Positions 1-64,000 of a stretch of DNA of 64,000 nucleotides are shown here, piece after piece (within the stretch, counting starts at the first letter, position 1; every line of letters starts with the position of its first letter). The stretch is from positions 8,209 to 72,208 of the forward strand of contig JBAZGN010000002.1 of the NCBI GenBank assembly GCA_041652815.1, in the 5' to 3' direction. The DNA is from Candidatus Omnitrophota bacterium. GTDB taxonomy: Bacteria > Omnitrophota > Gorgyraeia > Duberdicusellales > 4484-171. Made by a program: the position numbers and the translations under genes. The notes beneath the pieces are model-generated. The model was given only the letters and a program-made list of their open reading frames with translations. It made no database searches and was not told the DNA's origin.

Positions 1-3000
1 GTTTTACTGGTTCCGACAATTTTGCTATATTCTATTAAGCTTATCGGTAAGTTATTTATTGTTCGCGATAATTTATCTTCAGCAACTAATTTAAATACCT
101 CTGCTCCCAATCTTGAAGATCAAGTCATTCGCGTACGAGTAGCATGGATTAACCGCCACCTTTATTTAATCGCTCCTTTTAACGAATATTTGATGAATTT
201 ATATAAGCAATCACCGGAGGCGCTATTAAATAAATATTATCCCAATGGCCATGAAAAACGTGCCGACGTAGACAAGGCAAGAAAAGATATCGTAGATGAG
301 GAATCAAAAATAATATTTATTGAAGATTATTTTGTTCGCCCGATTTCCAACCTTTTCCTCGCTATCATGACTGATCAGGGTGAAAAATGGAAGAGTGATA
401 TGGAAGGTAAACGTAGCAACAATCTCCGCACTCTTATTTCAAAGAACGGTTGGCAAAAAGCAGGAACATACTTTGTTTTTACAGATAGAGATTTGAGGCG
501 CCTATTCACTATTTTTGCTGAAAAAGGAGAAGACCCGGTCACTTATTTTAATTTGAATGATCATCTTTTAGTTGAAACCGCGGAAAAAGGAATAGGGCGT
601 TTGCAGAAAAATGGCGATGCCGTAGAATTGCTGATTCAGCCATTAAGAAAATGGCTTAAGGAGCAGTATGAAGATGGCAAAAACAAAAACCAGCAAAGAG
701 TAAAGGGATTTGTGCTTTCTGCTATAGCATTATATTTTGTCCCCATAGCTTCATTTATTCTAAAAGCTTTTGGTGTAATTAGTATTCCTGTTAATCCTTG
801 GGTAATTGGCTTAGCTATTGCCATGGTATCTTTGGCGACCATTCTTTACGCAGTTGGGCTTTTATCTCAAAAATGGCTTGTGCAGCCCACCTTCCCGGTT
901 GGCTTAGAAAAGATTGTTTCAAGCCGCATTGGCAGAATTATCATAATTGCATTAGGCTTAAGCATGGGGTTAGTGCTTCATTATACTTTAGGCGTCGGGC
1001 TAAAAGGCAGCATTTTCAGCGCGGCAGTAGTTTCTTTTGTTATATATGAAATTATACAAATGCTGCCCTTTTTAAAATTCCATTTATGGGATTGGTTTAA
1101 GGCAGTATTCATTATTTGGAAAACAAGCAACAATTATGCAGGTTCGCTTTCGCAAGAAAAAATTAGCATCAAAAAACAATTCTTTTTTACTTATTTTAAA
1201 TGGCTTTTATTCTATGGCACGGTTATATTTGGAATCTGCTTATATTACGGCTGGGGCGTAATTCCTGTCTTTGGCTGGGTAATGGGAGGATTGCTAATTA
1301 CGCTTATAAGTATAAGAGAATCCGTGAGGAGCTGGTGGTATTTATTTATAGAATCAGCTTCAAGAAGCCTTGCAAGAAATCAACGCTGGGATACGTTAAA
1401 ATTATATCGAAATATCAAAAAAGAACATTTAATCAGAATCCGCAAAGATGGTTATTTTAAAGATGCATATTTAGAGATTCTTGTCAAAGAAACTCTCGAA
1501 AACTTTGATTTGGTAGACGCAGATCAAGCCGAGCAATTACGAAACGTTGTAAACAATGGTTCTTTGCCGGGCAATTTAAGCCAGCAAGCTCGCGAAGAAA
1601 TAATAAAATTTTTCAACAAAATCGAAATGGCTATCACAATGAGCGGCGGAGAAGAAAAATTCCTAGCTCGCCTTGAGCTCGATCCCGGCATAATTGTGTG
1701 TAAAGGAACAGGAAAGAAAAGGATTATCCCCAGCGTTAAATTTTTGGATGGCGAAGAATTGGACGCCTTGGCTAAAACTAAACAAAAACCGCAGAGAGTA
1801 TTAAAATCGGGATTCAGGATTTTTAAAGAAAATTTCGGCGATTCATGGATGATTTTTATTAAGGGCAGTTTATATAAGAAATTAAAAGAAATAGAAGAAA
1901 GTTTGGGAATTAATGAAATAAGTAATACAACAATTGACCAAAATACCGAAGCAAAATTATTATCCATTACGATGAGCTTGAAAGAAACAATAATAAAAGC
2001 TGCAGAGAGATTTTATGGTAACAGTTTTACCGAACAACAGAGAAGCAGAGTTGAAAAAGCCATAGTTACCGGTTGGGTTATGTATCGTGCAGACGGCTAC
2101 TTGAAAACATTACTTTTTGCCGAAAAAGCAGCTGAAGCTTCCTTGAGGGTGTATCTTAAGCATATGATTATTAAGACTCAAAATAGAATACCGACTGCCG
2201 CTGAAGTTGAACAAGAAGTTGAAAAACGCCTTATGTTTGTCCATATACATGAGGATATAGATCCTGATAAAGGCAATGAAGCCGATCCTAAAAAACAATG
2301 GGGCGGTGTGGAGCCGAAAACTCTTATTGATATATTGGGCGCGAAAGGTTATGTTGTTAATAAACACGGCCGTAAAATTATTGTTTCAACAAAAGATTAT
2401 GAGGCTAATGACGGGCAGTATAAATATCCCAAGAAAGAATCAGGAAGGTGGGTAGTAAAGACAGATAAATGGAGTATAGCCGGGCGTTTCATTGAAAAGT
2501 TTTTATTAGACCAAGAGAAAGACGATGCAACGCTGGTTAATTTGGATAGAGACCATTTCTTTTTCCCTGCCGATTATTTCTTACTGCCATTTATTGCCAG
2601 GCGCTTCATTGACGAGCCAGACTTAGGGTTTTTAACTACGCGCCTTGCTGTAAAAACCGGTGGTGTAAGCAACGTTGCCGCTAACCATAAGGTTGCAGAA
2701 GACACTTGGAACAGTTTTATATTGCCGGCAGAATCAGCGATAGGAACCCATGCGTTTTATGGACCGGGTATTGTGCGTTGGTCAGTAATGAGAATTTGGG
2801 GTGCTTACATGTCAAATATCGAAGATACAGCAGCAGCTCAGGAAGCACAGTTCCGCGGTTTCAGAGGTGAATATACACCTTGGATTTCCTGGGGCCGTCC
2901 CCGTGAAATGCTTGCGATTTCTTTGCCGGACTTCCAAAACAGATTTGGAGGCTTAGTAATGGATGAATTCTTATCAACCCATTTCCAGAAGCTGCTGCAA

Positions 3001-6000
3001 GCTGACCAATTGCATTGGACAGAAAAATTAACACTTCTTGAGAACTTTGATTTCTATTTCAACAAACCTATGATTCCCAGATATAATTTATTTGTATTTC
3101 TTTTTGCTTTCTTTTTGAATTTTACACCATTCTCCTATTTATCCTTCCCGTTATTATTTGTGGGCTTGCAGTATTTATTTGCCGAAGCAATTACCGCCGG
3201 AGGAATTAGGCTTTTTAGCACAGACAGGCACCCAGTTATGGGTTATTTTAAATATTTAAGCAGATTCTGGAGTTTAGTCTTTACTTTTGCTCCTTTGATA
3301 CCATTACACGACGAGAAGGTTCGTAACGCATTTAAGGGCAAAGCAGGGTTATTTACTTCCGGGGTTAAAGATATTGTTTATTCGATTATTCCTTTTGAAG
3401 AATTATATGAATGCTATAAGACAACAATCAAATGGGGATTGGTGCTTGCTGTAATATTATTGTTTGCGCCAGCACATCCTTACGCTGTTATCGCACAATT
3501 TTTCTTCTATATTTTCCCATTTGCTTTTATCTTTGGCCCATTCTTGAATAATGGTTATTCAAAACCGTGGTGGGCTATTACAACTCTTGCAATGCTTATA
3601 GGTGCCATGTTTGCTCCTTCAATGATTTTAACTGCAGTACTGATTGCGGGCGGTATATTAACTTTTCTTTTAGGGGTTAAAGCAGAAGAACGCTACACAA
3701 AAGGTATTTACCAAGGATTATTAGCTTCACTGTACTATACCTTAGAAGTCTTCCTGAGCTTATTTTTTATTAAGGTTGATTTCTTTGAGTGGTTAGCAGC
3801 TATGCCCGATGTTACTAAACGTAAAGATGGCGAGCCGGTAATAAAGAGTGGTAAACCGGACAATGAGATGCTTAACTTAACTCTTTTCTTTAAAGGAAAA
3901 AACCCCGGTGTTGTTGGTGGCGAGAAAGATGCTGGTAAAGGAAAAATGGTAAAATACTATGATAACCCGGCTACTAATAACAGCAGCCATAACATTTATA
4001 AGGTATTTGGGCAACTGATATTATTGACTGCGACAATAGCCGCATCTTTCGCTGCACTTTATACCGCTATAAAAGTGTTAATGATTAGCGTGGTTACATT
4101 GGCAGTTTTAAGTTTAATTGTTTATCCCGTATTGGTTTATAACGAACGATTTGCACGAAGTATGAAGGATTTCATTAAACCCATTAAAGACGATGATTTG
4201 CCTAAACAGGATGAAGTATTATCTCTTGATTACAAACTTCTCAAAATCTGGCAGTCCTTAATACCAAAAATAAATAAAGTATTTAGTTGGTCTTATCCAT
4301 TGAAAGTTATGGTATTAAGCATTGAATATGGCTTTGTTTCCATGGTTTATTTCCTCTCCATTGCATTATGGCAAAAAAGTAATAACAAAAAAATTACCAA
4401 AACTACTTATCCCGCCACCATGCCTGTTGTTAATATTCCTGATAGAAACGCTACGCAAGAAGAATTACAAATAATTATTAATGCTTTTGGTGGCAGTAAA
4501 GCATTAGCGCACAATAAAATTACTCTTAATACAAATAATACGGTAATTAGCGGTTTATTAGAATCGCCGGCAGAAGTCAGTAATGGAATTTTATTTATAA
4601 ATCCTAATACCTTACGTGGTCCACCGGAGCAGTTAAGAGTTATTTTTGAAGGACATGAATTATTCCATTTACTTAACCCGGATTTTTCAGAGGAAGCTGC
4701 ACGCCAATACACTATTGAGTATTTGTCCGCACGTAATCTTTTAGCGAGACATATTCAATTTCTGCAGAAGAATGATATTGGGCTTGTAGCGAATAGTTTT
4801 TGGATGGAACAATCAAAGATTACAAACGAACCTAAATTATCTACTAGGTTAGAGAATTTCCAGAAAGTTGAGAAAATTGAGAGAATCGCCGAAGTAGTGA
4901 TTTATATTCTAGTGATAGCATTGCTGGCTATATTTACACCTCTAAGAAATCCTGTAAATTTATTTCTCCAAATTATTGGAGTACTAGTAGTAACAAGTTT
5001 TCTTATTCATATTATTGAGAGTAGCATTAAGGAAACAATATTTGGAATTATAGAGATCCCAGCTTCTTATAGGGGAGAAGTTGGTAAAACCTATCGCGGT
5101 TCAACAGCTGAAGAATATGATGACGATGAAGACAACGATTCAGTGGATTATTCTTCAAGTCCAATAGAGTCAAACGAACCGGGCTTCTTTGGCAGGATCT
5201 GGCGGGATATGCGGATAAATTATCATATAGGGCAGTTGAGAAGTGAAAATGAAAAAATTAGACAAGCATCGGCAGATGCCTTGACCAAAATTGGCGAGCC
5301 GGCAGCAGAATTAATTATTAAAGAATTAGATACCCCTATTAATAAATGGTATAAGCCTGCAAGAAATTCCCGAAACACCCCTGTGGCGGAGTTGATAGAA
5401 ATTTTAGGAAGAATGAGAAGTCTTAGAGCTATACCTAAACGGCAATTTCAAACATTAACTAGTTTTGAATTAATTCCCCGCTATTCAACCCAGCTTCGCC
5501 TGCCTTTAACCCGTGGCCCTCCGCAAAATGCGATTACAAATAAAGATTCATCCCCAATATCTACGGTTTCGACTTTTGCTCCAAAAAGCATTAGCAATTT
5601 AATCCGCTACAGTGATTTAGAAGAGGCGTTTACTAACGAGTATGAGTGTGTTCTTGATTTAGAATTCGAGAAGAAAGATGAACGATTCTCAATTTTAGCA
5701 TTACCATTAGCAGTTAAGGTAAAAACCCCTCAAGACTACGATAGAGAAGCAAAAGAATTAGCATTTTCATGGGGCACTTCTGATAACCCGCGACATCAAT
5801 ATTTTGAAGCACTACAGCAAATAAGAGAGAAAGACAGACAGGAAGCAACTAAATACAGAACTGCCCAAAGATTTGCCGAGATACTGAATCAGGCTTTACT
5901 TACCGTTGAAGAAATAATTCATCAGCAAGGCGGAGCAGAATTCATTCGCTATTTCCAAGCTAAGTTAAATTCACCTGACAATAGAGCGCCTCCTGTCCGC

Positions 6001-9000
6001 ATTAGAGTTAATTCCAACTTACCAGTAAATTCAGCAAGATACTACAATAAAACTAAAAACGAAGTAGAAATACTTTTTAATGACAAATTTGCTCTTGAAC
6101 TTATAGGTGCATATGATACTTATAGAGAAGCAGTTATCACCATTTTTGGTGAACGTCTTTTCCATGAGCTCTGCCATACCAATAATGGCGATATAAGAGT
6201 AGCTACGGTTAACGAAGCCCGCCGCATAGAGCGCGACTATCAATTGCATAAATTGATTGTAACGAACAAAAGACAAGAAGACGTTGACCTTTTCTATAGA
6301 GAATACCACCCGTCATGTCGCTCCGGTTATTACTTCAAATTTTTAGAAGAGCTCGAAGGCCTTGATGCGCAGCAAAGGAAAATTGCGATTTTAAACTATC
6401 TTTATGCCAATTATCCCGTAGATACAGCCGCCAACCTTTCTATTATTTTAGGAAGAATAGATCTTTCCAAATATGATACAAAAGCCAAATTTGCCATCTA
6501 TTCTGGCCCTCCGGGAGGCGGCAAGGGAGCAGTATCCGAAGAATTTAATAAACTTTTTGGACGTCATATACAGAAATTTATTCTTTTCCATACCAGAGGA
6601 ATACGGCCGGGAGAACGTCAAGATGAAAACTATCATTTCCGCACGGAAGAACATTTAAGGAAATTAAAACAAGAAGGGAAAATACTCACTACTTTGATTA
6701 ACAACCAATTGCAGGGTTTAGCTGTAGAAAGTTTTACCGATACTTATGCCGATCCAGTAACTAACGAAGAAAGAACAACTGAAATTAATGGTCTCGATTC
6801 TGTTTTTAACGGATCACGAATAGTCATCCTTGAATGTGGGCTTTCCTGGTTTGAAATATTAAAAGAAAAATATCCCGATCTTTATGCAATTTTTATTTCG
6901 CCGTTCAATGATAAATATTTAAGCGAAAAATCACATAATCCTGATGCCGCTTTTGAGGCAATCGTAGGCAAGGAAATTGCTTTAAGAATACATGACCGAG
7001 AATGTAAAAATGCCAAAAAAGCCGCTGCCAAGTTTTCAGAAGAGAAAAAATTCTACATCCCTACTTCACAAGGAGAATATGTCAACCGTATCAACGAGGC
7101 GGTAACACAGGTCAAAAGAAGGCATGAATACAGAGTGAATTTAGTCAATGAATGGGTGCCGGAAGATCGTTATGAAGCAGCAATAGGTATATTAACCGAA
7201 CAATTCGCGCAAGCCATCTTCTCAAACGTGCTTACCGCAATGGAGGTTGAGTTTAATGCTGCTGATTCTGCTGAACAGCTTTCTACACGTTTAGGTACCG
7301 TTGATATAAAAGCCAAAGAAAGCCAGGCAAAATTTGTCATCTACTCCGGACCTCCGGGAGGAGGAAAAGGTGCCGTTTGGGATAAGTTCAAGAAAAGATT
7401 CGGCGAATCCAATAATAGTTACGGTGAAAATTTGCTCAATAAATTCCGTCTTTTTCATACCAGGAGCATACGACCCGGCGAAGTCCAAGATGTTGATTAC
7501 CACTTTAGAGATGCAGCGCATTTAAATAAATTACGACAAGAAGGGAAAATCATTACCGTTTTGATTAATGACCAACTACAAGGTTTGCCTTTGGTTAATT
7601 TCCACGATACCTACAAGTATCCGGATCCGGATGATCCTACGACAATTCATGAGGGCGAGTGCGATGTTGTCGGCCTTGACTCGGTATTCAAAGGTGGGCA
7701 GATAGTTCTCTTGGAAGGAGGCCTAGGCTGGTTTGAACAGTTACAACAGATGTGCGGTAAGGATATTTTTAGTATCTTTATATCACCTTTTAGCGATGGC
7801 TATTTAGAGGCGAAATCCCATGATCCAGAGGCAATGCTTGAAGCGATTGTCGGCAAGGAAATTGCATTACGTATCCATGCCAGGGAAGTAAAAGGCGCCG
7901 CATTACAAAAAGCAAATAATGAAGAAAAATTTCAACAAGGAAAAACAGATGAGATTAAACACTGGTTTCCGACGAAACACGAGGAATTTGTCAACAGGGT
8001 CAATGAGGCCGTTATCCAAATAAGAAGAAGGCATGAATACACAAAGGTATTAACCAATGAATGGGCTAACAGTCAGCAAGAATATCAACGTATCATAAGA
8101 AAGCTTACCGAAGAATTTTCACAAGCTATTTTTGGAAATCTTTATAATAACCTCAACGAAGGTTATGTTAAGGCATTCGGCGGAGTAAGCTCTCCTATTT
8201 CAGAAGAATCTTCTCCAAGCGCAAACTTTATTTCCCCCTTCTCTCCCCATAACATCGCGACTCTCATACGCTATGCAGATTTAGAAAATGGTTTCAATGA
8301 TACATATGAATGCAGTCTTGATTTGGAGAAAAAACCATTGAAGAGATTCAGAGCAATAGGCAATAAAGCTTATGATTTAGCAATGGTTTTAAACGAAGCA
8401 TTAATAGTAGTTGAAGAAATTATCTCAAAAGGCGCCGATACAGAACTTACGCGTTATTTCCAGACCAAGCTTAATATGTATTATAACCGTGGACCCCCTA
8501 TTAAGATAAGGCTCAATTCCAAATTAACAGTTAACGCCGCAAGATATTATAACAGGGTTACTAATACGGTAGAGATTATTTTAAATGAACGTTTTGCCTT
8601 GACTCTACTTGCTGCCCGTACGACTTTCCCAGAAGCTATACCAGTTATCTTTGGTGAACGCCTTTTCCATGAGCTCTGCCACACTAATAACGATGATATT
8701 AGGCTTGCCGTAGTCCATGAAGCTCACCGTATCGAAAGAGATCTTCAACTCCATCAATTAGTTGTCGCCAGCGGAAAACAAGCATTTATAGATGATTACT
8801 ACCAACAATTACATCCTGTATGGCGCTCGGGCTATTACTTTAGGTTTCTTGGTAAACTAGGTAAACTTGAAGATAAAGTTCAACGCGGGAAAGCCATAGA
8901 TGCTTATTTAAAGCGTGAATATCCCGTTATTACAGCTTCTAATCTTTCCATAACTTTAGGAAGGATAGAGCTGGGCCAGCATAACACTTCTGCCAAATTT

Positions 9001-12000
9001 GCCATCTACTCCGGGCCTCCAGGAGGAGGAAAAGGCGCTGTCTGGGAGAGATTCTCCAGTCTATTTAGCCATCAAATCGAGCGTTTTATATTATTCCATA
9101 CCCGTTCAATGCGCAGCGGAGAAGTGCAGGATGAAACTTACCATTATAGAAGCGAGGAGCATTTAAAGGCACTGGAAGCAGACGATAAAATTATAACTAC
9201 AAAAATCAACAACCAATTACAAGGTTTAGCCATAGAGACATTTACAGATACCTATATTGACCCTGAAACAAAAGAAGAAAGAACAACAACGGTAGTCGGT
9301 CTTGATACGGTATTTAACGGAGAGAAGGTAGTTGTTCTTGAATGCGGATTAGCCTGGTTTGAAGTTCTAAGCGGTAAATATCCTGACCTTTATTCTATAT
9401 TTATCTCACCATTTTCCGCTGAATATCTTGAAAAGAGTTCACATGACCCCCAAGCGGCATTTGAAGCAATCATCGGTAAAGAGATTGCTTTGAGAATTCA
9501 TAGCAGAGAATGTAAGAATGCTAAAGCAGCCGCAGACAAATTTAAAACGGATCCCCAAGCAAAACTCTACACCCCCACTCCCCAAGCAGAATATATCGAT
9601 AGAATTAAAGAAGCAGTAGAACAGGTAAGAAGGCGGCATGAATATAAACTTGTTTTAGTCAATGAATGGGTACCGGAAGATCAGTTTGAAGAAGCTATTT
9701 TAAAGCTGACCGAAGAATTTGCCAAAGGTATCTTCTCCAACCTCTTAAGAGCGTTAGAGATGCCTTTTGACGATAATGCTTCAGCAGACCAATTAGCAAT
9801 GATTCTGTCGGCAGCAGACCTTAAAACAAAATCAACTTCTGCCAAATTTGCCATATACTCCGGGCCTCCAGGAGGAGGAAAAGGCGCTGTCTGGGAGAGA
9901 TTTATCGAACATTATAGTAATGTTTATAATATCTATGGGGAGCCATTAATTGCTAGATTTAGGCTTTTCCATACCCGGGCAAAAAGGCCAGGAGAAACAC
10001 AGAATGAACATTATTACTATAGAAACGGTATTCATCTCAACAAGCTAAGAATTGAAGGTAAAATTATCACTACCTTGATTAATAATCAGCTTCAAGGATT
10101 GGCTTTAACCAGCTTCGCCGATACTTATACTGATCCCGAGACCAATCAGCAGGAACAATTTGATGTTGTCGGCCTTGACTCGGTATTCAAAGGTGGGCAG
10201 ATAGTTCTCTTGGAAGGAGGCCTAGGCTGGTTTGAACAGTTACAACAGATGTACGGTAAGGATATTTTTAGTATCTTTATATCACCCTTTAGCGATGGCT
10301 ATATTGACAGGCAGTCCAATAACCCGCAATCAGCCTTCAAAGCCATAGTAGGCAAGGAAATTGCCTTGAGAATCCATGCCCGTGAATGCAAAGATGCCAA
10401 AAAGAGAAAAGAGAATGCTGAAGTAGATAAAGAGCAGGGCAATCGTGAAGCTATAAGACTTTTCTCCCCTACGCCACAGCAGGAATTTATCAACCGGATA
10501 GAAGAAGCAGTAGAGCAAGTCGCAAGAAGAGGAGAATATAGTGATATCTTAGTAAATACTTGGGTGCATAACGAAGAAGAATTCCGTCAAGCAGTAAGGG
10601 AACTTACTGAAACATTATCTGTAAATGTCTTCTCCCATCTTTTTAATGAACTGAGAGAAGGTTATGTCAAGGCATTTGGGGGAGCGAGTTCGGCGGTGGC
10701 AACCGCGCAGCATATTATCGTAAACAGGATACTTTTCCAGAGACGGCACGATAGGGCTGAAGTGCTTGTGCATCAAGGCATAAACCCTTCTACTATAGAA
10801 AATATAGCGGGAGGCGCTATTGATTTATTATCTGAAGACGGTTTTACTAGAGCAGTTTTGACTGCAATGGGTGTTGTTGATTTTGACTCTCTTGATAAAA
10901 ATAACGAAGACATAAGCGCAATCACTATGCTTGAATCGTATCGAGATATAAATGATAGCATCGCGGCTGGCACAGTAAGCCTATTCGCATTCAGGGCAGA
11001 TATGCAGCGAGAAATCATTGATCGCTTGATCAATGATTTCAAAATGGTGGGATATAGTGGCGAATATAATGAAGCATACGTTGATGTGTATGACAACCAT
11101 GCAAGAACAACGGGCGTGGTTATGCCACGTGCGCAAGTTCATATGGATGGAGATTTGCACGCGGATGTATATGTGTTTGTGTTTAATGACGACGGGAATA
11201 TTTTGATGCAGACACGTTCTGCCCAAAAGGAGATTTATCCTTTAAAAAGAGAGGCGTCAGTGAGCGGACATAGAAGAGCTGGAGAAGACGCAAAAACAAC
11301 AGCTGTACGCTTATTAAAAAAAGAAATTGGTTTGGAAGCGCGACTGGACAACCTTGTCCAGCTTGGTACAGAAAACAGGTTAAGACGCACGGAGGATTTT
11401 AACAATAACCTTAAAGAAAGGCTTTTTACAACAGTATTTGCCTATGTTATCTCTATCAATGACACTATTACTTTTAATCCCCAGGAAGTTAAAAGTATTG
11501 AGTTTGTTAACGCGGACAAGGAATTGCGCGAGCTAAAGGCAAACAGCGATAATTACGCAAGCATAAAATACGTTTTGTCTGATAGGGAAGTAATAGATGA
11601 AATAAGAAGAATAGGTTCTGAAATCAGTGAGTATAGAATTTCCGTAGGCCAAAGAAGCAAAGACAATGAAATACTTTTTAGAATAAAAAATGTTTTTTCT
11701 ACAGATAGAATAAAAAGTGCCGCTTTCGTCACACCGGAAGCAATACCTTTTGCCAAAACCGGCGGACTAGGGGATGTCTCCGGTGAACTGCCTCAAGCTG
11801 TAGCAGAGCTTGGCATAGCAACTTATATATTTACTTTAGGTTACAACGCAATCTTTCAGAAGTATGACCTTGTCGACACCGGCATAACAATAGAAGTTGT
11901 TATTGACGGCAAGCAGGTACCGGTAAAAATTTGGACAAAACATGAGCGCAATGTTACTTACTTCTTTTTATCAGCACAAGATTATGCCAAGGTACCTTAT

Positions 12001-13146
12001 GCCGGAGATAAATTGCATCTAACATTACTTTTATCCGAAGGAACATTAAAAGCAATTGAGCAGCTTGTTGCCAGGGGTATAATTGTCAACCCGCAAATTA
12101 TACACGCTAACGATTGGCAAACAGCCTTAGTTCCAGTATTTATAAAAACAAAATACAACACGCATCCGCTTTTTACTCATACAGCGACATTATTTACAAT
12201 ACACAATCAAAAGTATAGGGCTGATTGGATCCCGGTACAAAGATTTCCAGAATTAGGTATAGGCTGGGAGCATTGGTTTGGTTTGCAACAGCCGGAAGCC
12301 CCGCAGTATTTTAGTCTTATGCGAGGCGGTATATTCCACGCTGACAAATTGAACGCTGTTTCACCTGCCAATAGAGAGGAGTTATTAACCGTTAAATACG
12401 GAGAAACATTGGTCGATTTATTTCAGGCAAGGGCGCTTGATATGGTGGGTATCATGAACGGTGTTGACTATGACGTTTGGAATCCGGCAAATATTGAAGA
12501 CAAGCCCATAGAGAAAGCTTTATTGCAGGCAAATTTAGGCTTTGAGGTAAATCCAAATATTCCGTTTATCGGTATGGTAGCAAGGATTGCCGCGCAAAAA
12601 GCCGTAGATAAAGTAGTTGCTGTTATTGGAAGATTATTAATGGAAACTAATGGTCAGCTGCAATTTGTTTTTCTCGGTAAAGGTAATCCTCAGGATCCTT
12701 ATAATAGCAAGACAATGAGCATGATGCAGAAATTAGCTTCGAATTCCCGCTGGGCGAAGAATATCAAATTTATGCATCAGTATACAACCGATGAGCAGAT
12801 AAAAGTTTTTAGAGGGATTGACATGTTTCTATATCCTTCTGAGTATGAACCGTGCGGTACCAAACCGATAGTCGCTCTTATCAATGCTGTGCCTTGTGTA
12901 GTTCGAAAAACAGGAGGTTTGGCTGATAACGTACAGGAATATAACAAATTAACTGGAGAGGGAAATGGTTTCATTTTTGAAGAAAATGCAGGCCCGGTTT
13001 TTTATGCTGCTTTAAAGAGGGCGCTTAAAACATTCAGTGATAAAACACATTGGCCTAGAGTCGTCATCAATGCACAGAGTAAAGATAGGAGTTGGACACT
13101 ACCGGCAATGGAATATATAGAATTGTATAAAGCCGCTATTTTTAAA
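1..13146 (+). CDS. Giant multidomain protein, part 1. It is 5'-partial: open from the window start in frame 1 and ending at TAA 13144-13146. Contents: a polytopic membrane region, HExxH modules, four guanylate-kinase-like domains, a Nudix/IDI-like domain and a glycogen-synthase-like domain.
   Basis: Manual frame-1 translation from nt 1 found no stop until TAA at 13144-13146 (...EYIELYKAAIF*). Every 60-nt line starts a codon, and I checked frame alignment at many line starts. The domain motifs are listed in the features below. Confidence 0.85.
706..5013 (+). other. Polytopic membrane region. It contains at least 12 hydrophobic helix-length segments, with an embedded soluble stretch at about 1320-3080.
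   Basis: Translated hydrophobic runs include GFVLSAIALYFVPIASFILKAFGVISIPVNPWVIGLAIAMVSLATILYAVGLL, FYGTVIFGICLYYGWGVIPVFGWVMGGLLITLI, WGLVLAVILLFAPAHPYAVIAQFFFYIFPFAFIFGPFL and VFGQLILLTATIAASFAALYTAIKVLMISVVTLAVLSLIVYPVLVY. Confidence 0.6.
4654..4668 (+). other. HExxH motif (HELFH), a candidate zinc-metallopeptidase-like site inside the membrane region.
   Basis: cat gaa tta ttc cat, in frame. The context is VIFEGHELFHLLNPDFSEE. Confidence 0.3.
5542..6460 (+). other. HExxH-containing domain of repeat unit 1 (HELCH at 6163-6177). It is a paralog of 8245-8980.
   Basis: ISNLIRYSDLEEAFTNEYECVLDLE...IFGERLFHELCHTNNGDIRVATVNEARRIERDYQLH. The HExxH motif is in frame. Confidence 0.4.
6475..7290 (+). 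other. Guanylate-kinase-like domain 1, with a variant P-loop GPPGGGKGA.
   Basis: KFAIYSGPPGGGKGAV (P-loop at 6505-6528), then LFHTRGIRPGERQDENYHF, which resembles the guanylate kinase TTRxPRxGExDGxDYxF motif, and AIFISPFNDKYL. Confidence 0.55.
7321..8160 (+). other. Guanylate-kinase-like domain 2.
   Basis: KFVIYSGPPGGGKGAVW (7348-7371), LFHTRSIRPGEVQDVDYHF and IFISPFSDGYLEAKSH. Confidence 0.55.
7663..7803 (+). repeat. A 141-bp near-identical tract shared between otherwise divergent guanylate-kinase-like paralogs. It looks like a gene-conversion tract.
   Basis: gatgttgtcggccttgactcggtattcaaaggtgggcagatagttctcttggaaggaggcctaggctggtttgaacagttacaacagatgtgcggtaaggatatttttagtatctttatatcaccttttagcgatggctat matches 10162-10303 (and 15118-15259) with 2 mismatches. 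Confidence 0.85.
8245..8980 (+). other. HExxH-containing domain of repeat unit 2 (HELCH at 8668-8682).
   Basis: IATLIRYADLENGFNDTYECSLDLE...IFGERLFHELCHTNNDDIRLAVVHEAHRIERDLQLH. Confidence 0.4.
8986..9810 (+). other. Guanylate-kinase-like domain 3.
   Basis: KFAIYSGPPGGGKGAVWERF (P-loop at 9013-9036) and LFHTRSMRSGEVQDETYHY. Confidence 0.55.
9835..10695 (+). other. Guanylate-kinase-like domain 4.
   Basis: KFAIYSGPPGGGKGAVWERFIEH (9862-9885) and LFHTRAKRPGETQNEHYYY. Confidence 0.55.
11080..11490 (+). other. Nudix-fold domain resembling type-1 isopentenyl-diphosphate isomerase (IDI).
   Basis: GDLHADVYVFVFNDDGNILMQTRSAQKEIYPLKREASVSGH resembles the IDI-1 pattern LHRAFSVFLFN..G.LLLQ.R...K.TFPG...CSHP. 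A degenerate Nudix box follows: GHRRAGEDAKTTAVRLLKKEIGL. Confidence 0.55.
11716..13143 (+). other. Glycogen/starch synthase-like glycosyltransferase domain (GT5, GlgA-like). It is the last domain before the TAA.
   Basis: AAFVTPEAIPFAKTGGLGDVSGELP carries the KTGGL motif (11755-11778). The C-terminal FLYPSEYEPCGTKPIVALINAVPCVVRKTGGLADNV resembles the GlgA pattern PSRFEPCGL....G..P.VR.TGGLADTV. Confidence 0.75.
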
Positions 13147-13163
13147 AAAACAGGCAATATTTC

Positions 13164-15658
13164 TTCTTCTCCAAGCGCAAACTTTATTTCCCCCTTCTCT
13201 CCCCATAACATCGCGACTCTCATACGCTATGCAGATTTAGAAAATGGTTTCAATGATACATATGAATGCAGTCTTGATTTGGAGAAAAAACCATTGAAGA
13301 GATTCAGAGCAATAGGCAATAAAGCTTATGATTTAGCAATGGTTTTAAACGAAGCATTAATAGTAGTTGAAGAAATTATCTCAAAAGGCGCCGATACAGA
13401 ACTTACGCGTTATTTCCAGACCAAGCTTAATATGTATTATAACCGTGGACCCCCTATTAAGATAAGGCTCAATTCCAAATTAACAGTTAACGCCGCAAGA
13501 TATTATAACAGGGTTACTAATACGGTAGAGATTATTTTAAATGAACGTTTTGCCTTGACTCTACTTGCTGCCCGTACGACTTTCCCAGAAGCTATACCAG
13601 TTATCTTTGGTGAACGCCTTTTCCATGAGCTCTGCCACACTAATAACGATGATATTAGGCTTGCCGTAGTCCATGAAGCTCACCGTATCGAAAGAGATCT
13701 TCAACTCCATCAATTAGTTGTCGCCAGCGGAAAACAAGCATTTATAGATGATTACTACCAACAATTACATCCTGTATGGCGCTCGGGCTATTACTTTAGG
13801 TTTCTTGGTAAACTAGGTAAACTTGAAGATAAAGTTCAACGCGGGAAAGCCATAGATGCTTATTTAAAGCGTGAATATCCCGTTATTACAGCTTCTAATC
13901 TTTCCATAACTTTAGGAAGGATAGAGCTGGGCCAGCATAACACTTCTGCCAAATTTGCCATCTACTCCGGGCCTCCAGGAGGAGGAAAAGGCGCTGTCTG
14001 GGAGAGATTCTCCAGTCTATTTAGCCATCAAATCGAGCGTTTTATATTATTCCATACCCGTTCAATGCGCAGCGGAGAAGTGCAGGATGAAACTTACCAT
14101 TATAGAAGCGAGGAGCATTTAAAGGCACTGGAAGCAGACGATAAAATTATAACTACAAAAATCAACAACCAATTACAAGGTTTAGCCATAGAGACATTTA
14201 CAGATACCTATATTGACCCTGAAACAAAAGAAGAAAGAACAACAACGGTAGTCGGTCTTGATACGGTATTTAACGGAGAGAAGGTAGTTGTTCTTGAATG
14301 CGGATTAGCCTGGTTTGAAGTTCTAAGCGGTAAATATCCTGACCTTTATTCTATATTTATCTCACCATTTTCCGCTGAATATCTTGAAAAGAGTTCACAT
14401 GACCCCCAAGCGGCATTTGAAGCAATCATCGGTAAAGAGATTGCTTTGAGAATTCATAGCAGAGAATGTAAGAATGCTAAAGCAGCCGCAGACAAATTTA
14501 AAACGGATCCCCAAGCAAAACTCTACACCCCCACTCCCCAAGCAGAATATATCGATAGAATTAAAGAAGCAGTAGAACAGGTAAGAAGGCGGCATGAATA
14601 TAAACTTGTTTTAGTCAATGAATGGGTACCGGAAGATCAGTTTGAAGAAGCTATTTTAAAGCTGACCGAAGAATTTGCCAAAGGTATCTTCTCCAACCTC
14701 TTAAGAGCGTTAGAGATGCCTTTTGACGATAATGCTTCAGCAGACCAATTAGCAATGATTCTGTCGGCAGCAGACCTTAAAACAAAATCAACTTCTGCCA
14801 AATTTGCCATATACTCCGGGCCTCCAGGAGGAGGAAAAGGCGCTGTCTGGGAGAGATTTATCGAACATTATAGTAATGTTTATAATATCTATGGGGAGCC
14901 ATTAATTGCTAGATTTAGGCTTTTCCATACCCGGGCAAAAAGGCCAGGAGAAACACAGAATGAACATTATTACTATAGAAACGGTATTCATCTCAACAAG
15001 CTAAGAATTGAAGGTAAAATTATCACTACCTTGATTAATAATCAGCTTCAAGGATTGGCTTTAACCAGCTTCGCCGATACTTATACTGATCCCGAGACCA
15101 ATCAGCAGGAACAATTTGATGTTGTCGGCCTTGACTCGGTATTCAAAGGTGGGCAGATAGTTCTCTTGGAAGGAGGCCTAGGCTGGTTTGAACAGTTACA
15201 ACAGATGTACGGTAAGGATATTTTTAGTATCTTTATATCACCCTTTAGCGATGGCTATATTGACAGGCAGTCCAATAACCCGCAATCAGCCTTCAAAGCC
15301 ATAGTAGGCAAGGAAATTGCCTTGAGAATCCATGCCCGTGAATGCAAAGATGCCAAAAAGAGAAAAGAGAATGCTGAAGTAGATAAAGAGCAGGGCAATC
15401 GTGAAGCTATAAGACTTTTCTCCCCTACGCCACAGCAGGAATTTATCAACCGGATAGAAGAAGCAGTAGAGCAAGTCGCAAGAAGAGGAGAATATAGTGA
15501 TATCTTAGTAAATACTTGGGTGCATAACGAAGAAGAATTCCGTCAAGCAGTAAGGGAACTTACTGAAACATTATCTGTAAATGTCTTCTCCCATCTTTTT
15601 AATGAACTGAGAGAAGGTTATGTCAAGGCATTTGGGGGAGCGAGTTCGGCGGTGGCAA
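13164..15658 (+). repeat. Segmental duplication, copy A-prime. It contains guanylate-kinase-like domains 5 and 6 (P-loops at about 13969 and 14818) and HELCH at 13624-13638.
   Basis: Identical to 8207-10702. It starts in frame 2 and is restored to frame 1 by a 1-nt shorter run: cttctcccccat here versus cttctctccccat in copy A. The preceding TAA at 13144 is the only in-frame stop in the window. Confidence 0.9.
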
Positions 15659-18600
15659 AAGGCAAAGATTTTGACATCATTGTTCGATTTTTTGATGGTG
15701 ACCAAGATGCGACCTTTGCCGCATTAAGAAACTGGCAGCGTGAATTCAAAGAGATTCTGGGACAAGATAGAACTATGGTGCAACTCACTACTTTCAAAGA
15801 CGATAAGCATCCCGATGGCACAGAATATTTCCGTGTTACAGACGAGAACGGAAACTATACAGGAGAAATTCGTCCTCGTGATCTTTGCCATATTGATGGC
15901 ACTTGGCACAGAAGCGTATTTATGATTTTAATTGATAAAGAAGGGCGAATGTTAGTTCAGATAAGGTCTGACAATAAAAAGTTTTTTCCTGGTTGCCGTG
16001 ATACTTCTGCCAGCGGTCATTTAGGTCTTACAGAAGATTATATCGATGGAGCGATCAATGAAACTCAGGAAGAAGTATTTAATTCCCAGCTTAAGCTAGA
16101 TAGGGCAAGGATAATACAAATCGGCGGAGATTCTTTTCTTACCGTAGTTCATTCGTATCCCGATAATAAGCTTAATGATCGGGAACGCTCATCTTTATTT
16201 GTATATATTGTTAATAATGAAGAAAAATCAAGAATTGAGAAGCAAGAAAGTGAGGTTAAAGCTCTTGAATGGGTAGATTTGGAAGAAGAATTGTCCTATC
16301 TTGATTTTTGGATGAAACATCATAATGAGGCTGCCCGTAACGGTCTAGATTATGCTGCCTTGGGAATTGATATATTATCTAATCAAGCAATTGTGGCTAA
16401 GCTGCGAAATATAATAAAAGATAAAGCTATCGGAAGAAATAGTTTAGACGATAGCAGCTCTTCCTCGATTTCTACAAAACCGCTATGGCGTGTTCAGATG
16501 GAAAAGCATACTAGACGAATATTTGCATGGGTTTGCGAACGCGAGGTTATCCCCCGGGATTATGATCTTCTTTGGGTATTAGGATCAGCATCAGTCCGTG
16601 TTGCGGTAGAAGCCGCAAATCAATGGAAGAGAAAACCAACAAAAGTCCTTATTACTGGTGGCATTGGCCGTGAAAGTGTCACCTTTAATCAAGTAAGTAG
16701 TGGGGATTTTTCTCAGGAGGCATTAAGGGCGATAGACGATACTTTAGATCGGTTATTTCGTTTAAGAAGCGCAAAAGTTGCGGCAATTTTCTGGCAAGAA
16801 ATATACAGAAGGTCCGGCATTAAAAACGGTAAAGACAGAGAAAAAATAGCTAATCCAAAAATTATGAAAACAATACGACAAATTGCTAAAAATGGTGATT
16901 TCGTAGGAAGTAGTTCACCGGTTGAAATAAAAAGACCAGAAAAAATAATAATATGGCCAAACGATAAGGAGGCCGCTTATGGTGAGCTTGTTGGCGGTAA
17001 AGGCAAGAGTTTAACCGAATTGGCGCAGGTAGTCGATGTACCAGAAGCTTTTTTTATCAGTACCGAGGCATACAGATATTTTATTGTAGTAAATTATATC
17101 AACAGACTAATCAATGAATTAGATGTGTTATCTCATGCTTGGATCCTATCAAAATTACAAAGCGAGTTAAGAATTAGCAATAAAAATAGCGAAAACGAAG
17201 AGGAGCTTCGTAATCGCATTGAAAGTAAATCAAAGAAAATTAGACAGGTAATTCAGAGTGCAGAATTCCCTATTTTTATTGTTGAAAGCATAACATCCGC
17301 ATATAAAACTTTATCCGTACAATTTAACCAAGACGATTTAGCTGTTGCAGTTAGATCTTCGGCAACATCTGAAGATCAAGCGGGTATGTCTGCAGCCGGT
17401 CAACACGATACGTATCTTAATCAGAAAAACATAACGCAAATCCTGGTTGCCACTAAAGGTTGTTGGGCTTCACTTTTTAACGACAGGGCCGTTGATTACC
17501 GCAATAAGCAAGCGTTTTCTAAGCTTATAAGAAAATATAGAACAAACGAAACAGTAAAGCTAGAAAAAAATATGTCTGGTATTCCTCTCCATGCAGCGGT
17601 AAATATGTGTACGGTCGTGCAAAGAATTATAGAACCTAAAGTTTCAGGAATTGGTTTTAACGTTGACCCCGTAAATGGTCAAAAAGTTATACGTCTTAGC
17701 GTCAATTATGGTTTTGGTGAGTCAATTGTTGCTGGTAATATTACACCGGAAGCATGGTGGATTGATGCTGAGGAGGATAAGATTATTGGATGGAGAATTG
17801 GTTCCAAAGTTGAAAAGATTATAAAAGGAAGGGACAGTGGAATAGTTTCTATACGAACATCAGAAGCAGAATCCAAGACATTTGCTTTAAGGGACGAACA
17901 AGTTCTAGAAACAGCACGGGCAATTCGTAAGATTGCAAGGCATTATGCGTATACGCAAGGCATAAAGCGAATTGATACAGAATATCTTTTTGATGAAAAT
18001 GATAGGCTTTATTTTGTCCAAACTCGTCCAGAAACAGCTTTCGAACAGAGAGATATGAAATTTACGGTTTCTCCCGATGCTATTCAGGATATTGACAATG
18101 TAACTCTCAATGGAATAGTTGCTAGTTTAGGCTCTGCTATAGGAAGATTAAACATTGTTAGGCATCCCAGTGAGGTAAATGATGGAGATGTGGTGGTTAC
18201 TTTTGCAACAAATCCTGATTGGGCTTTAAGTATGGGCAGGGCAAGAGCGGTTATTACGGACAGAGGTGATGATTTGTGTCATGCTGCTATAGTGAGTAGG
18301 GAATTGAATTTCCCATGCATAGTCGGAACAGGTAAGGCTACTGATTCTTTACAAAAATATCAGGGAGAAATTGTAACGCTTGATACATTTAGGCGCATGC
18401 TTTTTAAGGGTGCATTACCTCTCATTGAAAAAACAACCAAGGGTAGCATAGAAGACAAAATCGTTACTGTAAAAACTATAAAAGAAACTATAACTGAGGA
18501 TATTGATGAAATTAGGGCACGCGGACGAAGCATATTTGATGCAATAGGAATCGAATGGCACGGAAGGCCACCACATTATGTACCAACACTTCAAAGAGAT

Positions 18601-21600
18601 TTGATGGTTGAATCATACCAAACGGTAGGACAAATGTTTAATTGTCAGTTTAGAACAATGGTTAAAGACGGTATTGTCTATGTTCGGATAAGCGATAATT
18701 TTAATCCACGCTACGTTTTAGAGGCAATTTCTTTAGAAGATTTTGAGAAGTTGATGGCTTCAAGAGATGAAAATGTCGAAGAATTATTACGATTTATGGA
18801 ACATTTTACTTTTACTCCAGAAAATTTAAGAAAATTCAGAAAGCTTTATATTTTATTCATTGCTTATATGTCAATATCCCGAGAGCTGAGAACTCTTACC
18901 CAGAGAATGCTTGTTGAGCCATTTAATAGAATACCTTCTTTTTTAAAGGAAACAATCTTAACAGCAGCAGCGCAACAATTTCCGCTAACCTCTCTTGACG
19001 CGATAAAAGAGTACGAAGGAATTCTTTATGAAGCAAGAGGGTTGTTGCAGTTATTCTTGGAAAATGAGCCTATCACGGTTAGTACTTTACTTGATGAGTC
19101 CAACCCATTATTATCGCAAAAAATTAAAACATACATAAGTAAGTATAAACATCGCGGCATGAAGGCTGATATACAAGTTGCACCTCCGATAGATGACTTT
19201 TTTGAACACATTAAATCAGATTTACTAGAGAAGGCTCCGCGATTCGAAGAAAGAAGGTTAAGCCTTGAACTCGAACTTGAAAAAACTAAGGACTATTTTG
19301 AGAACGATACAGAATTTCAAGAATTTAAGCATAAAGTAGTATTAGGTGCAGCTGCAGCAGTACAAATGGAAAATGAACACCATTATAAAGCCCGTATACA
19401 TTTCAAAATAAGAGAAGAACTTATAAAATTTGCAAATCATATGATGGGGCTAGGCATAATTGATAGCCAAAATGATGTTTTCGAAATTCCCATTGAAAAT
19501 ATTATTTTGCTGGCAGAAGAGAGTTCTTCTCCGTTGCAACTTCCGGTTGAGATCGAAAAAGAATATTTAACGAGAGTAACGCATCTTGCTAGAACCGGCA
19601 TAATTAATCCCGATATAGTTAAGCAGGTTGAATTTTCAATGCGTAGTGAAGAACTTAATATGTATTTTATTGCCATGCAAAGTATTCTCTCTGCTGAAGT
19701 TAAAACCAAAATTACAGCCGAAGTTGCATTTAAAGCTGCTCAAAGAACTCTTGGGAGTAGGCAATCACATGTGAAAGCTAACATAGGTCTTCACCCGGGC
19801 ACAATGAATCCACTTACCTACGGGCATATTATCGAAGATTTAGGAGTAATTTTGGATAAGCGTCTTGACGCAGTAGTTATTGCGGTTGGAGGAAATGTGC
19901 CAGATAAGCCTTTTGCGCCTGCGCATTCATTACGTAGGGAAATGACCGAAGCGGGTATAAATAGTGCAGACCATTTAGGCAACTATATATTTGTAACTTC
20001 TATACGAGAACAAATTGCTAATATATTTGTTTCCAATAATGCGTTGGCTTTTGTAGGCGAAAGCCCCGAAGAACGCAGGTTAAATATGGATATTGCGGCA
20101 TTTGCATGGCTTTTTGCGGCCTATCCTTTTGTGCATTGGCTCTATATTATAGGTGAAGATAAGCTTATCGATTATGGAAGAAAAAAGGAAGTTGAACTTT
20201 TACAAAATACTCTTTACAGGGTAGGCGCCAATATAGTTTATTTCTTGCGTAAGGCTCATGGGGGTTTTTCTTATGATGAGCATATTAAACCTTTTCCTTG
20301 GTTAAGGGCTCTTTGGGATGAAGGAATATTTATCAAATGTACGATTCCTTACATTGATTATATCTCATCTACTATAGTACGGAAAGCTTTCGCTGGCTCG
20401 ACAGAAGCTATAGAAGGATTATTTTTTAGCGAGGTAATTCCGCAAGGTGTGATTGATTTTATACAGGCTCGACCATTTCTTGCCAAATTATATTTGATAG
20501 AGCACTTAATTAATGAGGCAAGGCATTTTGCCGATGAAGGAAACTTTGACGGTGCAAAGAATAGATATACACAAGCTTTAAATATTATTAATACTTTAGA
20601 TAGTGCTAATATAAATATCTCTGGAGTAGATTTATTTGGTTTAAGAAAAATGATAATTACTGAAATGTTCAAGATAGAAGATACAGTTAATGATAATCTT
20701 TCGAATGGGGATATGGTGTCTTCAGCCTCAACAAATCCTATGTGGCGCATTGAGGTGAGAAGAAATATACTTAACATATTAGGTTTGATTTATGAACATA
20801 ATAATATTAAAGCAAAATCTTCAAACCATATTAATTTAAGGTTTGGAGATTATGAACAGAAAAGGAACAGAAAGAATAGTAACGCAAATTCACCCGTATC
20901 TTTTACGCAACAGGCGATAGCTGATATTAAAAATGCAAGAGAAGCGGCTCGACAAAAATTAGGGATATCTTATGCGATACCGATAATTTTATACGGTAGT
21001 TATTCTAAGAGGAGCCAAAGAGCCGGATCTGATTTAGATATATCTGTTGTGTATGGAGATATGCCATTTAGCGGTAGATTTAAAAAAATACAAAAAGCAT
21101 ATGAATTTGCTGATGTTTTTCATGGGGAATTACGCGGGCTGGGATATTATATTGATTCAACGCACGATTTTCTTTTGGTAGAAAGCTTGGATGAATTTGT
21201 CAGAGCGCGCTATATAGATACATTAGCTGCTTTAAAGAAAGTAATTCTAATAACAAAAAATAGTGTCGAGTTAGTTGATATCAATCGGGTAGTTGCATTA
21301 GTAAGATTAGCGCATTTTGGAAGTCAAGAGATTGGTGGTAATCTCGCAAGCTTAATCTCTTCGCGCAGTTACCCATTCAATGGGCTCACCGATCAAGAAC
21401 ACCAATTATTAACCAAAGGATTAACGCGGCAAGGACTATTGGAAATAACCAGTTCGCCGGCACAAGCTGCCAGTCGGTCATTTAAATATCCCGTTGTTTT
21501 TGACCCCAGAACCCAGCAAATAGGAAGATATCGCATGCAATTTGAGACAGAAGTAAATGTAAAAGTTGAGCGGGGCAAAGTAGCGATTATCAATCATCCA

Positions 21601-24600
21601 AAGGGAATTAAATATGCGTATAATCTGGATACCCTGCTGGAGCGATTGAAAAAAGCCGCAGCGACACTGCCCTTAACGGCTTCGTTTGAAAGTACAATTG
21701 TTCTCACGCCCAATGTCAGCGTAATTGAAGTACCGGGAGTTGGCGAGTGTAAATTTGTATCTGAATATGACATTTTAACCGGAAAAATCAAGATTTACTT
21801 TTTATTCGCCTTGGATGACGACGAAACGTTAGCTACCTGCTTACGCAGCACCCCACAGGAAGCTGATCATTTTCTTGTTACAGCTTTGCGTGATGAATTA
21901 CTACACGCTGCAGGATTAAACCAGCAACAAGCAGATAGTACAACTTTAGAGTGGTTGGCGCGGCCCGCCAGTCGAGATTATCTATGGGCTAATATTACCG
22001 TGCTAGATCCAGCCAATAAAAACAGTATGTATGCATTGGGAAGATGGTTTACGTATTTAGAGTCGAAAGAAGTAGGAACATTACGTGATAAAACCCGGAT
22101 TCAAAAATTAGACCAACGAATGACAGGGCTGATTGTTAATGATGTAGTTGAAGATAACCATATTTATCACGCAATAAGCAACTGTTGTCCTTGCCGGCAT
22201 AAATATGGTTATTACCATTATGGAAGAGAATACAACAGTTATTTCAATGTTATGGAAGCAGTTGAAACCGGGCCGACAGGAGCTGACTCTACAGACTTAG
22301 AACGGTATTATGGATATAGCATTCGTTACCGAACAAAAACAGAAAACATTAGAGAGATCCATTTCTCTGCAGCTAATTTTATTTGTGCCACTGTAAATAA
22401 CCTCAACCCGCCATTGGATGGAAGCAATCTTTGGGATGGCATAGAGAATTATAACTTGGTTGAATTTGTACTTTTTTCGCCGAAATTTTCCTCTACCCGT
22501 ATTACCCCTGTACAAGGTATGTGGTTATCGCGTTTCGCTAACATTAAAGATGATCGGATATTAGCTTATTGCGTTATGCACGCCCCGTATATTATTAGAA
22601 CATATGACAGTGATCAGGTCTGGGATGAATTCATTTCAGGATTAAAAGTAGAGGATTTACCAGAGAATTATCAAACTCTTAAAGTAAGTTCATCAATCGC
22701 TAATTGTGAGATAACAAGTGTAAAAAATAGAAAGTGGCAGATTCCAAGTGCAAGTTCTCCGGCAAGGTTAGAGGAATTAAAACGGAACACTAAGAGGCTC
22801 GAGTTAGAGCTTGATAAGATAGATAGTGCCATAGCCAGTGACAGATACAAAGAGCTAGGAGAAAGGCCATTTGAAGGTGTTGAGCAAGATAGCTGGCCTT
22901 ACCGTTATCTATCAACCTTGTTAGCCGAGTTAGGTAATTTACGCAGGTTAAGAATAACATTTGGTGTTGAGTTAAAAGAGGCCAGCAAGGAAATTTCTCA
23001 ATTAGAAAATCCGCCAACCACAAGCTCGCCGGTACCTTCTACACGACAGGCAATAGCTGATATTATAAATGCACGAGAAGCGGTTCGACAAAAATACAGT
23101 AAAGATGCAATTTCCTCAAGTGTTGAGCCTATTTTAAGCCATCTGATTCATGGAAAGTGGGAGATAAACAAAGCTGAAAATGCAGATGCGGTTTATCTGA
23201 AGGGAGATTTGTATTATCGGGACCAGCTAATCGGTTCTGTAGGGAGGAAGAGAGAATCGCAAGGAATACTTATAGATGCAATCGGTTGCGCTATTTATGT
23301 GTGCCATGATGTAAAAATGAACTTACATACATTAGATTTGGCAAAAGAGTTTGCTGCCAGAAGCTATCTGATAGGGTATTTAATCGGCAAAGCTTTGGGG
23401 TTTAATCCCAAGTGGGCATTGGCTTACTATGTGATTACTGCAATTGATTATCAAAGAGATGATCAGATGAGTACGCCTCATACTGGCTTAATAGTTACAA
23501 TGCGTAGAGAATGGGGGAAGCTTGCTACCTCATTAGGATTCAATAAAGGCGAAAAGGATGACCGGCTTGCTGAATTTGATAGGCGAATAAGAAGTAAGAT
23601 TGGGCCAAGCGATGAATTTGGCTATAGGTATTATGACTTTTATAAGTTTGTCCGTGATGTATCGCGCGAGTGGATAAGATGGTTTTATCTGGACAGGGCT
23701 CTGGGTTTTTATGCTCAGAGAGATGTTTCGGACGATGGCCTTCTTGTCCGAATGGGATTTGATGGCAGCTGGCAAGGTGTAAGAAAGCAGTTACAACTAA
23801 GCCTCGAAGAAGAGTTCAGCCAGTTAAATTTAGGCCCAATCCCAGAGCAGGTTTTTACAGGAGTAGACGCAGCAGAGAGCGTAAGCTCGCCTGTTAATGT
23901 AGAGGAGCAGATTAAACAATCAGACAGATTACGAGGATTGGTTATTCCATTAATTGAAGGTATTACTGAGGCTGCCGAAGAATGGTCAGCGTTAGAGAGG
24001 AACGGTTTGGAAGATGAAGCATTAACAGCTAGCCTTAAGTATGCTTACAGGTGTTTAATCTATGCAAGAGATGAATTAGTCCAAATGCAGCAGGATTTAC
24101 AACAGCTTCGTAATGATTTAGAGGCAGGCATTCGTGAGGCAACAAGAGAATTAATGGGGGGTATAATGCCGGCTGAAGAGCATGAAACTTGGTGGAATTT
24201 TGTTATTAAATATACTGAAGAACGTATTGAAGGAATCGAAAAACTATTAGCAGAATTAAACCAGCTTCATCAGATTATACTGAACGTTGCCCAACGGGAA
24301 AATAAAGGCACAGGCTCATCGGCGGTTGCAGCCCGTGCTCAACGGTCGATAGCCAATATTGACGCAGTTGCAGCAAACAGCAGCGCATCTTCGGATGATA
24401 GGTTGCCATTGGTTGAAACGCGCAAAAGCCTTACCTATATATATAGAGGACTGGAAGGTAATAGTTTTAACCCAAGAGGCTCCAGCCCGATAAGTGATGA
24501 TGAATTTAGAGTTCAACTTGGAGAAGATTATTCGCTATGGTTAGCGCAATTCCTAAGCGGCATTAAAGAAGAAGTTGCGCGTCTTATCATTAGCCATTGG

Positions 24601-27600
24601 AATATTTTTAGACGGATACTGCATCCGCACTATCGCCAGGTACAAAAATTGCTGGAAACATCAGAAGATAACCGTCCACGCTTTACCGAACGCGGCCAGA
24701 CTAGTTTTGTGACAAGAGACGTTACGGACGGAGAGATATATGAAAGAGACATATTTGACGTTGTTTGGTTTCAAGTTCCTAAGTTTGTTTCGTGGCCTGA
24801 AAGTATTTGGAAAATTTTTATTGGTACCCTTACCGTTACCACGGCAGATAAAATAATAAGGCAAGGCGGCGCAAGCTCGCCGTTGACAGAGCACCAGAGC
24901 ACTAGCGCACCAGCCTCCAGTAGAAAGACGAGAGACGAGAGACCAACGACGAATGACGTTCTATCAGCAGGTAGCAGTGCGGTAATAAATAACGAGTTAC
25001 CGTTAGTTGGAATAAGAAGTAGCCTTACCCCTATATATATAGGTAATGCGAGAAATATTCACAGCCCAAGAGCGCCGCCAGCGAGTTCACCGCTATTACC
25101 GGGCGCAAGTTCGCCTGCAGGATTTGATGTTAGGGGCGAAGAGTTCAGGCAAAGAAGAAAGGAATTAGTGCGTAATCTCGAAGCAGTGCAAGGAAATATA
25201 CGTAAAACCGAATGGGAAATTCAAAAATTAGAGGGAATAATTTCTACGCGCAGAGATTCGCGCGTTTTAGTAGAGAGAAAAGCAGCACTGAGATTAGAAT
25301 TAAGGAATTTGCTGGCTTACGAGCAACAGTTGCAAAGTATTTGGGCAGAGTTAGCCGAAGAGTTTCAAGAGTTGCAAAAAATAACCCATCTTCAACATAT
25401 TGCAGATATATTACGCCAGTTGCCATCGTTTGAGGGAAGAAGAGACGCTGATAGTGACGCAGGAAGCTCGCCGGTTGCAGACGGCTTTATCAGTGAAAAA
25501 CAGAGAGACAATATTGCCACTGCAATCAGGCGGATGTATCATTCAAGCGCTACAGAAGTTATCCCTTGGATTATTCGGATACAGTCATTAATCGCCCCCC
25601 TTAAGTTAAAACTTAGCGTAGATGCAAAATACGAAAATTTAACCGAACAAATTTCCACAATAGAAATTAAATTGAATAATATATTCCTCGGTCCCCAAGG
25701 CCTAAACCGCCTGCATAAAGACGTTAAAATTGGAACAAGTTTTCTTAACCCGCCAGCGGTAGTTGAAGTTGCTGATTGGAGAGAGCGTTTCGATGCAATT
25801 ATTAGAGATGTAGAAGCTATGGAAAGCGAAATGTCCGGCATATTTAAGCAGCATTCTGATGTCAAAGTAATACAGCAACGCAAAGATGAAACATTGCGAT
25901 ACTTTGGTGTGTTGTCGTACATACTTAAAAGCAGCAGGGCTCTTTTTGACGGCAAACGTAGTAAACAAAAAGTTTCTTTGGCCGTGCTTGAGGCAATAAT
26001 CAAAAAAGCCGCAATTCATGGAGCAGCAGAGAATGTGCATATTATTAATAACATAAAAGGCAGAAATGTTGTTGTTAGCTTAGAGCTTTTGGAATTTGAA
26101 AATATAATTTCTAATTTAGTAACTAATGCGCGGGAAGCACAGGAAAACGATACCCAGAAACGTAAGCTAATTGTAATAGGTATTAATATAAATAAAGGTA
26201 AACTTGTGGTGTATGTGGCGGATATCGGCCCAGGTATAGAAAAAGACAAATTGAAATGTAGTAATTATGATAAATGGCCAGTCATAACCGGTTTAAACAT
26301 TTCAACCAAGAATGTTCATACTGACGGGCATTTTGATGTGGCTGTTGATGAATTTGATAATATACGCGGGTTAGGATTGGCAGAACTTCGTGTATTCCAG
26401 AAAGATGTTGGGGAAAATGGCAAGCGTACGATACGCACTATTTCTCGAGGAAAACTTTTAGGGAAAATCCCGAAAAGCCTTGTTAGAAACCTTGCCAAAG
26501 GCAGGCGTGATGTTCGCGGTACGACTATAGCCGTATATATCCCTGTTGAACATTCCGGACGCAGAAAAACAAGCAGCCCTCTATCGGCAAGCCATAACCA
26601 ACTTACATATTCAGAAAAAGAAAATAATCCCGCGGCAAGCAGTTCCCCTGTTTACGACCACAACTTGGTTTTAGACCAAGTTCAATTAAGGGGCCTTTAT
26701 GAAGCCCAAATGAAAGGTAACTGGGGTCTCATTCAGGGTCGTCAGGCAGAACTGCAGGCAACTATGCTACGTGATGTCGCAAATTCCTGGAATATTTTCC
26801 AGGGAAATGATTATTCCATCAAACCGCTTTTCGATATGAATAATCCTTTGGCGCAGTCCCATACCCTCGAAAAGCAGGAATGCGTAAAATATAATCTTTA
26901 CAAAGTTAACGCTGAAGGTAAATCCACCGGCCATTTAACCGAATTCGATGATAAATCCGAAGCTTCTACCGCCGGCATTCGGGCTTTTATCAATCTTTTG
27001 TTCAGCCATGACCCCAATAAAATGTATAACGACAGGTTCTTGGCCATACTTATCGAAGCCGAAGCGCAATTCTTACGCGAAGTCCATGCCAAGCTTCGTA
27101 CTCAGTTTCCTCAGGATGATGCCGGAGTAATTGAACTTGCCACCAGGCTGCGCCATGAAATGCCTGAACAGGCTACAAGGGTTATTGAGGAAATTTACGA
27201 AAGGCCTCTTGAGGAAATTATCCCGTTTCTACGAGACAATGTGGTTAAGCTCGTGGGAGGAGAAGTAAGAGTACATACAGCTAAGTTTGTAGAGATGGAA
27301 ACACGCATGCTGGCTTCTCACGGCATCTATACTATCACTTTGCCCCGTTATACCGATAGTGTCACAATTTATATGTTCAGCTTCCTTACCTTTATATTAG
27401 GAGCCTGCGGTGCTACCCACTATACTTCAAGCCACAGCGCTAACTATCTCTACGGCCGAAAAGTCCTTGCGCCGGACGGCTCGCAGCTTTTACCCGATGT
27501 TTACGAGCGTTACCGCCAAATCTTACGTAAGATTATCGTTGATAAAATCTATAATGGAGAAGGCTATTCCCTGAATATGGCTTCTCTGAACGACCCTCAT

Positions 27601-30600
27601 ATTATGCGCACCCTTACTTATGAGCGTATGGCAAAACTCTACGCACCCATATTGAACATAAGCCGTGCCGATATCGAACGCATTAATGAAGCTACCAAAG
27701 CTGGCCACCGCATCGTGCTTAATTGCTTAAATGGTTCAACCTATAAGACCCTTATACCGATATTAAAAGAGTTAGGCATCGACTCAAGCGTTTTTATTCC
27801 GGTTAATGCAGAAGAGAGCAGATTCTTTAATGCCGGCTATATGGTGCTTATGGATAAGGAAGGCTATCATAAAATAGAACATTTAGGTGTCGATACAACT
27901 TTAGCTAAAGTTGTGCGCACTATTCCTTATGCCGCAATTTTGGCTAATGAACCTATCGGCAGAAAAGTCTATGAAAAAGACCCGGATTCAGACCGCTTTG
28001 TCCTAAAGCAGATTGTTCCCAATACCCCGGCCCAACAGGCAGTCTTTGCCGAATACGGGCTTACCAGTTATAAACTCGATAACGAACGCTCTCTTGTTGC
28101 GCCTTCTCCCAACAAAACGTTCCTGATCCTTGATATTGTTGATTTTGAGCGTATGGAGCAAGCCGGCACCTGGGCGGATTATCTCTCGCTCTACTTTATC
28201 ACCTATGTATCTACCAACGCTTGGGTGGAATTTGCTAAGGCTATCGAGGGATTACAGGCGGTTATGGCCATGGTTGGTTATAAGAACTTAACCGCATTGC
28301 AGCGGGCGATAGAAGATTGGTATTTTGGCTTACCGCACGAATCCACATTTACCCTGATAGACCAATTAGGCAATCGTATTGTCTTAGAACGCGGGAAATT
28401 CAATAAGTTACGTGTCCACTCTAAAGAGGAAGAAAGCGGTGGCCGAGTTGCCGGAACTGCAGAAGCCGTCACCAACGTTATAGGCCAGAAAGTACTGGCT
28501 ATGCCGGAAAAAAGCGCCGCTGATTCGTTGGTTGCAGAATTGGCGTTTTCTTCAACCCACTATCTTACAAATGGCGGTATGGAGGGTACATATTCTTTTA
28601 CTACCTTCATGGATAGCGCCTTCAAACGCTATAAACTCGTCTCCAAAATAGATAAACGTATTGACATAGAGCATGGCCAGCAAGGGATTATTGCCCAAAT
28701 GATGTATGAGGAACAACAGGCAGCGCTTGCCCGTTGCAAAGCCATTAAGACCAACTTCAATAACTTCTTCTTCTCTTTAGGTAAAGCAGTGCGTGATGGG
28801 ACTATCGACATTCCTGCGGCACGCAGGATTCTTACCGAGGTTATGCCTAAATACCGTGATACCTGGCAGGCGCTTCGTGCCATGACGCTTACCGAAGAAG
28901 AAGTAGCCGGCGGAAAGACCCGTCCCGAAGGCGTACCGATGTACTTTGAAACTGTCGAAGGCCAATCTAAACCATTGGTTACCAAATTCGCTTTCCGTCC
29001 CTCAGGCACCGACCCCTTAAAGAGCAAAGTCTATTTTGATGCCGAGCAAGTTCCAGCTGGCCTTAAGGAAGAATTTGAAGCTTATTTTATTGCGCTTACC
29101 AATTATGATCTTTACGCAGTCCTTGCACACTTTGGTATTGTGCCTATCGTGTCAAAACCGGAAAATATCGTCGAAGCAGCCCAAAAGCTGGACGAAGTCA
29201 GCCTTAAAACACTGACTTTAGATATTGGCCCGCAGGTTGAGGTAAGTTCGCCATCGGCTGAGGGAGCAGAAGAGAAACCAGAGAATGATTCTATAGTATT
29301 TACTGCACGTTCACAAAGCGGAGAGTTAATTGGTTACAGCTTAAATAATGTTCACGGCCATAAAATGCCGGCCACATTTGGCGATAACTACGATATTATT
29401 TGGAATGCCCGCCGAGATGAACTCGAAGTTTATGTCAACGCACACAGCATGCATACTTATATGGTTAATCTTGCTGATGGCAGGCCGCTATGGGATGTTC
29501 GTGAAACAGATATATCTATTCGCGAATATGTAACAGGGGTATGGAAAGAAGCCAGCTCGCCAGCATCCCAGCGGCTCGCTCCTTTCTTTGATAAGTATGG
29601 AATAAATTCTAAAGACAAAGAAGCCGTTATCTTAGCGGCAATTGAATTGAGGGAATCGCTGATAACCTTGAAAAAGCCGGTTAAATGGATGCCGGTTTAC
29701 AAACTCAACAAAACTCTTTTTGCCGGCAAGCCGGTTGTTACGGTCTATAGGTGCGAAGTGGCTGGTCAGGAATTAAACTATGCCATATTTGATTTTAAGA
29801 ATGACAAGAAAGCGCTGCTTCTATTTTTTCTGCAAGGCTATAGTGGCCTTTCAGTCGAAGACCAGCTAGAGGTACGAAGAGTATTGAATATTAAGGATGA
29901 GGATATGGGAAATCTTAATTATCCAGGCCTTGAACAAGCATGGTTTGTTGATTATCCGCAGGATGAATTAGAAACTATTGCGTCGCTGCAGGAGATGCGT
30001 CCAGCGGGAATGATTTCCGGAAGGGATATTCTTGCCAAGAGATTAGAACCTGCGTTAAAACAACAGATAAGAGAACTTACTGTTGGATACTGGAGCCCTG
30101 AAAGTTTACAGCGGCATAATGTCCCGGCAAGGTTAAGCAGCTTTATTGGGCAGCACGTAGGTATAAACGCTGAAGTGCCGGAGATTGATCGTGCTTTTGA
30201 TAAGTTATTTGATTTAAGCCAAGAGGAACAATTAAAATATTTTCCGGATATTATATTTTGGCTTGCGTGGATTGTTGCACGGGGCCACAGCGGATTATTG
30301 CAAAAGTTTGTCTATACCTTAAATCAGGATTCCGGCCAGCTTACCCGCCAACAACAATTTCTGCAATTAGCGCCGCAAGCATGGGAGTTACATTTTAGGG
30401 GTGGCTTAAAGGGTTTACTATTAGACCTAATTTCCCTGCACACGATAGCTACTCCAAAGATTCTTCGTTTGGTAAATGAGGCCATTTCATTATCCAAAGC
30501 CGCAAATGGCACCAGTTCCCCAGCCACAGAAAGCCGCCAGAGCGCTCCTTCGACTTGGTTCGACCTCGTCCTTCGGCAAGCCCAGGACTTCGCTCACCAC

Positions 30601-33600
30601 AGGCCGCTTAGGACAAGCAGTGCACTAGTTGCCAGCAATGGCGCAAGCTCGCCGACACTAACCACAAATCACGATGCACTGCAATACGCTGAACTTGAAT
30701 CTATCCTTTTACCAATCAGGCCGGTTAATCCCTGGGCAGCTTCTGCTTATAGCCGGCCAAGAAAGATTAACCCTACGTCTCGAAAGATAAAAGATGCCCT
30801 CAATACAGTGCCAGATATCCTTCTACGGTGCAAACCTATTGAGCCAGATTTGGTGCAGCCGGCGCTGCAAATGTTAGATAGATATGGCCACCTCGGCACT
30901 AGCCAACTCTTGGATGAACTATCCTCAACCCATAAAGGCCGTACCCTGCCTTTGGTGCTAATTGTTCCGCATGATTTATTAGAGGCCAATAATGCTTTAA
31001 AGGGTATTTTTAGCAGGGCCTTCGTGGTAGTTGGTTTTACTATTGAAGCTAATCCCGAGCCTTATATCCTTTTAGCCCCTGACCTCATTACCCGCAACCG
31101 CCGTGAATTAACTCCTACTTTAGTCTATGCGGCAGAATATGCATGGCGCACACCGCGCGGTTCAACATCACAAGAGGCGCATAACTTAGCAACGATTCTT
31201 GAATCTGCGGTTCGAAGGTTAATAAGAAACGAAAAACTACCCACTAAAAATCCGACAGAGGCAAGCACAAGCTCGCCGGTTACTTCAGAAATCATTCCTT
31301 CCAAAACCATTCTTTTTGGCATATCCGGCGGAGATTGCCCGGGGTTAAATGCCATACTTTCCGGCCTCTTGGAAAGCGCAACCGAAGCCGGTATCAGTGT
31401 CGCTACCATGGACGGAGGCTTTGAAACTCTTTGCGCAAAACCTGAAAAGTTTACTAAAGGATTACGGCTGGTTAATCCCGACGAAAAAGATGCCTTGAAA
31501 TACCTGCCTTCGATAATTTCCCGTTCTTCACGCGCTAAATTAGACGATAAAAATCAGGATAATGCCGTAGCTAACGGAAAAGATTTCTACGCTATATTTT
31601 TTGTGGGCGGAGATGACCACGCCCGCCAAGCTAAAAAATTAGCTGACCTTTTTGTAAAGCTTGGCATACAGGTCCCTATATTTATCGCCTTAAAAACTGT
31701 AGATGATGATACGGCTGCTCAAGCCATAGGCGCTCACACCGCTATAAGCCACGGGCGCCAGGATTTCTTATCTACCGCAATAACCACTTGGGCACATAGA
31801 AAGCTTTCTGTCGATGAAAATATGGGCAGAAACAGAGGTTGGATTACTATTCAGGCAGGAGATATGCGTTTGGGAGAACGCGATAAGAATTATCCAGAAA
31901 GAAAATGGATTTTAGCTCAAATTGGCCCAAGTATTGTCCAGCTTATTCCGGAAAAACCTTCTTACCTGGTAGACTTCCTGATTGAAACTGTTAATCGTAT
32001 GGGAGAAATTGAAACTTTATATGATGCAATGGTGAGGCCAATAGGCCAAAGGATTAGGCTTTATACTAATACTAATGCTTCTGAAGGTTATCAATTCAAG
32101 GATTTTTCACCTTTACATAGAAAGAAAAAAGATACTTTATTCTATAAGCTCCTTGCCTTAGATGAGTCGCTTAAGGCTGAATTTTATGCGGTAAAAGAAT
32201 ATGATGTCCATGGCAATCCCAAGTTAGTAGGATTGTCCAGATATATCGTATCAGCATTAAAATATTTACCGGAATTAGCCAGATACAACCAGCAGCTTAA
32301 GGCGGCGCTTGATATCCTTAAAGAGAAAATGCGGCAAGAAGGCGTAGCTGAAAAGTCACTTTTCGGTAAAGAAGAGCGCTACCATGGTATTGTTAAGTGG
32401 GTAAGAGAACTCTTAAGCCTGCCTACTGCGCTTACTATAATCTCAGGCGTACGCCACAATTTACCTAACTATATAATTAGAGGACAATCTCCAGATGAAG
32501 AAGACAAAACTTATGGTGTTAATATTGGCCATTATGGTTTTAGGGCTATACAATTAGCAAGAAGGCAGATTAGCAGAGGAAGGCCGCTTACTTTAACCGG
32601 TTATGTCGTAACGGTGCATAGAGGGGCAAATCTTTTAAGCGCTAAACCTATGCTTATGCAGGCGAAGGATGCCGCTAAGGGAGTTGATGTTACGACAGTT
32701 TATAGCGATGAGGATTTAAAAAGTATGGGAGTGTGGTGGAAGGAATCCGCAAGTTCAGCGGCAGCACAAGTTGTAAACAGAAATGATACCCTGCGGCAGA
32801 AAATCTCCGGCTTAGATAACGAAATCACCAGGCTAAGAACCGTATTAACCTCTTTACAGAGAGAACTAAACAAATTGTTATCGCAAAAGCCTTCCAATTT
32901 CCCCGGAGAAATTTTATTGGCCCTAAGCACATTAAATAGAGTCCGCGCTGAGCTATCGTTACTGGAAAGAATCAGGGCTCATCTTGAGGCAGCAAACCAC
33001 GGCAGAAAATATACGCCTAATCCGGCATATCTGATTCCAGGCACAGGGTATAGGGCGGTAAACGGAAGCCATCGTATCCCGGGCGCAAGCTCACCGTTGA
33101 CAGAGTACCAGGCTATCAGGCTACCTGCTACCAGCAAGAATGCCGGTTTTTCACCGCTAACCACTAGCCGCTATTCGCCATGCGCTAATGTAGGCAGTAG
33201 CGTAGCGATAAATAGAAAATTGCCGTTAGTTGTAATACAAGACAGCTTTACCTATATATATAGGGAGCAAGTGATCGATAACCATAACCCAAGAGGGTCG
33301 CCGGCATTTCCCATAATTATTACCAGTGGCTTCGAATTAACCCACGGTTTAGTCAGTGAAGCCGACATTGATGCCAAGGCTGTTTTTATCCACCCTTATT
33401 TCTTTTCGGCTGATGTATCGTGGTTAGAGATATTACGTCTTGAACGCCAATGCCAACAAAGGCAGGAAGATAAATTAAATAGGTTGCGTAGAGAAGTCGG
33501 TAGTAGAGAAAAACCATCCGGCTCTTCACCACTTAAAAAAGCCCTCGTCCTTGATTGTGATGGTGTACTCTGGGAGGGAATAGTAGCTGAAGATGGTATT

Positions 33601-36600
33601 GAGGGTATTCTACTTTCCCCTATGCATATAGAGTTTCAGAAAAAAGTAAAAACCTTCAAAGAAGAAGGCGCCCTTTTGGCAATAAACAGCAAAAATGACC
33701 CTGAAGATGTTTTGGCAGTATTGGATAATCATCCTGAAATGGTTTTGAGAAGGGAAGATTTCGCTGCCATGAGAATAAACTGGCAGAAAAAAACTACTAA
33801 TTTGAGAGAAATTGCAAAGGAATTAAATATCGGCATTGATAGTTTAGTATTTCTAGATGATAGTCCTCAAGAGAGAGAGTTAGTTCGGATGAGTTGTCCA
33901 GAAGTTGTAACGGTTGATTTAACCAGTAGACCTTCAGCTCGCCTGCAACAAATAGAGGAATTAAGCATTTTATTTTCTCAAGTAACAGTGACTGCTGAAG
34001 ATAAGAAAAGAACACCTCTTATTGCCATTCAGAGACAAAGAGAGCAACTAAAAGAACAAGCAGCATCTCTCGAGGGTTATTATCGCTCTTTGAAAATGAA
34101 GGTTATTGTTCGAGAAGGAAATGAGAATGTAGTTTATGTTTCTCGCATATCTCAATTAACTCAGAGAACTAATCAGTTTAATCTTACAGGCTATAGATAT
34201 ACCGAGGAAGAAATTCGAAGGTTGTTGCGAAATCCTGATTATGCAATATTTACAGTAGAGCTTGAAGACAAATTTGGTAACGATGGTATTGTGGGGGTAA
34301 TGATACTTTTTAGAACAAGCGGGACACAGTTCAATATAGATACCTTTTGTTTAAGTTGTAGAGCCTTGGGAAGGATGGTGGAAGTGGCATTCTTTGGCTC
34401 AGTGGTAAACAGATTAAGAGAACGGCGAGTTGGAGTTCGTATTTTGAGGGGTTATTATAATAGAATGAAGAGAAACAGGATGGTGGCTGATCTTTTCCAC
34501 CAGTTTGGTTTTAAAAGCGAACCGTTTAAACCGTTGTTGCATCTATATTGCTCATATAGCGAAAAATTCAAAGATGCAAAGAGCTGGAGCGTTGATTTAG
34601 AAAATGTTTTTCTTATGGTTCCTTGGTGGATAAGTGTTTATCAGAAAAAGGGAAATAGGTTCAGGCCTATTAAATTTGGACCGGAACCAGAAAGTAGCCA
34701 TGATGATAAAGTAGCTCAATATAAGAATAGTGTGAAAGGTATAGAAATGACGGTTAGGCTGGGAGGGGATAGTTACCACCATAACATAATAGGTAAAGTT
34801 GACACATCTGAATTTGATCGTTTCCCCCCACAATTAGAAGATTTTTCGGGAAACAAAAGATTATTTAAAATGTTGTTGGATATAGAAATTTCCTTTAGCT
34901 ATCTTGCTTTTGAGTTGGAATGGCTTAATACCATACAAGACGGCACATGCCCTGATTACGGAATGGAATTTTTCATGAGCTGGTATAATTTACATTTTTA
35001 TTTGGTTTCTCCCATTATGCATACAATCATACAAGATGGGGAAGAGTTTGAGCGTTTTACCAAGGCATTTCATAACTTTTGTATGCAGAATAGCGAAAGT
35101 TTAGCTTTATTATCTTGTGCTTTGCTGGGTCGCCCTTGTGATTATCATCGAAATTTTAAACGAGATAGAGTAAGGCTTCTACTAATGAATATTTATAGCG
35201 ATTACCGTCAAGAAAAGGTTGACCATTGGGCAAAACATTTTGAGTTTTCAACTTATTTGGAATTGTCAAACAGAACTTCAAGTCCCAGCGCTTACCCCGG
35301 TCATACCAGGTTGGGTCATATCAAATGTTTGTTATGGAAAAACCACAATATTAATCTTGCTGATGGCAGGCCGCTATGGGATGTTCGTGAAACAGATATA
35401 TCTATTCGCGAATATGTAACAGAGGTATGGAAAGAAGCCAGCTCGCCAGCATCCCAGCGGCTCGCTCCTTTCTTTAATAAATATAAAATAAATTCTAAAG
35501 ACAGAGAAGCCGTTATTTTAGCGGCAATTGTTTCGTCGGCAGTCACAGATTCCATATTAATTAAAGAATACAAGGAAAATACAAGCTCGCCGATTGCATT
35601 TCCGTTTTCAACCACCACTAAATCCTTGCCGTCGAAAAGCGATGTATTTAAGGCGCTTAGTGGAATACGAATGGGCGATAGCCGATTTGTTTTTGTAGCT
35701 AATAAAGAAATTTTATCTCCGGCGTTAGACTTTTTATATCACAGCGGAGAAGCTGCAGCAGGAGAATACCTCGAAGCAATAATGGCTGGGCATAGAATTC
35801 TTGCTCCGCCGCAAGAAATGCTTGAACAAAATCCAGATTTACAGAAAATTTTAGGCGACATAGACGCTATAGTCTATCGCGATAAAGGGAAAGATTGGAT
35901 TTTCCTTGCCTCTTCTCTGTCTACCGGCAATAAACTCAGGTTGAAAGCATCTTTAATTTACGGTTCCGTAATAGCCAGGCAATTATCTGAGCTTTCTTTT
36001 ACCACCAGAGAATTGTACAGAGATAATTATGATGAGATTAATACTTACGCCTCAAGGTTAGCGCGCTTTAGTATGTATGCTTACATAGCCGGACCTACCC
36101 ACTATAGCAGGCATAGTGATAAAGATGATCAGGTATTCGTTATATCTAAAGAGGGCGGTTTAGCTTTTTATACTAACGGTAACCGCAGCGGTCAGCATCT
36201 TTTCCATAAGTATCCTTTTAATTCAGCAATTACTTTTAGCCAATCGCAATGGATTACTACTGATTTAGCAATCAAGCTAATCGCCAGTTATTTTGACGCT
36301 AAAGATACGCATTGGTTAGCTGTATCTGCTTTGGTCGGCAATAGGCCTGTTACCGGTTTATTAGTTTATGGAGAAAATAATTTTAAAGTTAAACACGGCC
36401 GGCAGGAGCAAGAATTAGAAGCATTGATAGCAGGAATATTATTTGACCTTATTAAGGTACGCCAGGCAAGCGTTTTATCCTTTCAATACCCCGTTATCAC
36501 CAATAATACCGTCGAAATAGAAACACAAAATATACCCGACAGATATAGGCAAAACACCCAACGTTTAGCGCAATTGATGAAATCAGAATCCTGGCCGCCG

Positions 36601-39600
36601 TTTTTAATCAAGATAGAACCCCGTTTTGTGGATATTCGTTTAGGTGTTGGCGGAAAAGCTTCGTTGGCCCCTTTGAATAGGAGCATTCCGAGAGGAAAAC
36701 TGTTTAAGAGTGTGCAGCAAAATGCTGTAGAGGTTCAGCAAATTTCCAGCTCAATAGAATCGTCTTTCAACGATATAAGCAGAGCCGCGACAACCGTGGC
36801 GTCCGGCTCTGCTGTTTTCTTTACAAAAGTTGCAGATGGCTCAGGGTTCGCCTCCCCACTACGAGCGTCTGCAATTTTTGGTTCTTCGCGCCATGCCGGA
36901 TTTTTCATTCCTTTAGTCCCAGCCTCCGCAAGCCCGGCTATACCAGATGTAAGCAGGCGCCAGAGGTCACGAATGAATAATATGTTGTTACGGTTGGCAA
37001 TATTAGAGCAAATCTCTGCACAAGATAAGCTCACGCAAACAGATAGAGCAGTGGAAGAGGGCAATTTATTAAGTACTTTAGGTGAGTTAAGTGCGTTACA
37101 AGCCCGCGCGCCACCGAAAAAGTTATCTGAAAAAGCAAATTGTTATTTATCCAAACGCAAAGTCCATATACGAGAATTAGAGAGAGGCCGCTATAGCCAA
37201 TCGCACCATTTATCACGTTTATACGGTTTGGGAAAAGTTTCCTACAAACTAAACATTTATTTAAGCACTAGGCTTATTTCAAAAGCTATCGACAGGGTTT
37301 CCTCAAGCCTCGTTTCGGTTCCAGAGGGATTAGGCATCGCTAATCGTCGCGGGTTTATGATAAGTGTATTGAGTATGTTGACATTGGCTGCATTGGGCTG
37401 TAATAAAAGAAAAAATGCACCATCTCAGCAAAAAGCAAATAATCAGCCTGCAAAAGCTGAAACGAAGGTGCTTTCCGAAGAAGAAGTTAGAACAGAAATC
37501 ATTAAGCGATTAAAACTTTTGAATAAGCAGGAGGCCGAATATTTTTATTTAAGCTTAGTGGTTATAAGTATGATTATTTCCGGCCCCCCGGGAACTACTA
37601 TTAATCCTTCCAAGATGCTTGTAAAAACTATCAATGAAGGAAAACTTGTGATCTATAAGGTTGACAGAGAAGAAATGCGGATAATTTATGCTCTATTATA
37701 TTCTATCGGCCAAGGCGAAGCAATAAATGAGAATGCCGAGGTTGAAGGGGTAACTATTTATTCGGATAACCCTGAAAATCCTTACATTGTTGTTTTGAAT
37801 GAAAAAATCTTTGATAATGCTACCGAAACATTAGCAATATTTATTCACGAATTAGCTGGGCATGCTGCTTACAAGATTGCCGGCAAGCAATATCAACATT
37901 ATAGCCATGAAGAGATTGATGCCTATGGCGCGGAGATTGGCGTATTAGAATTATTGCAGAAAGAAGAAGGAAGAACAGGCCTTATCAAGGTAATTTCTAG
38001 AAATTTAGCCGGAAAGGTATCTCCGGCCGCACTTGAATGGTTAAAGAAAGCTTTAGACCCCGAAGAACTTGCACGAGTTATTGAGCAAGCAAAGAAGCAC
38101 AGGCAGCGATATCGCGATATTCTCAAAAATCAAAGCCTTTTGATTCCTCAGGGAAGATTTCAAGCGGTTCATAGCGTTAATAACTCATTTAGCGGCAAGG
38201 ATAGCGACACGCTTCTATCAGCAATTCAAGAACAAACCCTAGGCTTTACCTCTCAAAACGCCATGCGCCATGCGCTATACGCTATGCGAAACACCGCCTC
38301 CTCAAGCCCTCTGTTTGTTCCGGATTTTATAGCCACTGCTGTCGAAGAAATGGTTGACGCATACAAAGCAAAAATTAATGCTGCGAATATTTATCAAATG
38401 CATTTATTGATATTAGTAGATTCAGCACCATTCTTGGAAAGTTTTTGTGCGCTTAGCGGCGAAGGACCGTTTATTACCAAGCTTAGTGAGCCGTTGCCAG
38501 AAGATGCAGCTCATAAATTAGGGCCAACGCTTACTGCAGTAACGTCCAAGCTAATGGAAATTCCCCAAGAGCAGCGCGGTGAGATCTGGGTTATTAGAAT
38601 TCTTCCTATCGCAGAAAGGCCGTTTGAATATCCTATTGAATTAGATCGAAAAATCAAAGCTAGCCAAAGTCCAACTATTATTTTTATTGCGCCGAATTCA
38701 ACACTAAGAGAAAATTTAAGATTCATTGAATACATCCGGTCTGTCAATCAATTCGGCGAAGCAAAGGCTATATTAGTGACTGATAATCCCGAAGTCTTTC
38801 TTGCGCTTCAGGATTATAGGGCCGGCACCGATCAACTAATGGCGGACCGTATGGGTATGCGTCCTTACGACCTTCGTAAAGAAATTCTTACTAAGCCATC
38901 TGATTCACAAACAGATCCCGCCTCCTCAAGCCCAAGTATGTCCCGCCGCGCATTTTTGGGAGGAATGGTAAGCGCAATAGCATCAGGAAAATTTTTATCC
39001 GCTGCCGAACCTACGCCAATTGGCGCTGCCTCAAAAGACGTCGAATATTATAAATTTGATAACCCCGACTTTAAGACTAAAGAAGGCGAGGTAAATGTTG
39101 CCGTTAAACCTGCCACATACCCTTTAACGAGGGTGGTAGAGGTTGGTTCGCTCGCCGAAATTATCAGTATGCATCCTGAGTTTCCTATGCATAAGGTGAA
39201 TAAAGAATTCTTGCAGGCACATCGTATTTATAGAATAAAAGGAACAAACATATTCCATATAGAATTCGTTGATGAAGTCTTTATGAAGTTTTTCAATGGC
39301 GGCGAAGTATTTTCTATGAGTGCAGATGAGTTTGCGCAAAAGTTTAATGCAGCAAATGAAGCGGTTAACAGAGGCAAAGACGGTATAATCGGCTATATAA
39401 CAAAAGAGCTTAATTTAGCTATCGCCGGACAGCAATTAGCTGATGAACTTGCAGGAAGATTGCCGCGCTACTTGGCCGCGTTAGAGTTTGATTTATGCTC
39501 TTTGGGTATACTTCAACGCAGTAAGGATAAATGGCGGTTTATTTTAAGCGGTAAAAAGACAACGGCAATTATGGGGTCGAACGTTTGGGTTCCTGTCAAA

Positions 39601-42600
39601 CCAAGGACAGTTGGTTTACGCAGGGCTTTTAACTTGGGATTTTTTGTTTCCGACAAACAATACGAAAATTATGTGCGGCGCATCTGGCAGGACAGATTTA
39701 GCGCCAATCAGAGAGGCAGGCTGCGCAATTTTATAGCAGTGATTTTAAGCCAGAATCTCGATAGTAAAGAAGCCGCACGCTTAGGCGATGAGATTAAAGG
39801 TTGGAACGACGATAAGATTTTGTCTCAACTGGTCCTTTATTTTACCGATATGCTTGTAGGAGGCTCTGTTGGCGTCGACAGTGGGGTTAGCCTTGAGGAT
39901 AGAAAGCTGGCATTTCAGATGAGTGTTGAACTTGGGCAGAACGAACCCGCTATTTTGGACAAAAATAAGCACGCCCGCTATGATGCAAATTATGACAAAG
40001 ATATTGTAACTGCACGAAAGAGAACGAAATTGGAAAAATCACAACCGCAACAGTCGCCTAAAGGTAAAGACAGCTTCCGTTTAGAGTCGCAGTCAAAGAG
40101 CTTATCATCGTCTCCTACGGAAGAATCGCCAGAAGTGGATTTAAGATATGCAAATTTCTTTCTAGAGCCAGGGAGGATAGTAAATTGTCTTGCTATGGGG
40201 CCTAAACCGCACACAAAATTTTTAGTAGCCTGGGAACAAGAAATCCAAATAGTTAATCAACAATTAGAAATTACGCCTACCGATTTCAGCCTGCCAGCTG
40301 AATTAGGCAAACTTATTCTTCCTTACCGGTTTGCGTCAAGCCCGTTATCACCGAATGTTGATAGTGCTAATCTTTTCCGCAGATTTAAGCAGATGGCTTT
40401 TGAGCTTCGGTATAGGATGAGAGGAAACGAATTCGAACCAGCCTGGAGAGGACGAGCTTTCCAACTCAAAAAAGATTTAGAATATTTTCTGGCTGCCCAT
40501 AGTGAATTGGAAAAATCCAAAAGTGAAATTAACAGAATGAGAGCCAAGCTAAATATATCCATACAAGCAGTAAAGGATAAAACCGGATTAAAGGCAATAG
40601 CAGTGAATAACGATGCTATTAAATGGCATATGCCAGAGATGAATGAATTCCAACTTCTGCTTGATTCCTATCGCAAGCAGTATGCCAACGCAAGGTTTTT
40701 ATATCAGTCTTTTTATAGCTCTTATAGAAGCTTAAGAAATGAAATGACAGAAGCGCTGAACAGGGCTTTGCCTCTGGTTGTGGAGGCAGAAGAAAGCATA
40801 GATGCCTCTATTGGTGAAGAGTTAAGCGGGTTTTATGAAACAATACGGATAGCAATGGGTATCTTTTCTGACCTTGAAGAAATGAGGGCTAGGTTAGAGA
40901 AAGGCCCCAATGAAGATTATTTAGCAGGAGGGTTAAGGGCTGAATATGAAAATGAGGATGGCGTATTGAATTTTACTTATATAGAGCCTGCCCAGCAGCC
41001 TATAGATGAAGGTGAAATGTGGTGGTCCTTAAGATACAAGCTTGTTTACTCATGGTGGAAATTTCTATCTTATAGTTCAGCTGAATTTGCGAACTCTTGG
41101 GCCGAGTCAGCAGAAACTCCTTCTATCTGGCCATTTCAAATGGCTAGAACTTTATTAGAAGATATTGAAAAACGTTTAGCCGGGGTTAACAAAAAAAGAA
41201 ATAATTTCGCTCACCATACAGTTAAAGAAAGCGCTTATGCTGATTTGTCAGAGTTAGCAGCCAAGATAAGAAAGAAATGGCCTAAACAAATAGTTGAGCT
41301 CACCCAAGAAGAACTTAGTATTTTAAAATCTATCATTGACGAGTTAGAAAAGGAAAAAGGCGCAATATCTAAAGCTTATCGTTCAGGAAAAATGAAAAAA
41401 TTTGATGACGAAGTATGGGTATATATTGGAAACCTTTACAGATTAACTGAAATTAATAGGGATAACGCTGTAGGAGCTATCTTGGCACCAGTTGTTTTTC
41501 CTAATATTGGATTGAACTCAAGCTATTTAGAACGGGAAGAGCATGAGTCGGTGGAAATGATTTTCGGTATTGATGAAACTAATTTAAATTACGCTGTGAT
41601 GCGTGTAAAGAGCAATTTTGGTTTACGCGCTAAATCAAGAGCATTTGCTGATTATAAACAAACGCATCGCAACGTAATAGCTTTATTACACACAATCCTC
41701 GGGCAGAAAAGAATTGTTCTGGTAATGAATTTCAATGGAGAACGTAATATTATCGATATTCAGGCAACTCTTGAGCTTGACGATAATGATAATTCTGCTG
41801 CTTCGCCTGTTGCCTTTGGCGGCAATTCAGATGCCATAGGTAAGGCCGCCTCAAGCCCCATCGCGAAAGCGGCTGTGCACAAGCGCTATACTGTTACCAA
41901 TCTTGAGATTGGCGCAAAACCTACAGTTAATCCTTACGGAGATGGCAAGGTGCCCTTGGAACGGTTAGTTTCAGGAGCGTTTCTGCCCGGCTGTTATAAG
42001 GCGTTACTGCCACAAGGCATAGCTTCTACGCTTCCCGAAGTAATTACGCGGCATATTCGTGAACGGGCGATGGCTGCCGCAATTAAAGACCCAGAAGTAA
42101 GAGATGATGATGATAAGAGATGCCTTGCGGTTATGCTAAACAGTATAGAGCAATTAGCGAGAGCCATAGCAGAAACCGTTACGCAAAGGCAAGAGCCATA
42201 TACGCGAATAGTGCTTTTTGGCGGGGTTACAGAATATGCAGGAAAATTTTATTACAATAGGCTGCAAGCAAAAGTTGAAGAATTTTTATCCAAAGGCCGA
42301 ACCGTCGAAATTGTTCTTTCTTCTATGGGCAATGCTCGAGCAATTATCGGTGCTGTGGCTAATAGCCTTTTTGTTACCGGTTCTGCCCAGACTACCAAGA
42401 AATATGCCGCAGGGGTAGATTTAGGAGGAACAAACATCAGGGCCGGCTTGGTAAATTTAGAGGCAATGCAGGTAGAAGGGCCTATCGAGAAAGGCCCGGT
42501 CTTACCGGATGATGAGAGTAGAGCCGGCATGGTTAAGATAAGCCGGAAGCTTCAGGACAACTCCTTAGGAATGGATTTTGATAGTTTACCTTCTGATTTA

Positions 42601-45600
42601 GAGGTTTTCTTGCCGGATGCCAAAGATAGAGCGCTGCATCAAGAGCTTACTGCGAAATTATTAAGCCAGCTGAAATCTGTTATTGGCATGCTTGATTTAA
42701 CCCAAGTGGCATCTGTGAGTATTGGCGCACCAGGAATCTTTCCTGAACAAGGGCCGGTTAAACTTGCCTATAATCTTCCTACAACCAGAGTTGATGTTTC
42801 CGGTTTATTGGGCAGCCACTTTTCCTTACCTATATATATGGGCAATGACGTTAGCTGCGCAGGTGTAGGTGAAATTGTATCCGGAGCCGGCAAAGGGCAT
42901 AAGATGATTTTCGCTCTTAATGTAGGCACTGGCCTTAATATGTCTTTGGTCGAGGAAGCTTCCTCAAGCCCTACAGTGCATTCTTATGGCCTTTTTGTGG
43001 GAGATATGATTTATCCTCATAAAATAGGACAAGAGCTTCCCACAAGCTATAGAGATATTAAAAGGGAAGAAAAAGACAACGCGATGATAGTTGTTCCCAT
43101 TGAGTGGATTGAATGGATGCTGGGAGAGCTTAAAAAGAAAGGAGTCATTCCGAGCACTAATTTTGGCGGACCAGCCAATGCTACTACCTCTATTTTAGCA
43201 GTCTTAGGAGATAATGTAATTTTGGTTGCTCCTTATGGAGATGATGAACCGGGCTATCAGAATATGGTGTATCTTGGGCGCATTGGCGTGGATACCCGGT
43301 TTATGCCGTTTCTCGGTAAAAAGATAATGAGCGCCGCTAATCTGATTAGGAATTTACAAATTGGCGTTGATAAAAGTGGTAACGAGGTTTATGCCAAGGA
43401 CTATGCACTTTCACTTGACCCCATCCTCGGTTTTGCCTATTCACAATCGCGCGCCTTGGACACACTTACCCAAGGTGATATTGTTCATTTAGGAGGCATG
43501 GACCTTGTCTTATCTTCTCAGGAAGAAAAAATTCCAGAATTTTATCAAGCCGCCATTAGTGAGATGGTTAGAGTTGCAGCAGGAGCAAAGCAAAGAGGCG
43601 CCTTGGTGGTAGCTGATTTTTGTATGGGAGACCCGCTTTTCTGGAAGACGGTGCCGGATAGTTTCTTTAAGAATGTTGATGTAGTGAAACCGAGCGTTGA
43701 CCAGGCAATTGGTATCTATAACAGCCGTCATCAGCACAAGCTCGTGCTTGACCCCCGTGATAAAAGCGTGCTTTTTACAAAATATAGTAGTGAGCTTCTC
43801 AATATTCAGCGTTTCTTGTTGGAATTAGGATTTGGTGCAGTTTTTATGACTCTGGATGTGAGCGGAACCATTATCTCAGCAGGAGAAAATAGTATTTTTG
43901 GCAAAGTAGAACCAGAACACATACCGATTGTCCCGGCAAGAAAATTTGTTGATGGCACAGGTTGTGGCGATGGCTTTGTGTCAGGGATGATCCATAGTAT
44001 GTTGAACAAGTGGAATATGCGCCGCGCTGTTCAATTTGCTACCTTAATTGGAAGCCTTATTGCTGAGCGGCCAGGAGTCACTATCGAAGAAGAGTATTTA
44101 GGGAAAGGCAAATGGTTACCTGTTGTCGAGGCACGCTTAGCAGAGGTTGTTGCCTCTTCAAGCCCCACCCCCAATGTAAGTAGAGAGGAGAGAGGAGAGA
44201 GTAAAGAGATAAAAAGAATAATGAGCGAAGGGGGTAGGACGTGGAACGTAGAGCATAGAGCGAAAAGCTATCGAGTGTCATCTCCAACAACATATAAGTC
44301 ACGCCTTAGGAGATTACTCGAAAATTCGAGTCTAGAAAAATGTTTCATCGATAAGCTCCTTGGCGCTGTCGCACGTAAAAAAGATGCTCAAAGGATTGGC
44401 GCAGCCTTTATCTCTTTGGTTGATTCTTTCACAGTTGCAGGAGTAGAGATGGAGCATATCGGCAGCATTATTGATGCTATCGCAGGCAAAAAAGACGCTC
44501 AAGGGTCCGCCGTAAGATTACAAGCGGCGGGAACTCCTGAAATATTCGCCGGCCTTCAGAGCTCGCTTACCAACGAAGGAGAATACCTATATCAGGGTGA
44601 GATCTTTGAAGTCATCGCACGCAAAAAAGATGCTCGAGAGATTGCCGAGGCCTTTATTCCCATCGTCGATTCCCTGAGGGTTGAAACGATAGACATAACT
44701 AACGTTGTTTATTTTGAGTATTGTGTAGAGGGTATTCTTCGAGCCATCGCAGGCAAAAAAGACGCTCCAAAGAATGCCAAGAAGATATCATACATTGCTA
44801 GTAAATTACAGAGGCATGTATTGCAAACTAAAGAGAGAGAGTCTAGGCAGAGAAAAGTTAAGGGAGAATTTAGTCGTAGCTTAGGGTATTTTCCAGATGG
44901 GGGTAGCTTTTTTGTAGTTTCCTATAGGATGGGCTATTACATCGTCCTTACCAATACCCATGTGGTACATACAGCAAGACAACTTCGACTTCTTACCCAT
45001 ACAGGCGAGGAAATAGGCATTGCTAAGGTAGGTATACACAATAGAGAACCGCATCTTTCTAAGGATGGCGATATCGCACTCCTGATTATTCACCATAATG
45101 ATGTAAAGTTAGAGCCACTTTCGGATAAGCATTCAGATGGTAAACCGGTTAAGCTTAAACCACTTCCTTTGGTTCCCTTTGAAGAAGGGGAATTTGCTAC
45201 TTTGATAAGCGGAAATAACGACATTATCTCCAGCGGCCTGCTTGGCAGGATAGGAGATACTGTAGCGCTATTGGGTGGGTTTACAGAACCAGGAGACAGT
45301 GGTTCTCCCTATGTTGTTGAACGCAAAGGAGGCCTCTGTGTGGCAGCCATACATGCACAGTTAGGCCCTATAGGGATGCTGCTTAATGAAAAAATGAAAG
45401 CTGAAATGTTAAGGGCTTTAGAGGAAGATACTTCAGATATCTTTGAAGCAAATCCAATTTCTCAAGAAGAAAAGTTAGCATCCCGCTTATTCTTAGAAAC
45501 TATTCCAACTTCCGCCTCCTCAAGCCCGGCTTCTGAAAAGTGGAAACCGGAGATAACTTATGATATCGAAGGCTGGGAGAATATTGAACGCGTATTAGCT

Positions 45601-48600
45601 TATAGAGGCGTGAGAGTAAATGATATAAGGGGTTTATTAGCTTTAAGGCAAAAGCATCCAGGTGCTTCGGCAAAAATAACAAGAGAGGATATCGATTACC
45701 GTCATCACGTTATTGCTGTTCAAGCGAATAAAACCGATGTTGCAGGACGTGTTACACAGGCAGCGATTTATCTTTTTAGAATTATATCGAAAGGCAATAG
45801 GAAAAGAAATCTTTTACCAATTTCTTTCGAGGCAGGTAATGGTTCTGGCCGCGGCCTCTTGGTGCGACTACACGAATTTGAAGCTAAAGGGCAATTTGAG
45901 ATATTTCAGACCAGAATTAAAGAGATACCTTTAGTAATGTGTATGGTTCCGCAGGAAGCGGAAAATGTTTTAGCTCTATATGATGCACTTACCGGAAAGA
46001 TCTATAGAGGCCCTGCAGGTGAAGCATTCTATCGCAGCCCCCATGAAAAGATTCTTAACTTTAGGCCTTACGTTTTAGGCGAAACAGGTTTAGGCGTTGT
46101 ACTCACTACCGCCTCTTTTTTAGCTACTTTTGATGATGAACGAATTGAAATAAAAGCAAGTTCTTCATTGCAAAGCACAGAAAATAATAGCATTTCTGCG
46201 AAACCAGTAGATGCCGTCTCCTCAAGCCCCATCTTCTCGAAAAATATTTACACCTTAACGAAAGCCAATAATCTTATCCAGGGAATAGAAAATCAACAGG
46301 CAGGCTCGCCGATTGGTAATGGAGAAAACGGCAAAGATACGCACGAGGCGCGTTTATTTTCAAGATATAGGCCAGTATTCTTAGCCGCTGACAAATTAGA
46401 CCATCATTATCTGCCCAGAGTCGGCCGTCTCTTGAGGCGGCAGGGGCTTGAAGCAATGTTTGAGTATTTGGGAACGGTAAATATTATACGCGGGCCGCCG
46501 GAATTATTTGCAGAATTAAAGAAAATAGGTTTGGATAAAAATGCACTTACCTGGGTAGATGCCGATTCTGCTAAATGGATTGTTCTTCATAGCAATCTCT
46601 ATGAATCTCGAAAAATAATAAAACATGTTGCGCGTTCTTTAGGCATTCTTTTCGGCCTTGCCCCTAATTCAGCTGACCGTTTTAAAAGATTAGGAACTAA
46701 TGGTTTTTCAAATGGGGATAGAGAGCGTTTGTCAAGGTTTGTAGATAGAATAATTCAGAATTCTTTTTTATCTGTGGCAGGTAAGTCTTTAAAATCCGAA
46801 TTCTCAGACCCCGCCTCCTCAAGCCTCACAGTTATTAAGATTGCCACTTCTGAGGCGTTAAGAAATATTGGATTAGCCATCGAAAGTCAGTGCCCGCAAA
46901 TAGATAGTCTTGCCGCAGGAGTAACAGAAACTAAAGTGGCGTTTGAGCCGCGTTTTGGGTTTGTGCGCGTAGAACTTTCAGAGGTGGCATGGGTTTTTAT
47001 TTACAGCGATGGCAGAGTATTTTCCCGGGTTACCTACGATATATATGACCACAGATTCGCCGAGCAGCCTCTTAGGCCGGATATGTTCACGAGTTTAATC
47101 ACAGAACTTATAACTATCTTTCAGCAGTTGCAAGAACCAGATAGTGCTTTGGTTGAATTCTTAAGGGATGCCTCTCTGGTGCGGGAACAATATCTTAAGA
47201 TGTTTAACGCTACGCCGGAGTTTCTCCCTTATGGTAGGAGGAGCGATTGTATTGAATTATATGACCTTCAAGGAGCGCACTATAGTGTGCGTTTAGAGGG
47301 CAGCATTTTCAAGAATAACGAAGCCGTTCCTCCGCAAAAAGATAATATTGACCTTAAGTATTTATTTAGGAGGATGCGCCAAGCCGCCCAAATTCCAGCT
47401 CAACAAAATATGATTCTACACAACTATCCAAGTATGTTGCAGGAGTGGGTCGAGATACTTAGGCTAAGGAGGTATATGCGGGCAATGGGAGTGAGCTGCT
47501 TTGAAGATTTGCCTCAGGTAGATTCATTCGGAGGAGTTACCTTTAAGACCCCCAAAGGTCGGATTAGTTTTAATAGTCATAGTGGAGAAATATCTTTAGC
47601 TTCGTTTTCTGCTTCTTTGACAAAATCAGAATGGCGAAGATTGCGAAGATTAATTAAGGTCGCGGGTAGATTTGACCGTAGAATTACTACAACTTGGCTA
47701 GAAACTTTACAGCAAAGGCGTATTATTCAACGGCAAGGTTTTCGTGAACCTAAAGATGTGCCTGTGTTTCATTACGGATTAGGTATTGAAGTATTAACTC
47801 CTGACCAGAGAAGATTTACAGCTCACCACGACGGTAAGATTAGAGTAAAAGAGTCTGTCGTAGAAAGGCCGGCTACCTTGCAAGAAATTAGATATGTAGA
47901 AAGGTTTATTCTCAGAGCAGAGCCTTTGCGTGCGGGTATTGTTGCTTTTTGGCGCCAAATTCTCGCTGAACGCGCCCGCCTTGAAGAATTAGGATTTAAG
48001 TCTGCTGAAGGTATGCCGCAACTGCATTTAGATGAAATTGCGCTAACCCAACTGTCTCGCCCCGCGGTTACTTTCACCAAAAGCGGTATTGTCAAAAGGG
48101 GTGGTGTGGCCGTTTCAGGTCAGGAGGCAAAAGCTGCGCTTTCTGATTTGGATATTCGTATAGAGCGCTTGGCAGATATAGGGTTAACTACTTTCTTTGC
48201 TGAAGCTGTTGAGAGAAGAATTAAAGCTATTGCTGCTGGTTTAGCTGGGCCTGAGTTTATTCCCAGACTGCAAACTGCTATTTCCGGGAAAGAATTGTAC
48301 GGGCTAATGCAAGGCCAGCAAGGGTTTTCGGTGAACTCGCGAGGCGCAATTGCAATAAATGGAGTTATACTGGCCCAGGGCGCCTTAGAAAATCTTGTGG
48401 CTTGGATTGATGATGCAGTGCGTTTATCTCGTGCACTTGAAGACGCAGATCCAGCGGTTGCTGAATTTTGGGATAAAGCCAAAACATTTCGCAGGCGCGC
48501 GCAATTATTTGGCTTTAGCAATCCTAATACAGTGCCTCGACGCATCCAAAACCAAGAAGTATTTGTAGTCAAAGGCATTGCCTCGCAGGGTTTCCACATA

Positions 48601-51600
48601 CAAGATGAGATAGTTATTCCTCTGTACGGCCAAGACTACTATGTTAATTCTTCGGGAGAAGTTATGGTGGTGCCTACAATCCAGCCTAAGCTTCCGTATC
48701 CGGCTTTTCTTGTCCGGATAGGAAGAGAAATCCCCCAGCGTTTATTTGAAGTTATGGATAATGTGATGGGTAGAGCCATAATGTTTGACCAGAGTTTTAG
48801 GGTGTTCTGGGAGAGTGTCAAGCGGCAACGCAGCAGGCGCCTATTTGCTTCCAGCCCTGCCTCGCTTATTGTTGAAATATTAGACTGCAATTATTCTCTT
48901 AGTATAGAGAAACGTAATGACGGCGCTTGGTTCCATTTATCTGATGCACAAGATGAACCAGCGGGATTTGTTTATTTTCGTTTAGAAGCATTTTCAAGGA
49001 ACGCTGAATTTGGAGGAATTTGGATACATAGAGATTTAAGAGGGCAACATTTAAGCAATGCGCTTTTTTATGTATACTTTAATTATTTACGTGATTCTAA
49101 GTACACGCCCACCGAAGACCATCTTACTACAACAGACAGCTACTCCTTAGAGGTTTATTACGAAGCAAAAATGAAGTATTATTTTAAAAACGCACCGCCC
49201 CCATTTAAGATAGTTAAGGGAAAGTTAGATTTTGCTATTTCAAGCCCCACCCCGCAAGAAGATTACAACGTCACGAGATTGCCAGTCCCCGGTTCGCCCA
49301 GTAAAACCGTAAATAAAGGTTTCCCCCAGATTTTAAGTCATTTACCTCCTGAAAGTAAGATGACTAAGATTGTTGCTACTATCGGCCCGGCAACTGAACA
49401 AGAAGAAGCTTTAGAAAATATAATCTTAGCCGGTGTAAATGTAGCCCGGATTAATTTCTCTCACGTTAAAGAAGGAGATTACCAGTCCAAGGAAGAACTT
49501 ATTACCCGCATTAGGTCAGTGGCACAGAGATTAGGCCGGCCCATCACTATTTTAGGAGATTTGCAGGGGCCAAAGATTCGGGTGAGCGGTAACTTTCAGG
49601 CAATGCATGTTGTGCCGCAAGAAATAGTATTTGTAATAAGCGAAACTGATGTTTCTTCTTTTCAAGATCAAAAAGCAATCTCAGTGGATTATCCAAAAGT
49701 TGTCTCCGAGGCAGATATCGGCAATAGAGTCCTGATTGAGGATGGAAAGATTAGGCTTTACGTTGTAGATAAAGAGCAGAGACGATTAAAATGCAGAGTC
49801 GAAGTAGGAGGGGAAATAAAACCAAGAAAAGGCGTAAATCTTCCTGATAGCAAGCTATCAATGAGATCGCTGACAGGAAAAGATATTAGAGATTTAGAGT
49901 TTGCCGTAACTCAGGCGCACGTTGATATTGTGGCTCTTTCCTTTGTGCGTTCAAAAGAGGATATCTTAGACCTTAAGCGGGAATTGAATAGGTTAAATCA
50001 ATCAGACTTTCCAATTATGGCTAAGATTGAAACTCCACAAGCAGTAGCCAACATTAACGAGATTCTTACTGAGGTTTTTGCAATTATGGTAGCCAGAGGA
50101 GATCTAGCTGTCGAAACGCGCTTAGAAGATGTGCCGAATATCCAAAGAGAACTAGTAGAGAAAGCCATCGTTCAAGGAATTCCAGTAGTAGTGGCTACCC
50201 AGATGTTAGATTCTATGGAACGTAACGCCACTGCTACCAGGGCAGAGGCGACTGATATTAATACCGCAGTTATTCAAGGAGCAGATGCAGTAATGCTTTC
50301 CGGAGAAACCTCAACCGGAAGCTATCCGGTAGAAGCAGTAAAAACCATGACCAGCATTGCTAAAGCAGCTGAGCAGGCTAATAGCTTACGGCCACAATTA
50401 CCTTTGCAGACAGGAGCTTTAGCCAAGACAATCTCTGAAGCAATTACTCGTTTGGCTTATAGCGTACCCCAACATCTCTTTGATGTAAAAGATTTGGTAG
50501 TGTTTACTAGATTCGGCACTTCAGCCAGGCGAATGGCTCAATTAAGGCCACACGTACCTATCATTGCTATTACGCCTTTAGAACTTACGGCTCGGCTGTT
50601 GAATCTATTGCGTGGTGTTTATCCGGTATGGGTTAGCCATGAGCCGGATGATTTAGGTGAGTTCGTACATTATGCCACTTCTGTGGCCAGAGGAATACTG
50701 AGAGAACAAATTCTTCAGCCAGCTAACGGCCATTTCTATGTTTCTCTTACCTATGGTGAACCGGGGAAAACCGGTACCTCCAATAAGTTAGAAATAATTG
50801 ATCTTGCCGAAGGTGCCTCCTCAAGCCCCATCTTTGGCCCGATGAAGATTGGTGGCTTGGCAGAGGTGATGGTGGGCTTGTCAGATGCTTTCGCGCTGCT
50901 CTATCCGCAATTAGCCATCAGCGTAATTACCCATGGCTGTCCGGGCTATACGGGAAAGCTTGTATTTAATCCCCTAACGGAAGTGAAAATTCCTCTTGGC
51001 CAGCAGCTTGAAAATGTTTTGGTAAATAGAGCGCAAGTAAGTAATAGAAATAACCTTACCATTTATACTCTTTCTGCTCTCAACCATCCGGCAATTTCCG
51101 AACGCCCCTATATTGATGAATTTAAAGCAGAGCAGGCAGTTATTTTATCAAGAGGGTCATTAGAGCTGCTCAAATTACTCGGCGCACCAAGCGTCATAAA
51201 TACTCATAACGCCCAGCCGGGATTAATTCCTGCCTATATGCGTATGCATCCGGACTATAGAGAATTCTTTACGCCTACAACAAAGTCAGTTGGCACGTCG
51301 CATAATCGGCATCAGGGCCAATTCGAAAAAGCTAAACTTGCAATAATAGATTTGCCGCAAGAAGTATTACAGTTTGACCCATGGGGCAATATAACTCCTT
51401 TGGGAACAGGAATTAAATTTGCGGATGCCATAACCGCAGTCAGTCCAAAATGGGCAGAAGAGATTCAGGACGATAAGTTTCCATGGCCTATCGATGGCTT
51501 AACGGGATTGTTAAGGTCTAAAGGCGTGCATGGAATACATAACGGCCTTGTTGGAGCAAGAAATGTTGCAGCAAGCCAAGGTTTATTTATCGAACAGGGT

Positions 51601-54600
51601 ATTGAGGCTGTGTTAGCTGCCAAGCGCCAGAAGATGCTGAGCTTGCAGCATGAATTGGGTTTGGAAGAAAAAGCTGACGCTATACTTATTGTTTTAGCTG
51701 CGCGTTTAGACGAACAAAAAGGTCTTTCGTTATTAATACCGATTGCGCGCGAAATACTAAATTATAATCCTCGCGCACAGTTAGTTATTGCCGGAAAAGC
51801 CTATGACATTGCGCAGGTTGAACAGCTTAGGGCAATAGCGCGGGAGCCAGATTTTAGAAGCCGTTTTTATGTCGGAGGAGATTATGCTGATAACTATAAA
51901 TTTTTTGCTGCAGCGCAAATAAACTTAGGGCCTAACGCGTATGCGCCGTTTGACCTGGTGGTAAGAGAAGCAGGGCTTTTAGGGGCGGTTTCTGCTGGGC
52001 TTCGTACAACCGGCGGTTTGGCGGTATTTAAACGGTATAATCCGGCAACCTATGACACATCTACAAATGATGCCTACGCTTTTAGCTTTGATGATTACAA
52101 GCCAGAGCCTTTATTAGAAACAATCAAGCTGGCTATCGATACCTATATCAACCGGCCTGCGCACTGGTTTAATTTAGCCAAACAATGGATGCTGGTGGAT
52201 TATTCCTGGGAGATAGCAGCTCGTCAATATGCCGATACCTTTGCAACAGTAATGGATATGCCTATCGGCAACGCCCGGCATATCGTTTTTGTCGCTCCGG
52301 AATTTAATCCAGATGCGGTTTCATCGCCTCTTAACTTCACTCTCGGTAAAGTGGCAGGGTTTACGCATGGTTTAGTCGGTGAATTTGGCGTACCCCTTAA
52401 ACAGCTTGGAGATGCCTTGAGAACTTTGAGGGTTGTTTCGCCAAATGAGGCGATACAGCACTATGAGGAATTTGATATTTGGCATTGGGGCGGGGATGCT
52501 TTTGTTATGTCGGCAATGGTGATTGTGGATAATAAAGCAGGCCAAACATATGAGCGGAAATTTGTTGCGAAAGCAGTATTAAAATGGCCGATAGTAATGG
52601 TTGCAAATGAATGGATGGAAAAATTTTCTTTGTTAAATAAAATGGGTATTCATATTCCAAGAATCTATTCATATTTCAAGGGCACATTTTATCAGCAGTG
52701 GATTCCTTTTAGTGCGGCAGAAGTATTGGAAAAATCGCAACGCCTGGAGAGAAGGCCGTTTATAGCGCAATTAGCACATATAGCTGCAGTGCTAGATATT
52801 TTTGGTTTTAGCCCGCAAGCTTTTATAGCTGATTTACGTAGCAACGGGAAATATTTTTATTATGTTGATGTAGGGGAAGATTTAGGATGTTCTTCGCTTA
52901 CTCCCGAAACAAAGAGCAGAAGACAATTGCTCGAAGTATTCAGCCAGCAGCCAGAATATAATTTTGCCCAAGAAAAATATGAAAGGGCATCCGGAAAAGT
53001 TGCAAAGCATAAAGAGCAATTAGAGTATCAAGGTTTATTAAAGTGGGATACAATCAGAAGCTGTTATACATTTCTTTCTCTCGATAGGTATTTAAGCCAT
53101 ATAGAAGTTAAGGTTAGCGATTTAATTACTGTAGGTGCCGGTAGTTCCTCGCCTTTATCTCTTTCTGGCGTTCGGGCTTCTACGATCTTGCTTAAAGGCG
53201 GAGAAGACGGCGGATTACGAATAAAAGAAAAAATTATTGAGCATTTATTACCCATCTTAAAAGTTGTTCAAGGCGTAGTCGCCGCGGGAAATATCAGCAA
53301 AGCCATCAAAAGATGGACAGATACGGGCTTCAAATATAGATTTGATGCATTGAGTGAAGATGGCAGTTTGCTTAAGCCGGATATCGAGACAGGCAGAGCG
53401 TTGGTAGCGTTGCACGATAGTCAAGGTTTTATGTCGTGGCTGGCGCAGACGAAAAAGGAATACTCCGGAAATTTAGTATTTGAAAGTTTTGTCTTTTGGG
53501 TTAAATATTATACAAAACCTACACAGCAACTATTGTTATTACCATTCGTCGATCTTCAGGAAATATTAGACTATTTAAGGTTAACTGTTGCTCAGGCCAG
53601 GCAATTATTAAAAGGCCAAGACCCCTTTACTGTGCATTGGCAGAATCTCACTAAAGCAATAATAGTCGGCGCAACCGATGCCGCCGTTGCTCATCAAGGG
53701 AGTTTAAGGAGTATCGTAGCTCAAGAATATCGGGAAGGTGGATTACTTTACGATTTCGCCAGGCGAGCTGCAAATTTTGCTACGGCTGATGCGCCTTTAA
53801 CCATTATGTTTAACGGTTTGCATTGCGCGTCTTACAAGGAATTACCTTTAGAGATTGAACTTATGGAGAATGAAGATAGGTGTTCATTCAAGCAAATGCT
53901 AACGAGTTCACCGCTATCTATATTCAGCCAAATTCCGGCTATAATTGTTGCCGGGCCATCTGGCGTAGGAAAGTCTACTTTTATAAACGAGATTTTAGAA
54001 AGTTACCCCCATAGATTTATTATGCCTACTTTAACTACTACCAGAAAGCCAAGAATACCTGAACCCGGCAAGGCAGATGATAAATACAGGCGATGTATAA
54101 GTGTTGAGCAATTTGAACGGGAAATGCCCGGTATGATGTTAGTAAGAGAAAGCCATGGCCGCTCGCATTTTTATGGTTACCGAGAAGAAGAGCTTTTAAG
54201 ATGCCGTGAAAAATTACAGGAGCGTAATGGAGCTTTGATCTTCGATACTACCTCGATAAGAGGGATTAACCTTATTCAGGAAGAATTCCCCAAGAATAAA
54301 GTAATCGCCATAGTCCCAGTTTCGTTCGAGAACCTCGTTACATTGTTAAAGATTCCTTTTGGCGAAGTGGCAATTAAAGGCATCCTTCGCAGGAGAATTG
54401 ATGAAAGAAAGATGGATCCTGAAGAACGAGAGCTGCGCTTGGAAGAGGCTATCAAGGCATTGGGAGAATTTTCGAATATAAAGGAAACATTCCACGCAAT
54501 TATCGTCAACGGCGACATAAAAGAATTAAATTCAAATCATCATTTGTTTAGGCAAGCTGTATTTTCTGCTACCAGTTCACCCATTTGGCTAGATGCTAAA

Positions 54601-57600
54601 GAAGAATTCGATAGGCTTTTATCCGAAAGGCCGGTACAGCTGCAGTTACAAGCTGCTTCATTATTCGATGCTCAGGATTTAAAGGTTGAATTGGTTGCAA
54701 ACGCTAATTTCTTTAGAGTGCGGGGAACAAGAAATAGCTTAAGGGTAAGTTTACGTGAATTAGCCGATACAAAAGAAAGAGAGTTAGTGAGGTTAAGCGA
54801 TTTTATCTTTGCTTTTGCCGAGGCACAATTTATTAGAAGCATTTCAGATTATAATAGTTCAGGAGCTTTGGATATCTACGCAAACTACCATTTCAGCCGT
54901 ATTGTTATAGAAAGTATTGCTATTTTGACTTTGCAGGAATCGGCAAGAGCAGAAGAACTCAATAACTATCTGACAGGAAGGCGTGATTACTATACAAGGG
55001 ATTTTGCCCTGCATAGTGATATGAATATTGAAGAGCGCGTGGCAGATCTTTTCGGCCAAGGGCTTAAAGCCAGAATTCTTAAATGGTTTACCAGGGCAAT
55101 ATATTTCGGGTTAACTGATTTAGCAGATGAGATTTATGCTTGTGCCTTAAAGCACGGCGGATTGCAGTTGGCCGCTCTTAGGAAGGTCGGGAATTTTTAT
55201 GTAAATCAAATCAGGAATATTAACACTAAGGATGAGATTTTAGCCAGGCTTAATACCTTTGATTGGGAAAGTATAGCACGTTTGACAAGCGATTATTTAC
55301 GTTGCGGAGTATTACTTCCGGCTAATGTTACCCCCTATGAAAGAGGCTTGGTAATAGATTTGTTAAATCATCATCCGGCAAAATTCAGATTAGATAAATG
55401 GGGACAGGATTCATCTTTGCAACCTTCTAATACTGCTAATAAAGAAATAGCGCTTAGAATACCTGAAAGCCAAGAAGAGGCTTTAGATGGCTTAGTCGAA
55501 AAAGGAATTGTTGTTTCTCAAGATGGACTTTTTGGTTTAGCCCCTGATTGGCTTGATTTTGTAGTGGCCAACAGTCAGATAGAGGCTTCCAGCCCGGCAC
55601 AGTATATTCATTGGAACCGGCAGCCTAAAGTAGAAGAATACCTAAGAAGACTAGGTGTGCGATATGACAACGACGGAGAATTCCCCGAAGCCACCTTCCC
55701 TTATAGCCACAACATTTTTGAAAAATGGAAGTTGTATAACTTACCGGGTAAATCAATATGGTCTGTGTTGTTTATTTGGGGCGGGGTAATATTAGGCGAT
55801 GCAACTCTTTATCTCGGAGACAAGAATTTGTCAATATCCACGTGCGAGCTTAAGCCTTTTTATGGCGGAATAGGAATCAGAACGGAAATGACAGCACGAG
55901 TATATTTACGGGGTATGCAGATTAGCCGGTTGCTTGGATTTCCTGCAATTGAAGAACTGCACAGATATTATACTTCCGCAGTAGATTTATCAGCGATGGA
56001 ACTGGAGCGGCATTTGATAGAAATGCTCAATAAATTCGGATTTAAAAGATGCCGTCATTTTGACTATATTAACCGAATGGGAAGGGGTTGTATGAAAGTT
56101 ACGCCGCAAGAATTTATGTTTAATGTTGCGCGCCGCGGACGTGATTTATTCTATGAATACAAAGCTAAAAAGGCCCAAGCGCAAATCGCTTGGAATGAAT
56201 TTAATTGGCAGAAAGCAGATGAAATTAAGAAGGCAAACGACACAATTGCCCTTAGGCTGATAACCAATCGTCTCGAAAGAAGAGGCTTTAAGCCCAATGA
56301 TGCCAGTATCGAAGAAGCTTTCAATGATTTTACCCCTTTTACCAGCGCAGCCAGCTCACCTATTTATACAGAAATTTTTCTTTTAGAACGATATAAAAAG
56401 ATTGTCGTGGGCACTCAAAACCCCATTCTTATCAACATTGTTGCTATCAATAAAAATGGCAGAGAAGCCGACGTGATTGTTTCAAGGAGCCATGAGAGCG
56501 ATAGGTTAGTTCCTGTTTCTAGATTTAAAGAAACAGTTATTGACCAAACAGAGAAAATTTCCCTGCAATTGATACAGAGCCAAAGACAGCTGTTACCTGT
56601 GCGTCAAGGCTTAACTAGCCGGATGGAAATGAGAAGTGAAAATTTATTACGGGTTATAACGCCTCAGGGGATTGAGGTTAAAGAAGATGACCCTCTTTTG
56701 AAAGAAATTCCAGTAGACGGTGGATTAATTTTAATGCGAAGCAAAGAAGACATTGGAGAAGCAAATATAAAAAGAAGGCAGTTTGCGGTTGGCGGATATA
56801 ATTTTGAAGTCACGGGTATCTGTTCAGAGCCGTATATGCTTTTTGTAAAAGACGGAGAAAGGTTATTAATGTTGCCTAAGGGCGATGTAAGGATAGTTAG
56901 AAAAGGTATTTGGTTTAAGTTTGTCGGTTCAGACAGTGGCCGTCATGAGGATAACCCGCGAATACAAATTTTTGCTCCCGGTATGCCTATCGATAGGCCA
57001 GATATAAAGAGCGGCGCGAAACCCAACCATTCCTCCAGCCCTATTTCGGTGGCAGTCATCGGCGATATCCATTCGAAATTTGGAAACTTAACAAAAATTT
57101 TAGAAGACAAAAATAAAAGAGGTGTCGGGAAAACTATATTTTTAGGCGATTATTTAGATAGAGGAAAAGACAGCCGGGCAACAATGTCTTTGGTAAGGCG
57201 CGAAGCCGATAACGGCGCAGTTATGCTTTGGGGTAATCATGAGTTAATTTCTGTTGAAGCCGCTAAAGGAGACCAGCAATCGTTTACAGATTGGCTTACT
57301 AATGGAGGAATTGCAACTGTAAGGGATGTTACGCAGAAAGATGATTTTACGAACCAATTATCCGATAAGGCAGACAGATATAAAATCTTGCGTGATAGGA
57401 TAAGAAATCCATCCGAATCCGACGAATTTATTGATTTATCTGAAGAGCTAAGGCAGATTCAGGAAGAACTTTTGCAAACTGAGCCATTTTTTATCGAATT
57501 AAATAGTTGGTATATTCAAAACCTGAGGCTTTACCATCATGATGCATTGAGCAATTTCTACATTCATGCAGGCCTACCGCGTTGCCGCTTAGGCCAGCTT

Positions 57601-60600
57601 AGCGTAGGTAATTATAAAGGAAAAGTTGATTTAGAAGCTTTGTCCAAAATGGATGAGGATTTACATAATTTGAAAGCTTTGAATGGTTCGATGGTAAGGG
57701 CTATCGAAGATATCGTGGCAAACAGAGATTGGAAAAATGTTTATACTTTGAGCGAAGAAGAAGAAGAGAATGTTTCCGATAGCCTTTTACATAATTTTAG
57801 TGCAGCAATTATGATTATGGGGCATAACCATGCTCACCCACATCTTTATAGAAGGATAGGCAGAAGAATATTTATTATTAATAATGGTTTGAAAGGCTAT
57901 CTGTTGATATCAGAAGACAGAGGTATTGAGTTAGTTGATCCGGGGAAAGAGGCGCAAGTAATAATGCCGGCAGAGGAATACAGAGAACTTCGTCAACCTC
58001 TCATTGAGGTTTCTTCTCCGGTTGCACAAATTGTTACTGACTTAGCTGGAATTATCAACAATGGAAATACTCGGTTGCAGCAGAGTTTAAAAGAGCGGTT
58101 CAACCTCTTCCGTGGCTGGTGGAGGACCGTTCTCTCTGTTGCAGCCGCTTTACCTATTTATATAAGAAAAGGCGCGTTAAGCAAATTTTTAAAGGAAAAT
58201 TTTGGAACAAGGAGGTTAATATGGTTATCCGTGGCTTTGAAAACCTTACAATTACCAGAATTATCCCCACGAGAAATGGGCTTATTGTTAGGGCAACTTA
58301 TCCGGGATGGGCTTCGCGCTTTACCTTTCTTGTCCAGCATAGCGGAAATATTAAGGGCATCAGCGGGTTTAGATGGCAAAATGTCAGTACCGCAGCCACA
58401 AGAATTATTGCGGCAAAAATTTTCTCCAGTATCAGCAAACAGAGCCGTTGGATTTCTTAGAGGATATGTGGACGAAAGAGCTTCTTCTGCTGGAGGCAAT
58501 CATAGTGAGGACATAAACTTGTTCGGGTTAACGCGTTATCAAAAAGTGTTGCTTGAACATTTAGGTATTTCTTTTAATCGGTTTCCGCCGTATGGTTTAT
58601 GGGGCGAAGAATTAAGTATGACAGATTTAGGTATGCAGTTCCGCGACCGTAGGAATGAGCTTCGTGCCGCAATGCGAATTGTATGGCGCAATAAAATGTT
58701 TGCTCGGCTTGTAAGCTATACTAAGCGTCATTATGGAGAAATTAATATTGTAAATGACGTTAATGAATGCTACGTTGAAGCTTTTGTGAGGCTTTCAAGA
58801 AATGCTACTGCACGGCGAGCAGGAGCACAAGCATTTACCTATCCACAGGCAAGAAAAACTATCATTGAGATATGCCGTCAATTACAAAGCGAGGATAGCC
58901 AAGGCAGTTCTCCTCTTGTCTCCGATGACAATGATCAAGAATTAATTAAAACCTCTTCACCTACTGCAATCGCAAGGTCTTCCGCAATTTTCGAGACAAA
59001 AATTACTAACCCCGTGGAAGATATAACAATGCTATTAGGCCGATATAATACATGCTTGGGTGATGGTAGGGGTATTCTAAGCGATTATGGCAAAAGATTA
59101 TTTGCAACAAAGAAATTTAGTTCTATAGATATAGAAAGTTTGCAAGGAGAAACTTTTACGCGCGCAATTGAAAGGCTGGTCTTACCGCCTGAGCATGGTG
59201 GAATAAATAGGGACGCAAATTTATTCATATCCCCTACAGAATATGTTGCAAGGTCAAATTGTAAATTCATAGGCCGAGGTTTGCAAATTTCACACGACTG
59301 TAATAATCATTGTCTATTCTGTATGTCAGGAGGCAAAAATCAAGAGCAATCGTTATTTTATCCTATAGCAATAGAAAGTTTTTTAAGTTTTGCTCAAGAA
59401 GGAGGACGCAAGGCCATACGTTTTACGGTTGTGCCATTCTACTCAAGAACCGACGGTGACGACCTCTCTACTAAAGATGACATTTGTGGTGCAGATATAT
59501 CTGACATTATTTTATTCAATCAATGGAGTTTTAATACATTTTGGCCAGAGGAAAAAGGCATGGCAGATGTACGTAGTGCCGGTTATTCTCCTTTCCATAG
59601 AACTGCATTTTGGTCAAAGAGGGCAGTAAAAAGACTACATGATGCCCAGATTGATGGAAGGAGATTTCGGTTCCTAATCTCATTTCATTTATTCAGGCCG
59701 GAAATTTTATGCGCCGTTCTGGGCATGAATAAAGAACGATTACGTTTTATAATCAGCAAATTTAGCCAAATGTACAAGGATGTTATATTGTGCTGGGGTA
59801 AAGACAATCAAGTATTTGTTTTGCCCCGATGGTTATCACCGGAAGATATTTCTGATCGAAGTTTCCCTACAACGCTTAAAGTGATTGATGGGCTGCAAAG
59901 GAGAATGCTGGAAGATTTATTGGCCGATCACGAAATAAAAAGAAGGATTGTGATAGTGGATGGTGATATTTCATGGAAATACCCATATGCGCGTAGTGTG
60001 TTAGAAAGAATCGTTAAACAAGAAAAGGCGCAATCGGATATCTTTAGCAGGGCTAAAGATATGCTTGTAAAAGAAAGTAACGGCGCCGTTTCTTCGCCTT
60101 TGGCAGGTAGAGAAAGATTTACGACCGTAATTTCCGATATCGGCGGCGTGTTAGGCGGATTCGATGGCGATTCTTTTGTAAAACAGGTTTTACCTTATAG
60201 CCGAATGCCGGCGAAAGACATTGTGGAAGCTCTGCGGACATCTAAGGCAAGAGAGCTGTCCGCCTTAGGAATTATTGATGATAGGCAATTTATCAGAATG
60301 ATTTCTGAAGAATTACAGTTAAAAGGCATAAACTATGGCGATTTTTATAGGATTTATAACTCCGGTTTTACAGTAAATGCAGAAATGGTTGGCTTATTGA
60401 ATTTATTGATGGCACAAGAACTAAAAGTGGCAATTCTTTCTAACATAGGCACTATGCACTACCAAGCTGTAAAAGAATTTATGCCGCAACACGGATTGGA
60501 TATCGAGCGCCTTGATGGGTTTTTCGCATCCTGCGAATTAAGGATGAAAAAGCCAGATCCCGCGATATACAAATATGCTTTGGGTAATTTAGGAGTTAAT

Positions 60601-63600
60601 CCGCAGGAAACCATATTTATCGACGACATGCAGGAAAATGTCGAGGCAGCGCGGGAATTAGGCATAATCGCTATTGGGTTTACGCGTATAGAGCTTCTTG
60701 GACAGACATTAATTGAATTGGGTATTTTAAATAGGAGCTCTTCGCCTTCCAGAGCTAATAATAATGGCAGCTTGGGTATTATGTCGACTTCTGTCGGGAA
60801 ATGGATAGGTTATCATAAAAACAGCCCGCCATTTAACACAGCTGAAGAAACCATTTCTTCTTCTCCGGCGAAAAAAGACAGCAAACATTCTTTTTCTTTG
60901 GCTTTTTCACGCATCCGCAACAGGTTTAGCCGTTTGCCCAGGAACAAACAGCTAAACATATTGGTAGATGCTATTTCTACCGCAGCTTACGTATTTATCA
61001 GCGTAATTTCATTAGGCTTCTTATTCCTTACCACCGGCGTAGCTAATATCATTTTCGGCGTTACCGGAATTCTTTTTGTAGCCCTTAAAGCTACCGCAAC
61101 CTTTATTAAGAAAATCATCAATAGCGGTTTGATTGCCGTTTTAATTTCTGTCGCGCCCTACTTTAAATATTTTGTTATTATAATTATATTTTTTGCCAGA
61201 ACTGTAAACGCTTACGTTAAAAGAATAAATGTGCCGGTTAATCCACGGGCAAATTCACCCGCACTGAAAAATTGCCAAAGTTTAGGCCCTGCATCTTCCC
61301 CAATCGGAAACATCGGCCAAGCCCTAAGAGATGAATTAGTGGTTAACCCGTCTTTACTTTCCTTAAAAGATACCCCTCATTTATTTCTTCAACAGGCTTT
61401 GCAAGCTCAAAATGCCGGCGCAGGGATGATTCATTTTGACCTAATGGATGGGATTTTTGTTGCCGCTAACAACTTAAATATTTTTAGCCCCGAGAAGGTG
61501 TATGAACTGACACAGCGGTTAAGCATTCCTTTGGATGTGCACCTTATGGTTCGTAAGTCAAAACAAGAGCTTGAGTTACTTATCAGCCGCTATCAAGATG
61601 CCGGAGCAGGTATTATTACTGTCCATAGAGAAGTTTTTGAGGGAGAAGACGAGATGATTGATATATTAGAGCATATTCGTAAACAAAATGTAAAAGCCGG
61701 AGTTGCCCTTAATCCTGACCGGCAAGTTTGCGATATCGCTGATGCTTTAGCCTATGCCGATATGGTTCTTATTATGTCAGTGTATCCGGGAAAAAGCGGA
61801 CAGGAATTTATTGTAAATGTTTTAAGCAAAGCAGACATTCTACGTAAACATTACGGTTTCAAAGGCGCGATAGAAATTGACGGCGGAATTAAAACGCCGC
61901 AGGCATTTTTCGTTTCTTTATGGGGAGGAGTTAATATTTTTGTTTCCGGAACAGGGGTATTTAATCAAGAGCCCATTCAAGCCAATATTGCTTTATTAAA
62001 ACAGGCTTTCCGCGCCGGCAAAGCAATGCGGTTAGCTAAGGTGGGAAAATCTATAGAGGCCGGAATTGTATCGTCATCTCTTGCTTTCGATGGGAGCAGC
62101 CGTAATGCTTTGGTTTTCGGGCGCAGGCCTGGAGAAAAGTTGATTGTTTTCGGAAGTAAACTCACAACTATTACTATGGTTGGCTATGGATATAGTTTAG
62201 AGGGCAGAGAGCCGGCAAGCGTTGTTATAGTTTCCCGCGATGGAGAAGATGACAGGTTGGTTGGAGTATCTCAACAAAAACCTGTTGTGGATATTGGCGA
62301 GGATATGTCTGTTTTTGTGCCTCAAAAATATCCGCAAAGGCGTATAGGAATTTTGGTTTTACCTTCAGTTAACGTACAGAGAGCAGAGCAATTACCAGAA
62401 GAAAGCCCTTCTCTTAGCGGGATTGTGGTTACTCGTTATATGAATTATTGGGAGAGAAGAGGTTTTGATGTCGGAGAAGTCGCATTTAAACTTGACGGCA
62501 GGGAAACCATAAGAAGGCCTTATCTTGCTTATCTTACGATGATAGAGCCTAAGAAGCGAAGAGAAATTATCCTCATCGAAAATTTTCAGCGTTATGCAGG
62601 AAATAATATTTGGCTTACATTTTTACCTGTTGAAATTGCGCCCGGCCAAAGTAAAAAAACAAAATTTCATATTATAGCGCCGAACAAGTTTGTTGCGAGA
62701 TGGGATTTTAAAGGGCATAGCAGTAAGGTAGGCAATGGAGGAATTCATAGAAATTTTGGCGCAGGTTCTTCGCCGGTTAAAGATGCGCTTAGAACTACCA
62801 GCCCCACTCGTGGTCCGCCGGAATTTAGCTACAAGCTACGAGCTATCCTTCGAGCATACTCAGGACAAGTGAGCTATGAGTTTAATTCTTCTTCGCCAGT
62901 TCAATTAATTAAAGAAAAGCATCAAGCCCAATTTAAAGAAGAGGCTGTAAATTGGCTTATGGAATGGTTTAGGACGGAAGGCGGCGTCGCTGATGTTACA
63001 CGTAATGGCGCTGAAGAAGTATATGACAAGTTTTATATCTGCCCGGCAGGAACTGTAGGCTGGCTTACTAAGCCGTTTGAGGATTTAAGTCCGGAAGAAG
63101 AAGTTGTATTCCTACGAGCGATAATGAGAAGATATGCTCAATACGCCAAGCTTGAGCCTCAAGGAGGAGTATTGAGGTATTTACCCGGAAGCTTAGAGAC
63201 TTATGAAATTGATTTAACTAAAGCAGGCGAAAGCGGGAAATTAATTCTTAAGTTAAGGCCGACCACTAACGCTCTCCCCTTTGCGGTAATGTATGAGTTT
63301 GGCTATAAAGGCGATGAGTATATCATTACTCTTCACCGCGCGCCTTACGGCGTAGAGCGCCATGTGGTTGTAGGCAAAAAATTCTCCCAGAGTACTCCCC
63401 AGGAACTATCGTTGGAACGGACAGAGCTTATTCTACGCCTAACACGGATGTTTGGAAGTGGGTATGAAACCACCTTTAACCATGTGGGATGTGGAGTACC
63501 AGAATTCCATGCCCACTTTTTTAAATTGATAACGCCGTTATGGACAACTTCGACCCATATTGGTATATCAAGCAAATATCTTAAAGGAATTCAAAGATTA

Positions 63601-63999
63601 AGTGGTTCCGACTCGGCTATAGTAGCGCAAGAAGCATTTGCAGCTTGGAATAGATATTTTAAAGGCGGTTTAAGCGGCAGTATCCAAGCTGACCTTGCCA
63701 GCCATTTTAGCCAAGGCCAGATAAGTTGTTATATAACCCCCAGGGCTTTTCCCAGGCCGCAGACAGTTTTACTGGAGGAAGAAGGATATCGCCAATTCTT
63801 CGGAACTCTGGAAGTGGGAGGTTTATTAATAAATATTAAACCTCTTGATAGAATTTCTATAGATGCCGCACATAAGGCCGTAAGAAAACTTCAGGATGAT
63901 CCAGCTCTTTATCTCCAAGCCTTAAGGGAAATGAGTATATCTTCTGAGCAAGCATTAGCGGGTAGTATTTCTTCACCAGTTAAAATCGGCTGGTGGAGT
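13201..63999 (+). CDS. Giant multidomain protein, part 2. Frame 1 resumes after the duplication junction and stays open to the window end, so it is 3'-partial. The true start is unresolved. It is most likely the same gene as part 1, interrupted at 13144-13200.
   Basis: Frame 1 from 13201 (PHNIATLIRY...) matches copy A codon for codon (offset 4956). I saw no in-frame stop through nt 64000 and checked alignment at 20101, 30001, 40021, 50041, 60001 and 63961. The first in-frame ATG is at 13339 and a TTG is at 13279. Both lie inside a domain and lack an RBS, so neither is a convincing start. Confidence 0.8.
15865..16290 (+). other. Second Nudix/IDI-like domain. It is a paralog of 11080-11490 and follows copy A-prime.
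   Basis: IDGTWHRSVFMILIDKEGRMLVQIRSDNKKFFPGCRDTSASGHLGLTEDYIDGAINETQEEV. Confidence 0.5.
16978..18060 (+). other. PEP-utilizing enzyme N-terminal (PEP/pyruvate-binding, ATP-grasp-like) domain, of the PEP synthase or pyruvate phosphate dikinase type.
   Basis: YGELVGGKGKSLTELAQVVDVPEAFFISTEAYRYF resembles the GGKGANL...VP.GF.ITT.A pattern. Confidence 0.55.
18100..18360 (+). other. PEP-utilizing enzyme mobile (phospho-His) domain-like.
   Basis: GDVVVTFATNPDWALSMGRARAVITDRGDDLCHAAIVSRELNFPCIVGTG resembles GGRTSHAAIVARELGIPAVVG. The His is retained, with TSH changed to LCH. Confidence 0.55.
19750..20400 (+). other. Cytidylyltransferase-like domain with an HxGH motif (nucleotidyltransferase fold, NadD-like).
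   Basis: ANIGLHPGTMNPLTYGHIIEDLGVILDKRLDAVVIAVGGNVPDKPF. The TYGH here resembles the (T/H)xGH motif. Confidence 0.4.
20944..21150 (+). other. Minimal nucleotidyltransferase (Pol-beta-like) motif region.
   Basis: IPIILYGSYSKRSQRAGSDLDISVVYGD resembles the GS.ARG....SD.D. pattern. Confidence 0.4.
26050..26565 (+). other. GHKL / histidine-kinase-like ATPase domain (HATPase_c-like).
   Basis: ISNLVTNAREAQEND...KLIVIGININKGKLVVYVADIGPGIEKDKL...GLGLAELRVFQKDVGENGKRTI. Confidence 0.45.
29467..29644 (+). repeat. A 178-bp in-frame repeat, copy 1 of 2. It encodes ADGRPLWDVRETDISIREYVT(G/E)VWKEASSPASQRLAPFF....
   Basis: About 96% identical to 35353-35530 (offset 5886). Both copies produce the shared +frame-2 shadow ORF tail LMAGRYGMFVKQIYLFANM in the supplied track. 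Confidence 0.9.
31291..32100 (+). other. 6-phosphofructokinase-like domain.
   Basis: KTILFGISGGDCPGLNAILSGL (31327-31353) resembles the PFK GGDAPGMNA motif. YAIFFVGGDDHARQA resembles IGGDGS. Confidence 0.55.
33541..34500 (+). other. HAD-superfamily subfamily IIIC (FkbH-like) phosphatase domain followed by a GNAT-like fold.
   Basis: KALVLDCDGVLWEG (33550-33573) is HAD motif I. AINSKNDPEDV carries the SKN motif. MRINWQKKTTNLREIAKELNIGIDSLVFLDDSPQERELV. Confidence 0.55.
35353..35530 (+). repeat. The 178-bp in-frame repeat, copy 2 of 2.
   Basis: Matches 29467-29644 apart from about 6 substitutions. Confidence 0.9.
42400..42960 (+). other. ROK-family / ASKHA sugar kinase (glucokinase-like) domain.
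   Basis: AAGVDLGGTNIRAGLVNLEAMQVEG (42418-42460), SIGAPGIF and GNDVSCAGVGE. The last resembles the ROK E.DANAAALGE motif. Confidence 0.55.
43150..44139 (+). other. PfkB-family carbohydrate kinase (ribokinase-like) domain.
   Basis: KFVDGTGCGDGFVSGMIHSM (43948-43977) resembles the PfkB C-terminal signature DTTGAGDAF. Confidence 0.5.
44340..44800 (+). repeat. Four imperfect tandem repeats of about 130 bp that encode HEAT-like helical repeats.
   Basis: The AVARKKDAQR, AIAGKKDAQG, VIARKKDARE and AIAGKKDAPK repeats start at about 44355, 44478, 44613 and 44745. Confidence 0.5.
44890..45381 (+). other. Trypsin/chymotrypsin-like serine protease domain with the catalytic triad present.
   Basis: YIVLTNTHVV (His, 44959-44961), DGDIALLI (Asp) and FTEPGDSGSPYVV (Ser motif GDSGSP, 45292-45309). 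Confidence 0.7.
49360..50805 (+). other. Pyruvate kinase domain (barrel plus C-terminal domain). It begins with an in-frame Met.
   Basis: [36 protein letters not shown] and [59 protein letters not shown] resembles the PK MVARGDLGIEIP...PVICATQMLESM pattern. Confidence 0.85.
51130..52251 (+). other. Second glycogen-synthase-like region (GlgA catalytic and C-terminal part).
   Basis: IKFADAITAVSPKWAEEIQ resembles GlgA LKAGL.YAD.VTTVSPTYA.EI. Also HGIHNGLVGARN, LAARLDEQKG and GLRTTGGLAV. Confidence 0.55.
53932..54480 (+). other. Canonical guanylate kinase domain.
   Basis: IIVAGPSGVGKSTFINEIL (P-loop GPSGVGKST at 53953-53979) and LTTTRKPRIPEPGKADDKYRRCISVEQFERE, which matches the TTRxPR motif. 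Confidence 0.75.
57046..57900 (+). other. Calcineurin-like metallophosphoesterase domain.
   Basis: VAVIGDIHSKFGNL (GDIH), IFLGDYLDRGKDSRATMSLV (GDxxDRG) and VMLWGNHE (GNHE). Confidence 0.7.
59251..60000 (+). other. Radical-SAM-like region with a CxxxCxxC motif.
   Basis: ISHDCNNHCLFCMSGG: tgt...tgt..tgt at 59299-59322, in frame. Confidence 0.35.
60100..60720 (+). other. HAD-like hydrolase domain with a degenerate motif I.
   Basis: MKKPDPAIYKYALGNLGVNPQETIFIDDMQENVEAARELGIIAIGF resembles the HAD pattern KPDP.IF..AL..LGV.P.E.IFIDD...NV.GA...G. Motif I reads ISDIGGVL (DxGG where DxDG is expected). Confidence 0.55.
60961..61200 (+). other. Internal cluster of hydrophobic transmembrane-length segments.
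   Basis: LNILVDAISTAAYVFISVISLGFLFLTTGVANIIFGVTGILFVALKATATFIKKIINSGLIAVLISVAPYFKYFVIIIIFFA. Confidence 0.5.
61321..61992 (+). other. Ribulose-phosphate 3-epimerase-like domain.
   Basis: NPSLLSLKDTPHLFLQQALQAQNAGAGMIHFDLMDGIFV...IPLDVHLMV...AGIITVHRE...VKAGVALNPDRQVCDIADALAYADMVLIMSVYPGKSGQEF...IEIDGGIK. This lines up with the RPE pattern APSILSAD...AGAD.IHVDVMDGHFVPN...PLDVHLMI...ADIITVH.E...KAGVVLNP.TP......LD.VDLVLLMSVNPGFGGQ.F...IEVDGGV. Confidence 0.8.
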
Positions 64000-64000
64000 G

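Follow-up and report, generated by a model that had tools for sequence, protein, structure and literature searches.

A giant gene of an Omnitrophota bacterium combining a membrane region, an array of metabolic enzyme modules and a recurrent SSP junction motif

Results and discussion

A stop-free frame spans the window

The window, i.e. the whole stretch of 64,000 nucleotides analysed here, lies inside a single giant gene, at least 21,333 codons long, from an uncultured Candidatus Omnitrophota bacterium. On the + strand, frame 1 is free of stops throughout and reaches both window ends, whereas the other two + frames contain 1,515 and 2,009 stops; the - strand has no open stretch longer than 171 codons. 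The original prediction of a single frame at 5542-62000 was thus right as to the frame but not as to its extent, as the open frame is longer at both sides and the claimed start at 5542 is an SSP junction (see below) at aa 1850 rather than a gene start. Every domain lies in this one frame, with no stop between them, and frame errors therefore need not be assumed. The ORF also contains two copies of an exact direct repeat of 2,494 bp. It is laid out as a polytopic membrane region with a family-wide core, followed by a domain termed HExxH-A and then by the enzyme array.

1..63999, + strand: single stop-free reading frame, 21,333 codons, cut by both window ends (frame scan)
700..1320, + strand: cluster of TM-like hydrophobic segments, aa 234-440 (Kyte-Doolittle scan)
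2308..3768, + strand: conserved membrane-core block, aa 770-1256, common to many giant relatives (alignment A2)
3436..4146, + strand: second cluster of TM-like segments, aa 1146-1382 (Kyte-Doolittle scan)
4393..4845, + strand: HExxH-A, aa 1465-1615, putative compact zincin/minigluzincin-like metallopeptidase fold (sequence/fold comparison)
4873..5031, + strand: two TM-like segments, aa 1625-1677, the last ahead of the array (Kyte-Doolittle scan)
5155..63978, + strand: 58 S-S-P junction motifs, codons 5155-5163 through 63970-63978 (tripeptide count)
5848..6426, + strand: HExxH-B copy 1, aa 1950-2142, putative zincin-like fold, ERLFHELCH (sequence/fold comparison)
6424..8154, + strand: guanylate-kinase-like P-loop units 1 and 2, aa 2142-2414 and 2423-2718 (profile and self-similarity)
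8209..10702, + strand: direct repeat of 2,494 bp, copy 1, with HExxH-B copy 2 (aa 2780-2978) and guanylate-kinase-like units 3 (aa 2978-3252) and 4 (aa 3261-3551) (self-comparison)
11155..11544, + strand: NUDIX domain 1, aa 3719-3848 (profile search; 43 and 40 bits for the two NUDIX domains)
11725..13134, + strand: glycogen/starch synthase 1, GT5+GT1, aa 3909-4378 (TIGR02095 315 bits, cut-off 328)
13165..15658, + strand: direct repeat, copy 2, with HExxH-B copy 3 (aa 4432-4630) and guanylate-kinase-like units 5 (aa 4630-4904) and 6 (aa 4913-5203) (self-comparison)
15907..16290, + strand: NUDIX domain 2, aa 5303-5430 (profile search)
16939..18441, + strand: N-terminal half of a PEP-synthase-like enzyme, ATP-grasp PPDK_N (247 bits) and swivel-His PEP-utilizers (67 bits), aa 5647-6147 (profile search)
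19756..20397, + strand: HIGH-motif nucleotidyltransferase-like module, GTMNPLTYGH ... ISSTIVRK, borderline (motif and profile)
20929..21138, + strand: Pol-beta/MntA-like nucleotidyltransferase, weak, aa 6977-7046 (profile search)
26095..26547, + strand: HATPase_c (GHKL) ATPase-like, aa 8699-8849 (profile, slightly under the Pfam cut-off)
26668..29235, + strand: PGM/PMM-like module, ~aa 8890-9745 (full-length homology to free-standing proteins of ~820 aa)
31309..32700, + strand: PFK-like module with a ~170-aa insertion, aa 10437-10900 (profile search, 76 bits)
33532..34521, + strand: FkbH/HAD-IIIC domain, aa 11178-11507 (TIGR01686 305 bits, cut-off 147)
38935..39015, + strand: Tat-signal-like peptide, SRRAFL and a hydrophobic stretch, 5 aa past a junction (motif only)
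42112..42936, + strand: ROK-family sugar-kinase segments, aa 14038-14312 (profile search, 62 bits)
43150..44085, + strand: PfkB-family carbohydrate kinase, aa 14384-14695 (profile search, 64 bits)
44911..45375, + strand: chymotrypsin-fold Ser-protease-like domain, TNTH / DIALL / GDSGSP (motifs; under the Pfam cut-off)
49354..50805, + strand: pyruvate kinase, aa 16452-16935, catalytic motifs intact (PK 318 and PK_C 66 bits; NCBIfam TIGR01064 466 bits, equivalog cut-off 306)
50839..52245, + strand: glycogen/starch synthase 2, divergent, aa 16947-17415 (profile search)
53938..54351, + strand: guanylate-kinase-like unit 7, aa 17980-18117 (profile search)
57046..57900, + strand: calcineurin-like metallophosphatase, GDIH / GDYLDRG / GNHE / GHNH (profile, 45 bits, and motifs)
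59299..59322, + strand: CxxxCxxC motif with a 17-bit MoaA-like match only (motif)
60124..60678, + strand: HAD-like hydrolase, aa 20042-20226, motif I DIGGV lacking the second Asp (profile search, 47 bits)
60952..61200, + strand: further cluster of TM-like segments, aa 20318-20400 (Kyte-Doolittle scan)
61339..62007, + strand: ribulose-phosphate 3-epimerase (Rpe), aa 20447-20669, metal and catalytic motifs intact (profile search, 138 bits)

The membrane region and the protease-like domains

As the TM segments come from a hydropathy scan only and the N-terminus of the gene lies outside the window, the topology is at the level of a prediction. The membrane-core block matched no known family, but is shared with 80 relatives, many of them 2,000-7,500 aa long, and in alignment A2 displays several invariant residues, including D80, D132, E172-D173, R197 and R199-E200. 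In most of ten metagenome loci the ORF is open throughout the 20 kb retrieved.

Five protease-like domains are present, namely four zincin-like HExxH domains (one of type A and three of type B) and one Ser-protease-like domain. The HExxH domains gave no significant sequence match to Pfam and PDB families. They are putative zincin-like metallopeptidases; the HExxH (invariant in 26 copies of domain A) and a conserved downstream His/Glu are also found in the minigluzincins and the M48/M56 families (projannalysin, proabylysin, selecase, BlaR1, BepA); unlike these, they are embedded repeatedly within giant ORFs, every ~670-870 aa in the relatives. The predicted trypsin-like protease has the motifs of the H/D/S triad, but Trypsin_2 scores 22 bits against a cut-off of 27.6. 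Only one homolog of this domain was detectable, and the domain's insignificant similarity to a 3C-like protease (E=0.15) is the sole sequence resemblance to viral polyproteins.

Composition of the enzyme array

The array of ~18,600 aa is essentially devoid of TM segments in the hydropathy scan and comprises ~45 segments of at least 90 aa delimited by SSP junctions, with about half of it showing no recognisable family. Profile searches of the translated frame matched the families named in the original prediction, several of them only below cut-off, and all motifs quoted there are present, each exactly once in the frame. Matches at or above the curated cut-offs were obtained for the PFK-like, pyruvate kinase, ROK, PfkB, ribulose-phosphate 3-epimerase, NUDIX and metallophosphatase domains, and for both domains of the PEP-utilizing enzyme, whose C-terminal PEP/pyruvate domain was unmatched in the profile search. 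Glyco_transf_5 likewise recovered two glycogen synthases (174 and 87 bits), although the KTGGLGDV signature ascribed to both occurs only in the first, the second reading KIGGLAEV. Both anticipated HAD-type domains were recovered, and the seven guanylate kinases are accounted for by the Guanylate_kin profile at four sites and by internal similarity at three more.

Other assignments are less well supported. The supposed NadD-like domain is a borderline HIGH-motif nucleotidyltransferase, with matches to PPAT (E=8.5e-4) and NadD (E=1.8e-3) below cut-off; the GHKL ATPase is matched by HATPase_c at 25.4-25.8 bits against a cut-off of 26.4; and the radical-SAM-like segment has the CxxxCxxC motif and the MoaA match (E~2e-3) but no match to the Radical_SAM Pfam model. 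The Tat-like peptide was not recognised by curated profile models.

Catalytic signatures are intact in pyruvate kinase, PFK, Rpe, the metallophosphatase and the triad of the Ser-protease, and by these signatures the enzymes look functional. Of the equivalog cut-offs, that for pyruvate kinase is exceeded while the first glycogen synthase and Rpe fall slightly below theirs. Most enzyme modules score under family-specific cut-offs, which leaves their substrates uncertain. The metallophosphatase, of the PPP type, gave sub-threshold NCBIfam matches to a Ser/Thr protein phosphatase and to ApaH (E ~5e-8 to 8e-8) that do not come near the cut-offs.

A conserved peptide motif marks module starts

In the array, a short peptide motif that is under selection, [A/G][S/A/T]-S-S-P-[L/I/V/A/T], marks where modules start. 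SSP is the top-ranking tripeptide (58 observed against 4.0 expected, z=27), is encoded by many codon combinations and never falls inside a Pfam envelope (0/58, expected 10.8). It usually lies a few residues ahead of the first residue of an enzyme: in nine enzymes it is located between 5 residues inside and 38 upstream of the point to which the start of the profile projects, and a free-standing 820-aa homolog (P0019) starts ~10 residues past the corresponding junction. The 15 aa upstream are linker-like in composition (z=4.8), while the 15 aa downstream are not.

In relatives from the same clade SSP is also enriched (17 observed against 1.0 expected) and is retained at, or within 3 residues of, five of six alignable junction positions, with flanks of only 2/19 to 14/30 identity. 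Free-standing homologs contain none (5.9 expected). Among 77 other giant relatives its enrichment is just 1.7-fold, and the ten metagenome loci have 0-1 copies; being lineage-specific, the motif cannot serve as a mechanism common to every giant. One relative of 52-60% identity, P0055, is without SSP at two homologous positions, and some multi-domain stretches of 1,250-1,650 aa also have none.

Relationship to published giant proteins

The closest relatives (P0001, P0062, P0058, P0065, P0066, P0067, P0073, P0107) all bear the Candidatus Omnitrophota name. P0001 is 77-78% identical over ~890 aa and has the PGM-like module between the same junctions. P0062 is a 4,709-aa ORF that takes up the whole of its 14,127-bp contig; its membrane core, guanylate-kinase-like units, NUDIX and glycogen synthase come in the order of the window, with 45-56% identity across long collinear HSPs. 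That many enzyme families are fused in one polypeptide is hence borne out by separate contigs from other samples encoding parts of the same fusions. The label 'metabolon-like' in the original prediction is a guess at function.

The further claim that no such ORF had been described does not hold. Genes of this giant kind have been described since 2022-23, and the present one falls within the class published as 'Archaeovorin' / 'multi-enzyme metabolic', whose architecture it matches. West-Roberts et al. 2023 (bioRxiv 10.1101/2023.11.21.568195) defined the Omnitrophota 'Archaeovorins', among them a protein of 39,678 aa from Ca. Velamenicoccus archaeovorus LiM, with GT5/glycogen-synthase, GT1, PPDK_N, NUDIX, HAD_2, HATPase_c, Radical_SAM and glycolytic domains. 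Like the window, these are single ORFs of tens of kilobases from Omnitrophota with many TM segments, GT5/glycogen-synthase, GT1, PPDK_N, NUDIX, HAD, HATPase_c, sugar-phosphate enzyme and peptidase domains, divergent domains, large unannotated stretches and suspected cleavage. Unlike them, the window has no match to HEAT, TPR, SecA_DEAD, C39, S8, methyltransferase or glycoside hydrolase domains, which may lie outside it; conversely, its pyruvate kinase, PFK, Rpe, PfkB and guanylate-kinase units are unnamed in the main text of that paper.

A 2026 preprint (10.64898/2026.06.07.730766) recognises a 'multi-enzyme metabolic cluster' class of up to 147,155 aa with a co-occurring module of starch synthase, GT1, PGM/PMM and ROK. 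Its membrane-anchored members resemble the window in being tiled by many distinct Pfam families, none dominant, including PF08323, PF00534, PGM/PMM and ROK with a kinase/phosphotransferase set, NUDIX and HAD. TM density as given in the preprint is roughly constant, reaching one helix per ~370 residues in the most extreme case, against which the ~18,600 aa without TM segments are unusual. The preprint is a Pfam-level catalogue whose main text does not cover linkers, junctions, cleavage or metallopeptidases, while the Archaeovorin paper (10.1101/2023.11.21.568195) mentions neither a junction motif nor zinc metallopeptidase domains in Omnitrophota giants and states their cleavage points to be unknown. 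The SSP motif and the embedded protease domains thus go beyond the main text of these papers; together they make the cleavage question directly testable for such giants, and may show where they are cut.

Potential functional mechanisms

Kinases requiring ATP and PEP point to a cytoplasmic array; the 2026 preprint likewise predicts a bulk-cytoplasmic topology for giants with TM helices and no signal peptide (10.64898/2026.06.07.730766). We lean, with modest confidence, towards an Omnitrophota giant gene with an enzyme array on the cytoplasmic face whose SSP junctions are probably cut by its own proteases. Such a gene would make a co-translated, fixed-stoichiometry set of ATP- and sugar-phosphate-using enzymes and deliver it to the cell membrane on the cytoplasmic side, with the SSP junctions as defined boundaries at which the embedded protease domains probably cut the chain; the array would then behave as a bacterial polyprotein. 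Pyruvate kinase and PFK are normally homo-oligomers, and a single tethered copy hence cannot form the active assembly, which release would permit.

SSP could equally be a hinge or modification site, and the zincin-like domains could act on prey proteins instead of the giant itself. Many endopeptidases disfavour a Pro that immediately follows the Ser pair, and Pro-containing motifs are typical linker elements. A possible, though distinctly less favoured, explanation is an unprocessed scaffold: a membrane-tethered string of enzymes that stays intact, with SSP merely ending a linker or acting as a hinge that keeps neighbouring folds apart, or serving as a phosphorylation or glycosylation site, and with the protease-like domains acting on other substrates. 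The linker-like upstream flank fits this, as do the peptides of the V. archaeovorus giant protein detected by proteomics without fragments being reported, and the sub-threshold phosphatase and ApaH matches leave room for phospho-regulation. However, a generic linker needs neither an exact tripeptide kept at homologous positions amid diverging flanks nor five protease-like domains in cis, and tethered single copies of pyruvate kinase and PFK would require clustering of many giants.

It is unlikely that the enzyme region, with its modules released or not, is instead exported to the cell surface or into prey in the manner of MARTX toxins and there drains or rewires the prey's sugar-phosphate and nucleotide pools. 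Omnitrophota including V. archaeovorus live as predatory epibionts, with their giant protein 3-fold up in attached cells; most domains are extracellular in the predictions of West-Roberts et al., who also find secretion/pilus loci beside giant genes; and one junction is followed by the Tat-like peptide. Nevertheless, the curated models do not recognise this peptide, profile searches of the window found no signal peptide, no secretion domain (SecA_DEAD, C39) and neither RTX repeats nor a dockerin, ATP-dependent kinases need a cytoplasm to work, no mechanism is known that would carry a hydrophilic array of 18,600 aa through a membrane, and West-Roberts et al. themselves doubt the extracellular calls for glycolytic domains. 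MARTX toxins do establish that a multi-effector chain with a built-in protease processing the inter-domain regions exists (PMC6315884), which the window may parallel. Yet it is no member of that group: no RTX repeats and no cysteine protease domain were found in it, its candidate proteases are zincin-like and Ser-type, it carries housekeeping-type metabolic enzymes rather than toxins, and its ORF is more than 4 times longer than a MARTX toxin, for which the maximum is 5,208 aa (PMC5218395).

An artefact, in which separate genes were joined by assembly or frame errors or by chimeric misassembly, is essentially refuted by the stop-free frame common to all domains and by independent contigs from other samples (P0062, P0001) with the same fusions and no stops: the exact repeat could cause misassembly and the related locus L082 shows error-prone assemblies distorting such genes, but there errors split a giant ORF and did not create one, and frame errors cannot delete every stop between genes.

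If the processed array that we favour is correct, it may work like the viral polyproteins, such as those of picornaviruses and potyviruses, where a single product yields proteins in fixed stoichiometry, with junction motifs before the mature proteins and embedded proteases of the chymotrypsin fold or other types. Short conserved junction motifs and proteases embedded in the chain would be common to both; in contrast, the window belongs to a cellular gene, is ~ten times longer, and its cleavage is what we infer. AROM, CAD and the fatty-acid/polyketide megasynthases of eukaryotes also unite several enzymes of related metabolism in one unprocessed chain, but cover 3-8 consecutive steps of one pathway in a few thousand residues, whereas the window, in which no pathway is complete, combines a membrane anchor and embedded proteases with dozens of modules and with units that are duplicated.

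Reading frame and extent

Six-frame translation of the window revealed that frame 1 of the + strand, whose codons provide the amino acid numbering used here, is open from base 1 to base 63,999 (21,333 codons). No other frame stays open for more than 171 codons; stops number 1,515 and 2,009 in the two remaining + frames, and the sequence is free of Ns. No complete ORF of at least 300 aa was listed within the window, because the only long ORF runs past both of its ends. The original prediction had placed a single giant frame at 5542-62000; the frame is indeed single, its proposed start coincides with an SSP junction (the tripeptide S-S-P between modules of the ORF) at aa 1850, and each of the motifs quoted for it occurs exactly once. 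The ORF, being stop-free over the whole window, is thus real and exceeds the predicted extent; an artefact as its explanation is extremely improbable. Neither strand showed an Rfam match indicative of embedded RNAs or introns. There are no flanking genes in the window, and the loci fetched for its relatives are likewise occupied by the ORF itself. A metagenome scan with an alignment of the conserved membrane core recovered ten loci, most of them open across the entire 20 kb fetched, with >3,333 codons between the 5' edge and the core; hence, the full ORF is probably much longer than its visible part. A comparable scan with the N-terminal 400 aa gave no match.

Features of the ORF discussed in the text (window coordinates)
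2308-3768, + strand: membrane core (aa 770-1256)
4393-4845, + strand: HExxH-A cassette
4620-4670, + strand: ubiquitin-resembling segment of HExxH-A (aa ~1540-1556)
8209-10702 and 13165-15658, + strand: exact 2,494-bp direct repeat
16912-21450, + strand: PpsA-N and nucleotidyltransferase modules
26641-29244, + strand: PGM-like module
29465-29644 and 35351-35530, + strand: 180-nt direct repeat (aa 9819-9881, 11781-11843)
38935-39015, + strand: Tat-like peptide (aa 12979-13005)
42112-42936, + strand: ROK match (aa 14038-14312)
44278-44900, + strand: internal repeats of the Ser-protease-like module (aa 14760-14960)
60091-60150, + strand: motif I region of the second HAD domain (aa 20031-20050)

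Relatives and phyletic placement

An exhaustive HMMER search with aa 1001-1849 as query recovered 80 relatives, many of 2,000-7,500 aa, which have two blocks in common with the window, namely the membrane core and an HExxH block. The closest are fragments assigned by NCBI to Ca. Omnitrophota/Omnitrophica (P0001, P0058, P0062, P0065, P0066, P0073 and P0107), while P0067 is from Ca. Aceula lacicola of the phylum Omnitrophota. P0001 is 77-78% identical over ~890 aa and its ORF fills an entire 5,030-bp contig; P0062 (4,709 aa, occupying a 14,127-bp contig) is collinear with aa 26 to ~4400 of the window at 45-56% identity. By these relatives, the sequence comparisons indicate that the ORF belongs to Omnitrophota. 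Two proteins that share HExxH-A or core blocks with the window, P0061 and P0139, are labelled Njordarchaeales (an archaeal MAG) and Elusimicrobia; these labels reflect either misbinning or a distribution beyond Omnitrophota. Against genome representatives, the pyruvate kinase module retrieved, among the matches listed, only free-standing pyruvate kinases of ~40% identity.

A related locus on a 444-kb metagenome contig (L082; ENA ERZ1286166, contig_3842, 1-21794) possesses the same kinds of modules in another order, and is annotated as ~10 separate same-strand genes. We considered whether it might represent an unfused operon state; this was ruled out, as homology to single window modules runs across the 'gene' boundaries with a change of frame, implying a giant ORF split into 'genes' by frameshifts. 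The frameshift context is identical in both copies of a repeated unit of this locus. The public names of several relatives derive from one domain, e.g. 'glycogen/starch synthase' for P0062, '(d)CMP kinase' for P0073 (5,751 aa) and 'phosphoglycerate kinase' for P0107 (7,327 aa), and such naming can distort metabolic reconstructions of these genomes.

Enzyme domains of the array

Pieces of the frame cut at SSP sites were searched against Pfam with a threshold of E<=1e-3, and a second round used shifted cuts and E<=0.1; selected modules were also scanned against NCBIfam and PDB sequences. This search, which the original prediction had itself proposed, recovered 14 non-overlapping Pfam domain types at or above the gathering score, in addition to an FkbH domain detected via NCBIfam. 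The predicted fusion of many enzyme families in one polypeptide is thus real and its domains are profile-supported. Only ~19% of the residues fall within Pfam envelopes, and several stretches of ~900 aa have no family match. The highest copy number of any domain type is seven, reached by guanylate-kinase-like (GK-like) units, of which internal BLAST finds six, of ~280 aa each, as three tandem pairs, and one more at aa 17980, in agreement with the number predicted.

The pyruvate kinase (PK and PK_C) is the sole module that passes an NCBIfam equivalog cut-off (TIGR01064, 466 bits versus 306; PRK05826, 453 versus 432). It carries the catalytic and metal-binding signatures NFSH, DLQGPKIR, AKIE, ARGDLAVE and ATQMLDS. 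By standard motif definitions, the catalytic signatures are intact in this module, in PFK, in Rpe, in the metallophosphatase and in the triad of the Ser-protease-like domain. Also at or above Pfam cut-offs are PPDK_N with PEP-utilizers, two copies of Glyco_transf_5 with GT1, Ribul_P_3_epim, PFK, ROK, PfkB, two NUDIX domains, Metallophos and Guanylate_kin, such that all of these predicted families were recovered by profile. In NCBIfam, the first and second glycogen synthases score 315 (cut-off 328) and 184, and the epimerase 159 (cut-off 165). The PEP synthase match covers model positions 4-473 of 798, and hence the PEP/pyruvate domain is missing; in PFK the N-terminal two thirds of the profile match and are followed by an insertion of ~170 aa. 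The PGM/PMM-like module (aa 8881-9851), which is otherwise unannotated, shares homology over the full length with free-standing proteins of ~820 aa; these carry PF02878, and the window itself shows weak PF02878/PF02879 matches.

Two HAD-type domains are likewise present at or above cut-offs, an FkbH/HAD-IIIC (305 versus a cut-off of 147) and one HAD. The latter, the second along the chain, may not be a phosphatase, because its motif I (SDIGGV) retains the nucleophilic Asp but has Gly in place of the general acid at Asp+2. The remaining predicted families were recovered in part. The GHKL ATPase corresponds to an HATPase_c match slightly under the cut-off (~25.5 versus 26.4 bits), the trypsin-like domain has the triad motifs with Trypsin_2 at 22 versus 27.6 bits, and the NadD-like domain is a HIGH-motif nucleotidyltransferase of borderline significance (PPAT, E=8.5e-4). 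The radical-SAM-like region has the CxxxCxxC motif and a 17-bit MoaA match, without a match to Radical_SAM itself. The ROK match is out of order, with profile positions 208-289 lying N-terminal to 39-134 and the GVDLGGTNIRAG motif between them; the region thus comprises either two partial ROK domains or one permuted domain. Deep inside the ORF, a 394-aa module with no family match is headed by a Tat-like peptide (SRRAFL, a hydrophobic stretch and then SAA) that begins five residues past the junction at aa 12976. A Tat signal at this point was rejected, being a by-eye fit to the consensus that neither NCBIfam nor Pfam Tat models detected.

A lineage-specific junction motif

SSP is by far the most enriched tripeptide of the frame (58 seen versus 4.0 expected, z=27); it is encoded by many codon combinations and occurs in the context [A/G][S/A/T]-SSP-[L/I/V/A/T]. 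None of the 58 copies lies inside a Pfam envelope (10.8 expected). In PPDK_N, PFK, PfkB, PK, the second glycogen synthase, the seventh GK-like unit, Metallophos, HAD and Rpe, the tripeptide is situated, relative to where the profile is projected to begin, between 5 residues inside and 38 residues upstream, and a free-standing PGM-like protein (P0019) starts ~10 residues past the corresponding junction. The 15 residues upstream are linker-like (small/polar z=+4.8, hydrophobic z=-4.5), those downstream ordinary. In pairwise alignments with relatives of the window's own clade, five of the six junctions that could be aligned have SSP in place or no more than three residues away, the exception being the second of a tandem pair, with flanks of which only 2/19 to 14/30 residues are identical. 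The more distant fragment P0055 has it at neither of two homologous positions. The window is enriched 14-fold in SSP, and P0001, P0058 and P0062 combined 17-fold, versus only 1.7-fold for 77 other giant relatives; free-standing PGM-like enzymes have no copy (5.9 expected). A universal junction of Omnitrophota giants is rejected by this 1.7-fold value and by the 0-1 copies in the ten metagenome loci. Thus, enrichment, placement, conservation and clade restriction together indicate that SSP is a peptide-level, lineage-specific marker of module starts, and the alignments argue firmly that the motif is under selection. The main texts of West-Roberts et al. 2023 and of the 2026 preprint discussed below mention no linker, junction or motif of this kind.

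Protease-like domains

The window encodes five protease-like domains, four zincin-like and one Ser-protease-like with triad motifs. The former are of two kinds, HExxH-A (one copy) and HExxH-B (three copies), whose folds are predicted by modelling to be zincin-like. HExxH-A may belong with the minigluzincins and M48-M56 zinc metallopeptidases, in which HExxH is joined by a third ligand further downstream on a zincin fold. A common origin of HExxH-A and HExxH-B was rejected, since profile-profile comparison found no likeness outside the motif. In P0061, P0064 and P0081, copies of the HExxH-A cassette follow one another every ~670-870 aa, approximately once per module; the cassette is present as a single copy in the window, whose clade has dense SSP instead. 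This distribution suggests that HExxH-A cassettes and SSP are two alternative junction systems. The segment 'GPPEQLRVIFEGHEL' of HExxH-A resembles 'IPPDQQRLIFAGKQL' of ubiquitin and the parkin Ubl (PDB profile matches, E~0.05), a likeness that is probably due to chance, as the fold search gives a zincin. The Ser-protease-like domain has one homolog only and no significant match in PDB; its module begins with about four internal repeats of ~40 aa with A[R/G]KKDA. The main texts of West-Roberts et al. 2023 and the 2026 preprint discuss C39 and S8 peptidases, and are without zinc metallopeptidases in Omnitrophota giants.

Membrane segments and the conserved core

A hydropathy scan, which is not a topology predictor, located TM-like clusters at aa 234-440, 1146-1382, 1625-1677 and 20318-20400, with a single marginal hydrophobic segment (aa 11836-11856) in the ~18,600 aa between the last two. 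The enzyme array is therefore a single extended hydrophilic region between membrane segments, and the ORF combines a membrane anchor and a long enzyme array. Dozens of giant relatives retain the membrane core, in which ~30 residues are invariant (among them D80, D132, E172-D173 and R199-E200 of its alignment, A2), and which may represent the unit that defines this giant-protein family. Neither Pfam nor PDB sequences match it; a GT2-like identity, guessed from ED...QNRF-type motifs, found no support in Pfam or PDB profile searches.

Comparison with described giant proteins

The original prediction knew of no ORF of this architecture. This part of it does not hold: such genes are defined by West-Roberts et al. 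2023 and by a 2026 preprint, and giant multi-enzyme ORFs are already a recognised, poorly understood hallmark of Omnitrophota, so that the mosaic as such is no novelty. Members of the phylum commonly possess giant ORFs, and a 39,678-aa protein of V. archaeovorus is upregulated 3-fold in attached cells (PMC10066038). The 'Archaeovorins' combine GT5, GT1, PPDK_N, NUDIX, HAD_2, HATPase_c, Radical_SAM and glycolytic domains with many TM helices (West-Roberts et al. 2023, 10.1101/2023.11.21.568195). They form a set of genes >90 kb, equivalent to proteins of 30,000 aa or more; the window shows at least 21,333 codons with both ends cut. The ORF resembles them in its Omnitrophota relatives and, as judged from the hydropathy scan only, in its several TM-like clusters. 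From the Archaeovorin domain set (glycosyl transferases, NUDIX, peptidases, methyltransferases/SAM enzymes and glycosyl hydrolases, with no dockerin), the window, which is part of the ORF, contains two GT5+GT1 pairs, two NUDIX and protease-like domains; dockerin, methyltransferase and glycoside hydrolase have no match in it, and radical SAM is at the level of a motif. The divergent SecA DEAD-like domain and the N-terminal C39/S8 peptidase of Archaeovorins are located near their termini, with a secretion/pilus locus upstream and PilZ genes downstream (West-Roberts et al. 2023); neither domain has a Pfam match in the window's 21,333 aa, and the termini, where the full gene may have them, lie outside it. 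The 'multi-enzyme metabolic cluster' class reaches 147,155 aa, with a sugar module of starch synthase, GT1, PGM/PMM and ROK (2026 preprint, 10.64898/2026.06.07.730766). The ORF is similar to this class in that many Pfam families tile the chain, none dominant by copy number, and in having PF08323 twice, PF00534 twice and ROK above cut-offs along with the PGM/PMM-like module.

Potential functional mechanism

The main open question regarding such giants is whether they exist as one chain of tens of thousands of residues or as cut pieces. That the ORF encodes an Omnitrophota giant multi-enzyme protein is highly probable on sequence grounds. The array is likely to lie on the cytoplasmic side, because its kinases need ATP and PEP and because a bulk-cytoplasmic topology is predicted for giants that possess TM helices and lack a signal peptide (2026 preprint, 10.64898/2026.06.07.730766). 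There it would provide enzymes of sugar-phosphate, glycogen and nucleotide metabolism, localised to the membrane and at fixed stoichiometry. The putative proteases of the ORF might then cut the chain at or near SSP, analogous to MARTX effector release or viral polyprotein maturation. The resemblance to MARTX toxins is functional only, and no Pfam match to RTX-type repeats or to an InsP6-activated cysteine protease domain was found anywhere in the frame. This processing step we regard as conceivable while leaning somewhat against it; for the combined statement of identity and processing we lean slightly in favor. More tentatively still, [A/G][S/A/T]-S-S-P-[L/I/V/A/T] could be a cleavage code and the >64-kb gene a true bacterial polyprotein in this Omnitrophota lineage. 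The zincin-like and/or Ser-protease domains would then cut ~50 defined sites to yield free enzymes at fixed stoichiometry, and the HExxH-A cassette, recurring once per module, would take this role in cis in other lineages. If true, this would be the first cellular polyprotein system of such scale and would answer the question left open by the giant-gene papers.

Several points speak against processing, namely the lineage-specificity of the motif, the absence of SSP from some multi-domain stretches, and the Pro beside the Ser pair, which is awkward for many proteases. An alternative is an unprocessed tethered scaffold in which SSP serves as a hinge, which we consider rather doubtful. The HExxH domains may, again in opposition to processing, target prey proteins. 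A further alternative, an exported effector array, is unlikely. With regard to cleavage of such giants, specific, testable predictions follow from the junction motif and the zincin-like cassettes: junctions at the native N-termini of modules, along with five protease-like domains, specify positions and residues accessible to proteomics and mutagenesis. These also provide rational units for structure prediction and annotation of giants.

Repeats and composition

The exact 2,494-bp direct repeat doubles a super-module of HExxH-B and two GK-like units, a third copy of which is ~65% identical at the protein level. Its left edge falls exactly at TCT-TCT-CCA, the codons of S-S-P, and the flanks on both sides are unrelated; the repeat reflects a very recent duplication of modules at a junction, or else an assembly artefact. 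Among modules, GC3 varies between 0.27 and 0.455 (mean 0.356), somewhat above sampling noise, with 0.455 in the PGM-like module and ~0.27 in the PpsA-N and nucleotidyltransferase modules. This spread hints at modules of different age or origin; a foreign origin deduced from composition was rejected, since the spread exceeds noise yet is not decisive. The 180-nt direct repeat is 96% identical between its copies and spans an SSP junction ('RETDISIREYVT.VWKEA-SSP-ASQRLAPFF').

Follow-up and report, generated by a model that had tools for sequence, protein, structure and literature searches.

Nested internal repeats of an HExxH and guanylate-kinase-like module within a giant open reading frame of the Omnitrophota type

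The presence of three related enzyme-like units in a single stretch of Omnitrophota DNA, two of them apparently identical, raises the question of whether those units are genes that have been duplicated in tandem or parts of something larger, and of how copies that differ so greatly in their divergence could have arisen side by side. An examination of the window (the entire 64,000 nucleotides that were analysed) demonstrated that frame +1 is free of stop codons throughout its length, corresponding to 21,333 codons, with 766-2009 stops in each of the other five frames (six-frame stop count); a scan of the same 64 kb found no additional open reading frame longer than 159 aa. Because that frame runs without a stop through the window, the units are modules of one giant protein rather than genes, and the implicit premise of an earlier note on this DNA, that they are separate genes, was set aside in favour of a single reading frame of at least 64 kb. 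The array is best explained as a whole, with a probability of roughly three in four, by internal module repeats within one giant multi-enzyme gene of at least 64 kb, with a nested history and a phospho-metabolite cassette. The corresponding features are as follows.

1-64000, + strand: giant open reading frame fragment, frame 1, 21,333 codons, 0 stops, open at both window ends
7-5016, + strand: hydrophobic TM-like cluster just upstream of the array, about 15 segments, aa 3-1672 (Kyte-Doolittle)
5548-6477, + strand: unit 1 HExxH (zincin-like) head, aa 1850-2159, from its SSP delimiter, HELCH at 6163-6177 (motif and domain comparison)
6424-8202, + strand: unit 1 guanylate-kinase-like pair, aa 2142-2422 and 2423-2734, P-loops at 6505-6528 and 7348-7371 (Pfam, motifs)
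7657-7790, + strand: gene-conversion-like patch in the second guanylate-kinase-like domain (GK-b) of unit 1, about 130 nt, 96-98% nucleotide identity to 10156-10290 in unit 2
8209-10702, + strand: unit 2, perfect-repeat copy 1; HExxH domain aa 2737-2995, GK-like a aa 2978-3262, GK-like b aa 3261-3567
8986-9053 against 9835-9902, + strand: P-loop patch, GK-a against GK-b of unit 2, 67 of 68 nt identical; the pair is repeated in unit 3
10978-11700, + strand: Nudix 1, IDI/YfcD-like, aa 3660-3900 (Pfam NUDIX aa 3719-3846)
11722-13026, + strand: glycogen/starch-synthase-like GT5 and GT1, aa 3908-4342, the spacer between the perfect-repeat copies (Pfam)
13165-15658, + strand: unit 3, perfect-repeat copy 2; HExxH domain aa 4389-4647, GK-like a aa 4630-4914, GK-like b aa 4913-5219
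15709-16503, + strand: Nudix 2, YfcD/IDI-like, aa 5237-5501 (Pfam NUDIX about aa 5303-5430)
16984-18387, + strand: PPDK_N and PEP-utilizers mobile domain, aa 5662-6129, downstream of Nudix 2 (Pfam)

Proteins of such size have been described from the Omnitrophota as 'Archaeovorins' (West-Roberts et al. 2023, bioRxiv 10.1101/2023.11.21.568195) and as class 1 'multi-enzyme metabolic clusters' (Nielsen & Lui 2026, bioRxiv 10.64898/2026.06.07.730766), and giant genes have been delimited by an uninterrupted reading frame longer than 20 kb (Seymour 2023) or by at least 10,000-30,000 aa, a length that the codons within the window already attain. The domain inventory of the window (GT5, GT1, NUDIX, PPDK_N, HATPase_c, HAD, AAA_5, PFK, PK, ROK, PfkB and RPE) includes the characteristic set of GT5, GT1, NUDIX, PPDK_N, HATPase_c, HAD, P-loop and sugar kinase domains found in the top-domain lists of both studies. 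A hydropathy scan (Kyte-Doolittle, 19-aa window, threshold 1.6), which is not a topology predictor, placed multiple TM-like segments in the cluster at aa 3-1672 and in a pair at aa 20325-20396, and such segments are nearly absent from the end of the cluster to about aa 20,300. The closest homologues of the protein are fragments from Omnitrophota MAGs, together with MAGs labelled Planctomycetales/Planctomycetia, and the window contains no taxonomic marker gene. On the basis of domain content and of those Omnitrophota relatives, the window is part of a gene of at least 64 kb for a predicted membrane-anchored multi-enzyme protein of the Archaeovorin or class 1 type.

The resemblance to that class extends to a single reading frame of tens of kilobases, a TM cluster, the shared Pfam set (including AAA_5-type P-loops and ROK) and the repetition of one Pfam domain within the polypeptide, a feature reported for 65% of such proteins, as well as to relatives that are Omnitrophota MAGs. 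No SecA DEAD-like or C39/S8 peptidase domain was found within the 64-kb window, past which the reading frame continues. The guanylate-kinase-like domains, in contrast, receive no mention in the two papers (0 occurrences), and no description of the HExxH head family or of the conserved cassette described below was found in the sections and term searches consulted. Repeats in giant proteins have been reported to be generally old, with their nucleotide tandems dissolved (Nielsen & Lui 2026, bioRxiv 10.64898/2026.06.07.730766), whereas the window holds one pair of 2.5-kb modules that are identical at the nucleotide level.

The units occupy positions 5542-8205, 8209-10702 and 13165-15658, and in each a conserved HExxH domain precedes a pair of guanylate-kinase-like P-loop domains, as the earlier note had proposed and as Pfam matches, together with six GPPGGGKG P-loops and three HELCH motifs (nt 6163-6177, 8668-8682 and 13624-13638) in a motif scan, bore out. 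The start motif LIRYxDLE..F...YEC.LDLE, previously noted for the first two units, was found in all three, as was the motif FGERLFHELCHTNN. The repeated module spans approximately 830-890 aa, with a head of about 255 aa to which a first guanylate-kinase-like domain (about 285 aa) is directly joined, and then a second such domain; compared with unit 2, the head of unit 1 contains an insertion of 52 aa. A module followed by an IDI/YfcD-like Nudix domain forms a recurring HExxH-GK-GK-Nudix cassette that is typical of close relatives (P0009, P0010, P0011, L002, L006 and L007), and unit 1 has no Nudix domain.

Chunked self-BLASTP comparisons firmly established that unit 1 (aa 1955-2734) is collinear, at 45-77% identity, with both unit 2 (aa 2790-3567) and unit 3 (aa 4442-5220), so that the collinear protein similarity on which the earlier note had staked its description of units 1 and 2 as diverged paralogs that share one domain order was indeed observed. 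Overall, those two units share 60% amino acid identity with saturated synonymous sites and a dN/dS of approximately 0.06-0.16, corresponding to strong purifying selection, and both copies have therefore been kept by selection. Units 2 (aa 2737-3570) and 3 (aa 4389-5222) are 96-100% identical by the same chunked comparison, and in the assembled sequence 8209-10702 and 13165-15658 display no mismatches over 2,494 nt, as their reported identity had implied. The two copies are offset by 4,956 nt (1,652 codons), and outside the edges of the repeat identity drops at once to approximately 25-30%, the level of chance. Within a unit, GK-a and GK-b are 56% identical, and GK-a domains are 67% identical across units.

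These values uphold the nested arrangement that had been suggested for the array, and the order of its steps was inferred from the levels of divergence: (i) an ancient duplication of a single guanylate-kinase-like domain, found in all close relatives, would have created the tandem pair; (ii) a further ancient duplication of the entire unit would have given rise to units 1 and 2; and (iii) a very recent event would have given unit 3 the exact sequence of unit 2 across 2,494 nt. The earlier note had instead envisioned tandem duplication of a super-unit of approximately 5 kb (the unit, its Nudix domain and downstream sequence, implicitly as separate genes) followed by homogenisation of the units only. 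That model accommodates the 4,956-nt spacing, the Nudix domain that follows each identical copy and the fact that homogenisation does occur; it is nevertheless very improbable. What lies beyond Nudix 1 (GT5/GT1) bears no relation to what lies beyond Nudix 2 (PPDK_N and PEP-utilizers), unit 1 has no Nudix domain, neither stops nor starts separate the units, and a tandem duplication predicts the order R-X-R-X, in place of the observed U1-R-X-R-Y. Two Pfam NUDIX domains do follow units 2 and 3 and are diverged from one another, as had been noted, but at 29% mutual identity each is closer to a domain in another genome (40-42% for Nudix 1 to L006, and 46% for Nudix 2 to L017). By sequence comparison they are old paralogs, and the proposal that they are recent duplicates that escaped homogenisation was abandoned.

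The homogenisation of the units themselves, in contrast, was borne out. The patch at 7657-7790, which by virtue of the 4,956-nt offset also matches 15112-15246 in unit 3, includes an exact run of 91 nt against a background of approximately 60%, and along with the P-loop patch within units 2 and 3 it shows that gene conversion operates at the locus. The recent event was most likely caused by gene conversion within the gene, or by ectopic recombination, at a site where an HExxH-headed module was already present. In the closest relative (L006), the order is collinear through the unit, its Nudix domain and GT5/GT1, after which an HExxH domain again appears; this domain is counted, on sequence grounds, in favour of a pre-existing module at the position of unit 3. 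Its identity to unit 3 reaches only 31-34%, as compared to 53-68% for the main unit of that relative, and the domain lacks following guanylate-kinase-like domains, such that positional orthology is only partial.

Gene conversion normally requires high prior identity, which makes a single conversion of a module only 30-60% identical improbable; the pair would reflect either long co-evolution of its copies or a replacement or insertion event. This same improbability of RecA-type conversion between such modules lends weight to a different scenario, in which illegitimate recombination at the edge of a module recently inserted a duplicate of unit 2 as unit 3, with no conversion of an older resident. 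The loss of homology on both flanks is compatible with such an insertion, as is an independent giant gene (L023) in which a perfect repeat of 2,899 nt likewise starts at an HExxH domain and in which HExxH-headed modules with different cargo (CofD-like) are duplicated as if copied whole. The L023 repeat is also counted in favour of internal module repeats as the general reading of the array. The presence of an HExxH domain at the same place in the closest relative argues against insertion, as does the preservation of the HExxH-GK-GK-Nudix order in relatives, from which it follows that Nudix 2 probably always possessed an HExxH-GK-GK head. It is further disfavoured in that neither microhomology nor a target duplication is visible at the repeat junctions, and insertion is regarded as a possible but doubtful alternative to recombination onto a resident module.

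Assemblers are able to collapse near-identical copies into identical ones, and the identity of units 2 and 3 might correspondingly reflect similar but non-identical paralogs reduced to one consensus through which the assembly passed twice, or an incorrect copy number assigned to a graph loop (in-R-X-R-out). An exact match of 2,494 nt that ends abruptly on both sides, in a simple loop layout, is what such an artefact might produce, and the contig bearing the 2,899-nt perfect repeat of the same pattern carries a SPAdes name. The frame, however, remains open across all four junctions with an offset of whole codons (4,956 = 1,652 x 3), both edges of the repeat fall at module boundaries (an SSP tripeptide where it starts, the close of GK-b where it ends), and homogenisation at the locus is evident from the shorter, independent conversion patches. 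Furthermore, even a graph loop needs R-to-X and X-to-R junctions in the reads, so that R must genuinely be present at least twice. An origin in assembly is thus considered unlikely, and recombination within the gene remains the preferred explanation for the identical pair.

Long identical repeats that undergo concerted evolution are known from large bacterial surface proteins, such as those of the Rib/alpha-C family and of the Ebh type. The array shares with them module-sized repeats of identical DNA, edges that coincide with domain boundaries, and intragenic recombination as a putative means of upkeep; it differs in that its identical copies are not adjacent (2.46 kb of unrelated sequence lies between them) and in that its modules resemble enzymes, not adhesin folds.

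The P-loop domains were assigned by a Pfam Guanylate_kin score of 63.8 bits (cut-off 25.2; a 5,000-aa segment holding several copies), and the TIGR03263 guanylate kinase equivalog model returned 49.0 and 26.5 bits, far below its cut-off of 160.45. Similar to guanylate kinase (Gmk, PF00625/TIGR03263), they display the P-loop NMP-kinase signature GxxGxGKG, the phosphate- and NMP-binding motif TR..R.GE...Y.F (as compared to S. aureus GMK) and a C-terminal R..EA..E....Y..V.VN helix; the alignment to the S. aureus enzyme covers only the N-terminal 70 residues and that C-terminal helix. Unlike guanylate kinase, they are approximately 285 aa in length instead of about 190, harbor an insertion of roughly 60 aa in the core or lid region, do not conserve the guanine-reading residues (E69 and the Y78-G-T region), and are always found in tandem pairs joined to an HExxH head.

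Both Nudix domains passed the gathering score of the superfamily (PF00293; 39.3 and 35.2 bits, cut-off 21.1), and their best matches among solved structures and NCBIfam models were to type 1 IPP isomerase and YfcD, with scores for the isomerase model itself (NF002995/TIGR02150) of 67.2 and 40.9 bits that fall short of its cut-off of 127. The Nudix box of the first copy, GHRRAGEDAKTTAVRLLKKEIG, retains the G, E, R and one E of the complete, hydrolase-competent box Gx5Ex7REUxEExGU, with Leu and Lys at the other two Glu positions, a degenerate form that resembles IDI rather than canonical hydrolases. The E114/E116 pair of IDI is not aligned, however, Ser stands in place of its catalytic Cys67 in each copy (ASVSGH and TSASGH), and the two domains are parts of a giant protein rather than free enzymes.

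The HExxH head has no Pfam, NCBIfam or PDB sequence match and constitutes an uncatalogued family, of which a search of 1.84 billion proteins recovered 89 cluster representatives, all within long proteins; it was found in 28 loci, mostly from Omnitrophota MAGs and nearly all in reading frames that fill the whole locus. Its invariant signature is R..HExxH...E......D, and across approximately 90 domains the conservation of H154 (86/91), E155 (87/90), H158 (89/90), E171 (85/87) and D178 (81/87), all five invariant in a 30-sequence alignment, with R151 also among the residues conserved in 81-89 of them, supplies the HExxH and third metal ligand that characterize zincin sequences. An AF2 model (pLDDT 87.6) predicts beta-strands, a helix ending in HExxH, and a subsequent helix carrying E171. 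As modelled, this arrangement resembles that of minimal zincins and gluzincins (M48/M56, SprT-like and DUF45-type), in which an invariant HExxH at a helix end follows a small beta-sheet and a conserved Glu (here with an Asp) resides on the next helix. Weak matches to single members of Pfam families (Peptidase_M91, DUF4344, SprT-like, Aminopep and YbeY) all involved HExxH families, and a Foldseek comparison of the model to solved structures in the PDB produced no significant zincin match (best E = 0.13, TM at most 0.2). The head differs from zincins in occurring only inside very long proteins and in its lack of such database sequence matches.

Taken as a unit, the cassette may represent a block for the handling of nucleotides or phospho-metabolites, held on one scaffold among other ATP- and sugar-phosphate-dependent enzyme modules, in which the P-loop kinases would transfer phosphate to a substrate other than GMP, the Nudix domain would bind or hydrolyse a diphosphate-linked compound, and the zincin-like head would act as a metal-dependent hydrolase. 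A nucleotide-specific role for the head is weakened by the observation that, in relatives, only 7 of the 59 HExxH domains with at least 300 aa downstream precede guanylate-kinase-like domains.

A tripeptide, SSP, marks the starts of modules and occurs 58 times, as compared to approximately 4 expected. It lies within the motif [A/G]-[S/A/T]-S-S-P-[L/I/V/A], positioned 0-40 residues ahead of the first strand in many enzyme modules: unit 1 ends in GGVSSPISEE, the first codons of unit 2 are exactly those of the tripeptide, another copy (aa 5638, nt 16912-16920) lies upstream of the PPDK_N domain, and a relative retains the motif where its orthologous GK-b and Nudix domains meet. While SSP is a candidate processing or linker signal, a stronger proposal, that the giant protein is a punctuated polyprotein processed at these motifs into discrete enzymes or multi-domain products, is judged rather improbable. 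Under that proposal the maturation proteases could be the HExxH heads or another embedded peptidase, the duplicated unit would correspond to one SSP-delimited product, and the delimiters would supply a map of cleavage points of the kind called missing in one report (West-Roberts et al., bioRxiv 10.1101/2023.11.21.568195). Other lineages would use delimiters of their own, such as G-T-K-SFPAG-E in P0031.

Across the 64,000 nt of the window, reading frame +1 contains 0 stop codons (21,333 codons), against 766-2009 stops in the five remaining frames, and an ORF scan of the window recovered nothing longer than 159 aa beyond frame +1. Because frame +1 is free of stops, the three units are modules of one giant ORF that is open at both window ends; this open frame, together with the result of the ORF scan, rules them out as separate genes. 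The Pfam matches in frame +1 comprise Guanylate_kin, NUDIX (twice), Glyco_transf_5 with Glycos_transf_1 (twice), PPDK_N with PEP-utilizers, HATPase_c, PFK, ROK with PfkB, PK with PK_C, a canonical guanylate kinase (GPSGVGKS), Metallophos, HAD and Ribul_P_3_epim. The array and the modules beyond it are placed as follows.

Features of the giant ORF (forward strand, frame +1)
nt 5542-8205: unit 1 (HExxH head, then guanylate-kinase-like domains GK-a and GK-b)
nt 8209-10702: unit 2, same domain order
aa 3660-3900: Nudix 1
nt 13165-15658: unit 3, same domain order
aa 5237-5501: Nudix 2
aa about 10437: PFK
aa about 14221-14695: ROK and PfkB
aa about 14971: weak Trypsin_2-like match
aa about 16453-16933: pyruvate kinase and PK_C, with the second GT5/GT1 directly after
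aa about 17980: canonical guanylate kinase, downstream of the second GT5/GT1
aa about 19016: Metallophos
aa about 20042: HAD
aa about 20448: ribulose-phosphate 3-epimerase (RPE)

From 29401 to 64000, the remaining ORF is a row of central-metabolism enzymes of the stand-alone type. A hydropathy scan placed approximately 15 hydrophobic segments at aa 3-1672, directly before the array, and found the following ~18,600 aa to be nearly without them. The only clear TM-like pair beyond aa 1672 is a strongly hydrophobic one between the HAD and RPE modules (60973-61188; aa 20325-20396), and may bring the polypeptide back into the membrane. Searches of the window for RNA genes, tRNAs and short tandem repeats were negative.

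The ORF fits a published class of giant multi-enzyme proteins. Omnitrophota commonly carry giant ORFs of more than 20 kb (Seymour 2023, PMC10066038); the accessible text of West-Roberts 2023 (10.1101/2023.11.21.568195) gives GT5, GT1, NUDIX, PPDK_N, HATPase_c, HAD_2 and AAA_5 among the commonest domains of "Archaeovorins", and that of Nielsen & Lui 2026 (10.64898/2026.06.07.730766) describes a class of "multi-enzyme metabolic clusters" reaching 147,155 aa, with a Pfam domain repeated in 65% of long proteins. The object is an internally repeated cassette within an Omnitrophota-type giant multi-enzyme gene, itself a known kind, and the array as such comes as no surprise, since genes of this kind are on record and as a rule repeat domains internally. 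Useful by-products of the locus are an uncatalogued HExxH family, evidence for ongoing gene conversion at the level of modules, and a candidate delimiter motif. Among 5.8 billion proteins, the closest homologues of unit 2 are only five, all of them fragments with at most 61% identity, and those that are named come from Omnitrophota MAGs; a first scan of genome contigs found no counterpart of the window, and a metagenome scan yielded one distant locus.

Chunked self-BLASTP of the translated window aligned unit 1 (aa 1955-2734) collinearly with units 2 (aa 2790-3567) and 3 (aa 4442-5220) at 45-77% identity, units 2 and 3 with each other (aa 2737-3570 and 4389-5222) at 96-100%, and Nudix 1 (aa 3660-3871) with Nudix 2 (aa 5237-5471) at 28-35%; it further resolved every unit into two sub-repeats of ~280 aa that are 50-60% identical. 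In a three-way alignment, the N-terminal motif LIRYxDLE..F...YEC.LDLE and likewise FGERLFHELCHTNN are common to all three units, and the P-loop YSGPPGGGKGAV occurs twice in each. Nucleotides 8209-10702 and 13165-15658 show 0 differences over 2,494 nt, at an offset of 4,956 nt (1,652 codons), and directly beyond both edges of this repeat identity falls to chance level. The collinear diagonals, the common motifs and the exact repeat bear out the coordinates and descriptions of the earlier note, in which units 1 and 2 were diverged paralogs of equal domain order, unit 3 was identical to unit 2, and the two Nudix domains had diverged from one another. Of its interpretation, nested paralogy and homogenisation stand, while separate units and the duplication of a ~5-kb super-unit do not.

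That super-unit is rejected on two grounds: the Nudix domains are nearer to domains of other genomes (Nudix 1 to locus L006 at 40-42%, Nudix 2 to locus L017 at 46%) than to each other (29%), and the GT5/GT1 that follows Nudix 1 and the PPDK that follows Nudix 2 are, by Pfam, unrelated. The nesting of the paralogy can be read from the GK-like domains: GK-a and GK-b are 56% identical, below the 67% (GK-a with GK-a) and 59% (GK-b with GK-b) found across units, and the GK duplication is therefore older than that of the units. A distance tree groups units 1 and 2 with the relatives P0001, P0002 and L006_U at similar distances; the two units thus split at about the time when these sequences diverged.

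Homogenisation is evident at a finer scale. A patch of ~130 nt (7657-7790 and 10156-10290) displays 96-98% nucleotide identity and 97-100% identical codons, against a background of ~60% and, among conserved residues, ~45-50%, and includes an exact run of 91 nt; a second patch, identical at 67 of 68 nt, joins the P-loops of GK-a and GK-b. Gene conversion is thus visibly active in the array. L006, the closest relative, is collinear with the window through unit, Nudix domain and GT5/GT1, and then carries an HExxH domain in the place of unit 3 that is 31-34% identical to it and is followed by no GK domains; the unit 3 position probably held an older HExxH-headed module that has since been overwritten or kept homogenised. 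The identity of units 2 and 3 may reflect long-term concerted evolution, or a single replacement or insertion; no flanking homology, microhomology or target-site duplication was seen at the repeat junctions. It may also be that near-identical copies were merged into identical ones by the assembler. A similar arrangement is present in an independent giant ORF, L023 (contig CAZCLW010000001.1), where a perfect direct repeat of 2,899 nt (5837-8735 and 9974-12872, offset 4,137 nt) starts at the N-terminus of an HExxH domain, carries a CofD-like domain, and encloses a spacer that ends in a Nudix domain, an R-X-R layout equal to that of the window. The two repeats together indicate recurrence, whether of a biological process or of assembly behaviour.

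The recent tracts (2.5 kb and ~130 nt in the window, 2.9 kb in the unrelated L023) amount to direct evidence that giant-gene modules continue to be copied or homogenised at the DNA level, and qualify the published view of their repeats as all old. Both ends of the duplicated segments lie exactly on module boundaries, which supports the growth of giant genes by building blocks.

The GK-like domains retain the P-loop, the TR..R.GE...Y.F motif and the C-terminal helix of guanylate kinases, but have a ~60-aa insertion, lack the guanine-reading residues and score far under the guanylate-kinase equivalog cut-off; the curated cut-off and the key residues rule out a true guanylate kinase. Both Nudix domains belong to the IDI/YfcD subgroup but differ from IDI in the replacement of the catalytic Cys by Ser and in scores below the cut-off, and a true IDI is ruled out on the same two kinds of evidence. 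The HExxH head is a domain family with a confident model and with no Pfam entry or PDB match. Units 1 and 2 differ by pN 0.26 and pS 0.75 (saturated); judged from their sequences, purifying selection acts on all copies. From this selection and the conserved catalytic-type residues we infer that each unit would be an active module, in which the head would serve as a metal-dependent hydrolase and the two GK-like domains as phosphotransferases with a substrate that is not GMP; a Nudix-fold domain, predicted to bind diphosphate compounds, would usually be coupled to the module. Each of the neighbouring modules (PPDK, PFK, PK, sugar kinases, glycogen-synthase-like GTs, RPE and HAD phosphatases) depends on ATP, ADP-sugars or sugar phosphates; the long soluble stretch may therefore be exposed to a nucleotide-containing compartment and act as a scaffolded metabolic assembly, in agreement with the published description of the class.

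Module order in relatives, read with local HMMs for the three domain types (HExxH, GK, Nudix), established that the locus supplies a concrete conserved cassette of an HExxH head, two NMP-kinase-like domains and an IDI-like Nudix domain. The order HExxH-GK-(GK)-Nudix recurs in three proteins (P0009, P0010, P0011) and four loci (L002, L005, L006, L007), of which L002 and L007 have, like the window, two successive units ahead of the Nudix domain. The head also occurs with other cargo, the CofD-like domain in L023 and elsewhere mostly Pfam-dark sequence. In the 380 aa that follow 28 other HExxH domains, sequence is mostly Pfam-dark, with HTH_3, HEAT and TPR once each; no general partner and no nucleotide-specific association of the head was found there. 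Of the 28 HExxH loci drawn from species-representative genomes, most belong to Omnitrophota MAGs; some carry the label Planctomycetales/Planctomycetia, and Auribacterota and Actinomycetes account for one each. In most of these loci an ORF spans the entire locus.

The tripeptide SSP occurs 58 times in frame +1; in 1,000 shuffles it averaged 4.0 +/- 2.0 and reached at most 11. It is by far the most over-represented tripeptide (z = 27), and its consensus is [A/G]-[S/A/T]-S-S-P-[L/I/V/A]-[S/A].

Example SSP sites (forward strand, frame +1)
nt 31270 (aa 10424)
nt 33523 (aa 11175)
nt 50821 (aa 16941)
nt 53905 (aa 17969)
nt 57034 (aa 19012)
nt 60091 (aa 20031)
nt 61294 (aa 20432)

An SSP lies at most 40 aa upstream of 10 of 17 independent domain starts (binomial p = 8e-6), including those of PFK, PK, GT5b, GK, Metallophos, HAD, RPE, PPDK and HExxH heads. 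The perfect 2,494-nt repeat starts exactly at an SSP, and unit 1 closes with GGVSSPISEE; in units 2 and 3 the closing residues are GGASSAVA, which align with an SSP at the same junction of the relative P0004. No SSP occurs inside unit 2-Nudix 1-GT5/GT1 (1,652 aa) or unit 3-Nudix 2 (1,249 aa). As a general trait of relatives the motif is ruled out (34 observed, 30 expected, over 187,666 aa); enrichment is restricted to the window, L029/P0046 (25 against 2.0 expected; Omnitrophota MAG JBDRAN010000035.1, motif of the A-SSP-[A/G] type) and P0004 (4 against 0.07). The 3,005-aa giant-protein fragment P0031 has its own motif, G-[T/A]-K-SFPAG-[E/K], eight times at aa 192-2965 (0.3 expected), two copies being placed right on the C-terminal edge of an HExxH domain.

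On sequence grounds SSP is a candidate module delimiter, which could be a cleavage (processing) site, an O-glycosylation or phosphorylation site, or a simple linker. Information on cleavage points of giant proteins is lacking according to the accessible text of West-Roberts 2023 (10.1101/2023.11.21.568195), and neither that text nor the accessible part of Nielsen & Lui 2026 mentions linkers or SSP-like motifs; the delimiter offers a testable candidate for the processing or linker sites of giant proteins. A fixed DNA motif is ruled out by the many codon combinations, which are distributed by region.

Regional SSP codons (frame +1)
aa 7151-11862 (nt about 21451-35586): AGY-TCN-CCN
aa 12768-16941 (nt about 38302-50823): TCA-AGC-CCN, often GCC TCC TCA AGC CCN
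aa 19338-21324 (nt about 58012-63972): TCT-TCN-CCN

Adjacent sites share an identical Ser-Ser codon pair 11 times, against 3.8 +/- 1.8 when permuted (p = 0.0007). This clustering is not a product of regional Ser codon usage and suggests local linkers of common descent or a nucleotide-level constraint on linkers.

Several shorter repeats were also observed. A 60-aa segment (DISIREYVTGVWKEASSPASQRLAPFFDKYGI...) at 29464-29643 and 35350-35529 (offset 5,886 nt) has 91-92% amino-acid identity with exact runs of 72 and 52 nt, is centred on an SSP site in otherwise dissimilar surroundings, and resembles a further small patch of conversion or duplication. A 75-aa stretch around GASSPLTE[H/Y]Q is 44% identical between 24859-25083 and 33073-33306, and 75 nt at 20885-20959 and 23021-23095, encoding ...RQAIADI.NAREA.RQKY, are 84% identical.

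Follow-up and report, generated by a model that had tools for sequence, protein, structure and literature searches.

The 64-kb window (the whole stretch of DNA analysed) is an internal part of one giant gene of the Omnitrophota type, in the class whose members have been named 'Archaeovorins' (bioRxiv 10.1101/2023.11.21.568195) or placed in a 'multi-enzyme metabolic cluster' class (bioRxiv 10.64898/2026.06.07.730766). Judged by sequence and modelled structure, its product is most likely a giant of this known kind and a chain of largely competent enzymes, not a sponge of pseudoenzymes as a preliminary description had suggested. We assign a probability of roughly 0.7 to the reading that most of the fused enzymes are competent and a minority re-purposed. 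From sequence, homology, conservation and predicted fold, we infer catalytic activity, substrates and the side of the cell on which the protein works. The observations of the preliminary description were partly confirmed and its interpretation was partly supported.

A single reading frame shared with Omnitrophota giants

An ORF scan of the window found no stop in + strand frame 0, which was open at both window ends; the marked excess of its length over the longest stop-free run in any other frame (171 codons) identifies this frame as real coding sequence. All motif strings quoted in the preliminary description occurred at their reported places in frame 0. A stretch of ~18,600 residues contained no transmembrane (TM) segments and was bounded by clusters of hydrophobic helices.

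Features of the 64-kb window, in order of position
Feature	Position (nt)	Strand	Motifs and remarks
Single stop-free frame, internal piece of giant gene	1..63999	+	21,333 codons
Conserved HExxH domain, copy 1	5539..6420	+	RLFHELCH; ahead of first guanylate-kinase-like pair
Guanylate-kinase-like tandem pair 1	6421..8145	+	P-loop GPPGGGKGA; A1 nt 6421-7260, B1 nt 7264-8145; motif, alignment, AF2, Foldseek
Further HExxH domain copies	8230-8931 and 13186-13887	+	
Guanylate-kinase-like tandem pair 2 (A2, B2)	8932..10665	+	
Nudix domain 1, IPP-isomerase-like	10984..11613	+	Box GHRRAGE-x7-RLLKKEIGL, degenerate
Glycogen/starch synthase (GT5+GT1) unit 1	11722..13029	+	KTGGL, HANDW, R..QK, EPCG, TGGLAD all present
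Guanylate-kinase-like tandem pair 3	13888..15621	+	Exact copy of pair 2, inside perfect repeat
Nudix domain 2	15715..16413	+	Box GHLGLTE-x7-NETQEEVF, three Glu kept
PEP-synthase-like ATP-grasp and swivelling His domain	16984..18387	+	Loop RGDDLCHAAIVSREL; C-terminal PEP/pyruvate domain lacking
Divergent phosphohexomutase-like region	27250..28560	+	Loops TSSHSA, DPDSDR, EESGG, matched by eye; weak Pfam match
Complete PFK unit	31306..32742	+	GGDCPGLNA, GGDD, LKTVDDD, MGR, VRHN..IRG, MGVWWK; colinear with free-standing Omnitrophota PFK genes
ROK-like sugar kinase, then PfkB kinase	42388..44085	+	ROK: DLGGT, GNDVSCAG; PfkB: GG, DGTGCGD
Pyruvate kinase	49357..50799	+	All catalytic motifs; K+-independent signature DLQGPKIRV
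Glycogen/starch synthase-like unit 2	51049..51987	+	
Single guanylate-kinase domain	53938..54351	+	P-loop GPSGVGKST; motif, profile and structure matches
Calcineurin-like phosphoesterase	57046..57900	+	GDIH, GDYLDRG, GNHE intact
HAD phosphatase, YihX (glucose-1-phosphatase) type	60124..60678	+	Motif I DIGGV, II SN, III KKPD, IV DD
Ribulose-phosphate 3-epimerase	61342..61962	+	H-x-D, HLM, DGG

The window shares with published Omnitrophota giants (West-Roberts et al. 2023, bioRxiv 10.1101/2023.11.21.568195; bioRxiv 10.64898/2026.06.07.730766) a giant uninterrupted frame, hydrophobic anchor clusters, and the Pfam repertoire reported there (GT5/GT1, PGM/PMM, PPDK_N, NUDIX, HATPase_c, GNAT, HAD, and ROK). 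Seventeen loci yielded relatives of its guanylate-kinase-like modules, 16 of them stop-free across all fetched DNA; most are titled Omnitrophota metagenome-assembled genomes, with Planctomycetales, Planctomycetia or Nitrospirae as the label of some. The present description adds to these giants the tandem guanylate-kinase-like pairs with an HExxH domain in front of each; in a text search, neither paper mentioned active sites, pseudoenzymes or guanylate-kinase-like modules.

Catalytic signatures of the fused enzymes

The substitutions flagged at catalytic positions are real as strings, but for phosphofructokinase (PFK), the HAD domain and the PEP-synthase cysteine the 'expected' motif represents one subfamily only. 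First, GGDCPGLNA (nt 31327), read as a departure from GGDAPGMNA, occurs unchanged in a solved PFK (PDB 44xa) as well as in free-standing Omnitrophota PFK genes. The PFK unit is 58-65% identical to these ~475-aa genes and colinear with them from ILFGVSGGDCPGLNA to MGVWWK, including the C-terminal VR...IRG motif. It shares GGDD and K-T-x-D with the solved PPi-PFK 9dqm and carries the Asp104/Lys124 signature, a combination associated with PPi dependence. GGDCPGLNA, GGDD, K-T-x-D, MGR, and a C-terminal R...R-G recur in PPi-dependent or 'mixed' PFKs and in the free-standing genes, and the window enzyme is probably PPi-type. It differs from other PFKs in being embedded in a giant frame and in belonging to a lineage-specific clade of ~475 residues, and its phosphoryl donor is a predicted one.

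Second, DIGGV (nt 60136) had been taken as a loss from DxDGV, but active E. coli YihX has DLGNV. YihX (HAD4), an alpha-D-glucose-1-phosphate phosphatase with ~10 turnovers per second on that substrate, was the best solved match of the HAD domain (E=4e-16), with motif I of the form DxG-x-V in both and motifs II-IV kept, and glucose-1-phosphatase was the best NCBIfam family. The score of 79 bits compares with an equivalog cut-off of 295, so the substrate is putative. Among domains that the preliminary description had not flagged, motif comparison found catalytic motifs intact in pyruvate kinase (E=5e-91, with the K+-independent signature L113/Q114/K117/V120), glycogen synthase, ribulose-phosphate epimerase, PfkB kinase, and metallophosphoesterase; the same comparison found no zinc-Cys motif in the ROK-like unit. 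None of the window's domains reached an NCBIfam equivalog cut-off.

The claim that TSH is changed to LCH in the PEP-enzyme phospho-His loop (nt 18274, + strand frame 0) held in part. Only one of the five LCH strings, at aa 6092, belongs to a PEP-utilizer His loop; of the others, three read HELCH within the HExxH motifs of a different domain and the fourth is a chance match. The cysteine is the majority state among homologs (TCH in 90 of 120, TSH in 28), but the Thr-to-Leu and Gly-to-Asp changes next to the histidine are unusual (0/120). The unit matched solved PEP synthase with E=1e-66 and kept the catalytic histidine, and its ATP-grasp and swivelling His domains resemble those of PpsA and of two-domain ATP-grasp and His dikinases such as rifampin phosphotransferase. 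Unlike PEP synthase, it has GDDLCH in place of GGxT[CS]H, and a profile search found no C-terminal PEP/pyruvate-binding TIM-barrel domain. This truncated unit has perhaps been re-purposed.

Nudix domain 1 bore out the preliminary description: its box (RLLKKE, nt 11308) is missing two of the three REUXEE glutamates, orthologs conserve this degeneracy, and among the flagged domains this Nudix-like one alone truly lacks its catalytic residues. Its best solved and NCBIfam match was type-1 isopentenyl-diphosphate (IPP) isomerase, a Nudix-fold enzyme whose own box is naturally degenerate (RRCRYE). Both have two metal-binding histidines, GH, and the Glu114 equivalent, but in sequence comparison the Cys/Glu pair of the isomerase was also missing from Nudix domain 1 (Cys67 to Ser, Glu116 to Leu), which scored 67.7 bits, below the cut-off of 127. 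We infer that this domain has been re-purposed.

A predicted guanylate-kinase-fold clade

GPPGGGKGA occurs six times in + strand frame 0 (nt 6505, 7348, 9013, 9862, 13969, and 14818), in four distinct modules and two exact copies; nt 8209-10702 and nt 13165-15658 form a 2,494-nt perfect direct repeat with 0 mismatches. Alanine had been placed where the Walker-A Ser/Thr normally sits. An alanine is indeed present, but at K+2; the residue directly after the lysine is glycine, a natural state also found in solved S. aureus guanylate kinase (GKGT). At K+2, where Gmk has threonine, the modules have Ala, Glu or Val: across 54 P-loops of relative loci the counts were A22, E14, V5, and T4, with the lysine in 52, and one ortholog (P0008) has GKGT. 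In adenylate kinase 1, activity is not abolished by mutation of the equivalent Thr23.

An AF2 model (pair 1 entry) had a pLDDT of 91.4, and all of the best 50 Foldseek matches listed were true guanylate kinases. R59, R62, E65, and Y71 were invariant and K35, T58, and R189 nearly so in a 15-sequence alignment, and R193 and R223 were invariant in a 6-sequence alignment. Non-synonymous differences (0.21-0.29 per site) were far below synonymous ones (0.70-0.81 per site). Purifying selection and conserved binding residues would be compatible with a non-catalytic ligand-binding role too.

The modules share with Gmk (PF00625, TIGR03263) the fold, a glycine-rich P-loop with its lysine, the arginines of the lid, and the phosphate-binding motif TRxxRxxE..Y, but are only 13-18% identical, ~80 residues longer, and, at 49.8 bits, below the cut-off of 160. 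Where Gmk has the guanine-recognising Glu and GNxYGT motif, they have IIT and QLQGL, so the phosphate acceptor, as read from these residues, is probably not GMP. We regard the modules as a likely lineage-specific Omnitrophota clade of predicted guanylate-kinase-fold phosphotransferases. The guanylate-kinase-like domains of MAGUK proteins are established pseudoenzymes that bind phosphopeptides and have lost the P-loop. Like them, the window's modules have the fold inside a larger multidomain protein, but GPPGGGKG is their most conserved element.

The canonical GPSGVGKST at nt 53953 was confirmed in + strand frame 0. Its best PDB match, which does not extend to the GPPGGGKGA modules, was Chlamydomonas FAP42 (PDB 7n6g), a eukaryotic axonemal protein of 2,540 residues that, like the window, has several guanylate-kinase domains in one large polypeptide.

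Assembly line, precursor or sponge

Our preferred reading has two competitors of any weight. The first, possible but doubtful, is a polyprotein precursor, cut into ordinary-sized active enzymes, for example by its own HExxH domains, with fusion serving co-expression or stoichiometry and not a tethered assembly line. Cleavage of such giants after translation has been proposed (West-Roberts et al., bioRxiv 10.1101/2023.11.21.568195), a free-standing gene matches the PFK unit over its full length, and an HExxH domain (RLFHELGH) precedes every guanylate-kinase-like pair and recurs in many Omnitrophota loci, RLFHE[LF][GC]H being kept in more than 20 copies. Against this, profile searches found no Pfam or NCBIfam match for the HExxH domain, which is therefore a putative peptidase by its motif, and any cleavage sites would be hypothetical. 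A precursor would in any case be compatible with the reading of largely competent enzymes, not exclusive of it.

We consider it unlikely that most of the domains are pseudoenzymes and that the megaprotein serves as a scaffold, metabolite sponge or sensor, binding sugar phosphates and nucleotides without turnover. The degenerate box of Nudix domain 1 and its orthologs, the atypical His loop and lost C-terminal domain of the PEP-synthase-like unit, the guanylate-kinase-like modules lacking guanine-recognition residues and the K+2 threonine, the unreached equivalog cut-offs, and the extracytoplasmic location that a preprint makes possible (bioRxiv 10.64898/2026.06.07.730766) all speak for it. However, four of the six flagged changes are known from active or solved relatives, the guanylate-kinase item in part: natural variation in active members, named beforehand as the finding that would count against a sponge, was found for HAD, PFK and the phospho-His cysteine, and partly for the guanylate-kinase glycine. 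Moreover, the Lys, Arg, Asp, and His on which catalysis depends are all present in the guanylate-kinase-like, PFK, pyruvate kinase, glycogen synthase, HAD, epimerase, PfkB, and metallophosphoesterase domains, and the PFK unit reaches 65% identity to free-standing genes of the same phylum. Finally, that mis-assembly produced the long frame or repeated modules, or that the gene is a decaying pseudogene, is very improbable: the perfect repeat could be an assembly duplication, and the public collections searched did not contain the window's own sequence, but the length of the open frame, the deficit of non-synonymous differences, and the same modules in 16 of 17 independent Omnitrophota loci, stop-free throughout, argue otherwise.

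In the reading of largely competent enzymes, complete or near-complete sugar-phosphate, glycogen, and PEP/pyruvate enzymes are fused in frame within the TM-free stretch and would form a membrane-tethered chain. Most flagged substitutions would be signatures of active subfamilies (PPi-type PFK, YihX-type phosphatase, TCH-type His loop, and the guanylate-kinase-fold clade), a minority of domains (Nudix domain 1, perhaps the truncated PEP-synthase unit) would be re-purposed, and the embedded HExxH domains may cut the protein into pieces. Many such giants have been argued to be exported (bioRxiv 10.64898/2026.06.07.730766); in that case, chemistry that depends on ATP, PEP or PPi would be difficult to maintain outside the cell.

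A single giant reading frame

Frame 0 of the plus strand contained zero stop codons over 63,999 bases (21,333 codons, open at both ends), and no stop-free stretch in any other frame exceeded 171 codons, so the window lies inside a single giant gene. A Pfam search of this frame, run on 1,000-residue tiles, placed the following families in order: guanylate-kinase-like domains, two NUDIX domains, two starch/glycogen synthase units (GT5 plus GT1), a PPDK_N domain with a PEP-utilizer His domain, HATPase_c, a weak PGM/PMM match, PFK, ROK and PfkB, pyruvate kinase, a second guanylate kinase, a metallophosphoesterase, a HAD hydrolase, and a ribulose-phosphate 3-epimerase. Both the length of the frame, beyond 10,000 codons, and the tiling of many metabolic families on one polypeptide (GT5, GT1, PGM, PPDK_N, NUDIX, HAD, ROK, and others) are those of the giant multi-enzyme proteins of Omnitrophota, whose genes are among the largest known and for which giant frames of precisely the same Pfam content have already been reported (West-Roberts et al., 2023, bioRxiv 10.1101/2023.11.21.568195; bioRxiv 10.64898/2026.06.07.730766). 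A text search of the two papers on these giants turned up nothing about active sites or pseudoenzymes. The closest relatives of the lineage-specific modules and of the PFK unit came from MAGs mostly titled Omnitrophota.

A hydropathy scan with 19-residue segments located four clusters of hydrophobic helices and no strongly hydrophobic segment in the ~18,600 residues between the third and fourth, which places every domain discussed below for its altered motifs on the same side of the membrane. The epimerase domain follows the fourth cluster. Stretches that matched no family contain a short 60-residue repeat, and weak or sub-threshold matches were recorded in two otherwise unannotated stretches.

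Features of the window, in nucleotide and amino-acid positions of frame 0
Feature	Nucleotides	Amino acids	Remark
Hydrophobic helix cluster 1	~706-1320	236-440	
Hydrophobic helix cluster 2	~3439-4125	1147-1375	
Hydrophobic helix cluster 3	~4885-5016	1629-1672	
HExxH domain, first	5539-6420		
Perfect direct repeat, copy 1	8209-10702		
HExxH domain, second	8230-8931		
Nudix domain 1	10984-11613		
Perfect direct repeat, copy 2	13165-15658		
HExxH domain, third	13186-13887		
Nudix domain 2	15715-16413		
PEP-synthase-like unit	16984-18387		LCH of His loop at aa 6092
Nucleotidyltransferase matches	~20929-21138	~6977-7046	weak (NTP_transf_2/Polbeta)
HATPase_c match	26095-26547	8699-8849	just under threshold
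60-residue repeat, copy 1	~29455-29643	9819-9881	copies 87-92% identical
PFK unit	31306-32742		
DCDGV string	33553	11185	no Pfam match
60-residue repeat, copy 2	~35341-35529	11781-11843	
DLQGPKIRV of pyruvate kinase	49558	16520	
Canonical-P-loop guanylate kinase	53938-54351		GPSGVGKST
Hydrophobic helix cluster 4	~60958-61188	20320-20396	

Catalytic motifs of the metabolic enzymes

A preliminary description had listed substitutions at canonical catalytic positions in several domains and proposed that these domains may be pseudoenzymes and that the protein may be a metabolite-binding scaffold or sponge, or a regulator. Every string that it quoted was found in place. For most of them, the pseudoenzyme inference fails by the standard which that description had itself set, as the positions vary naturally in active or solved relatives. 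The best reading of the sequence is that the window belongs to the known Omnitrophota multi-enzyme giants and that its enzymes are probably largely competent.

The PFK and HAD domains illustrate this point. GGDCPGLNA, listed as a departure from GGDAPGMNA, is present in the PFK unit as quoted, but the solved PFK 44xa has the identical string and free-standing genes are colinear with the unit, both of which argue against inactivation. The unit contains GGDCPGLNA, GGDD, KTVDDD, MGRNRGW, and VRHN..IIRG, which supply the equivalents of the GGD, Asp103, catalytic Asp127 (in T-x-D), MGR, and Arg243/Arg252 elements expected of PF00365 enzymes. Asp104 and Lys124, a published PPi signature of PFK, are also present (GGD-D, L-K-T) and would predict PPi-type donor specificity; the solved PPi-PFK 9dqm shares GGDD and K-T-x-D with the unit. 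A homolog search recovered free-standing Omnitrophota genes of ~475 residues, annotated as 6-phosphofructokinase, 58-65% identical to the unit, and flanked by ordinary-sized neighbours. Alignment of the unit with two such loci (L019 and L020, positions 8001-9431) was colinear end to end at 65% identity, from ILFG[IV]SGGDCPGLNA to MGVWWK and including the C-terminal VRHN..IIRG, indicating that the giant gene has taken in a complete PFK gene, joined in frame. The Pfam and PDB alignments end at the MGR motif; truncation of the unit at this point is ruled out by the alignment with the free-standing Omnitrophota enzymes.

In the HAD domain, motif I does read DIGGV in place of the expected DxDGV, but the closest solved relative, E. 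coli YihX (E=4e-16), likewise has Gly two residues after the Asp, and YihX is an active and specific glucose-1-phosphatase that makes ~10 turnovers per second. The four motifs of the window domain (DIGGV/SN/KKPD/DD) align with those of YihX (DLGNV/SN/RKPE/DD) and are of the YihX/IA-variant-3 type; the domain scored 54.5 against a cut-off of 29.4 for TIGR01509 (HAD-IA-v3). Its top NCBIfam family was glucose-1-phosphatase, at 79 bits against an equivalog cut-off of 295. On these alignments, the DIGGV change is natural variation. The canonical motif-I string DCDGV occurs elsewhere in the window and could mark an unrecognised HAD-like domain or be a chance occurrence.

Domains about which no doubt had been raised were examined in the same way. 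The pyruvate kinase (E=5e-91) aligned with the S. aureus and Geobacillus enzymes through AKIET, MVARGDL, ATQMLDSM, and MLSGET, which contain the catalytic Lys, Glu, Asp, Thr, and Ser residues, and its DLQGPKIRV segment carries L113/Q114/K117/V120, the co-evolved signature of K+-independent pyruvate kinases. Glycogen synthase unit 1 retains KTGGL, HANDW, R..QK, EPCG, and TGGLAD; the metallophosphoesterase has GDIH, GDYLDRG, and GNHE; the PfkB domain has GG and DGTGCGD; and the epimerase has HxD, HLM, and DGG. The divergent phosphohexomutase-like region retains three of its loops, and the ROK-like unit is without the zinc-Cys motif.

The PEP-synthase-like unit and the Nudix domains

The unusual features of the PEP-synthase-like unit are only in part those first proposed. 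It had been suggested that TSH of the phospho-His loop is changed to LCH. The window has five LCH strings, and the idea that all of them mark PEP-enzyme His loops is ruled out: one does, three belong to the HExxH motif (as HELCH) of a separate conserved domain, and the remaining one is a chance occurrence. The unit aligned with a solved PEP synthase (E=1e-66) and has both an ATP-grasp and a phospho-His domain, with the catalytic His in place. Among 120 homologs, the triplet was TCH in 90, TSH in 28, and TAH in 2, and Cys is therefore the norm before the phospho-His. The window has GDDLCH in place of GGxT[CS]H, in which GG and Thr were invariant among the same homologs, and Pfam gave no match downstream to the C-terminal PEP/pyruvate domain (PF02896), which almost every one of the 120 homologs listed carries. 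As judged by these comparisons, the unit is truly atypical and could phosphorylate something other than pyruvate. A search of the fetched loci for orthologs that might conserve Leu-Cys-His found none, and a literature search for mutagenesis of the regulatory Thr of PPDK yielded no usable report.

The claim of a degenerate Nudix box held for Nudix domain 1, where the box reads RLLKKE with one Glu rather than the three catalytic Glu residues of GX5EX7REUXEEXGU. This domain is closest to type-1 IPP isomerases, which themselves have a degenerate box (RRCRYE), but it has Ser for the catalytic Cys67 and Leu for Glu116 of those enzymes; the three metal-binding His residues and the Glu114 equivalent are retained. 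In four other giants, orthologs of the domain have the same degeneracy in the box and likewise keep three metal-binding His residues and one Glu. The idea of a non-canonical domain fits here, and Nudix domain 1 is possibly non-catalytic. Nudix domain 2 (NETQEE) has lost the Arg and Gly of the box and keeps all three Glu residues, a triad also retained in its orthologs (xETEEEVF; RExEEE in some).

Guanylate-kinase-like pairs and their HExxH partner

The six GPPGGGKGA P-loops of the window belong to four distinct modules, two of which occur in a second, exact copy. The exact copies arise from a perfect direct repeat of 2,494 nt with 0 mismatches, which spans an HExxH domain and a guanylate-kinase-like pair; this repeat reflects either very recent duplication or faulty assembly. 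The P-loop strings had been correctly located, but the Ala said to occupy the Walker-A Ser/Thr position is the second residue after the Lys (K+2); Gly occupies the first (K+1). Nor is that Gly aberrant, as the solved S. aureus guanylate kinase has GPSGVGKGT and Gly at K+1 is thus normal. The Lys and glycines of a guanylate kinase P-loop are retained, and a hydroxyl residue (Ser or Thr) is absent from both K+1 and K+2.

Multiple observations favor conservation of the modules over decay. First, unlike the P-loop loss of MAGUK-like proteins, GPPGGGKG is conserved across MAGs, with the Lys present in 52 of 54 P-loops from 17 loci. K+2 varies in these loops (22 Ala, 14 Glu, 5 Val, 4 Thr) and among the 38 closest domains (15 Glu, 13 Ala, 5 Thr), one ortholog (P0008) has a GKGT loop, and adenylate kinase 1 stays functional when its equivalent residue, Thr23, is mutated. 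Second, R59, R62, E65, and Y71 were invariant and T58 and R189 nearly so in a 15-sequence alignment, R193 and R223 were invariant in a smaller, 6-sequence alignment, and K35 is also conserved; aligned with canonical guanylate kinases, the conserved positions correspond to the P-loop Lys, GMP phosphate binders, and lid arginines. Third, AlphaFold (AF2) with 15 sequences predicted a guanylate-kinase fold with core, NMP-binding, and lid parts (pLDDT 91.4; a run with 6 sequences gave an unusable 48.8), and the best 50 Foldseek matches listed were all real guanylate kinases, with TM-scores of 0.62-0.78 on the target. Fourth, modules differed by 0.21-0.29 non-synonymous changes per site against 0.70-0.81 synonymous changes, the latter being saturated. 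The residues of guanine recognition, by contrast with the canonical enzymes, are replaced (Glu of FLE by IIT, GNxYGT by QLQGL). Family scores were 24.5-33.7 bits for PF00625 (cut-off 25.2; 12 of 15 clade members match) and 49.8 bits for the equivalog TIGR03263 (cut-off 160). From these alignments and the predicted fold, the modules resemble conserved phosphotransferases whose acceptor has changed, rather than decayed domains.

A word-indexed homolog search with the module returned 2 matches only, and an exhaustive profile search was needed to find 574 relatives, of which many were pieces of very long proteins. Module A1, used as a single-sequence query against contigs from genomes, viruses, and metagenomes, gave no match, and the window itself did not turn up in the collections searched; relatives in contigs were recovered only by an alignment-based scan, which with one genome per species found the 17 loci. 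No stop interrupted 16 of these across all DNA fetched. Most are in MAGs titled Omnitrophota, and some (L002, L003, L005, L007, and L008) are giant-gene modules in MAGs titled Planctomycetales, Planctomycetia, or Nitrospirae, which taxonomic labelling may explain. The modules have so far been met almost only inside giant reading frames, and in the window they are always paired, with an HExxH domain in front. The next-nearest relatives (P0077-P0150) are stand-alone guanylate-kinase-like proteins of ~250 residues with Pro at K+2 (GKGPL, GKSPL, or GKTPL); NCBIfam assigned those with GKGPL loops to no characterised family, and all of these proteins fall below every NCBIfam guanylate-kinase cut-off. 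In the single module with the canonical P-loop, the GMP-binding segment (TTTRKPRIPEPGKADDKY, HFYGY) is less canonical; the best PDB match of this module was FAP42, an axonemal protein with multiple guanylate kinases.

More than 20 copies of the HExxH domain (RLFHE[LF][GC]H[TSDN]N) were counted in Omnitrophota loci; the domain matched neither Pfam nor NCBIfam and is a candidate embedded zinc peptidase. This domain and the lineage-specific pairs that it precedes appear, like Nudix domain 1 and the truncated PEP-synthase unit, to be re-purposed parts. It is a tentative and rather unlikely proposal that the GPPGGGKG[A/E] modules form a new P-loop phosphotransferase family or nucleotide-gated switches and, with the conserved 'dead' Nudix domain, act as metabolite-sensing or self-regulating elements among working enzymes.

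The domain-by-domain comparison suggests that the enzymes of the giant protein are largely competent; with at least the PFK present as a whole gene, a polyprotein or 'metabolism on a string' is favored over a scaffold that binds ligands. The atypical parts are the likeliest source of new biochemistry: the guanylate-kinase-like clade, Nudix domain 1, the truncated PEP-synthase unit, and the HExxH domain.

Follow-up and report, generated by a model that had tools for sequence, protein, structure and literature searches.

The interval at positions 13100-13260 of the analyzed DNA stretch (64,000 nt, hereafter the window) probably marks the upstream edge of a duplication that is very recent, in frame and non-tandem and lies within an intact giant gene; neither a stop codon nor a frameshift is present. 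The window is the interior of a multi-enzyme ("Archaeovorin"-type) giant gene of Omnitrophota, longer than 64 kb, in which a module of 831 codons, A, recurs as an identical copy, A', between two different modules, B and C. Both the exact 2.5-kb repeat and the 64-kb open frame are far beyond chance expectation. All features described below lie on the plus strand.

Open reading frame of the giant gene

Frame 1 of the plus strand contains no stop codon in the 21,333 codons of the window (positions 1-64000), while each of the remaining five frames has 766-2,009 stops in the same 64,000 nt. The open reading frame (ORF), comprising at least 21,333 codons, has no terminus at either window edge and stays open for 48 kb past the duplication.

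The initial annotation placed an in-frame TAA at 13144-13146, followed by a repeat copy that starts at 13164, one nucleotide out of phase, and returns to the frame through a run shortened by 1 nt near 13199. The TAA is in fact located at 13143-13145, in codon phase 3, position 13144 being the first base of an AAA codon; it overlaps a T5A7 run (13139-13150) that is read in frame 1 as ATT TTT AAA AAA ACA. The copy starts at 13165, and its offset of 4,956 nt (3 x 1,652) keeps it in the phase of the first copy. The run supposed to be shortened, CCCCCTTCTCTCCCCATAAC, is identical at 13191-13210 and 8235-8254. The coordinates of that annotation contradict each other, the starts of the copies being 4,957 nt apart and the ends 4,956 nt apart, and the imagined 1-nt correction results from this disagreement. 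The supposed stop and the frame correction are a counting slip.

A recoding or read-through site, splitting of the gene through the duplication, or an indel from homopolymer sequencing error at the junction had been offered as explanations of this stop. They could draw on the T5A7 pair at 13139-13150 overlapped by TAA, but this TAA is in phase 3, the run reads TTT AAA AAA in frame, frame 1 is open on either side of the junction as well as window-wide, and the two copies share one phase with no indel between them. Neither a stop nor a shift of frame is left to be accounted for; these explanations have virtually no probability and are refuted for the present sequence. The presence of a promoter or terminator within the gene at this point was also rejected, as candidate promoter-like and terminator-like sites near the junction are no more common than expected by chance, which also counts against recoding or a split. 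Scans of the window for Rfam families, tRNAs and tandem repeats were all empty, and the lack of an Rfam match is a further argument against a recoding site. Since a stop splitting the giant gene and a frame correction do not exist in the sequence, the claim should not be propagated.

The exact repeat and its borders

The 2.5-kb identical duplication itself was confirmed as an exact direct repeat of 2,494 nt: segments 8209-10702 (copy A) and 13165-15658 (copy A') coincide in 2,494 of 2,494 nt, with 0 mismatches and 0 indels, synonymous sites included. The identity starts at codon position 1 and stops 1 nt into the next codon, the unit being 831 codons plus one shared nucleotide. With flank identity of 0.13-0.40 just outside the copies, the borders are sharp. 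A' is joined to its neighbors as KKTGNIS/SSPSANF on the left and GGASSAVA/KGKDFD on the right; a direct join of B to C without A' would read GGCAATATTTCT followed by AAAGGCAAAGAT.

As had been proposed, the upstream edge of A' in the interval lies directly behind a glycogen-synthase-like domain: the GT5/GT1 Pfam matches stop at approximately nt 13029, and the similarity with the synthase of P0001 (see below) extends to approximately 13164. The proposal of a true recent duplication that split the gene is supported for the duplication and fails for the split, the ORF being uninterrupted across both novel junctions. A tandem duplication by a single unequal crossover was considered and rejected, since it would yield the order A-B-A-B, whereas C is unrelated to B from the first base past A'.

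Module organization

Copy A, the presumed donor in its ancestral context, consists of an X domain with the HELCH...E motif (8209-8982), guanylate-kinase-like (GK-like) domains c (8983-9765) and d (approximately 9766-10686), and the sequence SSAVA (10687-10701), a degenerate delimiter of module B. It is preceded by an older paralogous module, mod0 (5539-8208), with a zincin-like X domain and two guanylate-kinase-like domains, ending in GGV-SSPISEE. The identity between mod0 and A is 60% for amino acids, 64% for nucleotides and 45% in third codon positions; as mod0 is only 64% identical at the nucleotide level, with third positions saturated, A and A' are by far the youngest pair.

Module B (10703-13164) comprises a NUDIX domain (approximately 11155-11541) and a GT5/GT1 glycogen/starch-synthase (approximately 11722-13029, 64% identical to the P0001 synthase), both identified by Pfam, and ends with ELYKAAIFKKTGNIS. 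Module C (15659-18387) comprises, also according to Pfam, NUDIX (approximately 15907-16290), PPDK_N (approximately 16984-17994) and PEP-utilizers mobile (approximately 18178-18387) domains; its N-terminal GKD[FY] is conserved in relatives. Pfam domains found in the window include guanylate-kinase-like, NUDIX, glycogen synthase, PPDK, PFK, ROK, PfkB, pyruvate kinase, HAD and others, and a simple hydropathy scan gives transmembrane-like clusters at amino acids 1-1680 and 20318-20402, with a long soluble multi-enzyme region in between.

Two shorter similarities were observed within the giant gene. A 68-nt P-loop patch of A (8986-9053) is 99% identical to 9835-9902, with identity of 50-65% around it between the two GK-like domains, and the same pair is present in A'; it is probably a short gene-conversion-like tract. 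The gene also contains a 180-nt in-frame copy with 96% identity and sharp borders. Together, the copy and the patch indicate that intragenic exchange is active in the giant gene.

Comparison with relatives

Homologues of the giant ORF are partial proteins from Omnitrophota/Omnitrophica metagenome-assembled genomes (MAGs): P0001, P0002, P0005-P0009, P0011 and P0012 are named Candidatus Omnitrophica/Omnitrophota MAG proteins, and one fragment is labelled Deltaproteobacteria. In the protein database, all relatives are at most 64% identical and every one is partial. Scans of genome contigs and metagenome contigs yielded no near-identical sequence, the sole locus (L001) being an unrelated NUDIX gene with 60% GC.

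The closest relative found, P0001 from a Candidatus Omnitrophica MAG, was used as an outgroup that is distant (50-64% amino acid identity) and partial. Its residues 3698-4588 align with amino acids 3486-4400 of the window across the junction of A and B at 50% identity. In this partial, 50-64% identical outgroup the synthase leads straight into a C-type NUDIX domain, the counterparts of B and C being adjacent, and GRA-SSPIE-SGK is seen at the exact site of A'. The window with A' removed is colinear with P0001 across the join, with the score of 721 versus 482 for the real sequence passing from B to A'. Moreover, the alignments of P0009, P0011 and P0012 begin at amino acid 5221 of the window, that is, at the right border of A'. 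Because P0001 joins the glycogen-synthase module directly to the NUDIX-PPDK module, A' was most likely inserted at the linker very recently, and A', rather than A, is most likely the new copy.

Origin of the second copy

The giant gene is built of modules tied by short Ser/Pro linkers, with the SSP motif in the source lineage. In the proposed course of events, the complete module A (831 codons encoding the zincin-like domain with HExxH...E and the GK-like pair), together with its trailing SSAVA delimiter, would have been copied and pasted 2.46 kb downstream, exactly in the linker between B (NUDIX-glycogen-synthase) and C (NUDIX-PPDK), resulting in the order A-B-A'-C with the reading frame kept. 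The route could be a templated insertion, by template switching or by repair of a break with priming on a short stretch shared between linkers, for example TCTTCTCC, with selection then possibly filtering for in-register, linker-to-linker joins. With at most 0-1 nt of microhomology demonstrable at the junctions of the present sequence, this molecular route is tentative.

Exact repeats of 2.5 kb are classic trouble spots of metagenome assembly, and papers on giant genes describe local assembly errors and fragmentation at repeats. The true arrangement could then be a single A (pre-A-A-B-C), an (A-B)n-A-C array, or two near-alike copies made identical by consensus polishing, which could inflate the exact identity of A and A'; the contig and protein collections searched hold no independent sequence of the source organism. 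If A were single-copy, however, four distinct junctions (pre-A to A, A to B, B to A, and A to C) could arise only from chimeric reads. The insert amounts to exactly 831 codons, and all three breakpoints coincide with natural borders of modules, namely the SSP at which A starts, the point where the delimiter of B ends, and the linker between B and C. Homologues define these borders independently, and the ORF is open for 48 kb downstream. A contig passing through both copies would also imply long reads or curation, and 2.5 kb would be easily spanned. Assembly collapse or expansion is disfavored as the source of the repeat, because the borders coincide with inter-module linkers and the insertion comprises whole codons; we consider an artefact unlikely and infer that the duplication is biological.

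Gene conversion of the whole module, in which A would recently have overwritten a diverged X-GK-GK paralogue long present between B and C, is a distinctly improbable course. It would be consistent with the 68-nt patch of 99% identity in the 50-65% background between the two GK-like domains, and with fragments of other giant proteins (P0004, P0007, P0010), in which X-GK modules stand with the GK-like domain directly ahead of a C-type NUDIX, so that an A'-like module ahead of C could be older than assumed. On the other hand, a conversion tract should have homologous anchors and diverged edges, while here the identity is 100% up to borders with unrelated flanks. P0001 lacks a module between B and C, and conversion would additionally need an in-register deletion in the P0001 lineage.

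X and guanylate-kinase-like domains

The X domain of A carries HELCH and a downstream Glu ligand (HExxH...E). Among the 128 instances of the X-domain set, His, Glu, His and Glu of this motif are each retained in 106-109 of approximately 114. The domain has no Pfam match at E<=1 and no significant match in the PDB sequence search; on the basis of the motif it is predicted to be a zincin (gluzincin-like), a putative metallopeptidase. Queried by itself in a word-indexed protein search, the X domain yielded zero matches, while an exhaustive profile search did recover relatives. The HExxH...E family to which X belongs is rare and restricted to giant proteins.

The GK-like domains match Pfam PF00625 with 28.7-33.7 bits (gathering cut-off 25.2) and the PDB guanylate kinases 2j41 and 4qrh (E of approximately 4e-7), these matches spanning chiefly the N-terminal P-loop/GMP-binding part. 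Their P-loop is GPPGGGKG, with Gly after Lys, where Ser or Thr is usual.

The SSP linker motif

The tripeptide SSP occurs 58 times in the giant protein, versus 4.0 expected, and stands shortly ahead of the majority of catalytic domains: of the 15 Pfam domain starts, 8 have an SSP at most 40 amino acids upstream, where 1.7 would be expected (p<=5e-5). Both copies of the duplicated module begin on SSP and have none internally; examples of linker stretches are GNISSSPSANF at the border of B and A' and GGVSSPISEE at the end of mod0. Outside the source lineage, the enrichment is shared only by a handful of relatives (P0001, P0003, P0099) and is missing in most other X-domain giants; SSP as a general trait of such giants was rejected (45 observed versus 38 expected in the pooled set). 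The reading that SSP marks recombination sites at the level of DNA was rejected as well, since the motif draws on the full set of six Ser and four Pro codons.

Post-translational cleavage has been proposed for Omnitrophota giants (West-Roberts 2023, bioRxiv 10.1101/2023.11.21.568195). Tentatively, and with rather little likelihood, the giant protein may be a polyprotein of SSP-delimited cassettes, in which the SSP linker opening each enzyme module would serve both for processing, with the X domains as possible proteases, and as a joint for copying and re-insertion, A' being a cassette that has just moved. If this were true, cleavage points, unknown in the literature for such proteins, would be predictable from sequence. 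The recurrent SSP delimiter and the rare HExxH...E family provide testable handles on whether giant proteins are cut into separate enzymes.

Comparison with known systems

Programmed frameshift and read-through sites are resembled merely in the homopolymer T5A7 overlapped by an out-of-frame TAA; with no in-frame stop and no frame change, the junction is not a member of this class.

Intragenic duplication of modules or domains is known in large proteins, repeat expansion having been proposed for dockerin/TSP3 giants, and modules being duplicated in NRPS/PKS. As in these systems, a self-contained unit has been copied in frame, with breakpoints in linkers, resulting in a longer protein. Unlike them, A' is non-tandem, lying 2.46 kb further downstream with unlike modules on its two sides, and therefore two joins (templated insertion) are needed rather than one unequal crossover.

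In viral polyproteins, many enzyme units encoded in one ORF are processed by proteases. The giant ORF likewise contains many enzyme units, with SSP at the N-termini of would-be free enzymes, and putative metallopeptidases are among its domains. The differences are that the SSP enrichment in giants is lineage-limited and that cleavage is here a prediction.

The closest known type is that of the Archaeovorin, or "multi-enzyme metabolic", giant genes of Omnitrophota (Kizina 2022, as presented in later papers), which are also treated in Seymour 2023 (PMC10066038), West-Roberts 2023 and a 2026 preprint (10.64898/2026.06.07.730766). Shared features are one ORF that exceeds 20 kb by far without interruption (here at least 64,000 nt), and GT5 and GT1 glycogen-synthase-like, NUDIX, PPDK_N, HAD, HATPase_c, ROK and PGM-like domains and kinases, including sugar kinases; moreover, the sequence relatives of the present gene are all Omnitrophota MAG fragments. 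The multi-pass membrane stretches of this type may have a counterpart in the transmembrane-like clusters of the simple hydropathy scan. The N-terminal C39/S8 peptidase and SecA-like domains of Archaeovorin-type giants pertain to gene ends, which lie outside the window. The best relatives in the collections searched are only 50-64% identical, and the cited giant-gene papers (Kizina 2022 in its presentation by later ones) speak of neither an SSP linker motif nor the HExxH X domain. According to the 2026 survey, repeat architecture generally does not stem from recent nucleotide-level expansion, whereas the present gene has an exact dispersed copy of 2.5 kb. Since the survey found such fresh expansions uncommon in Omnitrophota long genes, the locus is a useful natural example, clean though ordinary, of giant-gene growth by codon-precise insertion of a full multi-domain module into an inter-module linker.

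Reading frame and extent of the duplication

On the plus strand, frame 1 contains no stop codon in the 64,000 bases of the window; when stops were counted in all six frames, the remaining five had 766 to 2,009 each. The initial annotation had ended frame 1 at an in-frame TAA in positions 13144-13146. Direct reading of the region 13000-13360 places this TAA at 13143-13145, in codon phase 3, with nucleotide 13144 opening the frame-1 codon AAA (surrounding codons GCT ATT TTT AAA AAA ACA). The base-by-base comparison of the repeat copies confirms the 2.5-kb identical duplication: 8209-10702 equals 13165-15658 over 2,494 nt, free of mismatches and indels. As the copies lie 4,956 nt (3 x 1,652) apart, the first, A, and the second, A', are in phase, contrary to the suggested shift of A' by one nucleotide, and the run CCCCCTTCTCTCCCCATAAC, supposedly 1 nt shorter in A', reads alike in both copies. 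The initial coordinates slip internally, the starts (8207, 13164) differing by 4,957 and the ends by 4,956, and this slip produced the supposed phase shift at the start of A' as well as the "1-nt correction". The unique in-frame stop rescued by a frame correction is a counting error, and the present sequence refutes recoding, gene splitting and a homopolymer error alike. Matches to promoters and terminators at the junction stayed at chance level, and Rfam, tRNA and tandem-repeat scans were empty.

Module order and origin of the second copy

Self-comparison of the ORF protein yields the following order of plus-strand modules: mod0 (aa 1847-2736) and A (aa 2737-3567), each consisting of an X domain (the HExxH...E domain opening the module) and two guanylate-kinase-like (GK) domains; B (aa 3568-4388; NUDIX, glycogen synthase); A' (aa 4389-5219), identical to A; and C (aa 5220 onward; NUDIX, PPDK). 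The divergence of mod0 from A (60% amino acid, 64% nucleotide and 45% third-position identity) marks them as old paralogues. The only resemblance between B and C in the protein self-comparison is a distant one in NUDIX (34% over 55 aa), and therefore the A-B-A'-C order is not a simple tandem duplication.

Just outside A and A', identity drops at once to 13-40%. With the border marked by a slash, the junctions are ...GGVSSPISEE/SSPSANF... into A, ...KKTGNIS/SSPSANF... from B to A', ...GGASSAVA/TAQHII... from A to B, and ...GGASSAVA/KGKDFD... from A' to C. Identity runs from the first base of a codon to one base into the next codon, therefore the unit comprises 831 codons. What the sequence shows is that one complete module recurs exactly and in frame, from linker to linker, within a giant ORF that stays open. 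The main rival explanation is an assembly artefact; still, with a single A the four different junctions would require chimeric reads, the breakpoints match module borders that were defined independently, and the insertion contains no partial codon.

The best relative, P0001 (a partial giant protein of 4,709 aa), can be aligned colinearly with several thousand residues of the window. Its residues 3698-4588 align with window aa 3486-4400 at 50% identity, spanning the A-B junction, and its glycogen-synthase domain is followed directly by a C-type NUDIX domain. With A' removed, the window gives a single unbroken alignment with P0001 through the join (score 721), versus 482 for the actual B-A' sequence. 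The B-C linker is GRA-SSPIE-SGK in P0001 and GNI-S[SSPSANF...831 aa...SSAVA]K-GK in the window. As SSPVTLAAQTILFERKYDRQAV of P0001 corresponds to SSAVATAQHIIVNRILFQRRHDRAEV of the window, the copied unit ends in five residues that are B's own degenerate delimiter. Moreover, the related fragments P0009-P0012 keep the opening residues of module C, GKD[FY]..., and the local alignments of P0009 and P0011 open precisely on the right border of A' (window aa 5221). The most parsimonious reading of these comparisons is that the order was originally A-B-C and that the B-C linker later received a copy of A.

In the more distant fragments P0004, P0007 and P0010, a GK-like domain immediately precedes a C-type NUDIX domain; modules have evidently been shuffled among these giant proteins, so an older module between B and C, later overwritten by gene conversion, keeps a small share of the probability. 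Such conversion should leave diverged edges, while none are seen at the A/A' borders. We retain a probably genuine, very recent module duplication, likely by templated insertion of a copy of A. It could have proceeded by template switching or by break repair on short linker similarity such as TCTTCTCC, but the present sequence has only 0-1 nt of demonstrable junction microhomology, so the molecular route is unproven. The insertion would have been retained because in-register joins leave every module intact.

Domains of the copied module

The X domain, the first 258 residues of the module, has no sequence match in Pfam or PDB. In the alignment with relatives RLF(H/Q)ELxH...E is invariant, and of 1.84 billion representative proteins searched with a profile, just 115 have the domain, nearly all of them long fragments. 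Since H, E, H and the downstream E are kept in 106-109 of about 114 (128 domain instances), we regard it as a putative gluzincin-like domain rather than as a proven peptidase.

Both following domains exceed the Pfam guanylate kinase threshold and match PDB guanylate kinases. All GK-like P-loops (e.g. aa 3003-3010, nt 9007-9030) read GPPGGGKG, so that Gly follows Lys in place of the Ser or Thr usual in Walker A; the domains keep a GMP-binding-like motif, HTR...GE...Y.

The SSP tripeptide in linkers

The tripeptide Ser-Ser-Pro (SSP) is relevant here because the A' junction sits on it. It occurs 58 times versus 4.0 expected (14-fold), by far the top enrichment among frequent tripeptides, in the context [A/G][S/A/T]-SSP-[L/I/V/A]. 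All Ser and all Pro codons are in use, so the constraint acts on the protein, not the DNA. SSP lies at most 40 residues upstream of 8 of the 15 inferred Pfam domain N-termini (PPDK_N, PFK, PfkB, PK, second GT5, Metallophos, HAD, RPE), versus 1.7 with random placement (p<=5e-5); the initiator Met of a free-standing enzyme would fall at these sites. Examples are at aa 5638, 10424, 11175, 14322, 16414, 16941, 19012, 20031 and 20432 (nt = 3*aa-2). The copied unit opens exactly on SSP, has none within, and its first 18 residues are predicted to be disordered.

Enrichment recurs in P0001 (7 vs 0.65 expected) and another related fragment, P0003 (5 vs 0.25), and is absent across the 115 other X-domain proteins (45 vs 38), so it is lineage-specific. 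SSP may delimit modules or serve as a processing site. West-Roberts et al. 2023 (10.1101/2023.11.21.568195) describe the cleavage points of these giant proteins as unknown, and a linker motif is mentioned neither there nor in the 2026 Omnitrophota preprint (10.64898/2026.06.07.730766).

Other intragenic copies

Between the two GK-like domains of the module, a 68-nt P-loop patch shows 99% identity (8986-9053 vs 9835-9902; in A', 13942-14009 vs 14791-14858; plus strand), against a background of 50-65% with saturated third positions, and looks like a short gene-conversion tract. A 180-nt dispersed copy (29465-29644 vs 35351-35530; 96% identity, 7 differences) is in frame (offset 5,886 = 3 x 1,962), has sharp borders and unrelated flanks, and encodes about 60 aa centred on SSP (...VWKEA-SSP-ASQRLAPFF...). 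Together they show that intragenic exchange is active in this giant gene.

The DNA motif CTTACCTATATATAT has 6 occurrences with at most 2 mismatches versus 0.26 expected (24430-24444, 25024-25047, 33247-33261, 42825-42839, 58149-58163). It belongs to an approximately 44-nt repeat encoding LPLV...SLTYIY-like peptides, whose (TA)n run varies in codon phase between copies. P0067, an X-domain giant fragment, has its own dispersed internal repeat (aa 1093-1261 vs 3324-3492, 95-97% over 169 aa), therefore high-identity intragenic copies also occur elsewhere in this class, though rarely (1/115 fragments).

The giant ORF and known giant proteins

No ORF is listed for the window because a single one passes both its ends; its translation comprises 21,333 codons. 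Pfam matches are Guanylate_kin (several), NUDIX (two), Glyco_transf_5 with Glycos_transf_1 (two), PPDK_N with PEP-utilizers, HATPase_c, PFK, ROK, PfkB, pyruvate kinase (PK with PK_C), Metallophos, HAD and Ribul_P_3_epim, with weak matches to PGM_PMM and nucleotidyltransferase. In a hydropathy scan, TM-like clusters appear only at aa 1-1680 (nt 1-5040) and aa 20318-20402 (nt 60952-61206); these strongly hydrophobic clusters bracket some 18,600 aa of apparently soluble sequence with enzyme domains of glycolysis, glycogen and nucleotide metabolism. Every homologue is a partial protein from a Candidatus Omnitrophica/Omnitrophota MAG, with at most 64% identity; the source genome is absent from the GTDB representative contigs, JGI metagenome contigs and the protein database.

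Most further attention is due to the candidate SSP delimiter and the rare family of HExxH domains. The A' duplication is a new example, although the process and the type of gene are both already known (for background on giant ORFs see Seymour et al. 2023, PMC10066038). The domain list of the ORF agrees with those of the "Archaeovorin" giant proteins (West-Roberts et al. 2023) and of the "multi-enzyme metabolic" class (2026 Omnitrophota preprint).

What the first reader, a model, noticed from the sequence alone, without database searches (positions are those of the whole stretch)
23020..62900. Recurrent Ser/Pro linker cassettes conserved at the nucleotide level mark the domain boundaries
The 14-mer GCCTCCTCAAGCCC, encoding ASSSP, recurs in frame at about 38296, 38919, 45513, 46808 and 50812. 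Close variants lie at 41848, 42957, 44152 and 46213. The 8-mer AGCTCGCC, encoding SSP, recurs at about 23025, 23880, 24868, 25458, 29555, 30644, 31268, 35440 and 35585. TCTTCGCC/TCTTCTCC variants dominate after 58000. Identical linker DNA between unrelated domains suggests the domains were added by recombination at linker cassettes, or by iterative duplication. The linker dialect also changes by region along the gene.
Basis: seen in the sequence. Interest (0 to 1): 0.65.

Follow-up and report, generated by a model that had tools for sequence, protein, structure and literature searches.

The report
Ser-Ser-Pro junction marks in giant gene
The whole 64-kb window is one giant bacterial (Omnitrophota) gene that strings dozens of ordinary enzymes together, and a tiny Ser-Ser-Pro motif sits at nearly every joint, exactly where a related organism has a stop codon, a spacer and a start codon between separate genes; this gives the first concrete candidate points at which such giant proteins might be joined, shuffled or cut.

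Summary
The window is a single open frame of 21,333 codons with no stop, running off both ends. It is an Omnitrophota multi-enzyme giant ORF.

- **Motif:** SSP occurs 58 times against 4.0 expected and is the most over-represented tripeptide. It is always followed by L/I/V/A/T/S.
- **Position:** No SSP lies inside a Pfam domain. Sites sit 0-35 residues before the start of nine enzyme domains, and homology blocks shared with other genomes end at them.
- **Gene boundary:** In one relative the same module is a free-standing gene. Its ATG aligns just after SSP and its stop falls just before the next junction.
- **DNA level:** Cassette identity exceeds a synonymous-codon null (the 14-mer 4 versus 0.01). 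It forms three regional dialects.
- **Recombination:** A 2,494-nt perfect duplicate starts on the first base of one SSP cassette. It ends two codons after a one-base variant.
- **Distribution:** Several other Omnitrophota giant ORFs share SSP. Others use LTSKSGGH or EGRSLPNP…EPAP instead.

My reading is a protein-level junction motif joining formerly separate genes, spread by module copy-and-paste at the junctions. Whether it is cut, modified or only a hinge is unresolved. I found no description of it in the literature searched.

The parts
1..63999 (+). Single open reading frame (frame 0), 21,333 codons, no stop, running off both ends of the window. It is the giant multi-enzyme gene that carries all the cassettes.
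   Evidence: 0 stops in frame 0 against 766-2009 in the other five frames. Pfam domains; best relatives are Candidatus Omnitrophota.
5155..5163 (+). SSP junction cassette TCAAGTCCA (SSSPI)
5548..5556 (+). SSP junction cassette TCATCCCCA (DSSPI). It is the start of ~880-aa module copy 1.
   Evidence: Homology to P0003 starts 3 aa after it.
8188..8196 (+). SSP junction cassette AGCTCTCCT (VSSPI). It is the end of module copy 1 (…GYVKAFGGV-SSP).
8209..8217 (+). SSP junction cassette TCTTCTCCA (ESSPS). Its first base is the left edge of the perfect 2,494-nt duplicate.
13165..13173 (+). SSP junction cassette TCTTCTCCA (SSSPS). It is the left edge of the second copy of the duplicate. It fuses the glycogen-synthase module to the ~830-aa module.
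16912..16920 (+). SSP cassette AGTTCACCG (SSSPV), 20 aa before PPDK_N
19525..19533 (+). SSP cassette TCTTCTCCG (SSSPL)
21451..21459 (+). SSP cassette AGTTCGCCG (TSSPA), dialect A (AGY-TCN)
22753..22761 (+). SSP cassette AGTTCTCCG (ASSPA), dialect A
23023..23031 (+). SSP cassette AGCTCGCCG (TSSPV), dialect A
23884..23892 (+). SSP cassette AGCTCGCCT (VSSPV), dialect A
24481..24489 (+). SSP cassette TCCAGCCCG (GSSPI)
24874..24882 (+). SSP cassette AGCTCGCCG (ASSPL), dialect A
25084..25092 (+). SSP cassette AGTTCACCG (ASSPL), dialect A. It forms a doublet with 25108.
25108..25116 (+). SSP cassette AGTTCGCCT (ASSPA), dialect A
25465..25473 (+). SSP cassette AGCTCGCCG (GSSPV), dialect A
26572..26580 (+). 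SSP cassette AGCAGCCCT (TSSPL), 6 aa after the end of HATPase_c
26641..26649 (+). SSP cassette AGTTCCCCT (SSSPV), dialect A
29245..29253 (+). SSP cassette AGTTCGCCA (VSSPS), dialect A
29554..29562 (+). SSP cassette AGCTCGCCA (ASSPA), dialect A, at the centre of the 185-nt copied patch
30514..30522 (+). SSP cassette AGTTCCCCA (TSSPA), dialect A
30646..30654 (+). SSP cassette AGCTCGCCG (ASSPT), dialect A
31270..31278 (+). SSP cassette AGCTCGCCG (TSSPV), dialect A, 9 aa before the PFK domain
33088..33096 (+). SSP cassette AGCTCACCG (ASSPL), dialect A
33523..33531 (+). SSP cassette TCTTCACCA (GSSPL), followed by the HAD-like start LKKALVLDCD
35278..35286 (+). SSP cassette TCAAGTCCC (TSSPS)
35440..35448 (+). 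SSP cassette AGCTCGCCA (ASSPA), dialect A, at the centre of the second copy of the 185-nt patch
35584..35592 (+). SSP cassette AGCTCGCCG (TSSPI), dialect A
36922..36935 (+). Decayed dialect-B cassette GCCTCCGCAAGCCC (ASASP). It has one mismatch to the 14-mer and Ser is changed to Ala.
38296..38310 (+). Dialect-B cassette GCC TCC TCA AGC CCT (ASSSPL), exact 14-mer
38920..38934 (+). Dialect-B cassette, exact 14-mer (ASSSPS)
40108..40116 (+). SSP cassette TCGTCTCCT (SSSPT)
40336..40344 (+). SSP cassette TCAAGCCCG (ASSPL), dialect B
41845..41859 (+). Dialect-B cassette GCCGCCTCAAGCCC (AASSPI), 1 mismatch. It is the start of the permuted ROK module.
42958..42972 (+). Dialect-B cassette GCTTCCTCAAGCCC (ASSSPT), 1 mismatch. 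It is the start of the PfkB module.
44152..44166 (+). Dialect-B cassette GCCTCTTCAAGCCC (ASSSPT), 1 mismatch. It is the end of the PfkB module.
44278..44286 (+). SSP cassette TCATCTCCA (VSSPT). It is the start of the protease module.
   Evidence: Homology to P0010 starts at the next residue.
45514..45528 (+). Dialect-B cassette, exact 14-mer (ASSSPA). It is the end of the protease module.
   Evidence: The AF2 model is ordered up to 7 aa before it.
46216..46230 (+). Dialect-B cassette GTCTCCTCAAGCCC (VSSSPI), 1 mismatch
46813..46826 (+). Decayed dialect-B cassette GCCTCCTCAAGCCT (ASSSL), with Pro changed to Leu.
48850..48858 (+). SSP cassette TCCAGCCCT (ASSPA), before the GNAT module
49240..49248 (+). 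SSP cassette TCAAGCCCC (ISSPT), dialect B. It is the start of the pyruvate kinase module.
50815..50829 (+). Dialect-B cassette, exact 14-mer (ASSSPI). It lies between the end of PK_C (7 aa before) and the glycogen synthase GT5 domain.
52321..52329 (+). SSP cassette TCATCGCCT (VSSPL). It is the end of the glycogen synthase module.
53146..53154 (+). SSP cassette TCCTCGCCT (SSSPL)
53905..53913 (+). SSP cassette AGTTCACCG (TSSPL), 5 aa before the guanylate kinase domain
54574..54582 (+). SSP cassette AGTTCACCC (TSSPI). It is the end of the guanylate kinase module.
55588..55596 (+). SSP cassette TCCAGCCCG (ASSPA)
56353..56361 (+). SSP cassette AGCTCACCT (ASSPI)
57034..57042 (+). SSP cassette TCCAGCCCT (SSSPI), 0 aa before the Metallophos domain (ISVAVIGDIH)
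58012..58020 (+). SSP cassette TCTTCTCCG (VSSPV), dialect C (TCT-TCN)
58906..58914 (+). SSP cassette AGTTCTCCT (GSSPL)
58954..58962 (+). SSP cassette TCTTCACCT (TSSPT), dialect C
60091..60099 (+). SSP cassette TCTTCGCCT (VSSPL), dialect C, 6 aa before the HAD domain
60739..60747 (+). SSP cassette TCTTCGCCT (SSSPS), dialect C. It is the end of the HAD module.
60859..60867 (+). SSP cassette TCTTCTCCG (SSSPA), dialect C. It is the start of a 3-TM module.
61294..61302 (+). SSP cassette TCTTCCCCA (ASSPI), dialect C, 12 aa before Ribul_P_3_epim
62767..62775 (+). SSP cassette TCTTCGCCG (GSSPV), dialect C
62890..62898 (+). SSP cassette TCTTCGCCA (SSSPV), dialect C
63970..63978 (+). SSP cassette TCTTCACCA (ISSPV), dialect C
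8209..10702 (+). Copy 1 of a 2,494-nt block that is 100% identical to 13165-15658. It encodes the ~830-aa module with two guanylate-kinase-like P-loops. Its left edge is the first base of an SSP cassette. Its right edge is two codons after AGT TCG GCG (SSA).
13165..15658 (+). Copy 2 of the 2,494-nt perfect duplicate
10687..10695 (+). Variant junction AGT TCG GCG (SSA-V), one base from the AGT TCG CCG cassette. It marks the right end of duplicate copy 1.
15643..15651 (+). Variant junction AGT TCG GCG (SSA-V). It marks the right end of duplicate copy 2.
29466..29650 (+). A ~185-nt patch, ~96% identical to 35352-35536, centred on an SSP cassette. The flanks are unrelated.
35352..35536 (+). Second copy of the ~185-nt patch
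44287..45519 (+). Chymotrypsin-fold serine protease module, aa 14763-15173. It has N-terminal helical repeats, the motifs TNTHVV (His), DIALL (Asp) and GDSGSP (Ser), and a C-terminal helical tail. It is bounded by SSP on both sides.
   Evidence: H and D invariant, S in at least 90% of sequences; pLDDT 93..
42973..44157 (+). PfkB sugar-kinase module. It is 57% identical to modules in two other Omnitrophota contigs, and the homology stops at both SSP sites.
12301..13164 (+). C-terminal part of the glycogen-synthase (GT5/GT1) module. It is 47% identical to the separate upstream gene of relative L006. Here it is fused through SSP to the next module.

Best explanation
The cassettes encode a discrete junction ('punctuation') motif, x-[S/A/T/V/G]-S-S-P-[L/I/V/A/T/S]. 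It joins whole, otherwise autonomous enzymes and other modules, in frame, into one giant Omnitrophota polypeptide of at least 21,333 residues.

**Shown**
- The motif is selected at the protein level.
- It sits at the N-terminal edge of each module.
- It occupies the place where a relative has stop codon + spacer + start codon between the same two genes.
- Modules move or duplicate with breakpoints at the cassettes.
- Cassette DNA is more uniform than codon usage allows and falls into regional dialects.
- Some other Omnitrophota giant ORFs use the same motif, and others use a different one.

**Inferred**
- The DNA uniformity is a historical footprint. Blocks of the gene were assembled or remodelled by copy-and-paste of 'junction + module' units, or by microhomology-guided joining at existing junctions. 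Neighbouring junctions therefore share a recent ancestor.
- The AGY and TCN serine codon classes cannot interconvert by a single base change without losing Ser. They therefore stay frozen as markers of that history.

**Protein-level role (inferred, unresolved)**
- The motif is read as a module delimiter.
- My split is: about 30% a proteolytic processing site that releases the enzymes, about 30% only a fixed hinge or domain-start cap, about 10% a modification site, and the rest unknown.
For: **One ORF**
- Frame 0 has no stop in 63,999 nt.

**Protein-level motif**
- SSP occurs 58 times against 4.0 expected. The next residue is L/I/V/A/T/S in 58 of 58 sites. The best non-SSP position-matrix score is 9.3, against a minimum of 12.5 for true sites.
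- Three codon dialects here all encode SSP.
- Other genomes use other codon sets for the same motif. L002 (GC 53%) has 4 SSPV in 676 aa. L004 has 27 against 1.8 expected. L005 has 19 against 1.0 expected.
- Eight ordinary neighbour genes in L005 (3,221 aa) have none.

**Boundaries**
- 0 of 58 sites lie inside Pfam envelopes. Sites end 0-35 aa before nine enzyme N-termini.
- Module sizes (median spacing 255 aa) match whole enzymes.
- Between-genome homology blocks end within 10 aa or fewer of SSP on both sides.
- The AF2 model of the protease module (pLDDT 93) is ordered until 7 aa before the SSP.

**Former gene boundary**
- In L006 the ~820-aa module is a free gene. Its ATG aligns to the residue after SSP. 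Its stop follows GEGYVKA, just before the window's FGG[V/A]SS[P/A].
- The upstream gene in L006 is the glycogen-synthase orthologue (47% identity). It ends in a stop 28 nt earlier.

**Recombination at cassettes**
- The 2,494-nt perfect duplicate is bounded by cassettes.
- Module order differs between genomes, with SSP at the joints. P0046 has protease-SSP-PfkB, whereas the window has PfkB-SSP-SSP-protease.

**DNA beyond codon usage and dialects**
- Decayed copies ASASP and ASSSL keep the nucleotide pattern.
- Relatives have their own dominant cassettes. GCC TCC TCG CCG occurs 8 times in L005 (0 of 5000 shuffles) and TCA/TCC AGC CC occurs 12 times out of 27 in L004.

**Alternative junction motifs at the equivalent place**
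- LTSKSGGH in P0015 and P0030, and EGRSLPNP…EPAP in P0044.
Against: - There is no experimental evidence on the fate of the protein.
- Only one case of 'junction = intergenic gap' was found, and the direction (fusion or fission) is not established.
- The conserved DNA core is only 9-14 nt, with no flanking similarity. That is too short for ordinary homologous recombination, so the copy mechanism is inferred.
- The perfect 2.5-kb duplicate could be an assembly artefact. No reads were available to check.
- Dialect B codons (TCA AGC CC) also dominate in a different genome (L004). That could mean selection on the nucleotides or codons themselves rather than shared history.
- SSP sites are sparse in the first 21 kb (7 sites). 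The motif is therefore not needed at every joint.
- The 185-nt copied patch is centred on a junction rather than bounded by junctions.
Confidence: 0.6

Rival explanations
1. Polyprotein processing. SSPφ is a protease recognition site, and the giant translation product is cut at or next to each SSP. This releases free enzymes, as in viral polyproteins. The cutting enzyme could be the embedded chymotrypsin-fold protease or another peptidase encoded outside the window.
For: - A strict 4-6 residue motif at essentially every boundary is typical of cleavage sites, not of passive linkers.
- The modules are whole enzymes that are free genes in a relative.
- Connectors are very short. PK_C ends 7 aa before SSP and GT5 starts at it. 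Enzymes that normally work as oligomers (PK, PFK and RPE, from general knowledge) would be awkward to assemble while tethered.
- A protease module with H and D invariant and S in at least 90% of 19 aligned sequences lies between two SSP sites.
- Other lineages have LTSKSGGH at the equivalent place. That motif contains a Gly-Gly, which resembles the double-glycine sites cut by C39 peptidases (my own knowledge). C39 domains are reported in Omnitrophota giant proteins (10.1101/2023.11.21.568195; 10.64898/2026.06.07.730766).
- West-Roberts et al. state that cleavage points are unknown.
Against: - There are no proteomic or biochemical data.
- Pro in the core is unfavourable at P1' for most serine proteases (general knowledge).
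- In some modules β1 of the next domain starts directly after SSP, for example the Metallophos domain with a gap of 0. The prime side would then be buried.
- The protease's substrate-pocket region does not co-vary with the junction type. The window has TEPGDSG…AIHAQLGPIG and the SGGH-type P0015 has SEPGDSG…GVHAQRGGIG.
- Homologues of the protease also occur as free proteins with apparent signal peptides, such as P0011. Its role may therefore be unrelated.
- Close doublets of SSP 7-23 aa apart would yield tiny peptides.
Confidence: 0.3
2. Passive structural joint. SSPφ is only a favoured way to end one fold and begin the next, acting as a strand or helix breaker and a cap before β1. The giant protein stays intact as beads on a string. 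The DNA uniformity comes from copy history alone.
For: - The motif sits 0-12 aa before the first secondary-structure element of many domains. The residue after Pro is aliphatic or small, as expected for the start of a buried β-strand.
- Ser and Pro are common linker residues (general knowledge).
- The motif is absent from many related giant ORFs that join homologous modules without it, including L001, L003 and P0001-P0006. It is therefore not essential for fusion.
Against: - A passive joint does not need an invariant S-S-P core, 14-fold over-representation, or conservation across genomes of different GC content.
- The flanks are not flexible or low-complexity.
- Different lineages each fix their own equally strict motif. 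That looks like recognition by a lineage-specific partner.
Confidence: 0.3
3. DNA-level recombination signal. The cassettes are sites for a dedicated recombination system that shuffles modules in frame, and the SSP coding is incidental.
For: - All cassettes lie in the same frame and orientation. Any cassette-to-cassette exchange would therefore stay in frame.
- Synonymous positions are conserved.
- The perfect duplicate is bounded by cassettes.
Against: - Three unrelated nucleotide versions (AGC TCG CCG, TCA AGC CCN, TCT TCN CCN) and further versions in other genomes all encode the same peptide. A DNA signal would conserve the bases, not the translation.
- There are no inverted copies.
- The core is 9-14 nt with no flanking structure.
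- No recombinase can be seen, because the whole window is one ORF.
Confidence: 0.08
4. Modification sequon. The Ser-Ser-Pro is a site for phosphorylation (a proline-directed kinase) or O-glycosylation, marking or regulating each module.
For: - A short strict motif with an acceptor Ser next to Pro and a constrained following residue resembles bacterial O-glycosylation or kinase sequons (my own knowledge, a lead only).
- The gene and its relatives carry many glycosyltransferase and kinase domains. A Pkinase domain lies in the L001 neighbour.
Against: - No strong hydrophobic segment (19-aa hydropathy scan, threshold 1.8) lies between aa 1672 and 20318. The ATP- and PEP-using enzymes there imply a cytoplasmic location. 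Periplasmic general O-glycosylation is therefore unlikely.
- A modification site has no reason to sit only at module boundaries.
Confidence: 0.1
5. Chance or compositional artefact. The k-mers recur only because Ser and Pro codons are common.
For: TCTTCGCC alone is not significant against the synonymous-shuffle null (P = 0.07).
Against: - SSP occurs 58 times against 4.0 expected, with a maximum of 11 in 1000 shuffles.
- The 14-mer, AGCTCGCC and TCAAGCCC were each reached in 0 of 2000 synonymous shuffles.
- 0 of 58 sites lie inside domains.
Confidence: 0.01

Closest known systems
Giant ORFs of Candidatus Omnitrophota: 'Archaeovorins' (West-Roberts et al. 2023, bioRxiv 10.1101/2023.11.21.568195) and the 'multi-enzyme metabolic cluster' class (Nielsen & Lui 2026, bioRxiv 10.64898/2026.06.07.730766)
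   Same: - An uninterrupted ORF of more than 64 kb.
- The best relatives are all Omnitrophota MAG proteins.
- The same domain repertoire: GT5 starch/glycogen synthase, GT1, PGM/PMM, PPDK, ROK, HATPase_c, GNAT, HAD and NUDIX.
- Clusters of transmembrane segments.
- The same open question of whether the product is cleaved.
   Different: - Neither paper mentions a linker, a junction motif or cleavage points. 'Linker', 'junction' and 'polyprotein' have 0 occurrences in the texts searched, and West-Roberts state that cleavage points are unknown.
- The SSPφ punctuation, its DNA dialects and its equivalence to an intergenic gap are not described there.
- No C39, S8 or SecA domain lies in this window. 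The gene continues beyond it.
Viral polyproteins with protease-specific cleavage motifs (picorna-, calici-, arteri- and astrovirus 3C-like or S1-type proteases)
   Same: - One long ORF of unrelated mature proteins.
- A short conserved motif at each boundary.
- An embedded chymotrypsin-fold protease. Foldseek hits include EAV nsp4 and the astrovirus protease, and phmmer weakly hits a norovirus 3C-like protease.
   Different: - This is a cellular (bacterial) gene about 10 times longer or more.
- Cleavage is not demonstrated.
- The motif has Pro at its centre.
- The protease pocket region does not track the junction motif.
- The closest structural matches are equally SplB and HtrA, which are housekeeping or secreted proteases.
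Modular PKS/NRPS megasynthases: conserved inter-module boundaries as recombination points (general knowledge)
   Same: - Very large modular ORFs.
- Module swaps and duplications with breakpoints at conserved inter-module sequence.
- Locally homogenised DNA at boundaries.
   Different: - PKS/NRPS modules are paralogous and work as an assembly line with structured linkers and docking domains.
- Here the modules are unrelated free-standing enzymes, and the shared element is only 3-5 codons.
Ser/Thr/Pro-rich interdomain linkers of cellulases and cellulosomal scaffoldins (general knowledge)
   Same: Ser and Pro residues lie between catalytic modules.
   Different: - Those linkers are long, variable, low-complexity tracts.
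- This is a fixed tripeptide core with ordinary flanks.
Gene-fusion ('Rosetta stone') multi-enzyme proteins such as AROM, CAD and FAS (general knowledge)
   Same: Neighbouring pathway genes are fused in frame. A relative keeps the same pair as separate adjacent genes.
   Different: - The scale is far larger, with 60 or more modules.
- A uniform, lineage-specific junction motif is used at the joints.
Double-glycine leader cleavage by C39 peptidase domains (class II bacteriocins and ABC exporters; general knowledge)
   Same: - This applies only to the alternative junction motif LTSKSGGH seen in relatives P0015 and P0030.
- That motif contains Gly-Gly, and C39 domains are reported in Omnitrophota giants.
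   Different: - I did not test this.
- It does not apply to SSP.
- No C39 domain was seen in this window.

Membership tests
Omnitrophota giant multi-enzyme ORF (Archaeovorin / 'multi-enzyme metabolic cluster' class) | Uninterrupted ORF of tens of kilobases | tested here: met
   21,333 codons with no stop, open at both window ends.
Omnitrophota giant multi-enzyme ORF (Archaeovorin / 'multi-enzyme metabolic cluster' class) | Belongs to phylum Omnitrophota | tested here: inconclusive
   Every named homologue is a Candidatus Omnitrophota/Omnitrophica MAG protein. No marker-gene phylogeny is possible because the window holds only this gene. No close relative was found in GTDB representatives or JGI contigs.
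Omnitrophota giant multi-enzyme ORF (Archaeovorin / 'multi-enzyme metabolic cluster' class) | Many distinct enzyme Pfams tile the polypeptide (GT5, GT1, PGM, PPDK, ROK, HATPase_c, GNAT, HAD, NUDIX), none dominating | tested here: met
   The list matches those in 10.1101/2023.11.21.568195 (section 8) and 10.64898/2026.06.07.730766 (section 8).
Omnitrophota giant multi-enzyme ORF (Archaeovorin / 'multi-enzyme metabolic cluster' class) | Transmembrane segments anchoring the protein | tested here: met
   A simple hydropathy scan finds clusters at aa 3-440, 1147-1375, 1629-1672 and 20318-20396. No dedicated TM predictor was run.
Omnitrophota giant multi-enzyme ORF (Archaeovorin / 'multi-enzyme metabolic cluster' class) | C39 or S8 peptidase and SecA-like domains | tested here: not met
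   None found in the window at E <= 0.01. The gene extends beyond both ends, so absence from the gene is not shown. An S1-type protease is present instead.
Protease-processed polyprotein | Embedded protease with intact catalytic residues | tested here: met
   In a 19-sequence alignment the His and Asp are invariant and the Ser is present in at least 90%. The AF2 model has pLDDT 93.2 with a chymotrypsin fold.
Protease-processed polyprotein | Conserved short motif at the boundaries of mature products | tested here: met
   
Protease-processed polyprotein | Motif matches the protease's specificity | tested here: inconclusive
   No specificity can be read from the model. The pocket-region sequence does not co-vary with the junction type, which is weakly negative.
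Protease-processed polyprotein | Cleaved products observed | not testable with these tools
   This needs proteomics or expression experiments.
Low-complexity Ser/Pro (PT/ST-type) flexible linker | Long, variable, compositionally biased S/T/P tract | tested here: not met
   The core is a fixed tripeptide. Flanking 5-residue windows from -40 to +42 have near-average hydropathy and disorder-prone content.
Low-complexity Ser/Pro (PT/ST-type) flexible linker | Lies between folded domains | tested here: met
   
Site-specific recombination sites (shufflon sfx / integron attC type) | Conserved DNA core, often with inverted-repeat structure or copies in both orientations | tested here: not met
   There are at least three different DNA cores for one peptide. 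Reverse-strand copies number 0-1. No conservation extends beyond 9-14 nt.
Site-specific recombination sites (shufflon sfx / integron attC type) | Cognate recombinase nearby | not testable with these tools
   The whole window is one ORF and no flanking genome is available.

The most novel reading that the evidence does not exclude
Omnitrophota giant genes are bacterial polyproteins. Whole operons of cytoplasmic enzymes are fused in frame through lineage-specific punctuation motifs (SSPφ here, LTSKSGGH or EGRSLPNP…EPAP elsewhere). These motifs are cut after translation to release the individual enzymes. The same short cassettes also serve as in-frame joints that let modules be swapped between and within giant genes.
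Probability: 0.25. Interest if true: 0.85.

Novelty: new variant of a known kind. Interest (0 to 1): 0.62.

Why it matters
Giant ORFs of 20 to more than 140 kb are a hallmark of Omnitrophota. Nobody knows whether their products act as one chain or are cut, and the main study says the lack of known cleavage points blocks structural analysis.

A crisp, countable junction motif changes what can be done:
- It coincides with domain edges, with homology-block edges and with a true gene boundary in a relative. That gives an objective way to cut these proteins into units for structure prediction and annotation.
- It gives 58 precise places to look for neo-N-termini in proteomic data.
- It gives a concrete model for how such genes grow, by in-frame fusion and cassette-bounded module exchange.

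If cleavage were shown, this would be a cellular counterpart of viral polyproteins on an unprecedented scale.

Tried and rejected
- **Close relatives of the window.** A GTDB genome scan with the PK-GS piece and a JGI metagenome scan with the protease module found nothing. The region 22756-25476 has no homologue in the 5.8-billion protein set. Site-by-site conservation in a sister genome could therefore not be tested.
- **Long disordered linkers around SSP.** Flank composition is ordinary.
- **Internal translation starts after SSP.** The following codons are mostly GTT, GCA, ATT, ACN and CTN, not start codons.
- **Inversion or shufflon-type sites.** There are no reverse-strand copies of the 14-mer and only one of AGCTCGCC.
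- **A ROK domain 'truncated' by insertion of SSP + PfkB.** The SSP-bounded unit is instead a circularly permuted but complete ROK, with the C-half before the N-half. It is not evidence for insertion.
- **Regional Ser codon bias as the cause of the dialects.** Non-motif Ser codon usage is flat along the gene.
- **Extended DNA similarity around cassettes within a dialect.** None exists beyond 9-14 nt.
- **Co-variation of the protease pocket region with the junction type.** None is seen.
- **Sequence search of the protease against PDB.** It gave only marginal hits, to a norovirus 3C-like protease and SplC. The fold search gives generic S1, HtrA and viral protease matches with no assignable specificity.
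- **A second punctuation motif in the SSP-poor first 21 kb.** None was found.

Full report
**What the window is**

Frame 0 of the plus strand has no stop codon in 63,999 nt. The other five frames have 766-2009 stops each. That is why the ORF lister returned nothing: the ORF runs off both ends. The product is at least 21,333 residues.

Pfam finds these domains:
- guanylate-kinase-like P-loops (several)
- NUDIX
- two glycogen/starch synthases (GT5 + GT1)
- PPDK_N + PEP-utilizers
- a nucleotidyltransferase
- HATPase_c
- PGM/PMM
- PFK
- ROK
- PfkB
- a trypsin-like peptidase
- GNAT
- pyruvate kinase (E = 1e-94)
- Metallophos
- HAD
- ribulose-phosphate 3-epimerase

All named homologues are Candidatus Omnitrophota MAG proteins. 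This matches the giant ORFs described for the phylum. These are the 'Archaeovorins' of West-Roberts et al. 2023 (10.1101/2023.11.21.568195). They also match the 'multi-enzyme metabolic cluster' class of Nielsen & Lui 2026 (10.64898/2026.06.07.730766). Seymour et al. 2023 give further background (PMC10066038).

A hydropathy scan finds TM clusters only at aa 3-440, 1147-1375, 1629-1672 and 20318-20396. The ATP- and PEP-using enzymes between aa 1672 and 20318 therefore share one compartment, which I infer to be the cytoplasm.

**Checking the observation**

- The 14-mer is exact at four sites, not five. The '46808' copy is at 46813, has one mismatch and encodes ASSSL.
- At the protein level SSP occurs 58 times against 4.0 expected. 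It is by far the most over-represented tripeptide, z = 27.
- The motif is sharper than 'Ser/Pro linker' suggests.
  - The residue after Pro is L/I/V/A/T/S in 58 of 58 sites.
  - The residue before the Ser pair is S/A/T/V/G in 54 of 58.
  - The best non-SSP position scores 9.3 bits, against a minimum of 12.5 for true sites.
  - The flanks are compositionally ordinary.
- I kept the protein fixed and shuffled synonymous codons. The 14-mer (4 versus 0.01), AGCTCGCC (11 versus 1.8) and TCAAGCCC (11 versus 2.9) were never reached in 2000 shuffles. TCTTCGCC alone is not significant.
- The dialects are real.
  - AGY-TCN is used in 17 of 21 sites between 21.4 and 35.6 kb.
  - TCN-AGC is used in 11 of 13 sites between 38.3 and 50.9 kb.
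  - TCT-TCN is used in 9 of 10 sites after 58 kb.
  - Permutation gives P = 5/20000 for codon class and 0/20000 for exact codon pair.
  - Non-motif Ser codon usage does not change along the gene.
- Conservation covers only 9-14 nt, including synonymous positions, with no flanking similarity.

**The cassettes mark module boundaries**

- None of the 58 sites lies inside a Pfam envelope (P ~1e-5).
- Sites end 0-35 residues before the extrapolated N-terminus of PPDK_N, PFK, PfkB, PK, GT5, guanylate kinase, Metallophos, HAD and RPE. For example, SSP-ISVAVIGDIH begins the metallophosphatase. One SSP also sits between the end of PK_C (7 aa before) and the start of the glycogen synthase.
- The median spacing is 255 residues and module sizes match whole enzymes.
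- Homology with other genomes ends at the sites.
  - The PfkB module is 57% identical to two Omnitrophota contigs over aa 14326-14712. This is exactly the interval between SSP 14322 and SSP 14720, and the neighbours are unrelated.
  - The protease module aligns from the residue after SSP 14760 to within 1-7 residues of SSP 15174 in many relatives.
  - The guanylate-kinase module 17981-18189 and the ~830-aa module behave the same way.
- An AlphaFold model of the protease module, built on a 19-sequence alignment, has pLDDT 93.2. It is ordered up to a helix that ends 7 residues before the SSP, and the last four residues have low confidence.

**The junction stands where a relative has a gene boundary**

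On a Logan contig (L006) the ~820-aa module is a free-standing gene.
- Its ATG aligns to the first residue after the window's SSP (MAGILSPFAP against SSP-SANFISPFSP).
- Its stop follows …GEGYVKA. The window continues from that point with …GYVKAFGG[V/A]-SS[P/A].
- The gene upstream in L006 is the orthologue (47% identity) of the window's glycogen-synthase module. It ends in a stop 28 nt before that ATG.

The same gene pair is therefore separate in one organism and fused through an SSP junction here. I could not determine the direction (fusion or fission), and this is a single case.

**Evidence for recombination at cassettes**

- A 2,494-nt block is 100% identical between 8209-10702 and 13165-15658.
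  - Its left edge is the first base of the cassette TCT TCT CCA.
  - Its right edge is two codons after AGT TCG GCG (SSA), which is one base from the dialect-A cassette AGT TCG CCG.
  - The sequence outside both edges is unrelated.
  - I cannot exclude an assembly artefact.
- Two decayed dialect-B cassettes keep the nucleotide pattern while losing the peptide. These are ASASP at 36922 and ASSSL at 46813.
- A ~185-nt patch at 96% identity is shared between 29466-29650 and 35352-35536. It is centred on a junction and has unrelated flanks.
- Module order differs between genomes with SSP at the joints. P0046 has protease-SSP-PfkB, whereas the window has PfkB-SSP-SSP-protease.
- Most adjacent modules are not paralogues. 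Iterative duplication is therefore a minor contributor.

**The primary constraint is on the protein**

- Three unrelated nucleotide versions in this gene all encode SSPφ.
- Other Omnitrophota giant ORFs carry the motif with their own codon preferences.
  - P0007/L002 (GC 53%) has 4 SSPV in 676 aa.
  - P0018/L005 has 19 against 1.0 expected, with GCC TCC TCG CCG 8 times (0 of 5000 synonymous shuffles).
  - P0045/L004 has 27 against 1.8 expected, mostly TCA/TCC AGC CC.
  - P0009 has 6 against 0.6 expected, and P0046 has 4 against 0.5 expected.
- Eight ordinary genes next to the L005 giant ORF (3,221 aa) have none.
- Other relatives lack SSP altogether. These include L001, L003, P0001-P0006 and P0008.
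- Some relatives carry a different recurrent motif at the equivalent place, for example after the conserved tail of the protease module. LTSKSGGH occurs about 12 times in P0015 and 7 times in P0030. EGRSLPNP…EPAP occurs 8 times in P0044.
- Lineage-specific 'punctuation' therefore seems to be a general property of these genes.

**How it most likely works**

Shown:
- a protein-level junction motif at module and gene boundaries
- module exchange and duplication with breakpoints at the motif
- DNA uniformity beyond codon usage, arranged in regional dialects

Inferred:
- The dialects are footprints of block-wise assembly by copying 'junction + module' units, or by joining at existing junctions.
- AGY and TCN serine codons cannot interconvert by one step without losing Ser, so the codon class is frozen history.
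- The sharing of dialect-B codons with L004 leaves room for selection on the codons themselves.

For the protein-level role I cannot decide between a processing site and a fixed hinge.

In favour of processing:
- the strictness of the motif
- its lineage-specific alternatives, one of which contains Gly-Gly
- the very short connectors between enzymes that normally oligomerise (general knowledge)
- the autonomy of the modules in a relative
- an intact chymotrypsin-fold protease module flanked by SSP

Against processing:
- No data show cleavage.
- Pro sits in the core of the motif.
- β1 of some domains starts directly after SSP.
- The protease pocket region is nearly the same in SSP-type and SGGH-type proteins.
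- Free, apparently secreted homologues of the protease exist.
- Foldseek gives only generic matches: SplB, HtrA1/2, MucD, EAV nsp4 and the astrovirus protease.

A purely DNA-level recombination signal is unlikely, because the peptide is conserved and the bases are not. Chance is excluded.

**Comparison with what is known, and novelty**

- The gene is a new member of the known Omnitrophota giant-ORF class.
- I did not find the junction motif, its dialects, its equivalence to an intergenic gap, or the alternative motifs in relatives in the literature searched. 'Linker', 'junction' and 'polyprotein' are absent from both giant-gene preprints. West-Roberts et al. state that cleavage points are unknown.
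- The closest analogies are viral polyprotein cleavage sites, recombination at PKS/NRPS inter-module boundaries, and classic gene-fusion multi-enzymes. The membership tests are listed separately.
- I rate it a new variant of a known kind, of moderate to high interest. It turns the question 'are giant proteins cut, and where?' into a directly testable one.

Noticed in passing
window 1-63999: The entire 64-kb window is one open reading frame with no stop (21,333 codons), open at both ends. The gene is therefore longer than the window.
   Followed up: yes
window 8209-10702 and 13165-15658: A 2,494-nt block is repeated at 100% identity 4,956 nt apart. It encodes an ~830-aa module with two guanylate-kinase-like P-loops. 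It is either a very recent duplication or an assembly artefact.
   Followed up: partly
window 6478-6545, 7321-7388, 8986-9053, 9835-9902, 13942-14009, 14791-14858: There are six copies of a 68-nt stretch encoding the P-loop FAIYSGPPGGGKG, at 72-100% identity. The ~830-880-aa module occurs three times, and each copy holds two guanylate-kinase-like domains.
   Followed up: partly
window 41860-42972 (aa 13954-14324): The ROK sugar-kinase unit appears circularly permuted. A C-terminal-type half (…RIVLFGGV…IIGAV…) precedes the N-terminal half (AAGVDLGGTNIR…NVGTG), all inside one SSP-bounded module.
   Followed up: partly
window 29466-29650 and 35352-35536: A ~185-nt patch at ~96% identity, centred on an SSP junction (…EYVTGVWKEASSPASQRLAPFF…), has completely unrelated flanks. 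It is either a short conversion or insertion tract, or a small mobile junction element.
   Followed up: partly
window 24403-24446, 24997-25040, 33220-33263, 42798-42841: A 44-nt motif recurs, encoding …LPLVETRKSLTYIYS… It is part of a ~65-aa unit that follows some SSP sites (SSP-LTEHQ… and SSP-LTEYQ…). Its function is unknown.
   Followed up: no
window 44287-45519; relatives P0009-P0048: A conserved Omnitrophota protease module has three parts: ~35-aa helical repeats (…AIAPLEDIE…), a chymotrypsin-fold core (TNTHVV / DIALL / GDSGSP), and a helical tail (…DMLxALEG..S.F…). About 40 representatives were found, both inside giant ORFs and as free proteins with apparent signal peptides. The AF2 model has pLDDT 93.
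   Followed up: partly
relatives P0015, P0030 (Omnitrophota MAG proteins MBD3265014.1, MBD3263790.1) and P0044: Other giant ORFs are punctuated by different recurrent motifs. [L/I]-T-S-K-S-G-G-H occurs about 12 and 7 times. EGRSLPNP..GG(D/E)EVTEPAP occurs 8 times. Each sits where the window has SSP, for example after the protease tail.
   Followed up: partly
window aa 3-440, 1147-1375, 1629-1672, 20318-20396 (nt ~7-1320, 3439-4125, 4885-5016, 60952-61188): Hydrophobic, TM-like segments are clustered. None lies in the ~18,600 residues between aa 1672 and 20318. The three-TM cluster at 20318-20396 is itself an SSP-bounded module.
   Followed up: no
L001 (JAPLLM010000112.1) and L003 (ERZ25039529 contig_49371): Related giant ORFs in public assemblies are called as strings of overlapping genes in different frames. 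L001 contains Ns at one break. These are probably frameshift or assembly errors that fragment giant ORFs.
   Followed up: no
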